Notes: a model not told the origin generated them from the letters alone. 63,022 nt of DNA, filler included, from Coriobacteriales bacterium (GCA_031263105.1; 4 parts of 4 records of this genome joined end to end with filler, not necessarily neighbours in it); one strand, 5' to 3'; shown: positions 1-63,022, counted from the first letter of the whole stretch. Numbers and translations: made by a program.

Positions 1-50
1 TACGAGATTAGTGACCGTGACTGGAGTTCAGACGTGTGCTCTTCCGATCT
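1..50. other. Illumina TruSeq-type indexed adapter contamination
   Basis: TACGAGAT + 8-nt index TAGTGACC + GTGACTGGAGTTCAGACGTGTGCTCTTCCGATCT. Confidence 0.98.
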
Positions 51-147
51 TTCGGCCTGCGGTCGACCGCTTGCGCGGTCGAGGATCCCTCGGCAGGCTC
101 GGGATGACAGTGGGGGCTCGGGATGACAGTGGGGTGTGAGCAGTAAC
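51..147. mobile_element. Partial GTTAC/GTAAC-family MITE (right part)
   Basis: Near-identical to the right half of the copy at 19036-19342; ends GGGATGACAGTGGGGTGTGAGCAGTAAC. Confidence 0.85.
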
Positions 148-150
148 GTC

Positions 151-169
151 GGGGGGGGGGGGGGGGGGG
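151..169. other. Poly-G run, probable two-colour sequencing artefact
   Basis: 19 consecutive G near the contig start and adapter. Confidence 0.6.
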
Positions 170-279
170 TTGGCACGCAGCCTCCGCTGTCGCCGTCCCT
201 GCTCAATCGTCTGGCAAGTAGGGTACAATGATCGGGGCGACGAACGGTGCCCAGGCGTGTTCCTTTGGCTGGGCCCTAG

Positions 280-438
280 TAGACCGTTCGGCAAATAACT
301 GGCCATTCCGGACGGCCTGTTCTCTGCCATGCTGCGTTGGAGAAGCACGCCGTTACTGCAAGCAGTGCCGCGCTTCTCCGCCTTGCCTGGCAAAGAATAT
401 GCTCGCCCGTAATGGCCAGTTATTTGCCGAACGGTCTA
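280..438. mobile_element. 159-bp MITE with 28-bp perfect terminal inverted repeats, flanked by CTAG
   Basis: TAGACCGTTCGGCAAATAACTGGCCATT (280-307) and its reverse complement (411-438); CTAG at 276-279 and 439-442. Confidence 0.8.
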
Positions 439-464
439 CTAGACACTGTGCGGAGAGGTTGGGT

Positions 465-1286
465 ATGGCGCAGTTCAGCGTCGGCGACATAGAGAGGCTG
501 CTCTTTGAGGCGTATCCGGCGACGGATGCGTTGCCGGAAGACCGCTTTGGGCTGCTCGTCGGCGACCGGGCGGCTCCTGTAAGAAGAGTGGCCATCGCGC
601 TCGACCAGAGCGTCCCTATGGTCGATGCCGCTGCCGCCGCAGGCTGCGACCTGTTGGTGGCGCATCATCCGGGCTTCTTCTCCATAGCTCCCGACAGCTT
701 TTTGAAGGCGGCCTCGGCAGCCACTTCGAGCGGCGCCGTGGTCTATCGGGCTGCACAGAAAGGGGTCGCGCTGCTCGCCATGCACACGAACCTCGACTGC
801 GCCCCTTCGGCGGCGTCCATGCTGCTTGCGCCCGTAGGGCTCGAATACCTCTCCCCGCTCAGACCGAACGGGGCAGGCTCGCTCGGGCAGATAGCGCGAC
901 CGGCGGCGGGACGCGCCTCTCTCCCGTTCGAAGAGCTCGTCGCTGCCTACCGGCACGCCTTCGGCGGCGTCGCCAAGGCCTGGGGCGACCCTGCACGACA
1001 GGTCGCCTCCGTAGCGGTGTGCTCGGGCGGAGCGGGCGAGGTGGTGCCCGACGTGGTGCGGGCAGGCGTCGACTGCTTCGTCACGGGGGAGCTGCGCCAC
1101 CATGAGGCCGTCTGGCTCGCAGACGAGGGCATCGCGCTCATCGAGCTCGGGCACGACGTGTCGGAGGCACCGTATCGCTTCGAGCTGCAAAAGGCGCTCG
1201 TTGCCGCAGGGCTTCCTCCCACTGACACCGTCGTCCTTGAGCCGAGCGCACGTTGGTGGCAGCCGATGCCGCGCCCGTGGGAATGA
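465..1286 (+). CDS. Nif3-like dinuclear metal centre protein (YbgI/GTP cyclohydrolase I type 2 family)
   Basis: GLLVGD, AHHP, MHTNLD, TGELRHH and LGHDVSE motifs; ATG at 465 after GAGAGG. Confidence 0.9.
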   Translation: MAQFSVGDIERLLFEAYPATDALPEDRFGLLVGDRAAPVRRVAIALDQSVPMVDAAAAAGCDLLVAHHPGFFSIAPDSFLKAASAATSSGAVVYRAAQKGVALLAMHTNLDCAPSAASMLLAPVGLEYLSPLRPNGAGSLGQIARPAAGRASLPFEELVAAYRHAFGGVAKAWGDPARQVASVAVCSGGAGEVVPDVVRAGVDCFVTGELRHHEAVWLADEGIALIELGHDVSEAPYRFELQKALVAAGLPPTDTVVLEPSARWWQPMPRPWE

Positions 1287-1341
1287 GGCGCGTGGGAATG
1301 GGGCACAGAGAGACGAGACGCATGGAGACGAGGAGCGCCCG

Positions 1342-2049
1342 ATGAGCGATGCGAACACCCTGCTCGAGATAACGGCAGCCGACTATGCCCTGCTCAAGCT
1401 CAAAAAACGCCTCGACAACCTGCCCCAAAGGGCACGGCTCCTCGAGATCCGCACCAAGCGCGCCGAGGTGGACACCCACGCCGCGCAGGTCGCGCAGATG
1501 CGCACGAGCTGCGACCAGGCCCTCAAGCTCCTGCAGGACGAGGAGGCCATGCTGCGGGAACGCACCCACGAGGTGCAGGCGCAGATCGACAAGACGAACA
1601 ACTACAAGGAGGTCACCGCCCTCACAAACGAGCTCGAAAGCTTTTCCCGGCGCATGGAGAAGATCGAGTTCGACGAGCTCAGGCAGATGGAGCGCTCGGA
1701 CAAGATAAGCCAGGTCGCCGAACAGGCGAGCGCTGCCCTGGCAAGGCTCACGGCACAGGACGAGAAGCTGCTGGCCTCGTATCAGGCACAGGCGGGAACC
1801 ATCCAAAAGGAGGCGGCCCTCACCCAGCGTCTCCGCGAGAAGCTGGCAGCCGACCTGCCACCTGACCTGCTGAAGCGCTACGAGAAGGCCCGCGCGTCAA
1901 AGGGCGGCCAAGGTGCGGCGCATATCGAGGGCAACCATTGCAGCGTCTGTAGCGTGGAACTCACCGAAGGCCAGCTCGGCAAGCTCAGGAACGGGGGCGA
2001 GATCGGCGAGTGCCCCCATTGCCACCGCCTGCTGGTGGTGGACGCATGA
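1342..2049 (+). CDS. Coiled-coil protein with C4 zinc ribbon (DUF164/CT398 family)
   Basis: Long coiled coil then CSVC...CPHC; conserved actinobacterial order nif3-Zn ribbon-rnh. Confidence 0.88.
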   Translation: MSDANTLLEITAADYALLKLKKRLDNLPQRARLLEIRTKRAEVDTHAAQVAQMRTSCDQALKLLQDEEAMLRERTHEVQAQIDKTNNYKEVTALTNELESFSRRMEKIEFDELRQMERSDKISQVAEQASAALARLTAQDEKLLASYQAQAGTIQKEAALTQRLREKLAADLPPDLLKRYEKARASKGGQGAAHIEGNHCSVCSVELTEGQLGKLRNGGEIGECPHCHRLLVVDA

Positions 2050-2549
2050 CCCCGCAGCCTTCGATAGAGCACGCACTGCTCAACACCGACGGCGGAAGCC
2101 GTGGCAACCCCGGCATCAGCGGCATCGGCTTCACGATACGCGTCGACGACGGACGCGGCCTTGCGACCGTCTGCCGTGGCGGGGCCTACATCGGCAGGGC
2201 GACGAACAACGTGGCCGAGTACCGCGCGCTCATCTGGGGGCTGCGCAACGCCCTTGCGCTCAAGGTGCGTCGAATCGACGTCCATGCGGACAGCGAGCTG
2301 CTCGTCAAACAGCTGCGGGGCGAGTACCGGGTAAAGAACGCGGGGATAAAACCGTTGTTCGGCGAGGCCAGACAGCTGCTCGCAGGCTTTGAGTCCCATC
2401 GCATCACACACGTCTACCGCGAGCAGAACAGCGCGGCCGACACGCTTGCGAACGAGGCGATGGACCTGCAAAGCATGGTGGGCGACTATGCCGTCGGCTA
2501 TGAGGCAGCCGAGCTGTTCGACCCAGCGGACGGAAAGGAACGACAATGA
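2046..2549 (+). CDS. rnhA: Ribonuclease HI
   Basis: TDGGSRGNPG, TNNVAEY, DSELLVKQ and NSAADTLAN motifs. Confidence 0.92.
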   Translation: MTPQPSIEHALLNTDGGSRGNPGISGIGFTIRVDDGRGLATVCRGGAYIGRATNNVAEYRALIWGLRNALALKVRRIDVHADSELLVKQLRGEYRVKNAGIKPLFGEARQLLAGFESHRITHVYREQNSAADTLANEAMDLQSMVGDYAVGYEAAELFDPADGKERQ

Positions 2550-3010
2550 CCACGACAGACACGGGCACGGGCACGGAGGCGGAAGCGGCAGACACGGAGG
2601 AGGCGGGCGCAGGGGCGACGGGCGGGCGCACGACAGGCACGGGCACCTACACCCTGACGATAAAGGAGCATTTCGATGCGGCACATGCCCTCGTCGGTTA
2701 TCCGGGGCAATGCCGGAACCTCCACGGGCACACCTGGGACGTCGAGGCAAGCGTGCGCGGCACCGAGCTCGACGAGGTGGGCATCGTCTACGACTTCCAA
2801 GCGCTCAAGCACCATCTCACAAGCGTCCTTGACCGCTACGACCACGCATACCTCAACGAGGTGCCGCCCTTCGACGCCATCAATGCGACGGCGGAGAACC
2901 TCGCGCGCGTGATCTTCGACCAGATAGAGGCGCTGCTGCCCGCAGGCGTGACCTTGGTCGAGGTCGCCGTCTGGGAGTCCCCTATCGCGCGGCTGGCCTA
3001 TACGAGGTGA
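2546..3010 (+). CDS. queD: 6-carboxytetrahydropterin synthase
   Basis: FDAAH, CRNLHGH, DHAYLN, TAENLA and WES motifs. Confidence 0.9.
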   Translation: MTTTDTGTGTEAEAADTEEAGAGATGGRTTGTGTYTLTIKEHFDAAHALVGYPGQCRNLHGHTWDVEASVRGTELDEVGIVYDFQALKHHLTSVLDRYDHAYLNEVPPFDAINATAENLARVIFDQIEALLPAGVTLVEVAVWESPIARLAYTR

Positions 3011-4353
3011 GTGCCGAGATGACGTTGGCGGAGGTGGAGGCGGAGGCACCGAAGATGGGCCCGACGGTCCTCCTCGGAGTGACGGGATGCGTTGCCGCCT
3101 ACAAGGCATGCGAGGTCGTGCGCCTGCTCCAGAAGGCAGGCATACGCGTAAAGGTGGTGATGACGCCTGCGGGCGCAGAGTTCGTCACGCCGACGACCTT
3201 CAGGGCCCTGACGCACACCGAGGTCGCCTTGGCCCCCGTGGACGACGCAGGCGCGCCCGTCCACCACATCTCGCTTGCCCAAGAGGCGGACGTGTTCCTC
3301 ATCGCACCTGCAACGGCGAACACCCTCAACAAGCTGGCAGGCGGAATCGCCGACAACCTCCTCACCACCACGGCGCTCGCGACAAGGGCGCCCCTGCTCG
3401 TCGCCCCCGCGATGAACGTGCGCATGTGGCGCGACGAGACCACCCAGGCCTCCCTCGGGCGCCTGCGCGAACGGGGCGTCGCCATCATCGAGCCCGAGGC
3501 GGGCTACCTTGCCTGCGGCGAGATCGGCGAGGGGCGCCTGGCGCCTGTCGAGGAGATCGTCGCATGGGTGCTGGAGGAGTGCAGGCGCGCGCACGACCTA
3601 GAAGGGCGGCGCATCCTCGTGACCGCCGGCGCGACCCGCGAGCACCTCGACCCGGTACGCTTCGTCTCCAACCCCTCAAGCGGCAGGACCGGCTACGCCA
3701 TCGCCGAGGAGGCGGCGCGGCGCGGCGCCGACGTGGTGCTCGTCAGCGGGCCCACAACGCTGCCCGACCCCTTTGGGTGCACGGTCGTCCGCGTGACGAG
3801 CGCCCTTGAGATGCTCGCGGCGGCCGAGGCGGCCTTCGCGGGCGGGGTGTCAGGCAAGCCGGATGAATGCGACAGGGCGGGCGAGACGCCGGATGAGTGC
3901 GGGCGGGCGGGCGGGGCAGCGCCCCTCGCTGCCGCTGCGCCGCACGCCTTCGATGCCGCCATATTCACGGCCGCAGTCGCAGACTTCCGCCCTGCGAACC
4001 CCCAAGAGCACAAACTGAAGAAGGGGGAGCAGGAAGGGGGCCTCACGCTGCACCTTGTCCCCAACCCCGACATCCTCAAGACGCTCGCCCAAAACAGGGG
4101 AGGCGCCCTCATTGTGGGGTTTGCCGCCGAGACGCGCGAGGTCGTCGCCTCCGCACAACGCAAGCTCCACGAGAAAGGCGCCGACCTCATAGTCGCGAAC
4201 GACGTGTCGTCAGCCGCGCTCGGCTTCGCAAGCACGCACAACCGCTGGCACTTCGTCGCGGACACAGGGGTCGAGACCACCGACGTGCTCCACAAGCGCA
4301 CGCTTGCCTGCCTGCTGCTGGACCGACTGACACGCGCACTGGCCGCACGCTGA
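3007..4353 (+). CDS. coaBC: Phosphopantothenoylcysteine decarboxylase/ligase
   Basis: APATAN, PAMN, GYLACG, DPVRFVSNPSSG, AAVADF and GFAAET motifs. Confidence 0.96.
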   Translation: MSAEMTLAEVEAEAPKMGPTVLLGVTGCVAAYKACEVVRLLQKAGIRVKVVMTPAGAEFVTPTTFRALTHTEVALAPVDDAGAPVHHISLAQEADVFLIAPATANTLNKLAGGIADNLLTTTALATRAPLLVAPAMNVRMWRDETTQASLGRLRERGVAIIEPEAGYLACGEIGEGRLAPVEEIVAWVLEECRRAHDLEGRRILVTAGATREHLDPVRFVSNPSSGRTGYAIAEEAARRGADVVLVSGPTTLPDPFGCTVVRVTSALEMLAAAEAAFAGGVSGKPDECDRAGETPDECGRAGGAAPLAAAAPHAFDAAIFTAAVADFRPANPQEHKLKKGEQEGGLTLHLVPNPDILKTLAQNRGGALIVGFAAETREVVASAQRKLHEKGADLIVANDVSSAALGFASTHNRWHFVADTGVETTDVLHKRTLACLLLDRLTRALAAR

Positions 4354-4378
4354 GGCGCGAGACGTCGAGGACGCCGCT

Positions 4379-4497
4379 CCTATGGGCCACCCGGCCACGA
4401 GGGCGGCAAGCGTGGGCAACGGCGCGGAAACCAACACCGGTGCCTATGGGCCACCCGGCCCGCAAGGGCGGCAAGGGGCAGCAACAAGGGCGGCAAG
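4379..4497. repeat. Two ~32-bp imperfect direct repeats plus a partial third
   Basis: CCTATGGGCCACCCGGCC..GGGCGGCAAG at 4379-4410 and 4443-4475; CAAGGGCGGCAAG at 4485-4497. Confidence 0.75.
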
Positions 4498-4528
4498 TGA
4501 GGTCTGTGCGATAGCTTTTGTCAGGGTT

Positions 4529-4537
4529 TGCTATACT
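4529..4537 (+). promoter_or_regulatory. Extended -10 promoter of the histidine kinase gene
   Basis: TGCTATACT about 40 bp before the start codon. Confidence 0.55.
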
Positions 4538-4575
4538 GGACAGGTTGTTCTTAAGACCGCCTTGCCTGATAGCTG

Positions 4576-7146
4576 GTGAACAGGGGAACAGAGCCATTGG
4601 AACAAATTAAGGCATATATCAGAAGGATCGTGCTGTCCGACGAACTGACGTTCAACGAGCGCATCGTGAACATGGTCTGCCTGGTAGGAACCGCGTCGCT
4701 CCTGTTGTCGGCTGTCACCCGGGCGCTTTTGGGGGCGACCCTGACGGTCAATATCCTCACCTTCACCTTCTGCTTCGTCGGGGCGTTCTTCATCTATCTG
4801 ACAAACCGGTACCACCTGTACAAGGTGACGCTTTGGATCCTGATTGTCGTAATATGCGACATCCTCCTGCCGACCCTGTTCTTCTTCATCGGCGGGGCGG
4901 ACAGCGGAATCGCAGCCTTCGTCGTCATGAGCTCCACCTGCATCTTCCTGCTCTTGGAGGGGAAGCCGCGCATCATCATGCTCGCGATCCACCTGGCACT
5001 GATGGCGGGCTGCTTCGTCCTTGCTGCCTATCATCCTGAGCTGGTGGTTCCACTCGACCCCCGAAAACCCCTGCTACAGGCGCTCGACAACATCCAGTGC
5101 TTTGTCGTCTCCATAGTCTTCGTCGGCCTGGCCATCGTGTTCCAACGCCATATGTACTCGCAGGAACGGCGCAAGGTCGAGCGGGCCAAGGCAGAGCTCG
5201 AGAGCGAGCAGCAGGTCTCGTCCGCGTTCTTCAACTCGAACCCCCATATCAACGTACTGTTCGACGACAAGCTCCGGCCCATCAACTTCAATCCCACCGC
5301 CCTCAGCTTCGCGGGCAGCATAGGCAGCGAGGAGGAACTGAGGCACAACCTCTCCCCCTTGCTCGCCAAAGTGATACCGGAGGTCCAGCCGAACGGCAGG
5401 CCCTCTGCCGACGTGGAGACCTGGCTGAGGAGAACGCTGAAAGAGGGGGAGGTGAGCTTTGAGACGACCTTCATCCTGCGGGGCGTCGAGCACAACATCT
5501 CTGTGATGATGAAACGCATCCCCTATGCCGACAGCGTCGCTGTCGTCGCCTACCTGGTCGACAACAGCGAGTTCTACCGGATGCGCCGCGAGGCGCTCCT
5601 CAGCGCCCGGGCAAAGAGCGAGTTCCTCGCCAACATGAGCCACGAGATACGCACGCCGCTCAACGCCGTCATCAGCATGAACTCCATCGGCAGGGCGGCC
5701 GCAGACGTCGAGCGCAAGGACTACGCCTTCGACCAGATCGGAACCGCCGCCGACCATCTGCTCGGCATCATAAACGACATCCTCGACATGTCCAAGATCG
5801 AGGCGAACAAGCTCGAGCTCGACAAGAAGGCCTTTAACGTGGAGGACGTGCTGCGCCGTGTGGCGAACGTCATCAGCTTCAAGACGAGCGAGAAGCACCA
5901 GCAGTTCACCTTCGACATCGACGACAGCATGCCCGTCGGGATCGTCTCCGACGACCTGCGTCTGACACAGGTCATCACCAACCTGCTCTCCAACGCGGTG
6001 AAGTTCACGCCCGAACACGGCTCCATCGAGGTGTCGGCCAGGGCGCTGGAGCAGAAGGGCTCCCGGTGCACGCTGGAGTTCTCTGTCCGAGACACCGGAA
6101 TCGGCATCCCCGAGGAGAACCTGGAGCGCATCTTCCATTCGTTCGAGCAGGTGGAGAGCAGCACGGCACGCAAGTTCGGCGGCACGGGGCTCGGGCTGAC
6201 CATCTCGGCGAAGTTCGTCGAGCTGATGGGGGGCGCATTCACGGTCGTCTCCGAACCAGGGAAGGGCTCGACGTTCTCCTTCACCGTCAAGGTGGAACAG
6301 ACGGAAAGCGTGCCCGGCATACCGCTTGACCCCACTATCGACCCTGCCAAGCTCCGCTGCCTGGTGGTCGGCAGCGAGGATGCCTCGCTCGAAAGCTGCG
6401 GGCGCATCGTCAGGGGCGTCGGCACCCCCTGTGACCTCGCATGCGGCAGAGAGCAGGTACAGCGGCTCCTTGCACAGGGCCGCTATGACCTCTGCCTCGT
6501 CAACTGGCGCACCGGCAGCGAGAAGGAAGGAGGCTGCGCCGACCTGGTGCGGCATCTGAAGGAGAACAACCTCGTCGACCATGTGGTGATAGCCATCTAC
6601 CCCTTCGAGCTGGCAGAGGCAGAGGGGCAGCACACGATAGACACCCGGGACTGCTACCTCACCAAGCCCTTGTTCCGCAGCGACTACGTCGCGCTTCTCA
6701 ACGACCTCTACGGCGAGTCCCCCTCCAAGGGACAGGCCGAGCCCTTGGAGGAGGAACAGGACTTCTCCGGAGTCAGGATACTGCTCGCCGAGGACATGGA
6801 CGTCAACAAGGAGATCGTCTGTGCGCTGTTCGAGCCTTTGGGCTTCGAGATAGACTGGGCAAAGAACGGGCTGGAGGCCGTGGAGATGTTCGCAGGCGAC
6901 CCCAGCAGCTACGACCTGATACTCATGGACATGCAGATGCCCGAGATGGACGGGCTGGAGGCGACCCGCCAGATACGCTCCCTGAGCGACTACCGGGCCC
7001 GCAAGGTGCCGATCATCGCCTTGACCGCAAACGTGTTCAAGGAGGATATCGACAACAGCCTTGCCGCCGGCATGAACGACCACATCGGCAAGCCGCTCGA
7101 CTTCGACGAGGCGCTCGGCAAGATTGCCCGCCATCTCAAGAGCTGA
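4576..7146 (+). CDS. Membrane hybrid sensor histidine kinase (6 TM, PAS-like, HisKA, HATPase, degenerate and intact receivers)
   Basis: FLANMSHEIRTPLN, NLLSNAVKFT, DTGIGI, GGTGLGL and DLILMDMQMPEMDG. Confidence 0.93.
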   Translation: MNRGTEPLEQIKAYIRRIVLSDELTFNERIVNMVCLVGTASLLLSAVTRALLGATLTVNILTFTFCFVGAFFIYLTNRYHLYKVTLWILIVVICDILLPTLFFFIGGADSGIAAFVVMSSTCIFLLLEGKPRIIMLAIHLALMAGCFVLAAYHPELVVPLDPRKPLLQALDNIQCFVVSIVFVGLAIVFQRHMYSQERRKVERAKAELESEQQVSSAFFNSNPHINVLFDDKLRPINFNPTALSFAGSIGSEEELRHNLSPLLAKVIPEVQPNGRPSADVETWLRRTLKEGEVSFETTFILRGVEHNISVMMKRIPYADSVAVVAYLVDNSEFYRMRREALLSARAKSEFLANMSHEIRTPLNAVISMNSIGRAAADVERKDYAFDQIGTAADHLLGIINDILDMSKIEANKLELDKKAFNVEDVLRRVANVISFKTSEKHQQFTFDIDDSMPVGIVSDDLRLTQVITNLLSNAVKFTPEHGSIEVSARALEQKGSRCTLEFSVRDTGIGIPEENLERIFHSFEQVESSTARKFGGTGLGLTISAKFVELMGGAFTVVSEPGKGSTFSFTVKVEQTESVPGIPLDPTIDPAKLRCLVVGSEDASLESCGRIVRGVGTPCDLACGREQVQRLLAQGRYDLCLVNWRTGSEKEGGCADLVRHLKENNLVDHVVIAIYPFELAEAEGQHTIDTRDCYLTKPLFRSDYVALLNDLYGESPSKGQAEPLEEEQDFSGVRILLAEDMDVNKEIVCALFEPLGFEIDWAKNGLEAVEMFAGDPSSYDLILMDMQMPEMDGLEATRQIRSLSDYRARKVPIIALTANVFKEDIDNSLAAGMNDHIGKPLDFDEALGKIARHLKS

Positions 7147-7238
7147 ATTTCCCGTTGCGCTCCGTGCCGACGGAGCTATGGCCTATAATGGAGCCGATGG
7201 ACAGACGTGTCGTATCCCACTAGAAAGGGGTCACCACC

Positions 7239-7565
7239 ATGGCAGGCTTTCCGGATCCGTATGCTGGCTCCAACCCTCCCAAGCTGACAAAGGCCGACCT
7301 TATCCAGGCCGTCCGTCTCGACATCGTCGGCGAGCTCGAGGCGATGTTCCTCTATGACGCGCACTCCCAGGCGACCGACGACCCTGTGGCCAAGAAGGTC
7401 CTCGCCGACATCCGCGACGAGGAGCGCGAGCATATGGGCGAGCTCATCACGCTGCTGCGCTATCTGGCGCCCGACGAGCTCGACCTGTTCTTGGAAGGCC
7501 AGGGCGAGGTCACCGAGATGATGGAGGAGCTCGGCATCGAGTTCAAGGCACCCGAGGGCAAGTAA
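7239..7565 (+). CDS. Small ferritin-like/rubrerythrin-family protein
   Basis: ELEA..LY and IRDEEREH di-iron motifs. Confidence 0.8.
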   Translation: MAGFPDPYAGSNPPKLTKADLIQAVRLDIVGELEAMFLYDAHSQATDDPVAKKVLADIRDEEREHMGELITLLRYLAPDELDLFLEGQGEVTEMMEELGIEFKAPEGK

Positions 7566-7628
7566 GGGGCACCGACCAGCGCGCAGAACGGGCGGGGACG
7601 GGCGGCGCGGGAACAGATAGGGACACAC

Positions 7629-8969
7629 ATGGAGCTCACGCCCGAGAAGGACTACGTCCTCAAATCCATACAGAGCAACGACATCCACTTCATCCGGTTC
7701 TGGTTCACGGATGTCCTCGGATCGCTCAAGTCGTTCGCGGTCACGCCCTCGGAGATCGAGACCGCCTTTGACGAGGGGATGGGCTTCGACGGCTCGTCCA
7801 TCGAGGGCTTCTCCCGTATCCAAGAGTCCGACATGCTCGCCTTCCCGGACGCATCGACGTTCCAGGCACTGCCGTGGCGGCCAGCGGAGAACGGCGTCGC
7901 CCGCATGTTCTGCGACATACGCACGCCGGAGGACGAGCCGTTCGAAGGCGACCCGCGCCATGCGCTCAAACGCATGCTCAAGAAGGCGGCCGACCAGGGC
8001 TTCGTCATGAACGTCGGCCCCGAGCTGGAGTTCTTCTACTTCGCGGACCAGGAGACGACCGTCCCGCTCGACAACGGCGGCTACTTCGACCTCACACCGC
8101 TCGACCTTGCCAGCGACATCCGACGCGACACGGTGCTCTCGCTCGAGAACATGGGGATCCCGGTGGAGTACTCCCATCACGAGGTCGCGCCGTCCCAACA
8201 CGAGATCGACCTGCGCTACGACGATGCGCTCTCCATGGCCGACGCGGTGATGACCTACCGCCTCGTGGTCAAGGAGGTCGCGATGCAGCACGGCGCCTAC
8301 GCGACCTTCATGCCCAAGCCCATCAGCGACCAGAACGGCAACGGCATGCACGTGCACCAGTCGCTGTTCACCGAGGAGGGGGACAACGCCTTCTTCGACA
8401 CAGACGACCCGCAGGGCTACAACCTCTCCCCCCTCGCAAAGAGCTACATCGCCGGCATACTCAAGTACGCGCCGGAGTTCACGGCCATCACCAACCAGTT
8501 CGTCAACTCCTACAAGCGCCTCGTGCCCGGCTACGAGGCCCCTGTCTATGTGACCTGGGCGCGGCGCAACCGCTCCGCCCTGGTGCGCGTGCCGCTGTAC
8601 AAGCCCGGCAAAGAGCAGGCGACACGCATCGAGGTGCGCAGCCCCGACCCCTCGTGCAACCCCTACCTCGCCTTCGCGGTCATGCTCGGCGCGGGCCTGG
8701 CCGGCATCGAGGAAGGGCTTGCCCTGCCCCCCGAGTTCACCTTGAACGCCTTTGCGCTGAGCGCCGAGGAGCGTGCGCAGGCAGGGATCGCGACACTGCC
8801 GGAGAACCTCGGGGCCGCCATCGATGCCTTTGAGCGCTCCACGCTCATGCGCGACGTCCTCGGCGAGCATATCCATAGTTACGTCGTGCGCAACAAGCGC
8901 GCCGAATGGGCCGAGTACGGCGCCTATGTCACCGATTGGGAGCTTTCCCGCTATCTTGCGACCCTGTAG
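7629..8969 (+). CDS. glnA: Glutamine synthetase type I
   Basis: FDGSSIEG, HHEVAPSQHEI, TFMPKP, GNGMHVHQS, NSYKRLVPGYEAP and RIEVRSPD. Confidence 0.96.
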   Translation: MELTPEKDYVLKSIQSNDIHFIRFWFTDVLGSLKSFAVTPSEIETAFDEGMGFDGSSIEGFSRIQESDMLAFPDASTFQALPWRPAENGVARMFCDIRTPEDEPFEGDPRHALKRMLKKAADQGFVMNVGPELEFFYFADQETTVPLDNGGYFDLTPLDLASDIRRDTVLSLENMGIPVEYSHHEVAPSQHEIDLRYDDALSMADAVMTYRLVVKEVAMQHGAYATFMPKPISDQNGNGMHVHQSLFTEEGDNAFFDTDDPQGYNLSPLAKSYIAGILKYAPEFTAITNQFVNSYKRLVPGYEAPVYVTWARRNRSALVRVPLYKPGKEQATRIEVRSPDPSCNPYLAFAVMLGAGLAGIEEGLALPPEFTLNAFALSAEERAQAGIATLPENLGAAIDAFERSTLMRDVLGEHIHSYVVRNKRAEWAEYGAYVTDWELSRYLATL

Positions 8970-8979
8970 ACTGTAGTCC

Positions 8980-9714
8980 ATGGAAAACCTGTTCGAGGGC
9001 GCGCCTTGGCATGCGCCTTGGCTTACGATCATCGCCGGGCATTACGGAGTCGGCAAGACCAACCTGTCGCTCAATGCGGTGCGCGACCTGCGCTGCCATG
9101 CCCCGCGCGACCTGCGTCCCACGCGCGTCACGCTCGTCGACCTCGACATCGTGAACCCGTACTTTCGCTCGACGGACAACCGGGCGTTCCTTGAGGCCCA
9201 TGGCATCGAGGTCCTCGGGCCCGTGCACGGGGCCACCAACCTCGACACGCCCTCGCTCTCGCCGGGCATCGACGAGGCGATACGAAGCGCAGGGGCACAA
9301 CATGCCGTGCTTGTCGACGTCGGTGGCGACGCGGACGGCGCACGTGCGCTCGGACGCTTTGCGGCGACCGTCGCCGCACGCCCCTACCGGATGGTGTTCG
9401 TCGTGAACCTGAGCAGGCCGGAGACGGCCTCCGTCGCCGCGAACCTCGAACTCCTCCACGACATAGAGGCTGCTTCGAGGCTTGTGGCCGGGGAGGTGTT
9501 CGGCAACACCCATCTCAAGGAGCTCACGACGGCCAGCGACATCGTTGCCGCCGCCGCCAGCACCCGCGCCGTCGCCGAGGCGGCCGCCCTCCCGCTCACC
9601 GGCGTCACCGCGCCCCGCGCCCTCGCCGCCGAGGTGGCTGCACGCCTCCCCGACGTCCCTGTCTACCCCATCGACCCCATCGTCGCGACTCCGTGGGAGA
9701 GGCAGACAAGGTAG
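8980..9714 (+). CDS. P-loop ATP-binding protein (CobQ/MinD-like, uncharacterised)
   Basis: GHYGVGKT Walker A, DLDIVNPYFRS and DVGGD motifs. Confidence 0.75.
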   Translation: MENLFEGAPWHAPWLTIIAGHYGVGKTNLSLNAVRDLRCHAPRDLRPTRVTLVDLDIVNPYFRSTDNRAFLEAHGIEVLGPVHGATNLDTPSLSPGIDEAIRSAGAQHAVLVDVGGDADGARALGRFAATVAARPYRMVFVVNLSRPETASVAANLELLHDIEAASRLVAGEVFGNTHLKELTTASDIVAAAASTRAVAEAAALPLTGVTAPRALAAEVAARLPDVPVYPIDPIVATPWERQTR

Positions 9715-9763
9715 ACAGGGGGGATGTGAGCGGTGACCTTTGTGCTGCTTTTGTGCTGTGCGC

Positions 9764-10720
9764 TCAGCGGCGGGTGTTCTCGACGAAGCGGACGGTCTTG
9801 TCCTCTGCGTTCATGACGATCGAGCTTGTGGTGACGGAGCCGTCCTCGTCGATGCGCACGCCGTCGACCATCTCGCCGTCCGTGACGCCGCAGGCAATGA
9901 AGACTGCATCGTCGGAACGCACGAGCATGTCCTGCTCGAGCACGCCGTCAAGGTCGATGCCGGTGCCCTTGACCATCGCCTCGGCGCGCGTGCGCTTCTC
10001 TGTGGCCTTCTCGTCCGAGCCGAAGTCGAAGCGTCCTTGGAAGAAGCCGTCGATGGCCTTCAGGCCCGTTGCCGCCAAGACGCCCTCGGGGGAGCCTCCG
10101 CTCCCGAGATAGAGGTCGATGCCCGTGCCGGGCACGGCTGCCGCTATCGCGCCGAACACGTCCCCGTCGTCGATGAGGCGTATCCGTGCGCCTGCGTCGC
10201 GCACGGCCTGGATGAGCGCCTTGTGGCGGTCACGCAACAGGATGCAGACGTTGACCTCTTCGGCCGGCTTCCCCAGGGCCTCGGCAACCAACCGGATGTT
10301 CTCCGCCGGCGGCTTGTCGATGTGGAGCCTGCCTTTGAGCGCAGGGCCGGCGGCTATCTTGTCCATGTAGGTGTCGGGCGCAAACAGCAAGGCGCCGCGA
10401 GGCGCCACCGCGATGGTCGTGAGGGCGTTGGGGCGGTTGTAGGCGCACAGGTTGGTGCCTTCGAGCGGATCGACCGCGATGTCGATCTCCTCGCCGCCAC
10501 GTCCCAGCTCCTCGCCTATATAGAGCATGGGCGCCTCGTCGCGCTCCCCTTCCCCTATGACGATGCGACCGGAGAAGTCGATGTTGTTGAAGGCCGTCCG
10601 CATGGCCTCGGTCGCCGCTGCGTCGGCTGCGACCTTGTCGCCACGCCCGTTCCACTTGGCAGCCTCGATGGCAGCGACCTCTGCGACTTCGAGTATCTGC
10701 ATTATGCGAGCTATCTGCAT
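9764..10720 (-). CDS. glpX: Class II fructose-1,6-bisphosphatase
   Basis: GEGERDEAPMLYIGE, DPLEGT, DGDV, GSPEGVL and GVTDG. Confidence 0.96.
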   Translation of the reverse strand: MQIARIMQILEVAEVAAIEAAKWNGRGDKVAADAAATEAMRTAFNNIDFSGRIVIGEGERDEAPMLYIGEELGRGGEEIDIAVDPLEGTNLCAYNRPNALTTIAVAPRGALLFAPDTYMDKIAAGPALKGRLHIDKPPAENIRLVAEALGKPAEEVNVCILLRDRHKALIQAVRDAGARIRLIDDGDVFGAIAAAVPGTGIDLYLGSGGSPEGVLAATGLKAIDGFFQGRFDFGSDEKATEKRTRAEAMVKGTGIDLDGVLEQDMLVRSDDAVFIACGVTDGEMVDGVRIDEDGSVTTSSIVMNAEDKTVRFVENTRR

Positions 10721-10774
10721 GGGTTCCTCCATTTCCTAGCCTGTAGCCATCATACCACGCGAAAAGCACCGACC

Positions 10775-11035
10775 CTAGAGTCTTTCCCGCCTACCCATCT
10801 CCTCGCGGAGGGCACAGGCAAGCTGGTCGGGGCAGGAGCTGGGCCTTCTGCCGCAGGGCAGGCCTTCCAGCATCTCGACGAGCTCGCTGGCCGGACGTCC
10901 CTCTGCAAGCCGGGCGACACCCGCCGCGTTGCCCGGACAGCCCCCGACGAAGCCGATGCCATGCACCCGTCCCTCGTCGTCGATCTCAAAGTCTATCTGG
11001 GTCGCACAGACCCCCTTCGTCTTGAAGCTTGGCAT
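10775..11035 (-). CDS. TSCPD-domain small protein (TIGR03905-like)
   Basis: KGVC, FVGGCPGN and CGRRPSSCPDQLA. Confidence 0.85.
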   Translation of the reverse strand: MPSFKTKGVCATQIDFEIDDEGRVHGIGFVGGCPGNAAGVARLAEGRPASELVEMLEGLPCGRRPSSCPDQLACALREEMGRRERL

Positions 11036-11079
11036 GACGCTCCCTTTCTTTTCGCGAAATCCTGTTTCTTCTCTGTTCC

Positions 11080-12480
11080 TTAAGGCACCTGTCGGCGCAC
11101 GAGCCTTGCCGCAAAGTGAGCATCGGGCGAGCCGGGGACAAGGGGCGGGCGGAACGGCTGCCCCTCCGGCTCCAAGGCAAATGCGTCGCCCTCCTTGCTG
11201 GCGAGGAAGGCCTCGACGACCTGCTCGTTCTCCTCGTTGAGGACGCTACAGGTGGAGTAGACCACCTGTCCGCCCGGCCCGATGTGGCAGGCGACCTCCT
11301 TGAGCATGGCCAGACCCTGCGCAGCCATCGCCGTGACCTTCTCGGGAGCGAGCCGCCAGCGTATCTCCGGGCGACGGCGCAGCGTGCCGGTGCCCGAGCA
11401 CGGAGCGTCGATGAGCGCGGCACCGAAGAGGCGAGGAAGCTGCCCGGTCGCAACAATGCCCTCAAGCCGCGTGGCGTCGCCGACGAGGGGCGTGACCGTC
11501 TCAAGGCGGTACGCCTTGATGCGCTCCTGGAGGATGTCCTGTTTGAAGGCATGGAGGTCGAGCGCGAACAGCGGCATCTGCTGCCCGTGCAGGCGCAGGG
11601 CGTTGTGCTGCAGCAGGACGGTCTTGGTGCCGCGCCCGCTCCCCACCTCAAGGAAGGGGAGACCGGTCGGGGCGGTCGGGGCGGCGACGTGCCCAGCCGG
11701 GGACACAGGCAACGCAGGCGGCAGAGCGCGAAGCACGACCTCCTGCACCGAGGCATCGGCGATGATGCACTCCCCTGCCTCGATACGCGGCAGCCAGACG
11801 GGAAGCTCCGCAGGGACGACGCAGTGCACCGTACCCTGCACAAGCTCGATAACGAAGAGGGGCGCCGGAAGGTTGGAGGCTGTCATGAATTCCGTCGCCT
11901 GGCTCCAGCCCAGGTCGGCAACAAGGCGGTCGGCGAGCCACAAGGGGAAGGCCTCCTGGTGCGCAAGGGCCTCCAAGTCGCTGCCAGGGTCGCCGAAAGG
12001 GAAGTCCGCGCCGAACCTCGTTATCGTGCGCAGCGTCTTGTTGGCAAAGCCAGCGGCGTAGGGGTCGATGCTGCGAGCCAGCTCGACTCCTTGGCTCACC
12101 ACGCAATACGACTCCTTGTGCAGAAAAATCAGTTCATAGACGCTGATACGGAAGGCGTCGCGCATCTTCGGCCTCACGCGAGTTCCCTGGGTCACAGCAC
12201 GGTCGATGATGCAGTCGAGCTCTCCGAGGCAGGCAAGCACCCCCTGTATAAGGAGGGCGGCGAAGTCGCGCTCCTCCTGGGGAATGTCTGCGTTGCGCAC
12301 CTGCGCATCGATGAGCGGCTGGGCGTAGGCATCGCGCTTGCGGATCTGCGCGAGAACCTCGAGGGCGAGGTGCCGTGCAGGGGTTGCCTTCGTTTTGTGT
12401 TCCGAACCAGAAGGCTGTTTGGCCACCTGCCGCTTCAGATCCGAATGTTTGGGGCTTCCCCATTTCCTCGGATGCGTCAT
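11080..12480 (-). CDS. rsmB: RsmB/Sun RNA m5C methyltransferase with NusB-like N-terminal domain
   Basis: GSGRGTKT, DAPCSGTG and YSTCS..EENE; follows def-fmt. Confidence 0.85.
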   Translation of the reverse strand: MTHPRKWGSPKHSDLKRQVAKQPSGSEHKTKATPARHLALEVLAQIRKRDAYAQPLIDAQVRNADIPQEERDFAALLIQGVLACLGELDCIIDRAVTQGTRVRPKMRDAFRISVYELIFLHKESYCVVSQGVELARSIDPYAAGFANKTLRTITRFGADFPFGDPGSDLEALAHQEAFPLWLADRLVADLGWSQATEFMTASNLPAPLFVIELVQGTVHCVVPAELPVWLPRIEAGECIIADASVQEVVLRALPPALPVSPAGHVAAPTAPTGLPFLEVGSGRGTKTVLLQHNALRLHGQQMPLFALDLHAFKQDILQERIKAYRLETVTPLVGDATRLEGIVATGQLPRLFGAALIDAPCSGTGTLRRRPEIRWRLAPEKVTAMAAQGLAMLKEVACHIGPGGQVVYSTCSVLNEENEQVVEAFLASKEGDAFALEPEGQPFRPPLVPGSPDAHFAARLVRRQVP

Positions 12481-13640
12481 GCGGGGTCACGCCCCCAAGT
12501 CGCAGCCGCATGGCCGGACGGAGCGATGCCCGCCGAGGCTTTGCCTTGGGCCTGCTGGGCCTGCTGGCCCCCCAGGGCCCGGTCCTGGAACTCCTTGATG
12601 CCGAGCGCAAAAGCGGCTGCGGGCATCTCCTTCTTCCCGTCGGGCTTGAGGGCGACAAGCTCAAAGGCGCCGTCGGCAGCAAAGAGGACGAGCCGCCCCT
12701 CAAGGAACACTGCGGTGCCCTGTGGGAGAAGTGCGCCACGCACGGGCCTCGCCTGCTCTCCCGCTTCCACAGCCGTTACCGGACGACCGGCCAGCACGCA
12801 CCGGGCAGGGGCCTGAGAGGTCGAGGCACGTATCCTTCGCAGGTTCGTTGCCGCCGTGTCCGCAGGGTCGAGCGCAAGCTCGCGCTTCCCGACCTTCTCC
12901 GCATACGTCACCTGGGCCTCGTCCTGCTCCTGCCAAGGCGCATCGCCGGCAGCGATGCGCGGCAGGGCGTCCATCAGCAGCCCCGCGCCGAGCACGGCCA
13001 GCTCGCAGGTCAGCTCGCGGGCATCCTTCCCCGCAACAGGCGTCGAGGCCGCAGCGCAGAAGGGGCCCGTGTCGAGCCCCTCCTCCATCCGCATGATGCA
13101 CACACCCGCCCGCTCGTCGCCTGCGAGGATGGCGCGTTGGATGGGGGCGGCCCCCCGCCAACGCGGCAGCAGGGAGGCATGGATGTTGACGCAGCCGTAC
13201 CGGGGAAGTTCGAGCACCTGCCTGGGAAGGATCGCGCCGTATGCGGCAACAACGATGAAGTCCGGCCCTGCTGCCGCGATACGCGCGAGAAGTTCGGCAT
13301 CGACAAGCCGCTCGCCGCGCATGTTGAACAGCGGCACCTTCCCTTGGCCCTCCTCGCGGCCCTCTGTGCTGCCCCGCGCCGCGCCGCCCGTCCCCGCCGC
13401 ACCGCCTGCCGCTGCGTCGCCTTCCGCCGTGCGAAAGAAGCTGCGGGGCCGCAGGCAGGGGATGCCCAGCTCTTCGGCGCACCGGGCGACGGGCGAGGGC
13501 AACGGCGTCTTGCCGCGCCCCGAGGCGGCATCAGGGCGGGTGAGGACGAGCGGCACTGCAAAAGGCCCGCCCTTGTCCCCAGCCAAGGCCCGCAAGGCCG
13601 GAAGGGCGAAGGAGGGAGTGCCCGCGAAAACGACGTTCAT
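12477..13640 (-). CDS. fmt: Methionyl-tRNA formyltransferase with an Ala/Gly-rich insertion
   Basis: FAGTPSFA, NIHASLLPRWRGAAPI and GLDTGP. Confidence 0.95.
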   Translation of the reverse strand: MNVVFAGTPSFALPALRALAGDKGGPFAVPLVLTRPDAASGRGKTPLPSPVARCAEELGIPCLRPRSFFRTAEGDAAAGGAAGTGGAARGSTEGREEGQGKVPLFNMRGERLVDAELLARIAAAGPDFIVVAAYGAILPRQVLELPRYGCVNIHASLLPRWRGAAPIQRAILAGDERAGVCIMRMEEGLDTGPFCAAASTPVAGKDARELTCELAVLGAGLLMDALPRIAAGDAPWQEQDEAQVTYAEKVGKRELALDPADTAATNLRRIRASTSQAPARCVLAGRPVTAVEAGEQARPVRGALLPQGTAVFLEGRLVLFAADGAFELVALKPDGKKEMPAAAFALGIKEFQDRALGGQQAQQAQGKASAGIAPSGHAAATWGRDPA

Positions 13641-14278
13641 GAGCCTTGGTGCGACTTGGCGGGAGCAGACGGCCCTGCGGGGGCCGCGTCTGCGAGGGCA
13701 GGGGCGGACGGCTTCGCAGGCGCGCCCTTGGGCTGCTCGACGCTCGTGTCCCCCGGCCTTGCGCCGGCCTTGAGGGCGGCCTCGTACTCCTTGAGCGCCT
13801 CGATGCGCTCGATGGGGTCGAGGTGCTCGAACATCGTCTTGCCCTCGAGGTGGTCGATCTCGTGCTGGAGCGCACGCGCGAAGAAGCCCTCCGCCTCGAC
13901 GGCAAAGGGCTTGCCCTCAAGGTCGAGCGCCTCCACCTCGACGGTGCCGAAGCGCTCGATGGGAATCTGGATGCCGGGGATGGACAGGCAGCCCTCCTCG
14001 CAGACCTCCTTCTCGCCCCCCTGGCGCGTTATGACGGGGTTGATGAACACGAGGGGCTTCTTGTCGCGGACCTCCCCCTCGTCGTCCGGCTTCGTGACGT
14101 CGATGACGACGAGCCGCTTGGCGATGCCGACCTGCGGCGCGGCAAGGCCGCAGCCCTGGCTCCTGTACATGAGCTTCGCCATCTGCTTGACCGTGGAACG
14201 GAGCTTCTTGATCTCGTCAGGCGCAACCGGCTGGCACGTCTCGCGCAAGGCCGGATGAGGCGCAACGAGTATGCGCAT
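13637..14278 (-). CDS. def: Peptide deformylase
   Basis: GCGLAAPQ, EGCLS and QHEIDHLEG. Confidence 0.97.
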   Translation of the reverse strand: MRILVAPHPALRETCQPVAPDEIKKLRSTVKQMAKLMYRSQGCGLAAPQVGIAKRLVVIDVTKPDDEGEVRDKKPLVFINPVITRQGGEKEVCEEGCLSIPGIQIPIERFGTVEVEALDLEGKPFAVEAEGFFARALQHEIDHLEGKTMFEHLDPIERIEALKEYEAALKAGARPGDTSVEQPKGAPAKPSAPALADAAPAGPSAPAKSHQGS

Positions 14279-14310
14279 GGTCTTGTCCCTACCCTACCGT
14301 GGCTCCGGCC

Positions 14311-15051
14311 CTACTGCGCCAGAAGCTCGTCCAGTCGACGGTTGACGAGTTGCGCAAGGAAGACCTGCATCGGCTCGACGCGGGGGTTGCCATCGAGCCC
14401 GTCATAGGCGTTGATCGCCTCGAAGTACGCCTGGCGGTCGTCGAGGGTGACGATGACGGGCGGATAGTCGAGCTGCTCGAGCATGATGTTGATGATGATG
14501 CGGCCGACACGGCCGTTGCCGTCGCCGAAGGGATGGATCTTCTCAAGCCGAAGGTGGAAGAACGCGATGCTCTCAAGGGGATGCCTGTTCTCCGAGGGCT
14601 TGGCCTCGCAGATCTGGAGCATCTTGTAGGGAACCTTCTCATACGAGGTGGGCCGGTGCCCATGGATCATGAGGTTGTAGTTGCGGTACTCGCCGCCGGC
14701 CTCCTGCTGGTCGATGAGCATCTTGGCGTGCAGCCGTTTGACCTCGTGCTCCGTGATGCGGGTGTTCTCGCTCACGTAGCGCTGCCCCAGCCGCAGGGCG
14801 TCGCGGTACCCAAGGACGGCAACGTGGTCGGAGAACGGCTTGCCCTCGACGACCTCGTTTGCCGCAAGGACGCGCTCGACATCCTGGCGCGTGAGTTTGT
14901 TGCCCTCTATCGCGTTCGAACAATAGATGCCCTCATACAGGAATCGCTCCCGGCACGCCTCTGCGTCCTCAGGAGCGAGTGCCGGCCTTACGCCAAGTTC
15001 GGCCTTCTTCCTATCGACTTCCCGGAGAAGCACATCCAGATCATCGCTCAC
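14311..15051 (-). CDS. Fic-family AMPylase with N-terminal inhibitory motif (class II-like)
   Basis: HPFGDGNGRVGR catalytic loop; SNAIEGN inhibitory motif; GTG start after GGGAGA. Confidence 0.9.
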   Translation of the reverse strand: MSDDLDVLLREVDRKKAELGVRPALAPEDAEACRERFLYEGIYCSNAIEGNKLTRQDVERVLAANEVVEGKPFSDHVAVLGYRDALRLGQRYVSENTRITEHEVKRLHAKMLIDQQEAGGEYRNYNLMIHGHRPTSYEKVPYKMLQICEAKPSENRHPLESIAFFHLRLEKIHPFGDGNGRVGRIIINIMLEQLDYPPVIVTLDDRQAYFEAINAYDGLDGNPRVEPMQVFLAQLVNRRLDELLAQ

Positions 15052-15208
15052 TGCGGTCTCCCTTCGTACAACGACTGAGGCACGCGCCGCCATGCGTTCT
15101 GCCCTCATATCTACGCTGCTCCCATTGTAACGGCTTTGCCCTCCACGTGGGAGCTATGATTGCGAAGTTTTACGGCCTGTGGGAGAAGCGTGATAAAATA
15201 GAGGCATT

Positions 15209-15982
15209 ATGAGCGGAAACGGGAAGGCAAGCGCCTCTATAGTCACCTTCAACAACCTCGCCCACGTTACCGAGCTCTTGGGCTCGATGCGGCGCTGCCT
15301 CGACCTCCAAAAGCTGGACGTCTTCATGAGCGACAACGCCTCCAGCGACGGCACGGTGGAGTTCGTCGAGGAGCGATACCCACAGATACGAGTGCTGCGC
15401 AACCCACGGAACCTCGGGTTCGGCGCGGCCCACAACCAGGTGCTGCCCCTGTTGCATTCGCAGTATCACGTGCTGATAAACCCCGACATCGTCTTTGTGG
15501 AGGATGCCCTCGCTCCCCTCTTCGCCTATCTCGACGACCACCCCGACGTGGCGATGGTCACCCCCTGCATACGCAACCCCGACGGCAGCGTGCAGGAGCT
15601 CCCACGCCTGCGTCCGCGCCTGAAGTACCTGCTCGCACGCAGGTTCGAGGGGCACTTTGCCTGGGCCAGGCACCTCTGCCGCGAGTATGTGCGTGCCGAC
15701 GAGCGCTTTGAGGAGCCGACCGACATAGAGACCTGCACCGGCAGCTTCTGCGTGATCCGCACCGAGGTGTTCGAGCGGATAGGCGGCTTCGACGAGCGCT
15801 TCTTCCTCTACTTCGAGGACAACGACCTCAGCGAGCGAGCGAGCGAGTACGGACGCCTCGTCCTCTGCCCCCAGACACAGGTGATCCACCACTACCAACG
15901 CGCCGCCATGGTCAGCCGCCGCGCCCTAGCCTCCCAGATACGCTCCATGGTCCGCTACTTCAACAAGTACGGCTGGCGCTGA
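15209..15982 (+). CDS. Glycosyltransferase family 2 (WbbL/rhamnosyltransferase-like)
   Basis: DNASSDG, NLGFGAAHN, NPD and GGFDERFFLYFEDND. Confidence 0.9.
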   Translation: MSGNGKASASIVTFNNLAHVTELLGSMRRCLDLQKLDVFMSDNASSDGTVEFVEERYPQIRVLRNPRNLGFGAAHNQVLPLLHSQYHVLINPDIVFVEDALAPLFAYLDDHPDVAMVTPCIRNPDGSVQELPRLRPRLKYLLARRFEGHFAWARHLCREYVRADERFEEPTDIETCTGSFCVIRTEVFERIGGFDERFFLYFEDNDLSERASEYGRLVLCPQTQVIHHYQRAAMVSRRALASQIRSMVRYFNKYGWR

Positions 15983-16010
15983 ACGAGCCGGGCAGCACAG
16001 GAGAACGCAG

Positions 16011-16179
<169 letters not shown>

Positions 16180-18847
16180 CCACAGGCGCGCTCTGGTCAC
16201 CGAGGGTCCGAGGGACGGTGACCGTGCCGTCGTTGCCCTCATAGTCGGTGACGTAGGCGCCGTCCCCGTACTCCGCCGCATCGCCGCTCCGAATCTCGTA
16301 GATAAGGCCGCTCTGCACCCGCACCTGCGGCAGGACCCTCTCCTCCCCAAAGAGGCCGACAAGGGTGGCTGTGTCGGTGTCATTGATGCGGTTGTTGCGG
16401 CAGGCGAAGTAGTCGGGGTCCAAGTACTCGGGGTCGTCCGAACCCCAGTAAGCAATCAGCGCGGTGCAGCCGGTCACATCCAGTGCCGCAAGCTTGTTGT
16501 CTGAGCAGTTCAGGGAGGTCAGCGCGGCACAGCCGGTCACAGCAAGCGAGGTGAGTCCGTTGCCATCGCAGTACAGCGAGCGCAGCAAGGCCCTGTTGGC
16601 CACGTTCAGCGTGACGAGGTCGTTGTAGGAGCAGGAGAGGTAGGTCAGCGCAGGATTGTTGGCGAGGTTCAGCGCGGTGAGGCTGTTGGAGGAGCAGAGG
16701 AGGCGTTCCAGCAAGGTGAGGGTGCCCACGTCCAGTGTGGCGAGGCTGTTGGAGGCGCAGTACAGTTCGGTCAAAGCGGTGTTGTTGGCCACGTTCAGCG
16801 TACCGAGATAGTAGTTGTAGGAGCAGTCCAGGTAGGTCAGCGCGGTGTTGCTATTCACATCAAGCGCATTGAGATTGGTGCTGGAACAGTCCAGGTGCTT
16901 CAGCTTGGTGTTACCGCTCACGTTCAATGTGTCGATGCCGACACTGGAGCAGTTCAGATACTCCAGATTGGTGTTGCTGCCTACGTTCAGCGTGTCGAGG
17001 TTCCAGTTCCAAGAGCAGCTCAGGTAGGTCAGCGCGGTGCAATTGGAGAGGTTCAGCGCGGCGAGCTTGTTGTCGGAGCAGTTCAAGTACTTCAGGTTGG
17101 CGTTGCCGCTCACGTTCAACGCGGTCAGGTCGTTGCTCCACAGATTGACGGAGACTACAGGTGTGTTCTGGGCACCGAGGGTCGCAGGGACGGTGACCGC
17201 CTTGCCCTCACCCTCGTAGCCGGTGACGTAGGCTCCGGGGCCGTACTCGCCGTCGTACTCGCCGCCGCTGCGAACCTCGTAGACGAGGCCGTTCGCCATC
17301 TGCACCTGCGGCAGGACATTCTCCTCCCCAAAGTAGCCGATGAGGGCCGTGGTGTCGGCGATGCGGTTGTAGCGGCAGCTGAAGTAGCCGCGCTGCTCGG
17401 GGTCGATCAGCGCGGTGCAGCCGGTCACGTCCAGCGCCGTGAGCTTGTTGCTGTAGCAGTCGAGGTAGGTCAGCGCGGTGTAGCCGGTCACGTTCAGCGA
17501 GGTAAGCTTGTTGTTGGCGCAGTCCAGCGAAACGAGCGCGACCCCGCTTGGCAGGCTCAGCGTGTCGAGGTCGTTGCCGTAACAGTCCAGATGGGCCAGA
17601 TTGATGAGGGCGCCCACGTCCAAGGCGGTAAGGCGGTTATAGGGGCAGCGTAGCTCGGTCAACCCTATAGTACTGTTCAAGGCCAGCGTATCGAGGTTGT
17701 TATTGGAGCAGTCCAAATAGGTGAGATTGATGAGGGCGCCCACGTCCAAGGTGGCGAGACCGTTGTTGGAGCAACTCAAATGGGTCAGCGAGGTGAGGGC
17801 GCCCACGTCCAGCGTGTCGAGGTCCCAGTTCCAAGAGCAGTCCAGGTAGTCCAGCGGGGCGCTGCTGGGCAGGGTCAGCGAGGTGAGGCTGCTGTTCGCG
17901 CAGTCCAGGTAGGTCAGCGAGGTGAGGGCGCTCACGTCCAGCGTGCCGAGGGAGTAGTTGTAGGAGCAGTCCAGGTAGGCCAGCGGGGCGCTGCTGGGCA
18001 GGGTCAGCGTGCTGAGGTCGTTTCCTTCGCAGTTCAGGTAGGCCAGGCTGGTGCAGGCGCTCACATCCAGAGAGGTCAGTACGTCCGCCAGCTCTTCCTC
18101 GGGCAGACTGACGGAGACCACGTTCTGCCCGCCGAGGGTCTGAGGGACGGTGACCTCGGTGACCTCGCCCTCGTAGCCGATGACGTAGGCGCCGGCACCG
18201 TAGTCCGCCTCCCCGTCGCCGCCGCTGCGAATCTCATAGACGAGCTTCGTCGTATCGTCTGTCTGCTCCGCTCCCATCGGCTTAAGCGACTTCGCATCCG
18301 CCTCCGGTTTGGACGCAGGGGCCGCCTTGGAGGCATCGCCAGTGGAGGATGTGCCGTCTGTGTCACTCTTGGCATCGATACCGGTGCTGGAGACCTCGGT
18401 GCCGTCAGGGATCCCACCTTCAGAGGGCACAGGCTCATCGGGACCCACCGTCCCATCGGGAACCACCGCCTCGTCAGATGCCGCAGGCCCGTCAGGCACT
18501 GTCGCGTCGCCAGGCAGCCCGGCCTCGTCGGCCTCGGAGGCATCGCCTTCGACAGCGGCATCCTCGGCGACGGCTTCCTCCGCATCGGCGGCAGGCCCGG
18601 TGTTCTCCCCTGCATCGGCGGCCACATCCGGCCCTGCGTCGGCGGTCGCATCCGTGTCAGCAACCGCATCCGTCTCGACACCCGAGGCAGCACCCTGCCC
18701 GGCGCCGGCGGCTGCATCGGCAGCAACGTCCGCCTCCGCTCCGAAGGCCGCAGACAGGCCGCTCAAGGAGAAGGCCAACGCAACCGCCAGAAGACCGGCG
18801 AGCCCCTTGCGCAACGCAGCCCGAGTACGTGTCATGGTACGCGTCAT
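16180..18847 (-). CDS. Secreted/surface leucine-rich-repeat protein, truncated at its 3' end by the contig break
   Basis: Signal peptide, acidic Ala-rich linker, 21-22-aa LxxLxCxxNxLxxLDV repeats in repeated capped modules. Confidence 0.88.
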
Positions 18848-18967
18848 GGTAGATCCCCGTTCTTCGTCGCGCCCCTCGGTGGGGCTGCCCCATAGAGGCA
18901 CCGACCGCACGCACCCTGACGCGCGAACGACCGGCACCTCCCTAGCACCGCACATCGTTCCTGACGC

Positions 18968-19000
18968 ATTATACTGTATATAAGGCCCTTACTCTGTCAC
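18968..19000 (-). promoter_or_regulatory. Predicted sigma70 promoter of the first LRR gene
   Basis: Minus strand GTGACA-N16-TACAGT overlapping TATAAT (18968-18973). Confidence 0.6.
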
Positions 19001-19035
19001 GAGGCTCGATTGCGACCACTTCGACGACCTCGGCC

Positions 19036-19342
19036 GTTACAGTTCACACCCCCACTGTCATTCCGAGCCCCGCCGAGGAATCTTTGGACACGCAGTGTCC
19101 AACGGCAGGTCAGGGGACCCTTCGACCTGCGGTCGACCGCTTACGCGGTCGAGGATCCCTCGACAGGCTCGGGATGACAGTGGGGCTCGGGATGACAGTG
19201 GGGCTCGGGATGACAGTGGGGGTCGGGATGACAGTGGGGCCCGGGATGACAGTGGGGGTCGGGATGACAGTGGGGCCCGGGATGACAGTGGGGCCCGGGA
19301 TGACAGTGGGGCTCGGGATGACAGTGGGGTGTGAGCAGTAAC
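19036..19342. mobile_element. GTTAC/GTAAC MITE with 8-bp TSD CCTCGGCC
   Basis: Ends GTTACAGTTCACACCCCCACTGTCAT / ATGACAGTGGGGTGTGAGCAGTAAC; TSD at 19028-19035 and 19343-19350. Confidence 0.92.
19166..19327. repeat. 9 x 18-bp tandem array inside the MITE
   Basis: Unit GG(C/G)(T/C)CGGGATGACAGTGG with no spacers. Confidence 0.92.
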
Positions 19343-19676
19343 CCTCGGCCTTGTCTTCAAGAATCCTGATTCAGCCTCGCAGTCGTGAGTTGGGACGGGC
19401 AGAGCAGAGGAGACGGGAAGCATGACATACAGCTCCTGCGCCTTTGTCGGCGGCAGCCTCTTGACCAGCTCCAACAATGCAGAGTCCGTCATTTTCCTCG
19501 CCTCCTTCTCGAAACTCGTGCGGTAACCACTGGAACTGACAGTATGCCAGCTAGCGCGACAATACGCGTACCCGCAGCTTGGACAGACCGACATCGCCGA
19601 GACGTCCCGTCGATCGTCGAGCGAGCGGCATTCCTTCTCGACCGCCTTGCCGCAGAGCCGAACGCCCGTTCAAACG

Positions 19677-22445
19677 CTATCGCACCTTCTTCCAGTGCGC
19701 GTAGTACGTGACGGACTTTCTGACTTTCGTTGTGGCCCCCACCTTCTTGCCCTTGCTCTGGGCCTTGGCGGTGTACCAGCCGAGGAACTTGTAGCCCGTG
19801 CGCTTGGGGGCAGGGAGCTTGCCGAGCTTCGAGGCGTGGGACCTCTTGACGGAGGAGGCGGAGGCCTTGCCCACCTTGCCGAGCTTGTCCACCCTGCTCA
19901 CCTTGCCGCCGTTGGCGTTGAGCTTGACGGTGTAGGTGTTGGCCTTCCAGTGCGCGTAGAGCGTGACGTTCTTGGTGGCCTTCGTGGTGGTGACGACCTT
20001 CTCGCCCCTCACCTTGCCGGTGTACCAGCCGAGGAACTGGTAGCCGGTGCGCTTGGGGGCAGGGAGTTTGCCGAGCTTCGAGGCGTGGGACCTCTTGACG
20101 AACGTCGGCGCGGCCTTGTCCAGCCTGCCGCCGTTGGCGCTGAGCCTCACGGTGTAGGTGTTGGCCTTCCAGTGGGCCCAGTAGGTGGCATCCGCTTTGA
20201 CCACCATGTCGGCAGCGACCCGCATGCCGTCCGTCTTGGCTGTGTGCCAGCCGAGGAACTGGTGGCCGGTGCGGGACGCCGCAGGGAGTGCACCGAGGAC
20301 AGAGCCGTAGTCCGCCTTCACGGAAGCCGACACGGCATTGCCCACCTTGCCGCCGTTGGCGTCGAACAGCATCGTGTGGACGTTGGCCTTCCATTGCGCA
20401 TAGAAGGTCACATTGCTGGTGATCTTTGTTTGGCCGCCGACCCGTGTGCCGCCCGACGGTGCGGTGAACCAGCCTTGGAAACCGTATCCGCTGCGCGTGG
20501 GCATGCTGGGGAGACTCAAGGACGTGCCGTCCAGATACGACTGCTTCGAGGAGGCCCGTCCGTTCTGGCTGTCGAACGTGACGACGAACACGTCCACGTC
20601 CTGCGGCAGAACGGATCCCTCATGGAAGCGCTCGATGAGCGCACGGCGAGCCTCGGAGTCGGGGATGCGGTTGTGGATACAGTACAGATCGAACAGCGCA
20701 GGGTTCTTGCTCACATCCAATGCGGTGAGCTTGTTGCCGTAGCAGTACAGCACGGTCATTGCGACACAGTCGCTCACGTCCAAAGCAGTAAGGGCGTTGT
20801 TCTCGCAGCTCAGACCGAGCAGCAGGGAGCAGCCGCTCAGGTTCAGTGTGGTGATATCGTTACGACCGCAGCGCAACTGGGTCAGCGCTGCCTTGTTGCT
20901 CACGTCCAATGCAGTGAGCCGGTTGCCGCCACAAGACAGGTCCTTCAGCTGGGCGTTGCTTCCCACGTCCAGAGTGGCAAGGCTGTTGTTGGCGCAGAAC
21001 AGCCAGGTCAGTGCGGTGTTCTTGCTGACGTCAAGGGCGGCGATCCTGTTGTTGGCGCAGTCCAGGTTTGTCAGCGCAACGTTCTTGCCGACGTTCAGCG
21101 CGGCGAGCCTGTTCTCGTCGCAGCCCAGACGCTCCAGCGCGGTGTTGTTGCTTATATCCAACACTGTGAGGCTGTTCTCTGAGCAGACCAGAGAGAGCAG
21201 CGCGGTGTTGCTGCGCACGTCCAAGGAGGCGAGGCTGTTCTCCGAGCAGTTCAGGGATGTCAGGGCGGTGTTGCTGCTCAGATCCAAGGAGACGAGGCTG
21301 TTCAAGGAGCAATTCAAGGATGCCAGCGCGGTGTTACCCCTCAGGTTCAGCACCGAGAGCTTATTGCTTGAGCAGTCCAGATGCTTCAGGTTGGTGCCGC
21401 AGTCCGCCACGTTCAAGGAAGTCAGATCACTGGAGGGCACAGAGAGGTAGACCACAGGCTCGGGCCGCTCGCCGAGGGTCGCGGGGACGACAACGGGCTC
21501 GGAGGGATCGCCCTCGTAGTCGACGACATAGGCCCCGTCCCCGTATCGGGCTGCGGTTCCGCTCCGAACCTCATAGACGAAGCCCTGCTCCACCTGCTCC
21601 TGCGGCAGAACCTTGCCCTCCCCGAACCGGGCGATGAGGGCATCACGGGCCTCGGAATCGGGGATACGGTTGTAGCGGAAGTCGGTCTGCCCCCTGGAAC
21701 CGCTCAGTGCCGTGCAGCCGCTCAAGTCAAGCTCGACAAGCTTGTTCCTGGAGCAGCTCAAGGTGGTCAGCACGGAGTTGTTGCCCAAGGTCAAGGTGGT
21801 GAGCGAACCGGTGGAGCAGAACAGCGAAGTCAGCGCGGTGTTGCTGCTCACGTCCAGCGTGGTGATGCCGCTACGGGAGCAGGTCAGGCCGGTCAGCGCG
21901 GTGTTGTTGCTCAGGTCCAGTGCGGTGAGCCTGTTCATAGAGCAATCCAGGTAAATCAATTCGGTGTTCCTGCTCACGTCCAGCGTGGTAAGCCTGCTGT
22001 CGGAGCAATCCAGGTATTTCAGGTCGATGCCACAAGCCGTCACGTCCAAGGAGTGAGGACGGCCCTCTTGCCCGTCCACATGCTTCCAGGCCAACTTGAC
22101 GTAGACCACGGGCTCCTCGTCGAGGGTCGCAGGGACGACAACAGCTCGGGAGTCGCCTGCATAGCCAGTGATATAGATTCCGGGGCCGTAATCCACGCCT
22201 GCATCGCGAAACGCGTAAATGAAGCCCTCGGGGCTTACCTGCGTCGTTGCAGCCGCCCCAAGCGACGTTGCGGTCGCATCGAGCGCCCCGGACGTCTCGT
22301 TCGTCTCGGGCGGCTCGTTCGTCTCGGGCGGCATCACGTCCTCCTCCACACCGAAAGCCGCAGGCAGGCCGCTTAAGGACAAAGCCAGCACGACTGCCAG
22401 AGAGCCGACGAGGCCCTTGCGCAACGCCACCCGTACACGCATCAT
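19677..22445 (-). CDS. Surface LRR protein with four C-terminal InlB B-type (Flg_new) repeats
   Basis: Signal peptide similar to the first LRR gene; two LRR modules; FDxxGG..PxRxGYxFxGWYT..YAHW repeats. Confidence 0.9.
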   Translation of the reverse strand: MMRVRVALRKGLVGSLAVVLALSLSGLPAAFGVEEDVMPPETNEPPETNETSGALDATATSLGAAATTQVSPEGFIYAFRDAGVDYGPGIYITGYAGDSRAVVVPATLDEEPVVYVKLAWKHVDGQEGRPHSLDVTACGIDLKYLDCSDSRLTTLDVSRNTELIYLDCSMNRLTALDLSNNTALTGLTCSRSGITTLDVSSNTALTSLFCSTGSLTTLTLGNNSVLTTLSCSRNKLVELDLSGCTALSGSRGQTDFRYNRIPDSEARDALIARFGEGKVLPQEQVEQGFVYEVRSGTAARYGDGAYVVDYEGDPSEPVVVPATLGERPEPVVYLSVPSSDLTSLNVADCGTNLKHLDCSSNKLSVLNLRGNTALASLNCSLNSLVSLDLSSNTALTSLNCSENSLASLDVRSNTALLSLVCSENSLTVLDISNNTALERLGCDENRLAALNVGKNVALTNLDCANNRIAALDVSKNTALTWLFCANNSLATLDVGSNAQLKDLSCGGNRLTALDVSNKAALTQLRCGRNDITTLNLSGCSLLLGLSCENNALTALDVSDCVAMTVLYCYGNKLTALDVSKNPALFDLYCIHNRIPDSEARRALIERFHEGSVLPQDVDVFVVTFDSQNGRASSKQSYLDGTSLSLPSMPTRSGYGFQGWFTAPSGGTRVGGQTKITSNVTFYAQWKANVHTMLFDANGGKVGNAVSASVKADYGSVLGALPAASRTGHQFLGWHTAKTDGMRVAADMVVKADATYWAHWKANTYTVRLSANGGRLDKAAPTFVKRSHASKLGKLPAPKRTGYQFLGWYTGKVRGEKVVTTTKATKNVTLYAHWKANTYTVKLNANGGKVSRVDKLGKVGKASASSVKRSHASKLGKLPAPKRTGYKFLGWYTAKAQSKGKKVGATTKVRKSVTYYAHWKKVR

Positions 22446-22589
22446 GATAGTCTCCTTTTCTATCTCCTGCCAGTCTCCTCCTCCCTTTTGGAAAACGCCG
22501 AAACGTCGCCTGTGCCCAACGTGGCACACCGACGCGCACTCAGCACTTTTCCAGAACCACACGCTTTTGAAACCTCATACTGTAAAGAT

Positions 22590-22618
22590 AGTATATCATC
22601 TTCCTCCCTCACTGGCAA
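22590..22618 (-). promoter_or_regulatory. Sigma70 promoter of the second LRR gene
   Basis: Minus strand TTGCCA-N17-TATACT. Confidence 0.8.
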
Positions 22619-22646
22619 GAGGATATGCCACCCCTGTCGCCTGCTG

Positions 22647-22939
22647 GTCACTGATCGTTACTGTGTCCACACCCCCACTGACATCCCGCGCCTGCCGAGG
22701 GATCCTCGACCGCGCCCGCGGTCGACCGCAGGCCGAGAGGCCCCCTGACCTGCCGTTGGACACTGCGTGTCCAAGGATTCCTCGGCGGAGCTCGGAATGA
22801 CAGTGGGGGTGTGGACAGTAACCACTGATCCCCTCTGTCATTCTGAGCCTGTCAAGGATTCCTCGGCTCCGGCGCTGCCGGAGGCAGCGCCGGAGCCTGC
22901 CCTGAGCGCAGCCGAAGGGCTCGGGGTGTGGACAGCAGC
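22647..22939. mobile_element. Older degenerate MITE-like copy hosting the 22657 insertion
   Basis: Reconstructed left end GTCACTGATCCCCTCTGTCATTCTGAG; right end GGGGTGTGGACAGCAGC; flanks CCTGCTG / CTTGCTG. Confidence 0.55.
22657..22822. mobile_element. GTTAC/GTAAC MITE with 8-bp TSD CACTGATC
   Basis: TSD at 22649-22656 and 22823-22830; same core as other copies, opposite orientation to 19036. Confidence 0.92.
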
Positions 22940-23168
22940 CTTGCTGTCACTTGCGGCGCTTGCATGGATGCTGCTCACGGGACGCCCCTCCCACGAAGTG
23001 CCCCGCCCTTCTCGCCCCGCACTGACACCCCTCGCCCTGCACACCGTGCGCGCTGCGTGACAGATGTGCGGGGATACAGGATAATGGAGGGCATCTCCCT
23101 GCCCTTTGCAAGGAGCAGGGCCGTGTGCTGGTGGAGCGTCCATGGACGAGTGAGAGACAGGTACCCTG

Positions 23169-24485
23169 ATGCAGGATTCCCTTCCGTCGAGGCTGATAAG
23201 CGTCGAGGACGCACGGGCCACCGTGCTCGGGCATATACGGCAGATGCCCACCGAACGGGTGGCGCTCATCGAGAGCCACGGGCGCATACTCGCCCAGGAT
23301 GCGGCCAGCGACATCGACATCAGCCCCTTCGACAACAGCGCCATGGACGGCTTTGCCGTGCGCTTCGCGGACTTCGAGGCCGCAAGCGTGAGCGCGGACG
23401 CGCCCCTGACCCTCGACATCGTCGGCGTGATCGGGGCGGGCGCCGTCTACGAGGGCACCCTGCAGCAAGGACAGGCCCTGCGCATCATGACGGGTGCGCC
23501 CCTGCCCCAAGGCGCCGACACCGTCGTCAAAATCGAGGAGACGACCGTCGACGGCGCAGACGCCGGCTGTCCCGAAGGACGCCGGGTCGCCTTCAGGGCC
23601 ATGCCGCAGCGCGGCGAGCACATACGGCCCCGTGGCATGGAGGCCCGCAAGGGGGACGTGCTGCTCCGCGTGGGGGAGAGGATCAGCCCCCCGGGAGTCG
23701 GCCTGCTCGCCTCGACCGGCAATGCCGAGGTGCAGGTCTACCGCCGCCCCCGTGTGGCGATCCTTGCCACGGGCAACGAGCTGGTGGACGTGACCTCAGT
23801 GCCCGGGCCGGGCCAGATCCGCAACTCCAACAACTATGCGCTCGCCGCCGCCGTCATCGAGGCGGGCGGCATCCCCACCGTCATGCCCTCCGTCGAGGAC
23901 ACGCGCGAGGCGCTGGTCGAGGCGCTCCTGGCCGCCCTTGCCGCGCACGACTTCGTTGTCACGAGCGGCGGCGCGGCGGAAGGCGACTACGACTTCATCA
24001 CCCCCGTCGTCCGTCAGCTCGGCGAGCTGTTCTTCAACAAGGTCAACATGAGGCCCGGCAAGGCACAGACCTTCGGCATCATCGAAGGCACGCCCGTCTT
24101 CGGGCTGCCGGGCAACCCCGGTGCCGCGTTCGTGGGCTTCGAGGTGCTCGTCCGCCCTGCGCTGCGCTTCATGCAGGGCCTGCACGAGCTCGACCGCCCC
24201 TTCACCATGGCCGTCCTCACACAGGACGTCAAAAAGAAGGGAGAGGAGCGGCGGTGCTACCTGCGGGCCCGCCTTGAGCGGGGCGGCGGCGAGCGGGGCG
24301 AGGGCGAGCGGCAGGGCGGGGGCGGGACCTACTGCGTCACACCGGAGCCGAACCAGTCCTCTGCCCTCCTTGGTGCGCTCAACCGCAGCAACTGCCTCCT
24401 CGTGGTCCCGGAAGGCCCCGACCCCCTTGCCGTCGGCAGCCTTGCCTGCTGCCTGCGCCTCGACAGGGAGGAAGGCACGGTCTGA
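23169..24485 (+). CDS. moeA: Molybdopterin molybdenumtransferase
   Basis: SAMDGFA, IMTGAPLP, ATGNEL, TSGG, MRPGK and GLPGNP. Confidence 0.96.
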   Translation: MQDSLPSRLISVEDARATVLGHIRQMPTERVALIESHGRILAQDAASDIDISPFDNSAMDGFAVRFADFEAASVSADAPLTLDIVGVIGAGAVYEGTLQQGQALRIMTGAPLPQGADTVVKIEETTVDGADAGCPEGRRVAFRAMPQRGEHIRPRGMEARKGDVLLRVGERISPPGVGLLASTGNAEVQVYRRPRVAILATGNELVDVTSVPGPGQIRNSNNYALAAAVIEAGGIPTVMPSVEDTREALVEALLAALAAHDFVVTSGGAAEGDYDFITPVVRQLGELFFNKVNMRPGKAQTFGIIEGTPVFGLPGNPGAAFVGFEVLVRPALRFMQGLHELDRPFTMAVLTQDVKKKGEERRCYLRARLERGGGERGEGERQGGGGTYCVTPEPNQSSALLGALNRSNCLLVVPEGPDPLAVGSLACCLRLDREEGTV

Positions 24486-25492
24486 TGGGCATCGACCAGC
24501 ATGGGCGCACGATAGACTACCTGCGCATCTCCGTCACCGACCGTTGCAACCTCCGCTGTCTGTACTGTATGCCCGAGGAGGGCGTCGCTTGGAGGCCCCA
24601 CGACGCCATGCTCTCCTTGGAGGAGATTGCCCGCCTCGTCGCCATCGCCGCCAAGGAGGGCTTCTCGCGCATCCGCCTGACCGGCGGCGAGCCGCTGGTA
24701 CGCCTTGGCATCGTCGACCTGGTGCGCGACCTGTCGCAGACACCGGGCATCGAGCGGGTCGCCATGACCACGAACGGCATCCTGCTCCCCCGCTACGCCG
24801 ACGCGCTGCGCACGGCGGGCCTGAGCCGCGTGAACATCTCGCTCGACACGCTCGACCCCGCCCAGTTCACCCACATCACACGCTGGGGCAACATCGACGA
24901 CGTGTACCGTGGCATCGATGCGGCCCTCAAGACGGGCTTCGACCCCGTGAAAATCAACGCCGTCGTGGTGCGCAGCCTCGACCAGGACCTCCTCGCCTTC
25001 GCGCGGCTCTCCCTCGACCGTCCGCTGCACGTGCGCTTCATCGAGTACATGCCCGTGGGCGACCCTCAAGGCGAGGACGGGCTCGGCTGGACCCGGGCGG
25101 ACACCATCCCCAACGAAGAGCTCATACGCAGCCTCGACGCACGCGCCGAAGCGGCGGGGCTCGGCAGGCTCATGCCGCTTCACCAGGCCGCGAGGCCCGA
25201 GGGCTGGGGGCCTGCGCAGTACTATCAGTTCAAGGGCGCGCAAGGGACGGTGGGCTTCATCTCCGCCCTCTCACGCCACTTTTGCAGCGAATGCAACCGC
25301 CTGCGCATGACCGCAGAGGGCAAACTGCGTCCCTGCCTGTTCAGCGACCAGGAGTTCGACGTGAAGGATGCCCTGCGGACGGGCGATGACAGCGAGGTGC
25401 GGCGCGTCCTCGCCGAGGCCTTGGGCGCCAAGCCCGACGAGCACCACAGCCAGGTGGGCACCGAACGCCTGATGTCGCAGATCGGAGGATAG
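24485..25492 (+). CDS. moaA: GTP 3',8-cyclase
   Basis: [17 protein letters not shown] and C-terminal GG. Confidence 0.97.
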
Positions 25493-25493
25493 T

Positions 25494-25988
25494 ATGGCAA
25501 ACACCCTGACGCATCTCGACGAGAAGGGCGCTGCCCGCATGGTGGATGTCGGCGCCAAGAGCAGCACCGTGCGCCTCGCGGTCGCCGAGGGCTTCATCGC
25601 CATGGCCCCCGCCACGCTTGCGATGATCGTCGAGGGCACGGCACCGAAGGGCGACGTGCTCGCCGTCGCACGGGTGGCGGGCATCATGGCGAGCAAGCAG
25701 ACCTCCGCACTCATTCCCCTGTGCCACCCGCTCAACATCACGAAGGCGGCCGTGGAGCTTGTGCCGGTGCCCGCAGGAGAGCGGGCGGACGGACGTGTGG
25801 GCATCCACGTGCAGGCCACACTCGGCGTCACCGGCCAGACGGGCATCGAGATGGAGGCGCTCACCGCCGCATCGGTCGCCTGCCTCGCCGTCTACGATAT
25901 GTGCAAGGCGGTGGACCGAGGCATGGAGATCGGCGAGGTGCGCCTGCTGCACAAATCCGGCGGCAAGAGCGGGTTGTGGGAGCGGTAA
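25494..25988 (+). CDS. moaC: Cyclic pyranopterin monophosphate synthase
   Basis: [25 protein letters not shown] and KSGGKSG. Confidence 0.97.
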
Positions 25989-25992
25989 GAAG

Positions 25993-26147
25993 GTTGCCGT
26001 CGCATCCTCACTGTCATTCCGAGTGCAGGAGCGAAGCTCCGGAACCGAGGAATCCTCGACAGTGGGGTGTCGGCAGCTCACTGTCATTCCGAGTGCAGGA
26101 GCGAAGCTCCGGAACCGAGGAATCCTCGACAGTGGGGTGTCGGCAGC
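25993..26147. repeat. MITE/REP-related element with an exact ~70-bp tandem duplication
   Basis: CTCACTGTCATTCCGAGTGCAGGAGCGAAGCTCCGGAACCGAGGAATCCTCGACAGTGGGGTGTCGGCAG x2. Confidence 0.85.
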
Positions 26148-26173
26148 ATAGAAAACGATAGGGAGAAACGGCC

Positions 26174-26644
26174 ATGGACGTCAGGTTCGCGATAGTCACG
26201 TGCTCGAGCACGCGCAGCTATGAGGAGGACACCGCAGGGGCGGCGCTGGAGGAGCGCATCCGTGCGAACGGCTGGACGCCGCTCGGCCGCGTCGTGGTGC
26301 CGGACGACCGCGCGCGCATAGGCGACGCCATCATCGAGGCGGCGGCCGAGGGTGCGGACATCGTGCTGACCTGCGGGGGCAGCGGGCTTTCGCAGGCGGA
26401 CGTGACGCCCGAGGCGACCGCAGACGTATGCGAGCGCAACGTCCCCGGCATCGCCGAGGCCATGCGGGCGACCTCGCTCAAGGTCACGGGGCGCGCCATG
26501 CTCTCACGCGCCGTCTGCATGCAACGCGGGAGCACCTTGGTCGTCAACCTCCCCGGAAGCCTCAAGGCGGCAACCGAGTGCTTCGACGCAGTCTACGAGC
26601 AGTTCGAGCACGCTGTCCAAATGACCGCCGGCGGAGGGCACTGA
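26174..26644 (+). CDS. mog: Molybdopterin adenylyltransferase (MogA/MoaB family)
   Basis: VVPDD, GGSG..DVTPEA, PGIAEAMR, AMLSR and NLPGS. Confidence 0.9.
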   Translation: MDVRFAIVTCSSTRSYEEDTAGAALEERIRANGWTPLGRVVVPDDRARIGDAIIEAAAEGADIVLTCGGSGLSQADVTPEATADVCERNVPGIAEAMRATSLKVTGRAMLSRAVCMQRGSTLVVNLPGSLKAATECFDAVYEQFEHAVQMTAGGGH

Positions 26645-26669
26645 GCGAGAACGCAGGGTTCGGCTGCGG

Positions 26670-26733
26670 TTGGCCGCTTCGCGGCCAAAGATCCTTCGAC
26701 TCCGGGGCTTCGCCCCTCCGCTCAGGATGACAG
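26670..26733. repeat. REP-like hairpin (GTCATCCTGAG type)
   Basis: AGATCCTTCGACTCCGGGGCTTCGCCCCTCCGCTCAGGATGACAG preceded by the TTGGCCGC/GCGGCCAA hairpin. Confidence 0.75.
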
Positions 26734-26737
26734 GGGG

Positions 26738-26856
26738 CACTCCTTCGGCGAGGGTAACGCTGACAAGATTCTTGCAGCCGCGAAACGCGCTTGAATCGAC
26801 GAGCTTGACGCTACCGGGGACGGTGACGCTGGTAAGCGCCGTACGCAGGAACGCCG
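26738..26856 (-). pseudogene. Fragment of a BspA-type (LRR_5) protein at the contig end
   Basis: Minus frame reads AFLRTALTSVTVPGSVKLVDSSAFRGCKNLVSVTLAEGV, then runs into the REP-like element. Confidence 0.6.
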
Positions 26857-26956
26857 NNNNNNNNNNNNNNNNNNNNNNNNNNNNNNNNNNNNNNNNNNNN
26901 TTAATTAATTAANNNNNNNNNNNNNNNNNNNNNNNNNNNNNNNNNNNNNNNNNNNN
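26857..26956. other. Artificial contig spacer
   Basis: N-TTAATTAATTAA-N. Confidence 0.98.
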
Positions 26957-26967
26957 GTGACCCCGAT

Positions 26968-27121
26968 GTTACTGAGGTCACACCCTCGCTGTCATTCCGA
27001 GCCTGCCGAGGGATCTTTGGCTGCGGAGCAGCCAACTGACCCTGTTGGACACTGCGTGTCCAAAGATTCCTCGGCGGAGCTCGGAATGACAGTGGGGTCT
27101 GTACAGTAACACCCCAGTAAC
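26968..27121. mobile_element. GTTAC/GTAAC MITE with 8-bp TSD ACCCCGAT
   Basis: TSD at 26960-26967 and 27122-27129; doubled right tip CAGTAAC-ACCC-CAGTAAC. Confidence 0.88.
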
Positions 27122-27149
27122 ACCCCGATTGTGCCGCGCCGCTCCCGGT

Positions 27150-27163
27150 CGAACAGATGTTTG
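27150..27163. promoter_or_regulatory. LexA (SOS/Cheo) box
   Basis: CGAACAGATGTTTG matches Gram-positive GAAC-N4-GTTY and overlaps the lexA -35. Confidence 0.85.
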
Positions 27164-27189
27164 ATTTTCTCTCCGGCATGCCCTATACT
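27161..27189 (+). promoter_or_regulatory. lexA sigma70 promoter
   Basis: TTGATT-N17-TATACT. Confidence 0.8.
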
Positions 27190-27228
27190 GTCTGAAGCCG
27201 CGATTACGGGGCGATGATTGGAGCAACG

Positions 27229-27915
27229 ATGACAGCCGATGCCGGACTATCCGAACGCCAGCAGGATATCCTCGACTTCCTTGAGGGGTTTATCGCAAAG
27301 AACGGGTACCCGCCCTCCGTCCGTGAGATAGGCGAGGCGGTCGGGCTCTCGTCGTCGTCCACCGTCCACTCGCACCTAAACACGCTCGAGAACAAGGGCT
27401 TCATCAGGCGTGACCCTTCCTCGGCACGCGCACTGACGATCACCGGGCAGGGCGGGAGGAGGGCGGGAGGCAGAAGGCCGTCCGAAGCGGAAGGCCATAG
27501 GGCGGACGGACAAGGAGCGTCCCTCGACCGCCTGCCGCGCAATGTGGTCGAGCTGCCCGTCGTCGGACGCGTTGCCGCCGGTGCGCCCATCCTTGCGGAG
27601 CAGAACGTCGAGGAGTCCTTCGTCCTGCCGACACAGGTGGTCGGCGACACGGGCTCCTTCCTCCTGACGGTCAAGGGCGAGTCCATGATAGAGGCGGGAA
27701 TCCTCGACGGCGACTACGTGGTGGTCAAAGAACAGCCGACGGCCAACAACGGGGAGATCGTGGTCGCGCTCCTCGACGACGAGGCGACCGTCAAGACCTT
27801 CTATCGGGAGCCGGACCGCATCCGCCTACAGCCCGAGAACCCGAACATGGCACCTATCTATACCCGTGACGTCACCATCCTTGGCAAGGTCATAGCACTG
27901 TTGAGGACGCTGTAG
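27229..27915 (+). CDS. lexA: SOS repressor LexA
   Basis: [16 protein letters not shown] cleavage site, GESM serine and ATVK lysine. Confidence 0.97.
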
Positions 27916-27991
27916 CGAGGGAGGCGGGGGCGGCGTTCATGGACGGCAGAGGGGTGCAGAGGCAGAGGGGCGGAGAAGCGCAGGAGTCCGT

Positions 27992-28429
27992 ATGAAAGAG
28001 TTCGTCGAGGAGTTCAAGGAGTTCATCTCCCGTGGCAACGTCATGGATCTGGCGGTCGCCGTTATCGTGGGCGGTGCCTTCAGCGCCATCGTGAACTCGC
28101 TGGTCGGCGACCTGATAACCCCCTTGCTCTCCCTGTTCACCGGCGGCATCGACTTCGGCCACCTCGTGGTACGCCTCGGCGAGGGCGCAGGGGCGGCGGA
28201 GTTCCACTACGGCAACTTCATCCAGGCGCTCATCAACTTCCTCGTCATATCGTTCATAGTCTTCCTGTTCATAAAGGGCATCGGCAAGGTGCTCCGCCGC
28301 AAGAAAGACGAAGCGCCCCCCACCAAGGCCTGCCCCTTCTGTGCGCAGGACATCCCCGCAGCGGCCGTCCGCTGCCCCTCCTGCACCACGATCCTCGACG
28401 AGGACGCCGTCCCCCAGAACCTGCGATAA
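27992..28429 (+). CDS. mscL: Large-conductance mechanosensitive channel with C-terminal zinc ribbon
   Basis: EFKEFISRGNVMDLAVAVIVGGAF, YGNF; CPFC..CPSC tail. Confidence 0.95.
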   Translation: MKEFVEEFKEFISRGNVMDLAVAVIVGGAFSAIVNSLVGDLITPLLSLFTGGIDFGHLVVRLGEGAGAAEFHYGNFIQALINFLVISFIVFLFIKGIGKVLRRKKDEAPPTKACPFCAQDIPAAAVRCPSCTTILDEDAVPQNLR

Positions 28430-28515
28430 ACGGGCGGGCGGCGGGCGGAGCGGACAACAGGCAAGGCAGGCAGCGACAGGGCGGCGGGCGGGACAAGCAG
28501 CAGGACGGTCGCCCT

Positions 28516-29784
28516 CTACACCGTGTAGGCCTCGAAGCGCGATACCAACGCAGGAGGGGCCTGGAGCTGCAGCGCCACGCCGTCCTCCGTGAAGTGCTCG
28601 CTGACGACGCTGCATCTCTCGTGCGCCAGCTGGACGAGGCTCCCTGACGCATAGGGAACCAGCACACTCAGCAAGACGCTCGCCGCAGCCATCACCTGCT
28701 CTATGCGCGTCGTCAGCCCATCGATTCCCTCTCCGGTCAACGCGCTGACGAACACCGCCTGGGGGAAGCGTGCCGCAAGGGTCTCCCGGACGTCCTCGTC
28801 CAGAAGGTCGCATTTGTTGAACACGAGGACCTGCGCAAGGCCGTGTGCGCCGATCTGCTCCAACACCTCCTGCACCGCCTGCATCTGCGCGTCGCGCTGG
28901 GGCGCGCTGACGTCCACCATGTGCAGGATGAGGTCGGCCTGGGATATCTCGTCAAGGGTCGACTTGAACGCCTCGACCAACGTGGTCGGGAGCTTCTGGA
29001 TGAAGCCGACCGTGTCGGTCAGCGTTATCTCGCGCCCCTCGGGGAGCACGAGCCTGCGCGTCGTCGAGTCGAGCGTCGCGAACAGCTTGTCATATGCAAG
29101 CACATCGGCCCCTGTCAGGGCGTTGAGCAGGCTCGACTTCCCCGCGTTCGTGTATCCTGCAAGGGCGACCTTGAAGAGCGCGGAGGCCATGCGCGCCTTG
29201 CGCTGGGTCACCCGCTCGCCCTGCACCTTCCCGAGCTCCGCCTTGATGCTTCCGATCCGTTTGCGCACCATGCGACGGTCGACCTCGAGCTGGCTCTCGC
29301 CCTCGCCGAAGCGCGAGCCGACTCCGCCGCCCATACGGTTCGACGCGAGGTGCGACCACATGCCGCGCAGGCGCGGCAGAAGGTACTGGCTCTGCGCGAG
29401 CCTCACCTGCAGGCGTCCCTCCCTGCTGGTCGCATGCAGGGCGAAGATGTCGAGGATGAGCGCGGTGCGGTCGATGATCTTGACGTCGCCGATCTCCTTC
29501 TCGAGGTTCGACTGCTGGGTAGGACTCAGCTCGTCGTCGAAGACGACGACGTCGGCCGCGAGCGCGCGTGCGGCAGTCGCGACCTCGACGACCTTGCCTT
29601 TGCCGATAAAGGTCCGTGCGTTAGGGGTGGAGAGCCTCTGCGAGAGCGTGCCGACGACCTCGGCGCCGTCGGTGTCGACCAGGCGCCCCAACTCGGCGAG
29701 GGACTCTTCCAAGGGCCACTCGGCCGCGCCACGGTCTATGCCGACCAGGAGCGCCCGCTCCGCAGGCACTGCGGTGTCATGCAT
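28516..29784 (-). CDS. hflX: Ribosome-splitting GTPase HflX
   Basis: GYTNAGKS, LFATLD, DTVGF and NKCD. Confidence 0.96.
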   Translation of the reverse strand: MHDTAVPAERALLVGIDRGAAEWPLEESLAELGRLVDTDGAEVVGTLSQRLSTPNARTFIGKGKVVEVATAARALAADVVVFDDELSPTQQSNLEKEIGDVKIIDRTALILDIFALHATSREGRLQVRLAQSQYLLPRLRGMWSHLASNRMGGGVGSRFGEGESQLEVDRRMVRKRIGSIKAELGKVQGERVTQRKARMASALFKVALAGYTNAGKSSLLNALTGADVLAYDKLFATLDSTTRRLVLPEGREITLTDTVGFIQKLPTTLVEAFKSTLDEISQADLILHMVDVSAPQRDAQMQAVQEVLEQIGAHGLAQVLVFNKCDLLDEDVRETLAARFPQAVFVSALTGEGIDGLTTRIEQVMAAASVLLSVLVPYASGSLVQLAHERCSVVSEHFTEDGVALQLQAPPALVSRFEAYTV

Positions 29785-29858
29785 CGGTTCTTTTATGGGT
29801 GCCTCCTCTCGCCTTTCGGACCGTCCTGCAAGGTGTCGAACTATTGTAAGATACTTCA

Positions 29859-30749
29859 ATGTCCAAAACACTGAAAAACGCGCTCTTGGTCTTTGCCGGC
29901 GGCTGGTGCTACGGCGTCATGGTGCCCTTGGTGCACGTCGCCCATTCCATGGGGTACGACACGCTCCAGATAATGGTGGCCCAATACCTCGTCGGCGCGC
30001 TCGCGTTAGGGCTCGCCGTCGCGCTCTTCTCCCGCCGCCGCGTGCCGCTGGGGCAGGCCCTTCGCCTGGCGGGCGTCGGTGCCGTCGCGGCGGGAACAAG
30101 CTTCGGATACTATCACGCGCTCGCCCTGCTCTCCTCTGCTGCGGCCCTCACCCTGCTCTTCCAGTTCGTCTGGATGGGCGTGCTTCTCCAAGCCGTCCTT
30201 GAGCGGAAGCCGCCTGACCGCATGACCGCCCTGTCCATGGTGCTGGTCTTGGGAGGAACCGTCTTCGCCGCCGGCCTCCTTGAGTGGAACGAGAGCCCCC
30301 TCGACCCCCTCGGAATCTTCTACGGGCTGCTCTCTGCGGTATGCTACACCGCGTTCCTGCACCTGAGCAGCAGGGTCGCCACCGACCTGCCGACCGTGAA
30401 CCGCACCTTCTTCACGAGCACGGGCAGCCTCGTCGCCTCGCTCTGCATCGCACCCGCCTTCATCTCGACCGCCGTGCCCTCGGGGGACTTCCTTTGGTTC
30501 ACGGTCCCCCTCGCGCTCATCGGCATCGTCTTGCCGGTGTTCCTCATCCAGAAGGGGTCCACAGAGATTCCCGGCAGCGTGACCACCATCATGGCCTCAA
30601 GCGAGCTGCCCAGCGGCATTATCATGGGGGCGCTCTTCGTCAACGACCTGGTCACCCTCCCCGAGGTGCTCGGCGTCGTCGTCATCCTCGGAGGCATCGT
30701 CCTCTCCCAACTCGACGAGCTGCGCGGCCGACGGGCTGCCTCCCCCTGA
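29859..30749 (+). CDS. EamA/DMT-family transporter
   Basis: About 10 TM helices in two repeats; LLFQF and SELP motifs. Confidence 0.85.
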   Translation: MSKTLKNALLVFAGGWCYGVMVPLVHVAHSMGYDTLQIMVAQYLVGALALGLAVALFSRRRVPLGQALRLAGVGAVAAGTSFGYYHALALLSSAAALTLLFQFVWMGVLLQAVLERKPPDRMTALSMVLVLGGTVFAAGLLEWNESPLDPLGIFYGLLSAVCYTAFLHLSSRVATDLPTVNRTFFTSTGSLVASLCIAPAFISTAVPSGDFLWFTVPLALIGIVLPVFLIQKGSTEIPGSVTTIMASSELPSGIIMGALFVNDLVTLPEVLGVVVILGGIVLSQLDELRGRRAASP

Positions 30750-30820
30750 CCGGACACGCCGCCCTGTCATAGGGAAGCGCCGAGCACGTGCCTGTGCGTC
30801 AGCTGTGCGTCAGCTGTTCG

Positions 30821-33313
30821 TCACCCGCATGCCTTCTCAAGGGAGCCTTGGTAGATCCCGGCCAGCTCGGCAAGGGGGAGGGAGATTCTGCCTGCGACCC
30901 TGAGCGCCGTGCCGCCCACCTCGCCGATGACGCTGTAGGGAACCTTCGCGTCGGCGAGCATCCCGAGGAAGACATCGACGTCTGCGTCCGCGACGCTGAC
31001 GAGGATGCGGCTCTGCGACTCGGAGAACAGCGACGCGACGGACGGCAGGGCATCGTCCAGCACGACCTCGGCACCGATGCCGCCCGCGATGCAGCACTCC
31101 GCCAAGGCGACCGCCACGCCTCCGTCGCTACAGTCGTGGGCGCTCGCGAGCAGGCTGCGGCGCACGGCAGTGCGCACGAGGCACTGCACGTCGCCCTCCA
31201 GTTCGAGGTCGAGGGCGGGCGGGCGGCCCGCAACGCAGCCATGCAGCACCTTGAGGTACTCGCTGCCGCCCAGCTCGTCGCCGGTCTCACCCACCAAGAC
31301 GATGGTATCGCCCGCCTGCTTGAAGGCCGTCGTCGCAAGGGCCCGCACGTCCTCCACCAGGCCCACGATGCCCACGACAGGCGTCGGATAGATGGCATGG
31401 CCGAAGCTCTCGTTATAGAAGCTCACGTTGCCGCTGACGACCGGGATGCCGTACTGCGCACAGGCGTCCGCCAGGCCTCGCACCGCCTCGCGGAAGGTCC
31501 AGAAGACCTCGGGCTTCTCCGGGTTGCCGAAGTTCAGGCAGTCCGTGATGGCCGCAGGCTCGGCACCGACGCAGGCAAGGTTGCGTGCGGCCTCCGCAAG
31601 GGCGATCTGCGCGCCCACGTAAGGGTCGAGGTAGCAGTAGCGCCCGTTGCCGTCGGTCGAGGCCGCGATGCCGCGCGTGCTCGTCTCGCCGCGCCCCGTC
31701 TCGCCGATGCGCAGCACGGCCGCATCGGAACCGGGCAGCACCGCCGTGTTGTTCATGACCTGATGGTCGTACTGGCGCCAGACCCATGCCTTGGAGGCGA
31801 TGTTGGGGCTGGCGAGCAGGGCGAGAAGCGCGGCGTTGAACGGCGCGGAATCCGAGGCGGCATCCGAGGCGGCGCCCGCAGCGCCCGAGAGGGCGGCATC
31901 CGAGGCGGCGCCCGAGAGGGCGGCGGCCCCGGCGGCGGCATCCGCACGACCTACATCCGCAGGCATATCCGCAGGCACGCCCACGAGCCCACGCTCGACG
32001 AGGCAGCCATGAAGCAACGCCGCATCCGCCGCCGTCTCATAGACGAAGCCGAGGTCGTAGCCCTGGAGTCCGTCGAGATAGGCGGGACGCACCGCCACGG
32101 GGTCGTATTCCGGCGCAGACTCCGCCAGCATCTCGGCCGGCATGTCCGCAACGATGTCGGCACCGACGGGCAGCTCGGAGTCGCGCACCACGAAGCGCCC
32201 CGTCCCCGTGATGGTGCCGATGGCCGTGCAGGCCACGCCCCAACGCAGGCAGGCCTCCTCCACGGCGCCGTAGTCTGCGGGGCGCACCACCGCGAGCATG
32301 CGCTCCTGCGACTCGCTCACCATGATCTCGAAAGGCTGCATCGCCGTCTCGCGCTGCGGCACCTTGCGCACGTCGATGTCGATTCCCACGCCGCCACGGC
32401 TCGCCATCTCGGAGGCCGAGCTCGTCAGCCCTGCTGCGCCGAGGTCGCCCAGGGCGACGAACAGGCCGCGCCTCAGAAGCTCGAGGCAGACCTCGATGAG
32501 CAGCTTCTCCTCGACGGGGTCGCCCACCTGCACGGCAGGCCGCTTGTTCTCCGCCGCCTCGTCGAACTCCTGGCTCGCCAGCACGCTCGCGCCGCCGATG
32601 CCGTCGCGCCCCGTCGAGGAGCCGATGAGCACCACGAGGTTGCCGGGGCCGGAGCCGACGGCACGCGTCAGGTCCTCCTCGCGCATCAGGCCGATGGCCA
32701 TGGCATTGATGAGGCAGTTGCCCTCGTAGGCCTCCTCGAAGCAGACCTCGCCGCCGACGGTCGGCACACCGAGGCAGTTGCCGTATGAGCCGATGCCCGC
32801 GACCGCCCCCTCGAAGAGGTAGCGCTGTCTCGGCTTGTCGAGTGTGCCGAAGCGCAGCGAGTCGAGGCTTGCGATAGGGCGTGCGCCCATGGTGAAGATG
32901 TCGCGGATGATGCCGCCCACACCGGTCGCCGCGCCCTCGAAGGGCTCGATGGCGCTCGGATGGTTGTGCGACTCCATCTTGAAGGCGACCGCCCAGCCGT
33001 CGCCCACACGTATCACGCCGGCGTTCTCGCCGGGCCCTTGCAGCACGTGCTCCCCTTCGCTCGCAAAGCGCCGCAGCTGCTTCTTGGAATGCTTGTAGGA
33101 GCAGTGCTCGCTCCACATGAGCGAATAGATGTACAGCTCGGTGAGGGAGGGCACACGTCCCTGCGTGGCCACCACCCTCTCGTACTCGTCCAGGCTGAGC
33201 CCCAGACGCACCGCGACCTCGGGGGCGAGGGCCGCGTCGAGCGTGACGACCGTGTCCGTCACAGGTGCGGGGATACCGGCAGGCGGGGCAGTCGCGGTGG
33301 TGTCGCTCATCAT
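30821..33313 (-). CDS. purL: Phosphoribosylformylglycinamidine synthase subunit PurL
   Basis: WSEHCSYK, ESHNHPS, GRDGIGG, SESQERM and GNVSFYN. Confidence 0.97.
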   Translation of the reverse strand: MMSDTTATAPPAGIPAPVTDTVVTLDAALAPEVAVRLGLSLDEYERVVATQGRVPSLTELYIYSLMWSEHCSYKHSKKQLRRFASEGEHVLQGPGENAGVIRVGDGWAVAFKMESHNHPSAIEPFEGAATGVGGIIRDIFTMGARPIASLDSLRFGTLDKPRQRYLFEGAVAGIGSYGNCLGVPTVGGEVCFEEAYEGNCLINAMAIGLMREEDLTRAVGSGPGNLVVLIGSSTGRDGIGGASVLASQEFDEAAENKRPAVQVGDPVEEKLLIEVCLELLRRGLFVALGDLGAAGLTSSASEMASRGGVGIDIDVRKVPQRETAMQPFEIMVSESQERMLAVVRPADYGAVEEACLRWGVACTAIGTITGTGRFVVRDSELPVGADIVADMPAEMLAESAPEYDPVAVRPAYLDGLQGYDLGFVYETAADAALLHGCLVERGLVGVPADMPADVGRADAAAGAAALSGAASDAALSGAAGAASDAASDSAPFNAALLALLASPNIASKAWVWRQYDHQVMNNTAVLPGSDAAVLRIGETGRGETSTRGIAASTDGNGRYCYLDPYVGAQIALAEAARNLACVGAEPAAITDCLNFGNPEKPEVFWTFREAVRGLADACAQYGIPVVSGNVSFYNESFGHAIYPTPVVGIVGLVEDVRALATTAFKQAGDTIVLVGETGDELGGSEYLKVLHGCVAGRPPALDLELEGDVQCLVRTAVRRSLLASAHDCSDGGVAVALAECCIAGGIGAEVVLDDALPSVASLFSESQSRILVSVADADVDVFLGMLADAKVPYSVIGEVGGTALRVAGRISLPLAELAGIYQGSLEKACG

Positions 33314-34137
33314 CCCAGCACCTTTCGGACGGAGGAGGCGATCGCGGTGAAGAAGGCGGCGCCGTCGGTGGCACGCCCGCCTGAGAGGCCGTCGCACACG
33401 CGCTCAGGGTGGGGCATGAGGCCGAAGACGTTGCCGCGCTCGTTGCAGATGCCGGCGATGTCGTCGAACGCGCCGTTGGGAGCGCTGCCGTCCGGGGCGC
33501 GGCTTCCGTCCGGGGCACAGTAGCGCAGGACTATCTGTCCGTTGCCCTCAAGCCGCGCACGCGTCGCATCGTCGCAGAAGTAGTTGCCCTCGTTGTGGTT
33601 GATGGGGACATCGACCACCGTGCCCGGCGCAAGGTCGAGCCATTCGCAGACGCTTTGCTCGACCCGCAGGTGGACGCTCTCGCAGATGAACTTCATCCCC
33701 GCATTGCGCAGCAGCGCGCCGGGGAGAAGATGGGCCTCCGTGAGTATCTGAAAGCCGTTGCAGATGCCGATGACAGGGCGCCCTGCACGCGCGTAGGCAA
33801 TCACGGACTCCATCACGGGCGAGAAGCGGGCGATGGCGCCGCAGCGCAGGTAGTCCCCGTAAGAGAAGCCGCCGGGCAGCACCACGGCATCGAAGGGGTC
33901 GAGGTCGGTGTCCTGGTGCCAGACGTAACGGGCATCGAAGCCAAGGAAGCGCAGGGCGTATGCGACGTCCTGCTCGCAGTTGGAGCCGGGAAACACCACC
34001 ACCCCGAAGCGCGCGGCGCCCGTGCCCAACCCCGCAGCGCCCGCCGCCGAACCTGCTCCCATGCCCACCGAACCTGCTCCCGCCGCCGTGCCCACGCCCA
34101 CGCCGCCGCCTGCACCCGCAGCACGGCTCGCGCTCAC
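33310..34137 (-). CDS. purQ: FGAM synthase glutaminase subunit PurQ
   Basis: FPGSNC, GGFSYGDYLR, GICNGFQ and MPHPER. Confidence 0.95.
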   Translation of the reverse strand: MSASRAAGAGGGVGVGTAAGAGSVGMGAGSAAGAAGLGTGAARFGVVVFPGSNCEQDVAYALRFLGFDARYVWHQDTDLDPFDAVVLPGGFSYGDYLRCGAIARFSPVMESVIAYARAGRPVIGICNGFQILTEAHLLPGALLRNAGMKFICESVHLRVEQSVCEWLDLAPGTVVDVPINHNEGNYFCDDATRARLEGNGQIVLRYCAPDGSRAPDGSAPNGAFDDIAGICNERGNVFGLMPHPERVCDGLSGGRATDGAAFFTAIASSVRKVLG

Positions 34138-34373
34138 AGTTCCACCTGTTCGATGCGGAAGTCCTCGATGATGGGATTGGCGAGCAGCTTCTCGCACATC
34201 TCGGTCACCTCCTCCAAGCCGACGCCATCCTCGCACCTCATCTGGATGAACTTGCCGATCTTGAGGTCGGCCACCCCTTCGTAGCCGAGGTTCTCCAAGG
34301 CGTTCTGGGCCGTCTTGCCTGCCGGGTCGAAGATGCCCTGCTTTCCCGTGACGAAGATCCGATACTCTTTCAT
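34134..34373 (-). CDS. purS: FGAM synthase subunit PurS
   Basis: K.GIFDPAG, IGK and CEKLLANPIIEDF. Confidence 0.93.
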   Translation of the reverse strand: MKEYRIFVTGKQGIFDPAGKTAQNALENLGYEGVADLKIGKFIQMRCEDGVGLEEVTEMCEKLLANPIIEDFRIEQVEL

Positions 34374-34434
34374 GGGCCTCTCCTCCAAGGTCTGTCCCTG
34401 CAACCGGCGCTCGCCTCCGGGCGTGAGCGTGTCC

Positions 34435-35157
34435 CTACGATGGGCCTTCGTCCCCGGGCGTGAGCGTGTCCTTGCGCACCTTGCGCCGGGACGACTTCTT
34501 GGCAATGCGCGCCGCCTTGCGAGCGGCCTCGATGGCCTCGGCGCGCTCCTTCGCCTCCTGTTCGTGCTTGAGCTGCTTGGGGGACTTGTTGGCACCGGCG
34601 CTTGCCTGGTGCGCCTTTATCAGCGGCCGCACCTTCCTGAAATCGACGACAAGGGCGGAGATGATGGGCACATAGGCAACGGCGAGGAAGAACATCCAGT
34701 TCTGCGGGCTGAGGGCCTGCGCTATGAAGGCGACGACCACCGCAACCGCGCCGATGCCGAGGAGCACCCAATAGACCTTGCGCCACTTCTTGTATTCCGC
34801 AGACGTCGGCATGTTGGGAGGCGGCGCGACGAGCTTTCCAAAGAAGCCCTTTGGCTGGGACAGCTGGGACGGCACGATTGCCTTGGCCCCCTTGCCTTCC
34901 TTGCCCTCTTCGCCCCCGCTGCTCTCCAGCTTTGCCTTCTCTGCCTGCTTGCGGGCCCTCTCCCCGGCCTTGAGTTCCGCCTCCCTCTCACGGGCCTTCC
35001 GGGCGGCACGCTTCTCGCCGGCTGTCTGGGGCTTCTTCTTGATATGGACGGACGAGGCCGCCTGGGCTGCCGGTTTCGCCCGGGCCGCCGACTTGCGTGT
35101 CTGCCCGCCGGGCCCGTCGCCCTGATAGCGCTCGTTCATGGGGTTCCTCTGTGCCAT
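34435..35157 (-). CDS. Basic two-TM membrane protein of unknown function
   Basis: AAAGGAG RBS; Lys/Arg-rich flanks around two hydrophobic helices. Confidence 0.75.
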   Translation of the reverse strand: MAQRNPMNERYQGDGPGGQTRKSAARAKPAAQAASSVHIKKKPQTAGEKRAARKAREREAELKAGERARKQAEKAKLESSGGEEGKEGKGAKAIVPSQLSQPKGFFGKLVAPPPNMPTSAEYKKWRKVYWVLLGIGAVAVVVAFIAQALSPQNWMFFLAVAYVPIISALVVDFRKVRPLIKAHQASAGANKSPKQLKHEQEAKERAEAIEAARKAARIAKKSSRRKVRKDTLTPGDEGPS

Positions 35158-35269
35158 ATGCCTTATCTCCTTTGAGTAAATAGCCCTGTCCACTATACCA
35201 AAAGGCCACTGCAAGAGGGACGCGAACGGCGAGACGGGGCAAGACGGGGCGAGACGGGCGAGCGGCAGA

Positions 35270-36172
35270 TCAAGCCGTGAGAGGCACGAAGGGGGTGCCG
35301 GTCAGGCGCTCGAAGGCCTGGATGTACTTCGCGGAGGTGGCCTCGACCACGTCGGCGGGGAGGCGGGGAGGCGTGCCCTGCATGTCCCAGTTCGCGGAGA
35401 GCCAGTCGCGCACGAACTGCTTGTCGAAGCTCGCCTGGGGCCTGCCGGGCGCATAGGCGTCCAGCGGCCAGAAGCGCGACGAGTCCGGCGTGAGCACCTC
35501 GTCGGCAAGCACCATCTGCCCGTCAGGCAGACGGCCGAACTCGAACTTCGTGTCCGCTATGACGATGCCGCGCTCCTGTGCGTAGTCGTGGGCGGCACGG
35601 TATACCGCAAGCGAGCGCTCGCGGAGCTGCCCGGCCTCGTCTGAACCCAGCATCTCGACCGTGCGGGCAAAGCTCACGTTCTCGTCGTGGTCGCCGACTG
35701 CGGCCTTGGTGGAGGGCGTGTACAGGGGCTCGTCGAGGCGACTGGACTCCACGAGCCCTTCCGGCAGCGGGATGCCGCACGCCGTCCCTCGCTCCCGGTA
35801 CTCCTTCAGCGCACTGCCGGCAAGATAGCCTCGGACGATGCACTCGACGGGAGACATCCGGGCCTTCCTGACGAGCATGAAACGCCCCGCAAGCTGCGAG
35901 GCAAAGGGGGCGAAGCGCAGAGGGAGGTCGCCTGTCTCGATGCTGAGCAGGTGGTTTGCCGTGACGTCCGCCAGCAGGTCGAACCAGAACAGCGACAGGC
36001 GCGTCAATATCTCCCCTTTGAAGGGGATGGTGTCCTCGAGTACATAGTCGAACGCCGAGAGGCGGTCCGACGCGACGAACAGGAGGCTGTCCCCCAGGTC
36101 GTAGAGGTCGCGGACCTTGCCCTGCGCGTCCGGCCTGATCGCCTCGCGCAACGTCTTCTGCCGTGCCATCAT
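35270..36172 (-). CDS. purC: SAICAR synthase
   Basis: GKVRDLY, SDRLSAFD, ECIVRGY, ADTKFEFG and DEVLTPDSSRFW. Confidence 0.97.
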   Translation of the reverse strand: MMARQKTLREAIRPDAQGKVRDLYDLGDSLLFVASDRLSAFDYVLEDTIPFKGEILTRLSLFWFDLLADVTANHLLSIETGDLPLRFAPFASQLAGRFMLVRKARMSPVECIVRGYLAGSALKEYRERGTACGIPLPEGLVESSRLDEPLYTPSTKAAVGDHDENVSFARTVEMLGSDEAGQLRERSLAVYRAAHDYAQERGIVIADTKFEFGRLPDGQMVLADEVLTPDSSRFWPLDAYAPGRPQASFDKQFVRDWLSANWDMQGTPPRLPADVVEATSAKYIQAFERLTGTPFVPLTA

Positions 36173-36186
36173 CCACCTTTCCTTTG

Positions 36187-36276
36187 TGCGGGCGCCCCGG
36201 CTGCGGGCGCTTGACCTGCGGTCGCCCCGGCTGCGGTCGCCTCGGTTGCGGGCGCCCCGGCTGCAGGCGCCCCGGC
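36187..36276. repeat. 6 x 15-bp intergenic tandem repeat
   Basis: TGCGG(G/T)CGCCCCGGC-like units. Confidence 0.8.
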
Positions 36277-36289
36277 CGGCCGGACAGCG

Positions 36290-37618
36290 CTATGCCGCCG
36301 GGCCGAACACCCTCACCACCGTCGCCTCCACGTGGTTGTCGTCTTCCGCCAGGCGCTGAGAGGAGGTGACGAAGCGCTCCTGCGTGCCGCAACCGACGAG
36401 CACCTCGCCGAAGTCAGGGCACTGCGGCGGGGCATCGACGACGAAGTACCTCTGCTGCGCGGAGTCGAAGCCGACGATATTGACGGTGGACTTGACGATG
36501 AGCCAGTCCCCCAGACGGACGACGGGGCACAGTGGCTGTCGGCTCACGTGCAGGTACCTGCCGTCCGCAAGCTCCTGGTAGGTCCCGAAGCGGGAGATTC
36601 CACCTGCATAGTCGTAGTTGTCCTCGATGCAGAAGGAGAACGCCCCGCCCACGTAGAGCGCATGGGAGACCCTGAGCGACTGTGGCAGCACCCTGAAGTC
36701 GACCGACCGGTCGTCTGCGCAGTTCAGCGCCGTGAGCTGGTAGTAGATGTTCGCGGTGTCGACACGGGGGACAAAGGTCACGACCCCCTCGGTGACAAGC
36801 GGGTTGGTGAGCATCCTCCCATGAGAGGTGAGGACGGTATAGGGCTCGCCCGGACGAACGCCGTCCTCTCCTTGGAGGGAGCCTGTCGGGGAGAAGGCGA
36901 GCGCCCGCAGGAAGGAGTCCTCCTGGTTCGCAGGGCCGGTCGCAAGGGGCATGACCGTCCAGTAGGCCTTGTCTCCCGCAACCGCAAGCATCGGCGGCTC
37001 GTAGTCGGCGCTGTTCTCCCCCACCAAGCGCGCCTCGCCGAGCGCGACCTGGGCAGCCCCTTGGCCGCCCAGCTGCGCAACGTACACCCACCACCGGAAG
37101 TCGCCCAGATCGAGCTCGACCCAGATGAGGACGTCCTTGCTGGCACGGGCATCATAGATGACGACGTTCCTGCCTTTGTTGACGGGTCCCTCGACCATCG
37201 TCGTTGCCGCACCGGTGCCCAGGTCGAGCATTCCGAGCTTCCGCAGGCTCTCGCCCTCCCCTCCCGGAAGCAGCGCGAGCGCAGCCGTCGCGTCAACCTG
37301 ATGGACAAGGCTGCCGGACGGCAGGTCCCAGGTCGCCTCGAGCCTCACATGCTCCGCGAACGGCACTTCCTCGAACGCTGCCGCCTCGAGCACCTGCTCG
37401 GACGCGACATCGAGGGTCACGATGTCCTCGTCCTCGACAGCCTTGAGGACCATGTCCTCGGCCTTCGGCTCCTTGGCGGAGGCGCATCCGCCCAAGGCGG
37501 CCGCTCCCCCCATGGCGACGGCGGCCATCCCGCCAGCGGCGGCAACCGTCCGCGCCACGAAGTCACGGCGCGAGAGCGTGGGCGCCTGCAGGGGGTCATT
37601 TTGTTCTTTGTCCGTCAC
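36290..37618 (-). CDS. Tat-exported lipoprotein of unknown function
   Basis: SRRDFV Tat motif and LGGC lipobox. Confidence 0.78.
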   Translation of the reverse strand: MTDKEQNDPLQAPTLSRRDFVARTVAAAGGMAAVAMGGAAALGGCASAKEPKAEDMVLKAVEDEDIVTLDVASEQVLEAAAFEEVPFAEHVRLEATWDLPSGSLVHQVDATAALALLPGGEGESLRKLGMLDLGTGAATTMVEGPVNKGRNVVIYDARASKDVLIWVELDLGDFRWWVYVAQLGGQGAAQVALGEARLVGENSADYEPPMLAVAGDKAYWTVMPLATGPANQEDSFLRALAFSPTGSLQGEDGVRPGEPYTVLTSHGRMLTNPLVTEGVVTFVPRVDTANIYYQLTALNCADDRSVDFRVLPQSLRVSHALYVGGAFSFCIEDNYDYAGGISRFGTYQELADGRYLHVSRQPLCPVVRLGDWLIVKSTVNIVGFDSAQQRYFVVDAPPQCPDFGEVLVGCGTQERFVTSSQRLAEDDNHVEATVVRVFGPAA

Positions 37619-37640
37619 CTGTGTACTCGTTGTCCGTGTT

Positions 37641-37952
37641 GTTACTGTTCACACCCCACTGTCATCCCGGCCCCACTGTCATCCCGGCCCCCACTGTCAT
37701 CCCGAGCCTGCCGAGGGATCCTCGGCCGCGCAAGCGGTCGACCGCAGCTCGAAGGGCCCTCTGGCCTGCCGTTGGACACTGCGTGTTCCGTGGGCCTGTC
37801 GGTTCCATGGGCTCACCCGCTGCTTCGCAGCTTCGCCCCGCGACAGCCCACTGGGCTGTCGCGCCGTCCTCGCTGAAAACGCGGTGCGTTTTCCGGGCGC
37901 TCGGACCCAAGGATTCCTCGGCGGAGCTCGGAATGACAGTGGGAGTGCGAAC
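37641..37952. mobile_element. GTTAC-family MITE with 8-bp TSD TCCGTGTT and extra internal module
   Basis: TSD at 37633-37640 and 37953-37960; triplicated CCCCACTGTCATCCCG at the left end. Confidence 0.88.
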
Positions 37953-38008
37953 TCCGTGTTCCGATCATGTGCCGTGCGCCGAACCTTCCTAAAGCACGAC
38001 CCTGTATA

Positions 38009-38017
38009 TGGTACAGT
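38009..38017 (+). promoter_or_regulatory. Extended -10 promoter
   Basis: TGGTACAGT upstream of the gene at 38110. Confidence 0.55.
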
Positions 38018-38109
38018 AAGCCTAGACCTGATGTGCGAAGCGTTGCAGAACAATCATCAAGTGCCACAACTGACACCCGGACAGGACAGAAGGGCGGCAT
38101 TCCTCTTCC

Positions 38110-38724
38110 ATGAGACCCCTCATAACCATCAGCAGGCAGTACGGAAGCGGCGGACGTGAGATCGGCGAGCGTGTCGCCACGCTGCTCGGTTACGCCTATT
38201 ACGACCATGAGCTTATCAAGCGCGCCGCCCAGGAAGGCGATTTTGACGAGGACCTCGTTCGAGAGGACGGCGAGGGGGTCTTCGGCAGGCTCTCAAGCCT
38301 GCTGTCCTATGCGCACACCGTCGTCGGCAAGGACGAGGACACCCTGCCCCTCCCCGACAGGATGTTCCTGGTACAGTCACGCATCATCAAGCAGATAGCC
38401 GACGAGGGCCCCTGCGTCATCATAGGGCACAGCGCCGACTACCTCCTTGCGGACCGCCCCGGGCTGCTCAACGTCTATGTCCATTCCGACTGGGACGTCC
38501 GCGTCGCCCGCGTCATGGCGCGCAACGGGCTGAGCGAGCACGATGCCGTTGCCCGCATCAGGAAGATCGACCGCCAGCGGTCGGTGTTCTACGAGCAGCA
38601 CACCGGGCAGAAGTGGGGAGCGACGGAAAGCTGCCACCTCTCGCTCTCAAGCTCGTACTTCGGCATCGAGGGCGCCACCGCCCTGATCGTCGCAGTCGCA
38701 ACGGGGGCGGGCGACGCCCCGTGA
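38110..38724 (+). CDS. Cytidylate kinase-like family protein
   Basis: ITISRQYGSGGREIG, CVIIGH.ADY and D..R..FY. Confidence 0.87.
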   Translation: MRPLITISRQYGSGGREIGERVATLLGYAYYDHELIKRAAQEGDFDEDLVREDGEGVFGRLSSLLSYAHTVVGKDEDTLPLPDRMFLVQSRIIKQIADEGPCVIIGHSADYLLADRPGLLNVYVHSDWDVRVARVMARNGLSEHDAVARIRKIDRQRSVFYEQHTGQKWGATESCHLSLSSSYFGIEGATALIVAVATGAGDAP

Positions 38725-38751
38725 CGCCTGCTGACGCACAGACAGCGAACG

Positions 38752-39222
38752 TCAGCTCAGGCTCATCATCAGAACGGTCAGCGCAAGACAGATGGCGATG
38801 AACGCGATCAGCACCGCGTAGACGAGCTTTTTGCTGTCGAAGAAGCGTTCCGCACGTGAGTAGGGACGGATGACACGGCCTTCGTTGTCGATGACGTTCC
38901 CGTCGACGACCGTGATCTTGAGGGCCTCCTTGCGCTTGAGCCTTGCCTCCCTCTTGGCCTCCTCGGCGGCTTTCTCCGCTGCCTGTGCCGCAGCCCTTTT
39001 GGCCTTCTTGTTTTCATGCTTGGCCTTGTTGAGGGCCTTTTTCGCGTCCTTCCTGTCCTCGGAGGTGAGGTACAGCGGCTGTGCGCTGTCCTGTGGCGGC
39101 TGCGGCGGCGCGGGCGGCTGCGGGCCGCCCTGCGGCTGCAGGTCGCTGCCCGGGCCGTCTTGCGGCGACATGCCGCCCTGCGGTGCGTCCTGCGGCGGCC
39201 GTACGCCGCCCGGCAGGCTCAC
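38752..39222 (-). CDS. Small membrane-anchored protein, last gene of the molybdoenzyme operon
   Basis: GTGA overlap with the nrfD-like stop; Pro/Gln-rich start, basic coiled coil, C-terminal TM. Confidence 0.65.
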   Translation of the reverse strand: MSLPGGVRPPQDAPQGGMSPQDGPGSDLQPQGGPQPPAPPQPPQDSAQPLYLTSEDRKDAKKALNKAKHENKKAKRAAAQAAEKAAEEAKREARLKRKEALKITVVDGNVIDNEGRVIRPYSRAERFFDSKKLVYAVLIAFIAICLALTVLMMSLS

Positions 39223-40247
39223 TCCCACTTCCAGGCGGTGAGGTACGCCTCGTCGCCTTTGGGGACACGGGCCCAGTAGCGCTCCTCGCCGGGGATGACA
39301 CGGCGTGCGTCCGAATAGACGATGAGGAAGCGCAGGAGGAGCCCCGTCGCCAGCACGAGGACAGGCGCGACCGCCTCAGCCATGAGGCCGCCGGTCAGGT
39401 ACGAGCAGAACGGCACGAACAGGCCCACGACTATCATGCCTCCCCAGAACGGCAGGGCGAACGGGCCGCGCAGCCACTTCGTCGCGACCGCACGCGCGGT
39501 CACGTCTCCGGCACCGTACATCATGAGCACGTAGACGACGAGCACGACGATCTCGGTGATGACGAGCACCGCATCGATGCTGTGCAGGTTCTCGACGATG
39601 ACCTCGGTCACCGCGTGGGCCTCGACGGGCGCGAACGCGAAGGCGGTCGCCGGCCACATCCCCGCCGTGAGCGCGATGAGCGCCGTCGCCGTCGAGAGCG
39701 CCGAGACCGTGAACAGCACCGGCAGGGCCGGGGTGTTCCAGAACGGCTTGGACTTCATGCTCGAGAGCAGCACGCCCGTGTAGATCATCACGCTCGCCCC
39801 GAAGAGCATCATGCAGAAGCAGCAGATGTCGCGCAGCCATGTCCAGCTGTAGTAGAACAGGTTCCACTCGGGCGGCAGAAAGAACAGGAAGTAGACGAAG
39901 CCGAAGCCCATCGCGAGAATAAGCAGGCAGGCCCCGTACTTGATGATGGCCGTGCGGGAGAGGAAGACGCGCAGGAACACCTTGGGCTGCCCCAGCTCGA
40001 AGATGAGCAGGAACGACCCTATCCCTAAAAAGGCAACGGCAGCGAAGACGGCAAGGGCGAAGACGGCACCGACCTCCGGCAAGGGGCCGGAGGACACGCC
40101 TTCCACCTCCACCCCTCTCCTGAACACGAAGTCGAGGACCCCAGCGACGGTAAGGGTGCCGCCCCCGAGGCCGCCGAGGAAGAGGTACCAGGCGATGGGC
40201 CAGACCCAGTAATGCTTGGTGAGCTTGTTGTTGTTGACGTGGCTCAT
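39219..40247 (-). CDS. NrfD/PsrC-family membrane anchor
   Basis: W.WPIAWYLFLGGLGGG, ELGQP, YTGVLL..PFWNTP and LLLRF; about 8 TM. Confidence 0.92.
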   Translation of the reverse strand: MSHVNNNKLTKHYWVWPIAWYLFLGGLGGGTLTVAGVLDFVFRRGVEVEGVSSGPLPEVGAVFALAVFAAVAFLGIGSFLLIFELGQPKVFLRVFLSRTAIIKYGACLLILAMGFGFVYFLFFLPPEWNLFYYSWTWLRDICCFCMMLFGASVMIYTGVLLSSMKSKPFWNTPALPVLFTVSALSTATALIALTAGMWPATAFAFAPVEAHAVTEVIVENLHSIDAVLVITEIVVLVVYVLMMYGAGDVTARAVATKWLRGPFALPFWGGMIVVGLFVPFCSYLTGGLMAEAVAPVLVLATGLLLRFLIVYSDARRVIPGEERYWARVPKGDEAYLTAWKWE

Positions 40248-40804
40248 TTGCGACCTCCCAGGTCGGGGATGTAGAAGACGTGAGGCGAGGTGTTCAGCTC
40301 AGGGAAGATACGCTCGGCCTTCAGGCTGTTGAGCAGCTGGGAGACCTCGCTTTGCGGGTCGTCAAGGTCGCCGAAGATACGTGCCTTCTGATGGCAGGTC
40401 TGCACACAGTAGGGCTGGTCGCCCTCGCGCACGCGGTCCTTGCAGAACGTGCACTTGCGCACGAAGCCCTCCTTGTGGTTCACGTCGCGCGCACCGTAAG
40501 GGCAGGAGTTCACACAGACCTTGCAGCCCATGCACTTGGTCTCGTCGACCCAGACGATGCCGTCCGGCTCCTGCTGCGACGCGTTGCAGGGGCAGCAGAT
40601 GGTGCAGGGCGGGTTGTCGCAGTGCATGCAGATGAGCGGGGTGAAGGTCTGATGGACGTTGGGGTATATGCCTTGGACGCCCTCGGTCACAACGGGATTG
40701 TAGATGATGTCGAGAGGCAGCTCGTTCCAGGTCCGGCAGGCGACCGTGCAGCTTTGGCAGCCGATGCAGCGGCGCTGGTCCATGATCATGGCGTAGCGGG
40801 TCAT
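40244..40804 (-). CDS. 4Fe-4S dicluster subunit (NrfC/DmsB-like)
   Basis: CIGCQSC, CMHCDNPPC, CMGCKVC and KCTFC..C. Confidence 0.95.
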   Translation of the reverse strand: MTRYAMIMDQRRCIGCQSCTVACRTWNELPLDIIYNPVVTEGVQGIYPNVHQTFTPLICMHCDNPPCTICCPCNASQQEPDGIVWVDETKCMGCKVCVNSCPYGARDVNHKEGFVRKCTFCKDRVREGDQPYCVQTCHQKARIFGDLDDPQSEVSQLLNSLKAERIFPELNTSPHVFYIPDLGGRK

Positions 40805-40806
40805 GT

Positions 40807-43554
40807 TCACTCCCCTCCTTCGCTGCCGGTGGGCGGCTCGGCGGCGATCGTGCCGGCCCGCCATCCCGTGGCGGCGGGTGCCTCCTCGGCGGCGGCGGAC
40901 CCGACCTCCTCCACAGGCGCGACCTCGACGGCAGCCTCGGCGACGCTGCCCACAGGCGCCTCGGCGGCGATGGTTCCCATCTCGTCGCCTATCGGCTGCT
41001 TGGTGGTCATGTCAAAGCGCCGGCCGGTCGCCTCGTCGAGCAGGGTCTCGGTGCTGGCGTCGTAGGCGTACTTTGTCTCGAGGTCGTAGTAGACCATGGT
41101 CTCGGGATGATACAGCCAGCCGGACTCGGGGTCCCAGGCAAGCCCCAGCTCGAGCTCCCAGGCCAGGTTGGTCGCCGCATCCCAAGTCAGCCCTTCCGGC
41201 AGCTCGAAGGGTGCGCCCGGAGGCTCATAGGGGATGGGCTCGTAGGCGAGCTTCTGCTGCGAGGGCGGCACGGTCACGCCCGGCTCGGAGGAGGAGCCCG
41301 GTATCGAGAACTGCGTGTCCACGTCCTCGTCCCCATGCCTCACCTTGTAGACGCGGCACAACAGGCCTCGGTTCGCCCAGCTCCCTCCTATGGGGTCGCA
41401 GTGCTCGTCGTCGACGGAGGAGAGCACGTTGACGTTGGAGACGAGGCAGCCGTAGGGCTCTGCGCCCTCGGGGCCGCGCTCGGGATACCACCACCCGCGC
41501 TGCGCGAAGATGACCTGCGGATGCACGCTCGGCTCCACGTTTGCGCGCTGCTTGATGCGGCCACGCCGCGTCTCTATCCAGCACCAGTCGCCCTCGTCGA
41601 TGCGCAGCTCGGCGGCCTTCTCGGGGTTGATGGTGAAGAAGGGGTCGGAGCGCAGGAAGCGCACCGGGGTCATGTTGAAATGCTCCGAGTGGTGGTACGG
41701 CATGAAGCCCCCGCCCGTGGTGAGCACCAGCGGGTACTCGCGCGCGACCTCGGGGTCGTCGATCTCGTTCTCCGCAGGGCCGACGTAGGTGGGCAGCGCG
41801 GGGTATCCCAGGCGCTCGAGGATGGAGCTCTTGAGCTCGACGCGGCCCGAGGGGGTGGCAAATCCGTTGGCACCGTATTTGAAGTAGTGCAACGGCGGGT
41901 AATAGAAGCGGTAGGTCTCGACGAACTCGTCATAGCTCGAGACCGGCAGCCCCAGCGGGTAGAGGACGTAGTAGAAGACCTCCTCCTCGTTCTGCCACGG
42001 CCACTGCTCGGGGTCCTGGCCGGTGGCAAGCGCGAGGTCGCGCCAGAACGTGTAGTCGGTATGGCGCTCATACAAAGGCTGGATGGCCCGCTGGGAGCCG
42101 AGCAGCGAGTCGGTCACGCCGTAGTTGGTGTGCAGCGTCGGACGCTCAAGGGCACCGGCGATGGGCATGACGTAGTCGCTGTACAGCGCGGCAGAGGTCA
42201 TGAAGTACTCGCAGGTGACGAGGAACTCCACCTGTTTGAGCGCCTCGAGCGTCATCTTGGAGTCGCCGTAGGAGTTCACAGGATTGGTCGCCGAGACGAT
42301 GAGCGCGCGCACCTGGTAGGGGTCGCCGGTGAGGATGGCCTTGAACACGCTCGGGCCGTGCGCCTCGCACATCCACTCCGCCGTGGGCGCCTTGCCCCAC
42401 TTCTCCTTGGCGGTGTCCGAGATGATCTGATAGCCGGGCCATGAGGTGAGCTTGAACTTGTCCGATCCTATCTGCTTGGCCTTCTGCTCCTCGGGCAGCC
42501 AGTCGTTGGCCTCCAGCTCCTCGTCGCAGAGGAAGGTCATGGACGGCCCGGGCATGAGGTCGCCGCCCGGACAGTCGAGGTTGCCCGTGATGGCGCGCAT
42601 GATGGCACGCACGTGCATGCCGACGCCCGAGGCCTTGCCGAGCTGGTCGGCCGTGCAGCCCCACTGGATGTTGCCCGGCTTGTTGCCGGCGTACATGCGG
42701 GCGGCATTGCGGATAAGCTCGGCATCGACCCAGGTTATCTCCGACGCCCACTCAGGCGTGTACTCGGACATATGCTCCCACAGCTCCTCGAAGCCGGTGC
42801 ACCAGTTGTTGACGAAATCCTGGTCGTAGAGCATCTCGTACATGATGGTCTGGAGCATCGCGAGCGCGAGCGCCGTGTCCGAGCCGGGACGCAAGGGCAA
42901 CCAGATGTCGGCGTGCGCCGCGGTCTCGGAATAGCGGGGATCGACCACGATGATCTTCAGGCCCGCCTTCTGCAGGTCGTAATAGCCGTGCATGCCGGGC
43001 ATGGAGGCAGCGCCCGGATTGACGCCCCACAGGATGAGGACCTTGCTTGCCCCGAGGTCGGTCTCGAAAGGGCTCCAGCCGCTGACGGCCGTCTCCACCA
43101 TGAAGGTGGGTATCCAGCACAGCAGCGCGTTGTGGAAGGAGTTGGGGCTGCCGAACAGGTTCATGAAGCGCCGCCGCGACCAGTCCTCGGTCCTCAACGT
43201 GCCGCCCGCCGTCGCGACCGCCTCGGCCCCGCTCTCCTCTTTTATCTGGTTGAGGCGCTCGGCGATCTCCGCTATCGCCTGGTCCCACGGGATCCGCTCC
43301 CATTCGTTTGCGCCCTTCGCGCCCGTGCGTTTGAGCGGATGGTTGATGCGTGCAGGGTGACGCAGGTGGAGAAGTGCGATGTTGCCCCGGCAACACAGCC
43401 CTCCCGTGTTGGTGGGATGGCTGGGGTCGCCCTCGATCTTGAGGACCTCTCCATCCTTGACATAGGCAAGAACGCCGCAGTTCTGATGGCAGAAGTAGCA
43501 GGCTGACTTCTTGACCTCGACCCCAGGAGCGTGGATGTCCACTGTTTCGGTCAC
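40807..43554 (-). CDS. Bis-MGD molybdo/tungsto-enzyme, acetylene hydratase/catechol dehydroxylase-like
   Basis: CYFCHQNC..C 4Fe-4S motif; RRFMNLFGSPN..LLC with probable Cys ligand; GFATPSGRVEL; no Tat signal. Confidence 0.88.
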   Translation of the reverse strand: MTETVDIHAPGVEVKKSACYFCHQNCGVLAYVKDGEVLKIEGDPSHPTNTGGLCCRGNIALLHLRHPARINHPLKRTGAKGANEWERIPWDQAIAEIAERLNQIKEESGAEAVATAGGTLRTEDWSRRRFMNLFGSPNSFHNALLCWIPTFMVETAVSGWSPFETDLGASKVLILWGVNPGAASMPGMHGYYDLQKAGLKIIVVDPRYSETAAHADIWLPLRPGSDTALALAMLQTIMYEMLYDQDFVNNWCTGFEELWEHMSEYTPEWASEITWVDAELIRNAARMYAGNKPGNIQWGCTADQLGKASGVGMHVRAIMRAITGNLDCPGGDLMPGPSMTFLCDEELEANDWLPEEQKAKQIGSDKFKLTSWPGYQIISDTAKEKWGKAPTAEWMCEAHGPSVFKAILTGDPYQVRALIVSATNPVNSYGDSKMTLEALKQVEFLVTCEYFMTSAALYSDYVMPIAGALERPTLHTNYGVTDSLLGSQRAIQPLYERHTDYTFWRDLALATGQDPEQWPWQNEEEVFYYVLYPLGLPVSSYDEFVETYRFYYPPLHYFKYGANGFATPSGRVELKSSILERLGYPALPTYVGPAENEIDDPEVAREYPLVLTTGGGFMPYHHSEHFNMTPVRFLRSDPFFTINPEKAAELRIDEGDWCWIETRRGRIKQRANVEPSVHPQVIFAQRGWWYPERGPEGAEPYGCLVSNVNVLSSVDDEHCDPIGGSWANRGLLCRVYKVRHGDEDVDTQFSIPGSSSEPGVTVPPSQQKLAYEPIPYEPPGAPFELPEGLTWDAATNLAWELELGLAWDPESGWLYHPETMVYYDLETKYAYDASTETLLDEATGRRFDMTTKQPIGDEMGTIAAEAPVGSVAEAAVEVAPVEEVGSAAAEEAPAATGWRAGTIAAEPPTGSEGGE

Positions 43555-43884
43555 GTTCCCCTTCTTTCTCTCCTTCGACGCCGCGCACAGGCGATGCGTC
43601 ACTCCTATGATGCCTGTCACCGCCGAAGCCTCGACGGTGTCCTCACGGCCTTCACAGCACTCTTTCGCAACAGTAAGAATAGCAAAAGCGCAACGGACGA
43701 CATTGTCTGAAAAAGCTGATTAGGGCGAATGGTGTAATACGGGGATAATGATTTTGCGCAAAACCCGGCATATCCTTGAGGGATGCGAGAGGGAAGGTGC
43801 GGCGGACGGTGGGTGCAGAAGGGTGAACGGCGAGGCGCGGTGCAAGGGCGGGCGGGGCGATGCGGCGGACTTCCGGCAAGCGCC

Positions 43885-44706
43885 TCAGCCGAGCGTCAGG
43901 CGAAGGCCGTCGAAGGCGAGCCCGATGTCACCGCCATATGGCCCGAGCTTCTCCTCAAGCTCTGCACGGGTTATCGGCTCGTCGTAGTGCATCGTCAGAT
44001 GGGTGAGGTACGTATGGCGCACACCGAGCCCGTGCGCCAGGGCGATGGCCTCGTCTATCGTGTGGTGCGAGGAGGGCATCCAGTTCCTCCCGTTGAAGGT
44101 CGCGTCGATGATGAGGACGTCGAGGCCGTCGAGGCGTTCCCTCGTCTGTGGGGGGAGCGGCCCCGTGTCGGGGAAGTACGCGACCTTTTGCGCAGTCTCG
44201 ATGAGGAAGCCGAAGGCGCCCTCGCTGTGGGCTGCGGGCAACGGCGTGTAGACGACGCCGTCGAACTCCACCGTTGCGAATGCCTCCAAGAGGTGCGGCT
44301 CGAGCACGTCCGACATGAAGCCGAAGCACCTCTCGACGGCCGCAAGGGTCTGCGCCCCCGCATACAGGGGGAGCGGAGGCCGAGGGCCGAGGCGCACGAG
44401 GAACTCGAGCTGTGGGATGCCGCCGATATGGTCAAAGTGCTCATGGGTGAGGAGGAGCCGGTCGATATGCCCGACGCGCTCCCGTATGAGCTGCGTGCGG
44501 AGCTCGGGGGCGGCATCGATGAGCGTATGCTGCGCACCTACGACGAGCAGATCCGAGCAGTCGCGCGCCGCCCGTGGGTCGTCCCGCGCCTCCTCGCAGG
44601 CCTTGCAGCCACAATAGAAGCTCGGCACCCCGCACGAGGCGCCCGTGCCCAAAAAGACCAGGCTGTGCCCCGCTGTGTGCCCCGCTGTGTGCTCTGCTCC
44701 GCTCAT
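43885..44706 (-). CDS. PhnP-like metallo-beta-lactamase-fold hydrolase
   Basis: LGTGASCGVP..CGC..C and THEHFDHIGG. Confidence 0.9.
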   Translation of the reverse strand: MSGAEHTAGHTAGHSLVFLGTGASCGVPSFYCGCKACEEARDDPRAARDCSDLLVVGAQHTLIDAAPELRTQLIRERVGHIDRLLLTHEHFDHIGGIPQLEFLVRLGPRPPLPLYAGAQTLAAVERCFGFMSDVLEPHLLEAFATVEFDGVVYTPLPAAHSEGAFGFLIETAQKVAYFPDTGPLPPQTRERLDGLDVLIIDATFNGRNWMPSSHHTIDEAIALAHGLGVRHTYLTHLTMHYDEPITRAELEEKLGPYGGDIGLAFDGLRLTLG

Positions 44707-44777
44707 GCCCTCAGTCTACCACTCGACGGGAGGCCCGAGAGCGACAAGAGGGCAGGAAGCGGAGCAGGGGTGCTTCT

Positions 44778-45902
44778 CTAATACCCGATCTCCTCCTCGC
44801 TTATCCTGCCACGGAAGGTGCGATAGATGACGACGTGGTAGAACAGCACGATGGGGAGGGCGATACAGGTGATGATGGTCATGGCCGTCAGGCAGAGCTC
44901 CGAGTTGGCCGCATTGAACACCGTGATGGAGTTGGCCGCGATGTCGGCCCCCGGCACGAGGAAGTACGTGACGGCGCCGACAGGGTTGTCTGCCGCAGGG
45001 ATGAGGTTGGGGAACAGCGATGCCGCCGTTATCCCTATCAGGCCGACCGGCAGAAGGCTGGTGGCGAGGAAGCTCAACAGGTCGTTGCCCTTGTTCATGA
45101 ACAGACGGGCGAGCAGCCAACCCACGACGACGATCGCAGCGAAGACGACGGCGACGGGCAGACCGATGCGCTCCGGGCCGAAGCCAGGAAGGACCGCGAG
45201 GAAGAAGAACGCCGAGACCAGCACGAACGCCACGATGCAGGCGATGTTGAGCACCGAGCGCAGCTTGACGGCACGCTGGCGCAGCGGGCTGTTGACGGGC
45301 GCCTTGAGGGCGATCCATGAGGCGCCCTGGGTGAGGAACACCACGAGGCCCATGACCGCACAGAGCAGCGCGAAGGGGTTGAGCAGGGAGAAGAAGCCTC
45401 CGACGTAGTCGCCTGCCACAAGGCCTTTGGCGAGAAGATCGGTATCGGCGGCACCGACCAGCGCCACGCCACCGATGATGTTGCCGATGGCGGCACCGAA
45501 GAGCAGCGCGGGCAGGAAGCTGCCGACACAGAAGGCCACATCCCAGAACTTCGCCCATTTGGGGTCGCGGTCACGGTACTCGATGGATATGGCACGGAAG
45601 ATAAGGCCGAACAGCACCAGCATGATCGCGAGATAGAAGCCCGAGAAGCTTGTAGCGTAGGCAGGCGCAAAGGCCGCAAAGAGCGCACCGCCCGCCGTGA
45701 GGAGCCACACCTCGTTGCCGTCCCACAGAGGGCCGATGGCACGACGCACGAGCGCCTTCTCCTTCTCCCCTTTTGCGACCAAGGGGTACAGCACGCCCGC
45801 ACCCAGGTCGAATCCGTCGAGGATGAAATAGCCAAGCATAAGAACAGCGATCAACAGGAACCAAAGGACGGCCAGAACCTCGTGTACCGGTGTCATGCTC
45901 AC
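44778..45902 (-). CDS. cydB: Cytochrome bd oxidase subunit II
   Basis: LDGFDLG and PLWDGNEVWL. Confidence 0.96.
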   Translation of the reverse strand: MSMTPVHEVLAVLWFLLIAVLMLGYFILDGFDLGAGVLYPLVAKGEKEKALVRRAIGPLWDGNEVWLLTAGGALFAAFAPAYATSFSGFYLAIMLVLFGLIFRAISIEYRDRDPKWAKFWDVAFCVGSFLPALLFGAAIGNIIGGVALVGAADTDLLAKGLVAGDYVGGFFSLLNPFALLCAVMGLVVFLTQGASWIALKAPVNSPLRQRAVKLRSVLNIACIVAFVLVSAFFFLAVLPGFGPERIGLPVAVVFAAIVVVGWLLARLFMNKGNDLLSFLATSLLPVGLIGITAASLFPNLIPAADNPVGAVTYFLVPGADIAANSITVFNAANSELCLTAMTIITCIALPIVLFYHVVIYRTFRGRISEEEIGY

Positions 45903-47377
45903 TCACCACCTTTCGAGGCAGCAACGGCCTTTGAGGCGACGGCCCTCTCGGAGGCGTCGTCTTCCAAGGCGGCGCCTTGCGGCGTAACGGAACCTGCGGA
46001 AGCCTCGTCGGTCTGCGGGCCCTTCTTGATCTGGCCGAGCACCAGGCGCAGCCATGCAATGAAGAGCACGAGATAGAAGGCGACGAACAAGACGATGGTG
46101 ATGAGGAGCTCAGGGGCGCTTACGACCGGGGAGACCGCATCGCTCGTGCTCAGGAGGTTGTAGACGACCCACGGCTGACGACCGACCTCGGCGACCATCC
46201 AGCCTGCCTGGATGCAGAGGAAGGGCACGAGCGGGCCGAAGACCAACAGGTAGAGCACGGCCTTGCGGGGCGCCTTGCCCCTGTTGGCGGCCCTGAGCGT
46301 GAAGCCTGCTATGAGCAGCCAGACGATGAGCAGCGCATAGAACGCGACCATGAGGTGATACGCCTGGAAGGTGAGGTTGACAGGCGGGTTGCCCCCCTGA
46401 TAGCTCTCGGCCTTGACGCCCGGATACGCACCGAAGTCGGCCACCTCGTCGGTCGTCGTGTTGAGGCCGGGATAGACCGTCTCGGTGTCAAAGGACGCAA
46501 GAAGGCTGGTGAAGCCGGGGATCGCAGGGCCGACCGTGGTCTGGGAGTCCTCGTCCACCCAACCGAAGAAGGTGAAGGGAACAGGCCCGTCGTCCCACTG
46601 CCCTTCCATCGCCGCAAGCTTTGCCGGCTGCTGCTCGGCGACGACGCTCGCCTGCATGTGCGCAAACGGGAGCATGAGGACGACCGTGACGATGCCGACG
46701 ACGAGGCCGGTCTTGAGGAACTTCTTGGCGGAATCGACGTGCCTGTTGCGCAGCAGGTAATAGGCGCCTACCGCCATGACACAGAACGCCCCGAGGATGA
46801 TGACCGAATCGACCGTATGCAGGTAACGGGCAAGCGTGGAGGGGTTGAGTGCGGCACCCCAGAAATCGGTTATCTCCGCCTTGGTGCCAAGGTCCTTGAA
46901 GCCGGCCGGGGTCTGCATCCAAGAGTTGGCGATGAGTATCCACAGCGCCGAGAGCGCCGAGCCGACCCACACGAGCCAGGTGGACACCAGATATAGCTTG
47001 GGGGATATCTTCTCACGCGCGAACAGCACTATCCCCAGGAACACCGACTCGAGGAAGAAGGCGAGCAGCGCCTCGGCAGCAAGGGGGGCACCGAAGATGT
47101 CGCCGACATAGCGCGAGTAGTTCGCCCAGTTGGTGCCGAAGCTGAACTCCATGGTGATTCCTGTGGCAACGCCGATGATGAAGGTCGTGGTGAATATCTT
47201 CGCCCAAAACTTCGTCGCCGCCTTGTCCTTGGGATCCTTGCTCCGATAGTACCGCGTCTCGGCCAAGGCAACGAAGAGGCCAAGACCGATGGACAGGGGA
47301 ACAAAGAGGAAATGGAAGATGATGCAGATGGCGAACTGGAGACGCGCCAATGCCACTACATCGGTGAACAGCTCCAT
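45899..47377 (-). CDS. cydA: Cytochrome bd oxidase subunit I
   Basis: FHFLFVP, GVATGI.MEF.FGTNW, ANSWMQTP, KLAAMEG and EVGRQPW. Confidence 0.97.
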   Translation of the reverse strand: MELFTDVVALARLQFAICIIFHFLFVPLSIGLGLFVALAETRYYRSKDPKDKAATKFWAKIFTTTFIIGVATGITMEFSFGTNWANYSRYVGDIFGAPLAAEALLAFFLESVFLGIVLFAREKISPKLYLVSTWLVWVGSALSALWILIANSWMQTPAGFKDLGTKAEITDFWGAALNPSTLARYLHTVDSVIILGAFCVMAVGAYYLLRNRHVDSAKKFLKTGLVVGIVTVVLMLPFAHMQASVVAEQQPAKLAAMEGQWDDGPVPFTFFGWVDEDSQTTVGPAIPGFTSLLASFDTETVYPGLNTTTDEVADFGAYPGVKAESYQGGNPPVNLTFQAYHLMVAFYALLIVWLLIAGFTLRAANRGKAPRKAVLYLLVFGPLVPFLCIQAGWMVAEVGRQPWVVYNLLSTSDAVSPVVSAPELLITIVLFVAFYLVLFIAWLRLVLGQIKKGPQTDEASAGSVTPQGAALEDDASERAVASKAVAASKGGE

Positions 47378-47592
47378 AGTCCCCTCCTTTCTGTCGCGCC
47401 AACTACCCGTTGGCAATGTGCCGCGCAAACAACAGACGGTTTTCCATATGTTACCCATTAAGTAACATTTGAAACCGTTGCCAGTATACTCCCCCTTATT
47501 GGACGAAGTAAAGACCTGAATTTCAATTTTCGCATATTTCTTTCAAAGATGGTACGCCCGCATGCGTCAGGGCAGAACGGGGCAGGCAGGGC

Positions 47593-47775
47593 GTTACAGT
47601 TCACACCCCCACTGTCATTCCGAGCTCCGCCGAGGAATCTTTGGACACGCAGTGTCCAACGGCAGGTCGGGGGGCCCTTCGGCCTACGGTCGACCGCTGG
47701 CGCGGTCGAAGATCCCTCGGCAGGCGCGGGATGACCGGGGGGGCCCGGGATGGCGGTGGGGGTGTGACGTGTAAC
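47593..47775. mobile_element. GTTAC/GTAAC MITE without a recognisable TSD
   Basis: Same termini and core as the 19036 copy; degenerate right end. Confidence 0.82.
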
Positions 47776-47984
47776 CCGGTCGGCGCTCTTTTCCGCCCTG
47801 CAAAGCAGCTCGCGTTGACCAATGCGGCCCCTGCGGCAGTTTGTCAAGGACTTCTTAACCGCGGGGCAAAAATCTTTTCAACGCAAGGGGTGGGCTTGGC
47901 CAGCTACCAGCGGATTCGCTTCGTTTCAAAATGCGCTTGCCTATGGTAAAGTATCATAAAGACAGTTGCAGAGGACATTTGACG

Positions 47985-48386
47985 ATGGACGCACAGGAAA
48001 AATACGATTATTGGCTCGACATAGCGCAGTACGACCTTGAGACCGCAAGCGCGATGTTCGACAGCGGGCGGTGGCTCTATGTCGTGTTCATGTGCGAACA
48101 GGCGGTAGAAAAACTCGTCAAGGGATTGTATGTGCTATACATTGATGACAACATCCCCCGTGTCCATGTCATCCGCCAGGTCATAAAAAAGTATGACGGC
48201 AAACTGCCCGCTCCCGTGAACGAAGGCCGTTACAGGTTTTTCGACAAACTCTCGGCGTTTTACCTTGAGGGCCGGTATGCGGATTACAAGCAAAAGTTGA
48301 GTGCACTTGTCGACAAGCAGGAGGCCGAAAACGTGTTGGAGCAAACGAGGGAGGTGTTCGCATGGCTGTTGACCTTGAAACCGTGA
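47985..48386 (+). CDS. HEPN-domain protein
   Basis: W...A..DL..A, F.CEQAVEK.VKG, H and Y..GRY pattern. Confidence 0.87.
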   Translation: MDAQEKYDYWLDIAQYDLETASAMFDSGRWLYVVFMCEQAVEKLVKGLYVLYIDDNIPRVHVIRQVIKKYDGKLPAPVNEGRYRFFDKLSAFYLEGRYADYKQKLSALVDKQEAENVLEQTREVFAWLLTLKP

Positions 48387-48679
48387 ACTCAGTCGTAAGG
48401 AATTACGCCGACGACGTGCGGCGCGTCATGCCCGTTGACAGGGCTGTGCTTTACGGCTCCTACGCCAAGGGCAGCGCGACGGAACACAGCGATGTCGACA
48501 TCTGCTTCTTCCTCGGGAGTTTCGACGGAAAGCGCAGGGTGGACGTCATCGCAGAACTTCTCGGATTGACCGACAAATATTCCGATGTGTTCATCGAGCC
48601 GATAGCATTCCCTGTCTCTGAGCTGCAAAACGACAATCCTTTCGTAAAAGAAATAGTGCGAACGGGCAGGGAAATCTAA
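48362..48679 (+). CDS. Minimal nucleotidyltransferase (MNT)
   Basis: LYGSYAKG....SDVDI; overlaps the HEPN gene. Confidence 0.9.
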   Translation: MAVDLETVNSVVRNYADDVRRVMPVDRAVLYGSYAKGSATEHSDVDICFFLGSFDGKRRVDVIAELLGLTDKYSDVFIEPIAFPVSELQNDNPFVKEIVRTGREI

Positions 48680-48735
48680 CGCACGTATATCTGCGTCCTG
48701 CCCTGTGCTAGATTGTATATACGTTAATGATAGAC

Positions 48736-49437
48736 TCACCCTTTTATTTCATTCTGAATCTCGGCAAGCGCCTCCAAGTCGATCGGAACGAAGGCCGTGA
48801 GCACCTCGGACAGCTCTTGGTAAAAGGAGGCCCCATGCTTCGCCCTGCCCAGTGCGGCGGCAAACAGGCCGGCCCATCTCATGAGGTGCCCACGCAGAAA
48901 CGCCTCGGAAGCATCAAGGGCGTCAAGGGCGTCAAGGGCCTTGCCTGCGTCGTCGTCCGTCCAGGCCTCTTCGGCGCGCTCGGCCAGCTTGGCGAGGAAA
49001 TCCAGCTCTATCGCCATGTGGTCGTCCGAGACGCTCGGGTATGCCTGTGGGATGAGGCCTTGGGCGACGTAGGCCTTGCGGACCTCGAGCGTCACCCCCT
49101 GTCGGATGGCCTTGTCCGTATTGAGGTAGAAGGACTCCCAGGGGTTGCCCTCCGTTCCCCCGGGACCCACGAACAGACGGGTGAAGCGGCCCTCTAGTGC
49201 AGAGAGCGCCTCATCGCCGCCCTCGAGATGCTCTGCAGAGACGGCAAGAAGGCTCTCGACGGCCTCACGGTACCCCTTCTGGCCCGTGTCGAACAACAGG
49301 AGGACGCCTTGGGCAGCATCCCCTGTGAGCTGCTCGAGCATCTCCCTTGAAGGTTCGTTCCCCAGGGCGTTCTGCAGGGTGCGGTACACGCCTGCTCTCG
49401 CAGAGAGCAAGACCCGCACGTTGTCCATGTCTGGCAT
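48736..49437 (-). CDS. TorD/DmsD-family chaperone
   Basis: RLFVGPG, PWESFY and DDHMAIELDFL. Confidence 0.92.
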   Translation of the reverse strand: MPDMDNVRVLLSARAGVYRTLQNALGNEPSREMLEQLTGDAAQGVLLLFDTGQKGYREAVESLLAVSAEHLEGGDEALSALEGRFTRLFVGPGGTEGNPWESFYLNTDKAIRQGVTLEVRKAYVAQGLIPQAYPSVSDDHMAIELDFLAKLAERAEEAWTDDDAGKALDALDALDASEAFLRGHLMRWAGLFAAALGRAKHGASFYQELSEVLTAFVPIDLEALAEIQNEIKG

Positions 49438-49473
49438 CACAGCTCCTTTGGGAGGCATGTCGTCAGGGAAGCA

Positions 49474-49589
49474 CCGATTGATTCCGTCATTGCGAGCGAA
49501 GCGAGGCAATCCAGTCAAAGCCCCGCAGGTCACAGATGGATTGCTTCGTCGCTTCGCTCCTCGCAATGACGGGAAAGGGGTTGAATCGG
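49474..49589. repeat. Palindromic GTCATTGCGAG-type REP/RPE-like element within CCGATT...AATCGG ends
   Basis: CCGTCATTGCGAGCGAAGCGAGGCAATCCA...TGGATTGCTTCGTCGCTTCGCTCCTCGCAATGACGG. Confidence 0.85.
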
Positions 49590-49596
49590 CACGTTT

Positions 49597-50253
49597 CTAT
49601 AGGGACGTCTCCTCGAACGTCTCGGAGACTATCTCCTCGGGCGCGTTGCGCACCTCGCCCGGCAACGCCCCGTCAGGGTTCATGCGGTGACGGGAATAGA
49701 GGGAGGAGGGCGTCGTGCCTGCGTCTTCCGGCAAGGGGGCCAGCACATCGACGGCATCGGGATGGGCTGCCCTCAGGTCCTCGAGCTCGCCGTACTCCAG
49801 GCAGCGGATCTGGCAGGACTGGACGCAGACAGGGTTCTCGCCGCTGTCGATGAGGTCTTTGCAGAAATCGCACTTCCGTGCGGCACTCCTCGCCTTGCTC
49901 ACATAAGGCGCATTGAAGGGGCAGGCGGTGGCACAGGCGCCGCATCCTATGCAGGTCTCCTCGTCTATCCAGACGATCCCGTCCTCGCGTTTCTCGATGG
50001 CGCCTGCCGGGCATGCGGCAAAGCAGGCAGGCAATGCGCAATGGTGGCATCCTGAGGTCACGGCATAGGAGAACAGGCCGGACGCGCTCATGACGCCGTT
50101 CTCGTCAACGGTCCATGAGCCGCCGCTGTAGTCGTAGACGCGCCTGAACTTCTCGCCCGCCGGAAGGTCGTTCTTGTCTTTGCAGGAGATGATGCACATC
50201 CTGCAACCGAGACACTCGTTCGTGTTGACGTAAAAGCCGTATTGGGCAACCAT
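49597..50253 (-). CDS. DmsB-like 4Fe-4S subunit
   Basis: QYGFY, CLGCRMC..CKDKN, CHHC, CIGCGAC and KCDFC. Confidence 0.93.
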   Translation of the reverse strand: MVAQYGFYVNTNECLGCRMCIISCKDKNDLPAGEKFRRVYDYSGGSWTVDENGVMSASGLFSYAVTSGCHHCALPACFAACPAGAIEKREDGIVWIDEETCIGCGACATACPFNAPYVSKARSAARKCDFCKDLIDSGENPVCVQSCQIRCLEYGELEDLRAAHPDAVDVLAPLPEDAGTTPSSLYSRHRMNPDGALPGEVRNAPEEIVSETFEETSL

Positions 50254-50266
50254 GTCGTACCCCTCC

Positions 50267-52927
50267 TTAATCGGCGATCGGAACATAGATCGGACGTTGG
50301 TAGTCGGGCAGCATCGCCGGCCCGGTATAGGGCTCAAGCTTCAGGAGCACCGTGTTGTAGGCCTGATAGCCGTTCCCCAACAGGTGCGGGCGCGTGAGGG
50401 TGTTGGCGTTCCCGCCGATGTCGATGCCCGTCTCGTGGTCGATGACCCGCCAGTTGCCCTCGCCGAGTATCGCCACGCCGGGCGCGATGGTCGGAAGCAC
50501 GGCAATCCGGCGGACGATCTGGCCCGCGTCCAGTCCGCTCACCAACGCCCAGTCCCCATGGGTGAAGCCCTCTCGCTCCGCATCATAGGTGCTGATGAGC
50601 AGGTCGTTCGGGAACACCTCGTTCAAAGAGCGGTCGTTCGCCCACACGCTGTGCAGCTGGCGAAGGTGATGGGGCGTCACCATCTGGAACCTGTAGTCGG
50701 GGTGGTTCTGTATGTCCTCGTACCCGTGCGGGGCCGGCCTGTACTTCGGTATCGGGTCGATGTCGTGCAGCTGGCACAGGTCGTACCAGTCTGCGAGGGA
50801 CTGGCAGTATATCTCCAGCTTGCCAGAGGGGGTCTCGAGCGGGTTCGCCTCGGGATCCTTGACAAAGTCCTCGAGCGGAACGGCCAGGAAGTTGTCGTCG
50901 GGCCTGCGTTCGACGCGGTAGATGCCCGTCTCCATGAAGTCGGCAAACGAGGTCCGCCCCTCCTGCGGCTCGAAGTTCACCTCATATTTGTCGATGTCTT
51001 CCTGGGTGATGGTGAACAGGGTCTCGTACTCCTCGCCGTCCTCTTTGATGACCTGCGCATTGCCCAGCTGCTCGAACATGTTCTGCTTGACGGACGTGCG
51101 CGGCGCGATGTCCTCGCCGAAACCGAGGGCGTCGCAGAGCGTGAAGTATATCTCGATGTCGTCTTTGCACTCATAGAACTGGGGGAACGCGTTCGTCCCC
51201 ATGATGAGCGCGTCGTCCGGCTGCTTGTTGCGAAGCGCGAACTCCAGCTCGGGATGACAGGTGACCGGCAGGACGATGTCGGAGTACATCGGGCCGACCT
51301 TCATGAACATCTCCTGGTGGACGACGAATTCGACCTTCCGGTATGCTTCGACAGAGAGGTAGTTGCCCGTTTGCGCGTTGCTGCCGTTTCGGGCGTTCTC
51401 GCACATGATGCATTTGATGTCGCAGGCACGCTTCTCGTTCCTGGGGTTGGGCAGCGTGTACTCGCCTTCGACGATCGCCTTGTGCCATTCGGAGAAGGCG
51501 ATGCCGTACTCTTTGTTGGGATCGAAGCCGCCGAACGTCGTCTCGTCAGAGGCGCGCGGCTCGGAACATATGGGGTTCTTCGGATACTTCCAGGAGTTCT
51601 TCCCCCGATGGACCAGCTCCTCTCCGTTCTTCACTCCCCAGGTGCCGGTCAGAAGGGCGTTGTCGGTGCCCACGACGCCGAGGTTCCCCGTCATCCATCC
51701 CAAGGTGTAGAACAGCTGGGCAAGGCGGTTCCCGTACCAGCAGCGCGTCAGCCCTCGGGAGCCTTTGAGCGACATGGGCTTGATCGTGCCCATGTCCTGG
51801 GCCAGCTGCCGTATCGTCTCGACGGGAACCCCGGTTAAGGGGCTTGCCCATTCGGGCGTCTTCGGCAGGCCGTCGTAGGCTCCGAGGATGTAGTCCCTGA
51901 AGTTCTCGTTCACCTTTGCATCGGCCGGCATATGGCCGGCATCGAAACCTACGGTGCAACGGTCGAGGAAGTCCTGGTCGACAAGGCCGTTGACGATCAG
52001 CTCGTGGGCCACCGCCTCCATGAGCGCACCGTCGGTGCTCGGGCGAATGGGGATCCACTGATCGACGTAACTCTGCGCCGTGGGGTTGAACCATACGTCG
52101 ATAAGGACGACCTTCGTGTCGGCCTGCTTCTTCGCGGTGAGGAGGTCGTATTGATTGGCCGCCCCGTCGCACCAAGCCGAGTTGAAGCCCCAAAGCACCT
52201 GAAGCTTCGTATGACGTTGGGCCATCTTGTCCATGCCGTTGGTAAGCCCGCTGTCATAAAAGCCCCACATCAGATAACTCGGCACCGGGGCGCCCCCGTC
52301 GCTTTGTTCCCCGAAGGTGGTGAGGCATCCGCCGAGCATGTTGAGTATCCCGCTGCCGATCTTGCCGCCGCACATCTTGCGTTCGTCCTGGCCTGTCGCA
52401 AGAAAGGCACGTGGGCCGTAGGTGTCCATTATCCTTCTGTACTCATCGGCGATATAGCCCGTTGCCTCGTCCCAGGTGATCCTCTCCCATTCGTCGACGC
52501 CGCGGAGATGCCCATTGACGTTGGAGCCGCCGCCGGGCTGCCAGCCCTTGCGTTTCATGGGGTACTTGAGACGATCGGCGGCCGTGACGGTCCTGCGGAT
52601 GCTTCTTCCCTTGATACAGGAGCGATACTGGGGATTGTCGGGGGTGTCGGGAACAAGCTCGTCCGTCCTCTGGCGGACGACGACGCCGTCGACCACGTAG
52701 GCCTGGTTCAGGCAGCCCCTGTTGCAGCCGTCCTGCGGGCACGCGACGGTCACCCACTTCCCGTTCGACAGGGTCTCGATGGTCGGGCTCTCCTCCGTCG
52801 TCTCGGTCAACGTGTTGTCGCAGCCGGTAAGCCCCAGATTGGCGACGATGCCGACAGAGGCAGCCAGCGCGACGAACTCCCGTCTGTCCATCCCTGACGC
52901 CCCGATCCTTTCCAACAATTCTGCCAT
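50267..52927 (-). CDS. Tat-exported DmsA-like molybdoenzyme, probable lipoprotein
   Basis: DRREFV Tat motif, LTGC lipobox, CPQDGCNRGC..CIKG, RLKYPMKR and TPSGKLEIY. Confidence 0.9.
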   Translation of the reverse strand: MAELLERIGASGMDRREFVALAASVGIVANLGLTGCDNTLTETTEESPTIETLSNGKWVTVACPQDGCNRGCLNQAYVVDGVVVRQRTDELVPDTPDNPQYRSCIKGRSIRRTVTAADRLKYPMKRKGWQPGGGSNVNGHLRGVDEWERITWDEATGYIADEYRRIMDTYGPRAFLATGQDERKMCGGKIGSGILNMLGGCLTTFGEQSDGGAPVPSYLMWGFYDSGLTNGMDKMAQRHTKLQVLWGFNSAWCDGAANQYDLLTAKKQADTKVVLIDVWFNPTAQSYVDQWIPIRPSTDGALMEAVAHELIVNGLVDQDFLDRCTVGFDAGHMPADAKVNENFRDYILGAYDGLPKTPEWASPLTGVPVETIRQLAQDMGTIKPMSLKGSRGLTRCWYGNRLAQLFYTLGWMTGNLGVVGTDNALLTGTWGVKNGEELVHRGKNSWKYPKNPICSEPRASDETTFGGFDPNKEYGIAFSEWHKAIVEGEYTLPNPRNEKRACDIKCIMCENARNGSNAQTGNYLSVEAYRKVEFVVHQEMFMKVGPMYSDIVLPVTCHPELEFALRNKQPDDALIMGTNAFPQFYECKDDIEIYFTLCDALGFGEDIAPRTSVKQNMFEQLGNAQVIKEDGEEYETLFTITQEDIDKYEVNFEPQEGRTSFADFMETGIYRVERRPDDNFLAVPLEDFVKDPEANPLETPSGKLEIYCQSLADWYDLCQLHDIDPIPKYRPAPHGYEDIQNHPDYRFQMVTPHHLRQLHSVWANDRSLNEVFPNDLLISTYDAEREGFTHGDWALVSGLDAGQIVRRIAVLPTIAPGVAILGEGNWRVIDHETGIDIGGNANTLTRPHLLGNGYQAYNTVLLKLEPYTGPAMLPDYQRPIYVPIAD

Positions 52928-52995
52928 CTCCTGCTCCTTCCTTTGTGCGATCTCTCTCACTTGTCTTTTGATTCCGCAGGGGCCAGTCAACAAAA

Positions 52996-53245
52996 GTTCA
53001 CTGTTCCCGCCCCCACTGTCATTTCCCGCCCCCACTGTCATCCCGAGCCTGCCGAGGGATCCTCGACCGCGCAGCGGTCGATTACGACCGGAAGGCGCCT
53101 CGACCTGCGGTCGGCTGCTTCGCGTCCCGTGGGCCTGTCGGTTCCATGGGCTCACCCGCTCAGGGGCTCACCCGCTCAGGGGCTCACCCGCTCAGGGGCT
53201 CACCCGCTGCTTCGCAGCTTCGCCCGGAAACAGCACACTGTGCTG
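52996..53245. mobile_element. Partial GTTAC-family MITE with 16-bp tandem repeats, cut by the contig end
   Basis: CCCCACTGTCATCCCGAGCCTGCCGAGGGATC core; internal module shared with the 37641 copy; GGGCTCACCCGCTCAG x3+ at 53148-53208. Confidence 0.8.
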
Positions 53246-53345
53246 NNNNNNNNNNNNNNNNNNNNNNNNNNNNNNNNNNNNNNNNNNNNTTAATTAATTA
53301 ANNNNNNNNNNNNNNNNNNNNNNNNNNNNNNNNNNNNNNNNNNNN
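53246..53345. other. Artificial contig spacer
   Basis: N-TTAATTAATTAA-N. Confidence 0.98.
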
Positions 53346-53422
53346 GAGCGCCCAGATGCGTGAATTGGACGCGATGTGAGACTAAGACAGTGCCGAGCGC
53401 TGAAGCGCTCGGCATAACACGA

Positions 53423-54445
53423 CTAAAAACGGCGCGAAAGTGGATTAATCGGCGCCTCCCTAGGGGTTAGATAGCGGTCTTCGGTCGGATGATAGAAGAT
53501 TTCACCGCATCTAAGGGTATTGGATGGCTTGTTTCTGTTCAGCCTCAGGTACTTTGTGGTGTCTTTTGGCATCAGGTTTCCTACGATGCTCTTCCCCAAG
53601 TGAGTTTGGGCTGCCAGATACGAGCCTTCAGGCACTTGCGAGATTCTTTCCCTATCCCTCTTGGGCGTGACATCGACGTGGCTGTCCGTTCGTGAGAAGG
53701 TCACCTCGCCGCGCTTCGACTTGACGTATGGCTCTCCTAAGCCTGCGAGGGCTTGGCCGACGGTTGCATATGTCGGCAATCCGAAGATATTTGGGCATTC
53801 GCTATACGGTGCATGTGTCTTATCGGGAAATACAAAACCGTTTTTTCCATAGGTGGCGACAATGAAGACTCTCTCGCGCAGTTGGGCTACGCCATAATCA
53901 GCCGCGCAGCATACTTGCCATTTCGGTGTGTAACCTATTGATTCAAGCTCAGCAATAAACAACTCAAATACTTCGCCCCTGCGACCGCTTGGGCCTTTTG
54001 CGCCGAGCAGCCCTTTGACCTGCTCTAGCAGAATCACTTTTGGCTTAATCACTTTGGCAAATCGCACTATCTCGAACAGCAGCAGACCCCTGTCGTCTTC
54101 CAACGCCTTTTGCTTTCCCGCAAGCGAGAACGACTGACAAGGTGGCCCGCCGAACAACAAATCAAGCCGTCCAGGCACCATGGACAACGCTTCAAGTAAT
54201 TCTTTTGGATCTACCTCTCTTATGTCCGATTCTATGACTTGCACATTGCTGTGCTCTCGGTCTTTTGCTGCTCTCAACGTGTTGCAGCAATGCTTGTCTA
54301 TTTCAATTTCAGCAAGCACTTCGAACCCGGCCTTCTTTATGCCGATGTCCATTCCACCTGCTCCAGTAAACAAGCTTGTTGCTGTCGGATATGACACTTG
54401 TCTCCCTTTTGAATCGCTGACACAAGTTTTTTTGAAACCAGTCAC
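53423..54445 (-). pseudogene. DNA cytosine-5 methyltransferase, C-terminally truncated
   Basis: FTGAGG, GGPPCQSFS, EQV and QLRERVF; stops just after RYLTPRE and lacks motif X; much lower GC. Confidence 0.75.
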
Positions 54446-54568
54446 GTTAAGTATACATCACAACTTTTTCTGATTGCTGCTATAGCGTACTAGAAATCAT
54501 GGATGGTTTATACCTCATCATGTGGTATGCCTGCTGTGGGTCGGGGCGAGCGGGGTGGAGCCTCGGCC

Positions 54569-56668
54569 CTAATCGGTGCTTCCCTGTGCGGTGCGGCGGA
54601 TGGCCTCGCGGGTCAGGATGCTCTTGCTGCCGGCGTAGGTCGCGAGGAAGTAGCCGCCGTAGACGAGCACGATGACCAGTGCCGCGAACAGGCTGCCCGA
54701 GAGGATGTCCGTGTCCTTGAAGGCGGCGAACACGGCGCTCAACGACCGTATCCCCACCAGTGAATGCACCAGGGCAAGGACGAGCGGCGCCCCGAAGTAG
54801 ATGGCTATCTGGCTGAAGGCGGCACGGTACAGCATCCGGTCCTCGGCGCCTATCCGGGCGAGCAGGCGGTAGCGGCCGATGTTGTCGCTTGTCTCGGAGA
54901 GCTGTGCGATGGCGAGCAGGGCCGCCGAGGCGATGAGGAAGACGACGCCCAGGTACAGGGCGACATAGGCCACGATGGCCGTTGCGGTGCTGCCGGCCTG
55001 CATGGCAGCGATGCGGGACTCCCTCCAGAAGCCGAGGATGGTGCCGTCGGGGCTTTTGAGGTTCCGGTCGGCGAAGACCTCGCCGAACTGCGCCTCGAAG
55101 GCATCGGCGTCGCCTGCGGCCGCCTGCGCGTAATCGACGTTCAGTATCGTCCGTAGCACGGGCGGTGCGTCCGGGCCCTCGTGTGCGACGTAGCCGTCGG
55201 GCACGACGAGGTTCATCTCCGTGACACGCACCGACGAGGTCTCGACCATGTCGGTCAAAAGGAGCGAGGGGTCGGAGTGCAGCGTGCCGCCTGCCGCGTC
55301 GGGGCCGCCCGCGGCCTCCAGGGTCGGGCTGCCCTCCAGGTAGGCGGCAAGCATCCCTTTCCACTGGGCCACGGGGTTGTTGGCCTGCACCGCAAAGGTC
55401 CCTTCCGCGAGCTCGAGCGGCTGCCTGCCCTGCATGGCGAGGCTCGCGTTGTAGTCCGACAGGCGTATGAGGTGCGGCTTGACCTCCACAGGCGTGCCGT
55501 CGGGGTTGTGCAGCGTGACGGTGATGCGGCTGTCGAAGACGGGCACGACGCTGTAGGAGCGGGCGAGCGCCTTGAGGTCGATGCCCTGGCCGTCGAGCGC
55601 CGCGACCGGGTCGAGCTCCTGGTAGGGCACGTTTACGGGGAGCCCCTCGTCGTCGGGCTCCTGCCGTTGGATGGTGAGCGTGGCATCGAAGGGCGTGTTC
55701 GCGCGCTGCTCTGCGGCAAAGGCCCCCGCGATGCTCGTGCCGGTGGAGAGCGAGGAGATGGCGAGCGTCACCATGAGGCAGACGAAGGTCATCGACAGGT
55801 AGGTGGTGCGGATCTTGCTGTTGATCTGGCGCAGCACGAACATGTTGAGGTTGCGCAGGTAGACGCCCTTGCATTGTTGGATGAGCTTCAGGAAGAAGCC
55901 CGAGAGCGAAAGGAAGAACAGGAAGGTCCCGCCGATTGCCGGGAGCATGCCTGCGGCGAAGACCACCGCGTTCGTGAAGAAGCCCTCCTGGCCGATGAAG
56001 TGGTACGCGACGCCCAGGAGCGCAAGCGACACGACGAAGAGCACGACCGAGCGCCCGAGGCGGGGAGGCGTCGTGCCCTCGTTCGTGCGGGCGCTGGCGA
56101 ACAGGTCGATGAGCTGCTGCCTGTTGACCATGACGACGTTGAAGACGAGGGTGAACAGAAAGGTCAGCCCGAAGTAGAGGGCCGTCTTGAGGACCGTTGC
56201 GGCGGAGAACACGAAGTGGTACGAGCTGATCTTGCTGCCCATCAGGTGCGCCGTCACAAGCGCCATGCCCTGCGACACGAGCACGCCTATGAGCACGCCG
56301 GCGACCAGCCCTGCGAGGCCGACGAGCACGGTCTCCATCACGAGTATCCGCGAGATGGCGCCCTTCTCCATGCCGAGTATCAGGTAGATGCCGAACTCCC
56401 GCTTCCTCCGTTTGATAAGGAAGCCGTTGGCATAGATGATAAGGAAGCACAGGACGACGGAGATGAACACCGAGAAGGCGCCCATGAAGCGCCCGAGCAT
56501 CTGGAGCGCCAGCTTCTGCGAGCTGGACGGGTCCATCATGACCTGTTGGCTCTCGATGGAGTTGAAGACATAGAAGATGCAGACGCCGAAGGCTATGGTG
56601 AGGAAATAGATGGAATAGTCGCGGAAGCTCTTCCTGACGTTTCCCAGGGCGAGCCTATACAACTTCAC
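54569..56668 (-). CDS. BceB-like FtsX-family ABC permease
   Basis: Y.IYFLT, KRRKREFGIYL.LGM, large extracellular loop, Y.LL..IG. Confidence 0.9.
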   Translation of the reverse strand: MKLYRLALGNVRKSFRDYSIYFLTIAFGVCIFYVFNSIESQQVMMDPSSSQKLALQMLGRFMGAFSVFISVVLCFLIIYANGFLIKRRKREFGIYLILGMEKGAISRILVMETVLVGLAGLVAGVLIGVLVSQGMALVTAHLMGSKISSYHFVFSAATVLKTALYFGLTFLFTLVFNVVMVNRQQLIDLFASARTNEGTTPPRLGRSVVLFVVSLALLGVAYHFIGQEGFFTNAVVFAAGMLPAIGGTFLFFLSLSGFFLKLIQQCKGVYLRNLNMFVLRQINSKIRTTYLSMTFVCLMVTLAISSLSTGTSIAGAFAAEQRANTPFDATLTIQRQEPDDEGLPVNVPYQELDPVAALDGQGIDLKALARSYSVVPVFDSRITVTLHNPDGTPVEVKPHLIRLSDYNASLAMQGRQPLELAEGTFAVQANNPVAQWKGMLAAYLEGSPTLEAAGGPDAAGGTLHSDPSLLLTDMVETSSVRVTEMNLVVPDGYVAHEGPDAPPVLRTILNVDYAQAAAGDADAFEAQFGEVFADRNLKSPDGTILGFWRESRIAAMQAGSTATAIVAYVALYLGVVFLIASAALLAIAQLSETSDNIGRYRLLARIGAEDRMLYRAAFSQIAIYFGAPLVLALVHSLVGIRSLSAVFAAFKDTDILSGSLFAALVIVLVYGGYFLATYAGSKSILTREAIRRTAQGSTD

Positions 56669-57500
56669 GGCTGTCGCCTCCCAGAAGGGTCACGACCTCG
56701 AGTATCCGGTCGAAGAGCTGCCGACGGCTGTCGTTGCCCCGGACGACCTCGTGGAAGATACGGCCGTCGCGGATGAAGAGGATGCGGTCGCAGTGGCTGG
56801 CGGAGAACGCGTCGTGGGTCACCATGAGGATGGTCGCGTCGCGTTCGTGCACGAGCGCCCGGAAGCTCTCGAGCAGCGCACGGGCCGACTTGGAGTCCAG
56901 TGCGCCCGTGGGCTCGTCGGCGAGCACAAGGGTCGGGCGCGTGACGATCGCGCGGGCGCAGGCCACGCGCTGCTTCTGGCCGCCGGATACCTGGTAGGGG
57001 TACTTGTCCAGGATGTCGGGGATGCCGAGGGTCCGTGCGACCTCCTGCACGCGCCGGTCCGTCTCGGGGGGCGCGACCCGAAGGATCGTCAGCGCCAGCG
57101 CGATGTTCTCATAGCAGGTGAGGGTGTCGAGCAGGTTGAAGTCCTGGAACACGAAGCCCAGGCGCTCGCGGCGGAAGCGCGAGAGCTCCTTGCGGCCCAT
57201 CGTGGTCACGTCGACGCCGTCGATGAGGATATGGCCGGCGCTCACGGTGTCGATGGTCGAGATGCAGTTGAGCAGCGTGGTCTTCCCGCTGCCCGACGCG
57301 CCCATGACGCCGATGTACTCGCCCCGCCCCACAGCGAAGCCTATCCCGTCCAGCGCCTTGGTGACGTTGCTCTTGGTGCCGTAGTACTTCTCGACGTCGA
57401 CCGCCACGAGGGCGGCCTCGGCATCGACGTTCCCAGATGCGGCATAGTGTTCGTTGCCCCTACGGGCATGGGCAGCCCCCTCGTACCGACGGGTTCTCAT
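56655..57500 (-). CDS. BceA-like ABC ATP-binding protein
   Basis: GASGSGKTT, VFQDFNLLD, SGGQKQR, ADEPTGALD and MVTHD. Confidence 0.93.
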   Translation of the reverse strand: MRTRRYEGAAHARRGNEHYAASGNVDAEAALVAVDVEKYYGTKSNVTKALDGIGFAVGRGEYIGVMGASGSGKTTLLNCISTIDTVSAGHILIDGVDVTTMGRKELSRFRRERLGFVFQDFNLLDTLTCYENIALALTILRVAPPETDRRVQEVARTLGIPDILDKYPYQVSGGQKQRVACARAIVTRPTLVLADEPTGALDSKSARALLESFRALVHERDATILMVTHDAFSASHCDRILFIRDGRIFHEVVRGNDSRRQLFDRILEVVTLLGGDSREVV

Positions 57501-57560
57501 GATAGCTTCTCCTTTACTGGTCCAAGGTGCTTCGGGAGCGTGCGGCACGCTCGTTCAGCT

Positions 57561-57613
57561 GTTGCACGGGGCGCCCGCTCCCCTTCAAGGAAGGGGAGCG
57601 GGCGCCCCGTGAC
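57561..57613. mobile_element. 53-bp hairpin mini-element with 8-bp TSD GTTCAGCT
   Basis: 22-bp perfect stem at 57565-57611; ends GTTGC/GTGAC; direct repeats at 57553-57560 and 57614-57621. Confidence 0.75.
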
Positions 57614-57651
57614 GTTCAGCTTACCAGTTTCCCCGCAGAGGAGGCCATCGA

Positions 57652-57684
57652 TTGTCCTTACGAGGGGCTTACGTTATGGTAAGG
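57652..57684. promoter_or_regulatory. Predicted promoter TTGTCC-N17-TATGGT overlapping a CTTAC-N6-GTAAG palindrome (possible BceR-type site)
   Basis: Motifs read directly; divergent from the bceA-like gene. Confidence 0.5.
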
Positions 57685-57792
57685 AAAGAAAAGAGGGGAG
57701 AGGAGCCGGCGACAGGCGGTATAAGCGGGGGCAGGCGGGCGACAGGCGGCGCAGGCGGGGGCAGGAAGCGCGGAGAGGGAGGCGAGGAGACG

Positions 57793-58308
57793 GTGAGCGG
57801 CAAGGAACGCAATGCCCGCAACGCCCCGGAGCGGGTCGCCATACTGTGCGTGGGGAACGTCCTTCTGCTCGACGAAGGGGCGGGTCCGCGCGTCGCCGCC
57901 GAGCTGCGGGAGAACCATCGCCTTCCCGCCAACGTCGAGGTCCTCGACCGCGGCACCATGGGCATGGCCCTGCTGGCCGACCTCAGGCGCTTCGACGTGG
58001 TCCTGCTGGTGGACGCCGTCGACTCGACCGGCCATCCGCCCGGCACCGTCCTCGACTACCTGCCCGAGGACATCGCGCCCTACGAGGCCTTCCATGGGGC
58101 GCACGACACGCGCTTCGTCGACGTGCTCGCGGCGGCGTCCCTGCTGGGTTACGAGCCCGAGGCGCACTGCCTTGGCGTCCAGGTGCAGGACATCTCCCCG
58201 CCCGAGTACCAGATCGGCCTCACGCCCGCCGTCGAGGCTGCCGTCCCCCTCCTCGTCGAATGCGTCCTCGCCTTCCTCTCCCAGCGCGGCATAACGCCGC
58301 TGTCTTAG
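57793..58308 (+). CDS. Hydrogenase maturation protease (HybD/HyaD family)
   Basis: CVGNVLLLDEGAG, DRGT, VDAV and AHD. Confidence 0.9.
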   Translation: MSGKERNARNAPERVAILCVGNVLLLDEGAGPRVAAELRENHRLPANVEVLDRGTMGMALLADLRRFDVVLLVDAVDSTGHPPGTVLDYLPEDIAPYEAFHGAHDTRFVDVLAAASLLGYEPEAHCLGVQVQDISPPEYQIGLTPAVEAAVPLLVECVLAFLSQRGITPLS

Positions 58309-61300
58309 GGTCGGGTGTTGCGGACGCGTCGGGCAACGAGCAGCGCTGCGCCGAGGAGCATCAGGAGTGCGGAGGCGTAGGCGAGCAGCAGGCCGCTGGC
58401 ATCGCCGCTTGCGGGCAGGGAGGCGGGCGTCGGTACAGGCGCAGGCGGCGGCTGCTCGTCGCCCGTGGCGATGATGTCGCTGTTCGTGGCGCTGTCCTTG
58501 TCGCCTCCTGTGTCCGTTGCGGTGACGGTGTTGTGTATCGTCCCCTCCCCGACGGCGACCGTGTAGTCCACCGTCCAGCGGGCCCCTATCGGCAGGAAGC
58601 CGAGGGTGAAGCTGTCGGCGGCCAGCATGCCGTCGTCGTCCGCGTCCGGCAGGGTGAAGCCGACGGCGTTGGACCACACGCCGCCCGCCATGCCCTCGGT
58701 GACCGTCACCTCGTCAAGGTCGCGCGCAAAGGTGTTCGAGACGGTGATGGTATAGGTGACCTCGTCTCCCGCTTCGACGTCCAGCGGCTGGTCTGCGGCC
58801 GGCGCCTTCTCGACGTCGAGGACGCCCTTGTCCTTATGGACCTTGACGTCGGTGTTCGTGGCGGAGACAGGGGTGCCGGGGGTGCCCGGCGTGTTGCCGT
58901 CCGTGGTCGTGGCGGTGACCGTGTTGGAGAGCGTCTCGCCGTCCGAGGCAAGCGTCCCTTTGTCGGCGATCACCGTGTAGGTCGCCGTCCAGGTGCTCTT
59001 GGCCGGGACGGTGGCGAAGTGCAGGCTGTTGTCGTCCTGCCGGGCGTCGGCGAGGTCGAAGCCGCTCGCGTCCGACCAGGTGCCCGCCATGCCCTCGGTG
59101 ACCGTCACGTCGGTGAGCGCCCCGCTGCCGGTGTTGCTCACCGTGATGGTGTAGGCGACCCGGTCGCCCTCGTGCACGTTCAGGGCCTGGTCCTCGGCGG
59201 GCGCCTTGGCGATGGCAAGGACGCCGCCCGTGGGCGCGGCGAGCACCCGGAAGGTCCCGATGACCACCTTGCCCCCGATGAGGCCCGCGCCCTGGTTACC
59301 CAGCGAGTAGTTGCCGAAGACGCCGGGGTCGGCGAGGATGTGGTAGGTCCCCACGGGGTCGCCCTGCCGGTAGTCGGTGTCCACGGAAAGGACGTTCGCG
59401 TTGAAGGTCTCGCCCGTCACGAGGTGGCCTATGGCGACGGCGTACTCCGAGGGGTCAGGGACGGCGGCGCCCACCATGAGGTCGTCGTGGGTCCCTGCGG
59501 CCGTGAGCGGGCGGGGGGTGATGTCCACGTAGCTGTCTGCCCGGGACGAGGGGAGGAAGCCCGTCGCGATGAAGGTCAGCGCGACCCTGTGGTCTCCCAC
59601 GTCCGTGAAGGAGGGCATCCCGCCGAGCCAGCTCAAGGAGGCGAGGTCGGGGTCCTTGTAGAAGGGCTCCACGTTCTGGAGGTTGGCGCCTGCGTTGTAG
59701 GTGACCGCATGGGGCTGCCCGTCGTACTCGCCCGTGTAGGGGGCGACGGACACGCTGGCGTTCGTGGGCGCGGGCGTGACGGGGACGTGGGGCATGACGG
59801 GGGCGGTGTAGGCGTACTGGGCGACGTAGACGCGGTCGTCATAGACAATCGACGTGGGGTCGTAGGCGGGCTCCCAGCCGGTGAAGGTGTAGGAGGCCGC
59901 AGGCGATCCGGTCGGGTCCGGCTGCGCGTACAGCATGCTGGTGCTGAGCGGCACGCCTTTCAGGACGCAGAACAAGGTCTGCGTCGTCACGGGGTACGTG
60001 CCCTGGGTGCCGAGGTCGAAGCGCACGAGGCAGTGCCCGTCCTCGCCCCAGACGGCGTACAGGTCCGTGTCCGTGGCGAAGGGCGGGATGCTCTCCCCGT
60101 CCTCGTAGAGCACGATTGCCTGCGTCGTAAAGGGGACGTTCAGCTGGGTCGTGCTCCAGCCGAGGAAGTGGAAGCTCGTCCCCGGCACGTCCTCGTTGAA
60201 CACCCGGAATCCCGGCGCGACGAGCGGGGTGCCGCTCTGGAGGAACTGGGTGGCGTCCCCCGGCGGTGTGAAGGCGCTCATGTCGGGAGCCAGGTAGTTG
60301 GCATGGTAGGTCACCCTCACGAGTGAGGGGTTCACCGGTGCGAAGACGGGCTCAAGGGTGAGGTCGCCCGTGACCGTGACAAAGGATCCGGGATAATACA
60401 GGGGCTCGGTGGTGCCCACCACCCTCCATCCGACGAAGCCCGTTGCCACGGGGCCTATGAGCAGCGTCTGTGGGATGCGCGCGCCCGTGCCGACGACATA
60501 GGCGTTGCTGTCGGTGGGAGGGGTGCCGAACATGGCATCGCCTGCGATATAGGTGATGTGGTAGGACTCGAGCTCCCAGTTCGCGTAGACCGCGAGATCC
60601 TCCGTCACGGGCATGTCGAAGGAGAGCGGGGCCGTGGCCCCAGGGCCGACGAAGACCACCCAGCCGAGGAACGTGCCCTTGCCGGGGTACGCGGTGCCTG
60701 TCGTGTACCTGCCGGGGTCGCCCACGTAGTCGCCCTGGGCGCGCGCGAGGGTCTCAAGCGGCTTGTTGCGCGTGAGGTCGTCATAGACCGTGACGGAAAA
60801 CTGCGAGACCCCCCACTTCGCGAACAGCATGATGTCCGCGTCCTTCATCGTCGTGGCGAAGCTGAAGGGGTTGCGGAAGCCTGCGTCGAGGTACCATCCC
60901 TCGAAGGTGTAGGTCAGCCCGTCGCCGATCTCCTTCACGGGAGGGTCGGGGTCGAAGGGGGCGAGGTTCTGTCCGAACTTGATCTTCGTGTAGTCCATGC
61001 CGCTGTTGCGGTAGACCGTCCCGCCGTTCGTGTTGAAGTCGAGTCGGTGGATGTTGCGGTCGTAGAACAGGTACTGGTCGATGTCCGCCGTGGTGACGGA
61101 CACGTAGCCGGTGCTGCGCTTGGCCAGGGACTTCGCGGTCAGCCCCGTCAGCCCGTCGATGAGCTTGAGGCCCATGGGCACGCTGCTCGAGGAGAGCAGC
61201 GACTGGGTGTACTGCTGGCTCTGGAGGTAGTACTTGCCGTTGTAGGTCACCGCTCCGGAGACGTTGCCGTCCAGGCTCTCGAACATATAGTGCAGCGTGG

Positions 61301-62765
61301 TCTGCACGCCGCTCGTTATCCATCGTGCGGTCACGGTCTGGGACGTGCCCGACTTCGGCAGCAGGTCCTCCGAGACCGTGAAGACCTTGGAGACGGAGGT
61401 CGAGGAGCCGCCGGTCGGGAACCAGCCGTAGAAGAGGTAGCTCGCGTTGGTGGCGGTGACCGTCCCTATGTTCGCGGGCCACAGGTTGGTGGTGTCCTGG
61501 GCAAGCTTGGCCTTGAACTGGTAGGGGGTCGTGTCCGTGTAGGTGTTGCTGCCTATCACCAGCTTCGCGTCGCTGCGGGCGAGCACGAAGGTGAAGGTGT
61601 ACTCGATGCGCTTGAAGTAGACGTTGACGACCGTCGAGCCGTTGCCTGCCACGGTGTCGGTCGAGACGGCATGGCTGCGGTAGGTGGAGTAGGTCGGGGC
61701 GTGGGAGGACTGGGAGGCTATGAGCGCCTGCACGTCGAGGGAGGATGCGGCGCTGCCCGCGAGCGCCGTGCTCGTGAACTGGTACGAGAGCTGGTAGTTG
61801 AGGGGGTCGGTGCCGGGGTCGCCCGTGATGTCGGGCTTCTCCTGCCAGAACAGCACCGTGTAGCTGACGCTCTGCGCCTGCCAGACCGCGTACAGGGTGG
61901 TGTCGTCCGTGACGGGGGTCGAGAAGTCGAAGGCGCTGCCGCCGTCCGTCGTGCTCCAGTACAGGAAGCGGTAGCCGACGCGCGTGGGGGCCGCAGGCTG
62001 CGCTGCGACAGAACCCTTGTTGACGGTCTGGAAGGGCACTTGGCTGCCTGCGGAGACGAAGAACACGAAGGCGCTGCCCGTGGAGAGGACGGGCTCGATG
62101 GTCGCGTCGGCGGCAAAGCCGCCTCCCGTGTAGTCCGCGCCCTGATAGCGCCAGGACTGGAAGTGGTAGCCGCTCGGCGCCGTGAAGGACTGCATCTCCG
62201 TCGAGCTGGGCAGCGGCACGGCGGCGTTTGTCGCCACCTGCCTTGTGAGGAACACCTTGCCGTAGCCGTCGAGGAAGGTGACGAGGGTCTCGGAATGGTA
62301 CCGTGCCACCAAGGTGAGGTTGCCCATGAGCGGCTGGCTGAAGTCGTAGGGCTGGCTGTCGGGCGGCTGCGGGCCGCCGCTGCTGTAGACGTACCAGCCG
62401 AGGAAGCGCAAGTCGGTGTCGCCCGTGCTCGGGACCGTCGAGCCGGGGTTGTTGATGACGGTGCCCTCCGGCAGGTTGGTGGAGGAGAACGCGGGAGTGC
62501 CTGCCTGGAGCGCCATGGTGTCCGCGTAGAAGTACACGTTGTAGCGGTCGCCCGGCGCGGCGAGGGCCCCCGTCGAGGGGACGGTGAGGCCGAGCGCGAG
62601 CAGCACGGCGAGCATGACGCGCGCCACGGCCCGCAGGGGGCCGCGCCGTGCGGTACGCACAGCGTGCGTGCCTCGCGGCCTGTCCGTTGCTTGGTTCACG
62701 GTAGTGCTACTGCGATGGCGGTCGTCGATTGATGAAGCATGTACCAGCAGTGTCCCACGTGTCAT
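58305..62765 (-). CDS. Large sortase-anchored surface protein (InlB B-repeats, MBG-like and DUF11-like Ig domains)
   Basis: Signal peptide; GYRFLYW/FEGWY repeats; GD.V.YTITVSNT domains; LPASG + TM + basic tail; start uncertain. Confidence 0.85.
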   Translation of the reverse strand: MTRGTLLVHASSIDDRHRSSTTVNQATDRPRGTHAVRTARRGPLRAVARVMLAVLLALGLTVPSTGALAAPGDRYNVYFYADTMALQAGTPAFSSTNLPEGTVINNPGSTVPSTGDTDLRFLGWYVYSSGGPQPPDSQPYDFSQPLMGNLTLVARYHSETLVTFLDGYGKVFLTRQVATNAAVPLPSSTEMQSFTAPSGYHFQSWRYQGADYTGGGFAADATIEPVLSTGSAFVFFVSAGSQVPFQTVNKGSVAAQPAAPTRVGYRFLYWSTTDGGSAFDFSTPVTDDTTLYAVWQAQSVSYTVLFWQEKPDITGDPGTDPLNYQLSYQFTSTALAGSAASSLDVQALIASQSSHAPTYSTYRSHAVSTDTVAGNGSTVVNVYFKRIEYTFTFVLARSDAKLVIGSNTYTDTTPYQFKAKLAQDTTNLWPANIGTVTATNASYLFYGWFPTGGSSTSVSKVFTVSEDLLPKSGTSQTVTARWITSGVQTTLHYMFESLDGNVSGAVTYNGKYYLQSQQYTQSLLSSSSVPMGLKLIDGLTGLTAKSLAKRSTGYVSVTTADIDQYLFYDRNIHRLDFNTNGGTVYRNSGMDYTKIKFGQNLAPFDPDPPVKEIGDGLTYTFEGWYLDAGFRNPFSFATTMKDADIMLFAKWGVSQFSVTVYDDLTRNKPLETLARAQGDYVGDPGRYTTGTAYPGKGTFLGWVVFVGPGATAPLSFDMPVTEDLAVYANWELESYHITYIAGDAMFGTPPTDSNAYVVGTGARIPQTLLIGPVATGFVGWRVVGTTEPLYYPGSFVTVTGDLTLEPVFAPVNPSLVRVTYHANYLAPDMSAFTPPGDATQFLQSGTPLVAPGFRVFNEDVPGTSFHFLGWSTTQLNVPFTTQAIVLYEDGESIPPFATDTDLYAVWGEDGHCLVRFDLGTQGTYPVTTQTLFCVLKGVPLSTSMLYAQPDPTGSPAASYTFTGWEPAYDPTSIVYDDRVYVAQYAYTAPVMPHVPVTPAPTNASVSVAPYTGEYDGQPHAVTYNAGANLQNVEPFYKDPDLASLSWLGGMPSFTDVGDHRVALTFIATGFLPSSRADSYVDITPRPLTAAGTHDDLMVGAAVPDPSEYAVAIGHLVTGETFNANVLSVDTDYRQGDPVGTYHILADPGVFGNYSLGNQGAGLIGGKVVIGTFRVLAAPTGGVLAIAKAPAEDQALNVHEGDRVAYTITVSNTGSGALTDVTVTEGMAGTWSDASGFDLADARQDDNSLHFATVPAKSTWTATYTVIADKGTLASDGETLSNTVTATTTDGNTPGTPGTPVSATNTDVKVHKDKGVLDVEKAPAADQPLDVEAGDEVTYTITVSNTFARDLDEVTVTEGMAGGVWSNAVGFTLPDADDDGMLAADSFTLGFLPIGARWTVDYTVAVGEGTIHNTVTATDTGGDKDSATNSDIIATGDEQPPPAPVPTPASLPASGDASGLLLAYASALLMLLGAALLVARRVRNTRP

Positions 62766-62939
62766 AACTGCACCCCCAGAACAATATGGGCTCCGTGCGC
62801 CACCCGTTTGTTTTATGCGCACGGATATGTCACAGAGCATTATAAAGTATATTGTGCGAATTGTCTTGTAAGTTGCGCCCGTGCTGTGGTGCCCCAGGTT
62901 GCACCCCCCATTACCATGTTTCCTAAGCCGAAACCTTGC

Positions 62940-62997
62940 GCACGGCTGTGGAAAACCAAGCCGAAGGGTTGATTCGGTTTTCCACAGCAGCCGTGTG
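62940..62997. repeat. Hairpin GCTGTGGAAAACC...GGTTTTCCACAGC
   Basis: 13-bp perfect inverted repeat at the contig end. Confidence 0.65.
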
Positions 62998-63022
62998 GGC
63001 GTGACCTTTGCCGTGTTGTGGG

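Follow-up and report, generated by a model that had tools for sequence, protein, structure and literature searches.

Introduction

Bacterial Mutator-like transposases are described by Guerillot et al. (2014, PMC3942029) as acting on inverted repeats of 18–39 bp that end in a cytosine, and as leaving target duplications of 8 or 9 bp. For two Mutator-like lineages that paper reports insertion upstream of sigma-A promoters with constant spacing, and the discussion of that paper proposes, as an unproven idea, that this involves contact with the initiation complex.

Here we describe gene-less MITEs from a Coriobacteriales genome (GCA_031263105.1) that lie at a nearly constant distance from predicted promoters. 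The window is the whole stretch of DNA analysed, 63,022 nucleotides in which four records are joined with filler; it is a draft whose scaffolds are joined by N linkers, and it contains adapter and poly-G artefacts. An initial annotation of this DNA had suggested promoter-guided insertion, and that interpretation is supported by replication in related genomes, by an empty site and by orthologous promoters. We consider it probable that the elements are MITEs mobilised in trans and targeted to promoters, with approximately 53 nt between the target duplication and the -10 hexamer downstream of it.

Elements and target duplications

The five elements with exact 8-bp duplications listed in the initial annotation are all present. 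Element 1 (19036..19342, 307 bp) has the terminal inverted repeat (TIR) GTTACAG.../...CAGTAAC, lies between two copies of CCTCGGCC (19028-19035 and 19343-19350) and has within it an 18-nt unit, GGCYCGGGATGACAGTGG, repeated in tandem. Element 2 (22657..22822, 166 bp; CACTGATC at 22649-22656 and 22823-22830) folds as a single long hairpin (z=-9.9) and has inserted into the end of an older copy that has since degenerated (~22643-22940). Element 3 (26968..27121, 154 bp), flanked by ACCCCGAT at 26960-26967 and 27122-27129, has an 11-nt tandem duplication, CAGTAACACCC, at its right end, and only 11 nt of its left flank are present. Element 4 (37641..37952, 312 bp; TCCGTGTT at 37633-37640 and 37953-37960) ends on the right in a shortened form of the terminus, GTTCGCAC.

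These four elements form one MITE family with GTTAC...GTAAC ends. Their common terminal inverted repeat has the form GTTACWG..CACACCCC(C)ACTGTCATYCCG, and GTTACWG..CACACCCC(C)ACTGTCAT is found at both ends of each; the terminus pattern matches six times in the window and not once in 100 shuffles. Element 5 (57561..57613; GTTCAGCT at 57553-57560 and 57614-57621) is a 53-nt perfect hairpin with a stem of 22 bp and GTTGCAC...GTGAC ends. It belongs to a different sequence family with related ends, and has the same duplication length and offset as the others. Assignment as MITEs follows from the terminal repeats, from duplications that are constant in length and varying in sequence in the five exact pairs, and from elements of 53–312 bp that contain no genes and occur as at least nine copies or fragments in 63 kb. 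The bins with elements 3 and 4 have summed contig depths of 1324 and 4047, against 25–92 for the other bins of run X1; this depth is a sum over all organisms and does not give copy number.

Predicted promoters next to the elements

Gaps were measured with one fixed script that accepts an outward-pointing TAnnnT with at least four of six matches to TATAAT. All five elements have such a hexamer 49–54 nt beyond the duplication, and the script reproduced the gaps claimed in the initial annotation: 54 (or 49), 53, 54, 51 and 53 nt. For element 1 the predicted promoter is that of an LRR surface-protein gene (18968..19000, minus strand), with -35 GTGACA at 19000-18995 and -10 TACAGT at 18978-18973 overlapping TATAAT at 18973-18968, which gives a gap of 49 nt to TACAGT or 54 nt to TATAAT. 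Element 2 lies 53 nt from the TATACT of a predicted promoter TTGCCA-17-TGn-TATACT (22590..22618, minus strand) that serves a gene for an LRR/Listeria-Bacteroides-repeat protein. On the plus strand, element 3 is 54 nt from the -10 of the predicted lexA promoter (27150..27189), in which a LexA box CGAACAGATGTTTG (27150-27163) is followed by -35 TTGATT (27161-27166) and -10 TATACT (27184-27189); this promoter is conserved in three MITE-free relatives. Element 4 is 51 nt from a putative extended -10, TGgTACAGT (38009..38017, plus strand), of a cytidylate-kinase-like (cmk-like) gene, where the block ATGGTACAGTAA is likewise kept in three MITE-free relatives. The promoter beside element 5 is weak, TTGTCC-17-TATGGT (57652..57680, plus strand), with its TATGGT at 53 nt; it would serve a HycI-like gene whose likely start is the GTG at 57792. 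Over the whole window a blind -35/-10 consensus scan called 19 sites as promoter-like, three of which are exactly the promoters of elements 1, 2 and 3, while those of elements 4 and 5 fall below the threshold of this two-hexamer scan.

As a null we took random positions in 48 gene-upstream non-coding regions, where a hexamer at a gap of 49–54 nt has p=0.035. Five of nine readable flanks in the window match the offset (P=5.6e-6), a conservative result in that the null is drawn from gene-upstream DNA only. A scan statistic with any window position allowed was reached by none of 5000 shuffles.

Four further copies in the window, either truncated at a contig end or without a duplication, have no offset hexamer in their readable flanks. 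The copy at 47593..47776, without duplication, departs from the offset rule, with its nearest left outward -10-like hexamers at 30 and 96 nt and none on the right. Another (52997..53245) is cut by a contig end, and the 69 nt of left flank that separate it from a molybdopterin oxidoreductase gene start contain no -10-like hexamer at the offset. A left terminus at 16011..16021 stands at a contig end, 29 nt past the stop of a glycosyltransferase gene, and runs into a poly-G artefact. The right part of a copy at 51..147 has Illumina adapter sequence on one side and poly-G on the other, and its adjacency to downstream DNA is unreliable.

Related genomes

The MITE family was not found in large collections. 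Further copies were therefore counted in related genomes of the same bacterial family, all of which are fragmented metagenome bins, so that copies at contig breaks are lost. The initial annotation had called for more copies to be compared with background, and in these relatives the comparison gave a sharp peak in two rounds. A first replication in genomes G142 and G023 yielded eight elements with 12 flanks, four of which match, at 53, 53, 54 and 53 nt (P=5.7e-4). The second covered 82 loci, with boundaries set blind from the duplication and GT..AC ends and with the gap window of 49–54 nt fixed in advance. It gave 15 elements, seven of them with a hexamer at 52, 54, 54, 54, 53, 52 and 53 nt and one more at 55 nt; 7/30 flanks match (P=6e-5), and of the 36 outward hexamers eight lie within the gap window, which is 6 nt wide, against 1.7 expected. 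In a set with a single flank 5/17 flanks match, of which two are new and clean. As a control, 65 repeats of other phyla with the same inner core show no offset peak.

Altogether 19 insertion sites lie at 49–55 nt, 14 of them at 53–54 nt (one site at 49, one at 51, two at 52, seven at 53, seven at 54 and one at 55 nt). The claim that all duplication-bearing copies obey the offset stands in the window (5/5) but not in the relatives, where about half do so (7–8 of 15); L156, L208, L221, L225 and three doubtful copies lack the hexamer. Duplications in 12 clean elements of the relatives are 8 bp (L207, L211, L215 and others) or 9 bp (L156, L218, L208). Both orientations occur there, three left and five right. 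The offset is equal in the 53-nt hairpin, in elements of 166–312 bp and in another subfamily; the internal content of the element is irrelevant to it.

Most sites have a TTGnnn box 16–18 nt upstream of the -10, and where a -35 is recognisable it lies 27–32 nt from the duplication. The -35 and -10 boxes are the sole conserved features of the aligned flanks, and the -10 hexamers are diverse (TATACT, TACAGT, TAATAT, TAGTAT, TATGGT and others). A gene start follows the predicted promoter at all sites at a distance varying from 5 to 112 nt, so the constant spacing is to the promoter and not to the start codon. Judged by these sequence features and by conservation where no MITE is present, the offset sites are predicted to be real promoters.

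Two orthologous promoters were struck independently in different genomes. The lexA promoter is occupied at gap 54 in the window, with duplication ACCCCGAT, and separately in G023 by a different subfamily (gap 53, TGTCTTCT). An orthologous promoter TTGACA..TAATAT is occupied at gap 55 in G023 and at gap 52 in G142, and the two duplications differ. A search of relatives for empty sites, also proposed in the initial annotation, was successful. Element L211 of G023 has a precise empty site in the sister genome G142, where the target is present once and without the element, as expected of a mobile MITE; the DNA upstream of lexA is MITE-free in four of five relatives, and that upstream of the cmk-like gene in three of three. 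The joints listed include no polymorphic allele in which one of the window's own elements is missing from its site.

The transposase

None of the 64 ORFs scanned in the window is a transposase, which agrees with the earlier statement. The transposase bounded by the same termini that had been proposed as a search target was found neither among these ORFs nor in 33 genomes of the family, in none of which the ISKra4 and ISLre2 models exceeded the cut-off; only fragments were seen, none of them beside GTTAC ends. One family genome (L161) has an IS256-like transposase, and GTTAC ends are absent from it. Metagenome bins often lose insertion sequences, so the missing transposase is weak evidence of absence.

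The earlier suggestion that duplications and ends fit a Mutator-type enzyme agrees with the features given in PMC3942029. Compared with elements moved by prokaryotic Mutator-like (p-MULT) transposases, the MITEs have inverted repeats of approximately 20–30 bp that end in cytosine (...GTAAC-3' on both strands), and duplications of 8 bp in the window and of 8 or 9 bp in the relatives. A cognate transposase gene inside the same inverted repeats, another p-MULT feature, was not found.

Discussion

Repeated landing approximately 53 bases upstream of a -10 hexamer suggests that the transposase measures its distance from the promoter. The elements are non-autonomous DNA transposons, long hairpins with inverted repeats of about 20–30 bp (GTT(A)C..CAC(A)CCC, ending in C). 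They would be moved in trans by a DDE transposase, most likely Mutator-like as in ISLre2 and ISKra4, in a cut-and-paste or copy-out reaction with a cut staggered by 8 or 9 bp. This enzyme would be placed by a sigma-70-type promoter, either through bound RNA polymerase, which it may contact, or through the promoter DNA itself. With the duplicated 8 bp some 53 nt upstream of the -10 and 27–32 nt upstream of the -35, the cut would fall at roughly -66 to -74 from the presumed transcription start, just outside the upstream contacts of polymerase. Either orientation of the element occurs, and the site would be a safe harbour in which both gene and core promoter are left unbroken.

The same distribution might have been shaped after insertion. 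If insertion were random and purifying selection purged copies that damage genes or promoters, survivors would be found just upstream of promoters; MITEs generally do survive in intergenic DNA, according to a review (PMC10969869), and some of the intergenic regions are short, about 130–170 bp without the element at elements 4 and 5. Purging predicts a lower bound with a broad tail, however, while most of the 19 sites occupy two adjacent positions. At elements 1 and 2 over 300 bp of intergenic DNA was free elsewhere, the independent insertions at orthologous promoters are within 1–3 nt of one another, and the null for random insertion was already limited to gene-upstream non-coding DNA, all of which makes this account very unlikely. 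The offset could instead be selected and not targeted, if the terminal 20–30 bp carried a site for an activator or architectural protein that aids the promoter at a fixed helical phase. The subfamilies have only the terminal repeat in common, so a function located there would suit either orientation. Upstream activators often bind near -70. Selection of this kind would need very many insertions and leave many neutral copies at nearby distances, whereas the element flanks have almost no other -10-like hexamers nearby, and housekeeping promoters such as lexA function without the element in four of five relatives; we regard it as highly improbable.

The original sample was small (n=5) and two of its promoters were missed by the two-hexamer scan, so that chance combined with hexamers chosen by eye has to be considered. 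A fixed rule with automated boundaries and a pre-set gap window nevertheless replicated the pattern twice, and together with the shuffles and the phyla-wide control, read on predicted promoters throughout, these results lead us to reject a chance origin as barely credible. It is also conceivable, though somewhat unlikely, that the transposase reads promoter DNA directly, by -10/-35 sequence, bend or melting, without touching RNA polymerase. Conservation restricted to the two boxes speaks for direct reading, as does a similar spread relative to either of them (49–55 nt to the -10, 27–32 nt to the -35). On the other side, the diverse -10 hexamers are united only by a polymerase-like consensus, and contact with the initiation complex is the proposal, unproven, made for the known promoter-targeting lineages (PMC3942029).

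Comparison with known systems

Promoter-targeted insertion itself is shared with the TnGBS/ISLre2 and ISKra4 group of DDE elements, which as described in PMC3942029 likewise keep a constant distance upstream of sigma-A promoters and have the same 8- or 9-bp duplications, with inverted repeats of 18–39 bp whose last base is C. The transposases of the promoter-targeting lineages also have a conserved motif between domains N1 and N2. Those of the ISKra4 type, whose inverted repeats are near-perfect, are found there in both orientations, like these MITEs. The -35 box lies 13–17 bp from the inverted-repeat end in that group, but 35–40 bp from the junction with the genome here at sites with a recognisable -35, the 8-bp duplication plus 27–32 nt, which is about two helical turns further out. 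Unlike the known elements the MITEs are gene-less, and their host belongs to the Coriobacteriia (Actinomycetota), while ISLre2 is described as occurring almost exclusively in Firmicutes (PMC9208149). Members of the IS256 family and their MITEs have 8–9 bp duplications and Mutator-like terminal features, as here, but IS256 insertion was not enriched at any promoter position in the data of PMC3942029.

The MITE body also contains an inner module, TGTCATYCCGAGC...CGAGGRATC, arranged head-to-head and present in many phyla, which begins with a TGTC tag followed by ATTCC/GGAAT like the CGTC/TGTC-tagged palindromic repeats of Di Nocera et al. (2013, PMC3733652). In those repeats a stem of 8–9 bp closes a loop of 4–5 nt, whereas the module, despite its tag and ATTCC/GGAAT pair, has 5 bp of pairing and a loop of 12–14 nt; nor do the repeats, as presented in that paper, have duplications, an outer GTTAC inverted repeat or a known promoter offset. 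A bolder proposal, tentative and in our view unlikely, is that a new transposase or targeting domain, unrelated to the Mutator-like lineages known to target promoters, binds RNA polymerase at the promoter from a position two helical turns further upstream and cuts at about -66/-74, with the phyla-wide TGTC-tagged palindromic modules as its subterminal binding sites. If true, this would be the first link between a transposase and a very widespread orphan class of repeats in bacteria.

Some known elements of streptococci also measure from the promoter, at a distance that differs from that of the MITEs here. Among position-specific eukaryotic retroelements, Dictyostelium TRE5-A inserts approximately 48 bp upstream of tRNA genes. 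Yeast Ty3, as cited in PMC3942029, inserts at Pol III starts. In both, the transcription machinery serves to measure a fixed distance to a safe harbour, and both are analogies only, with other enzymes, another polymerase and another domain of life. What is known, then, is the promoter-targeted insertion of TnGBS/ISLre2/ISKra4; what is new is a different distance, in termite-gut Coriobacteriia.

Offset of the elements from predicted promoters in the window

The window contains five elements flanked by 8-bp direct repeats, and reading of the sites confirmed the coordinates and the repeats that the initial annotation had given for every one of them. Two, el1 (19036–19342) and el2 (22657–22822), sit upstream of the predicted promoters of two surface-protein genes on the minus strand (16124–18955 and 19677–22562), which encode leucine-rich repeats with a 63-bp period and Listeria-Bacteroides repeat domains. 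The others lie upstream of lexA (el3, 26968–27121), a cytidylate-kinase-like (cmk-like) gene (el4, 37641–37952) and a HycI-like gene (el5, 57561–57613). These elements had been proposed to form a MITE family inserted at a near-fixed distance upstream of sigma70 promoters. We defined a -10 hexamer as TAnnnT that agrees with TATAAT in at least four of its six positions and is directed away from the element, and the gap as the distance from the duplication to this hexamer. The proposed offsets were reproduced under this single fixed rule, with gaps of 49 and 54 nt for el1, 53 nt for el2, 54 nt for el3, 51 nt for el4 and 53 nt for el5.

A two-hexamer scan of the whole window returned 19 promoter-like sites against approximately 7 expected from shuffles; the promoters of el1, el2 and el3 are exactly three of these, and those of el4 and el5 fall below the scan threshold. 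For the null, positions were drawn at random from 48 non-coding regions upstream of genes, in the window and in the loci of its 15 closest relatives; this choice, which favours chance most, gave a hexamer with a probability of 0.035 at gaps of 49–54 nt and 0.024 at 51–54 nt. Five of the nine readable window flanks have a hexamer at the offset (P = 5.6e-6), and the remaining four window copies have none there in their readable flanks.

Replication of the offset in related genomes

A first round covered eight elements with 12 flanks from two related genomes, G142 and G023. Hexamers were found at 53, 53, 54 and 53 nt for the loci L153 (upstream of a recJ-like gene), L149, L157 and L189, which places 4 of 12 flanks at the offset (P = 5.7e-4). 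No hexamer fell in the range of gaps at L151, L158, L185 or either flank of L156, which lies downstream of a gene and is 69 bp long, its 9-bp duplication being perfect.

The second round used a sister subfamily with the core GTCATTGCGAGGAGCG, which occurs in 11 of 33 genomes (36 matches in G023, 14 in G142, 21 in G001 and few elsewhere). We retrieved 79 loci of this type and scanned 82 loci for boundaries, which were set by script from GT...AC ends and a duplication of at least 7/8 (at least 8/9 for 9-bp duplications) only. Fifteen of the 82 could be bounded, 12 with GTT-type ends and three doubtful, and all 15 were counted. The gap is 52 nt at L207 and L231, 53 nt at L218 and L155, 54 nt at L211, L214 and L215, and 55 nt at L202, while L156, L208, L221, L225, L219, L246 and L255 have no hexamer in the range. 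Within the pre-set 49–54 nt this amounts to 7 of 30 flanks (P = 6e-5); counted by hexamer, 8 of 36 outward hexamers fall in this 6-nt interval against 1.7 expected, and the elements are oriented three to the left and five to the right. In a rule-based single-flank set 5 of 17 flanks were at the offset, two of them new and clean (L206 and L212, both 54 nt), one doubtful and two already counted.

Across all sets the 19 sites have gaps of 49 (one site), 51 (one), 52 (two), 53 (seven), 54 (seven) and 55 nt (one). As a negative control we used 65 phyla-wide repeats, and among the matches listed there was no peak at the corresponding distance. Relaxing the duplication criterion to 6/8 gained nothing reliable. 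About half of the well-bounded copies are not at the offset and lie past the ends of genes or between genes that run in the same direction. The genomes used are all fragmented bins. Two replications outside the window support the main inference of the initial annotation, a promoter-guided MITE family, with promoters that are predicted.

Nature of the hexamers

At most of the 19 sites TTGnnn is found 16–18 nt upstream of the hexamer, and at all of them an ORF start lies 5–112 nt downstream, so it is the -10 box that is fixed and the start codon that varies in position. The predicted lexA promoter, in which a LexA box overlaps the -35 (TTGatt) and a 17-nt spacer leads to TATACT or TATAAT, is kept in three element-free relatives, and the predicted cmk-like promoter block ATGGTACAGTAA is kept in three of three relatives, all of them element-free. 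No HycI orthologue was found in five relatives with the query used. At every site the promoter is a prediction from sequence. The hexamers were also considered as pseudo-ends like the ACAGTAAC terminus and this was rejected, the resemblance being seen in only one or two of eight. At L212 (G023) the predicted promoter precedes a radical-SAM-like ORF and contains a LexA box that sits between the -35 and -10; together with the two hits on lexA, this brings the SOS-regulated promoters to 3 of the 19 targeted sites.

Repeated insertion and empty sites

The lexA upstream region carries el3 in the window (duplication ACCCCGAT, gap 54 nt) and, in G023, an element of its own from the other subfamily (duplication TGTCTTCT, gap 53 nt); it is without an element in G142, G004, G001 and G077. 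Similarly, L202 in G023 (duplication CTCGTCTG, gap 55 nt) and L231 in G142 (duplication TATAGCAG, gap 52 nt) are different elements, both upstream of a promoter, TTGACA...TAATATGAGCAyATGCTCAT, that is orthologous between the two genomes. Within the window, el2 inserted in the terminal repeat of an older degenerate family copy (22643–22656 and 22831–22940). The left end of this copy, allowing for an 8-bp duplication, lay approximately 39 nt from the -10 box of the el2 promoter, which makes two insertions in succession beside one promoter.

An empty site is present for L211 (G023), whose flanks are adjacent in the sister genome G142 with a single diverged target copy and no element. The flanks of L218 are on two different contigs in G142. 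For the window's own elements, contigs of sequencing run X1, which may come from the source sample, span the junctions on the promoter side of el3 and el4, reaching 53 and 39 letters into the element respectively, and the summed depth over the elements is high in the contigs of three runs. Among the joints listed for these three runs' contigs there is no empty allele, that is, none skips a whole element. No conserved target sequence is visible within the duplications, and the flanks were rejected as parts of a larger repeat, there being no homology among them.

Anatomy of the elements and assembly of the window

The elements el1–el4 are 154–312 bp long and have in common the inverted ends GTTACWG..CACACCCC(C)ACTGTCATYCCG, a terminus pattern with six matches in the window and none in 100 shuffles. 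Each of the four forms a long hairpin, with a folding energy of -61.5 kcal/mol (z = -9.9) for el2, and consists of an outer terminus, between one and nine repeats of an 18–19-nt unit (CCCCACTGTCATYCCGRGC, nine copies in el1), a CGAGGRATC arm and a variable centre. The fifth, el5, is a 53-nt perfect hairpin with the ends GTTGCAC...GTGAC, different in sequence from el1–el4 and with a duplication of the same length. A G+C-rich array of approximately 20-nt units GCGGGCGCCCCGGCT between purC and the preceding gene (36180–36290) is unrelated to el5, though one 12-mer is common to both.

Other family copies in the window comprise one without a duplication (47593–47776), with a HEPN domain gene and then a nucleotidyltransferase gene (a HEPN/MNT-type pair, 47931–48679) just downstream, two cut by contig ends (52997–53245 and 16011–16021) and one beside artefact sequence (51–147). 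The interval from moaC to a MoCF-biosynthesis (mog-like) gene contains two 70-bp units in tandem (CACTGTCATTCCGAGTGCAGGAGCGAAGCTCCGGAACCGAGGAATCCTCGACAGTGGGGTGTCGGCAGC, 25995–26150) that carry the inner module, without GTTAC ends or a duplication. At the right end of el3 (27104–27129) CAGTAACACCC occurs twice in tandem before the duplication completes, which may have arisen by replication slippage or have been left by a second insertion or excision event. At the left end of el3 (26966–26995, minus strand) the terminus can form an outward hybrid promoter, called by the promoter scan, with ATGACA in the inverted repeat, an 18-nt spacer and TAACAT made of TAAC and the first two flank bases.

The window is a 63-kb scaffolded draft of 64.6% G+C in which four contigs are joined by three NNN-TTAATTAATTAA-NNN linkers (16080–16179, 26857–26956 and 53246–53345). 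Three of the breaks are inside or beside MITE copies. Illumina adapter occupies positions 1–50, and poly-G runs of 19 nt (151–169) and 58 nt (16022–16079) stand at two contig ends. The cytochrome bd subunit I of the window is 84–64% identical to versions in Coriobacteriia genome bins, and all sampled words of one 4-kb stretch are present in a termite-gut metagenome run. No RNA families or tRNAs were found in the window, and no Rfam family matched its repeat copies.

Distribution and the search for a transposase

GTTAC-ended terminus patterns gave no matches in species-representative genomes and none in metagenome contigs, and order-wide searches gave fragments only, in 6/400 and 4/400 genomes. 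Ends of the same kind were found in two bins, G142 and G023, among 33 genome bins of the closest relatives' bacterial family. Several matches were rejected: two to an internal-module pattern (chance, inside a coding region), seven of nine loci from a looser terminus pattern (unrelated repeats from other phyla), a viral match (chance), and L159 and L173 (chance matches in coding DNA). The 18-nt inner core CCCACTGTCATYCCGAGC is present at no fewer than 65 loci (L001–L065) from many phyla, including bins of Bacteroidales, Dehalococcoidia, Acidobacteriota, Alphaproteobacteria and Patescibacteria. The matches listed consist of palindromic repeats arranged head to head and lacking GTTAC ends, often with unit arrays followed by the CGAGGRATC arm. 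In form they are similar to the TGTC-tagged repeats that Di Nocera et al. described (PMC3733652). Literature searches by sequence string and by words returned no paper on these elements or on any promoter-targeting MITE, and the available part of a MITE review does not mention one (PMC10969869).

The absence of a transposase from the window, already noted in the initial annotation, holds for the 64 ORFs scanned against Pfam, which include no nuclease either. Models of ISKra4 and ISLre2 reached their cut-off in 0/33 family genomes and gave sub-threshold fragments only; ISLre2-like fragments occur in six of these genomes, one of them at a contig end in G005. The GTTAC terminus is absent at the ends of an ISLre2-like fragment and an IS256-like gene, and no ISLre2-like fragment lies beside GTTAC ends. 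No cognate transposase was found, but insertion sequences are commonly lost from genome bins, so this is weak evidence that there is none.

Proposed targeting at insertion

We argue that the elements are targeted at the insertion step. The peak is tight, the offset is indifferent to element size, internal sequence and orientation, and orthologous promoters have been hit repeatedly. These observations speak for targeting at insertion, and against either biased survival of copies or some function that the inside of the element provides. The -10 hexamer is placed at -12 to -7 by standard convention, which would put the duplicated 8 bp at about -66 to -73; the ruler for this distance could be the bound polymerase or the DNA itself. 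The elements would mark promoters in uncultured Coriobacteriia, an element end predicting a -10 box 61–62 nt away, and they account for many of the contig breaks in these metagenome bins. A promoter-guided safe-harbour system of such size would interest builders of insertion tools after identification of its enzyme.

Comparison with known promoter-targeting systems

To our knowledge, insertion at a fixed distance upstream of bacterial promoters is confined to a few transposase lineages (TnGBS, ISLre2 and ISKra4), and the way in which they measure distance is unsolved. The evidence from sequence supports promoter-targeted transposition with a new spacing, in MITE form and in Coriobacteriia. According to the available part of one study, TnGBS/ISLre2 and ISKra4-group elements have the -35 box 13–17 bp from the element end, both orientations are used where the inverted repeats are near-perfect, and IS256 has no promoter preference (PMC3942029). 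The elements described here are similar to those of the prokaryotic Mutator-like transposases, as characterised in the same part of that study, in having inverted repeats of approximately 20–30 bp, a terminal C and 8- or 9-bp duplications (PMC3942029). They differ from TnGBS, ISLre2 and ISKra4 in that the element end is 35–40 bp from the -35, which exceeds by about two helical turns the distance that defines those systems. This would be a second and clearly different spacing, with approximately 53 nt to the -10, in a different phylum and in tiny MITEs, and a pair of spacings that differ by about two helical turns would narrow the possible models for transposase docking on the transcription initiation complex.
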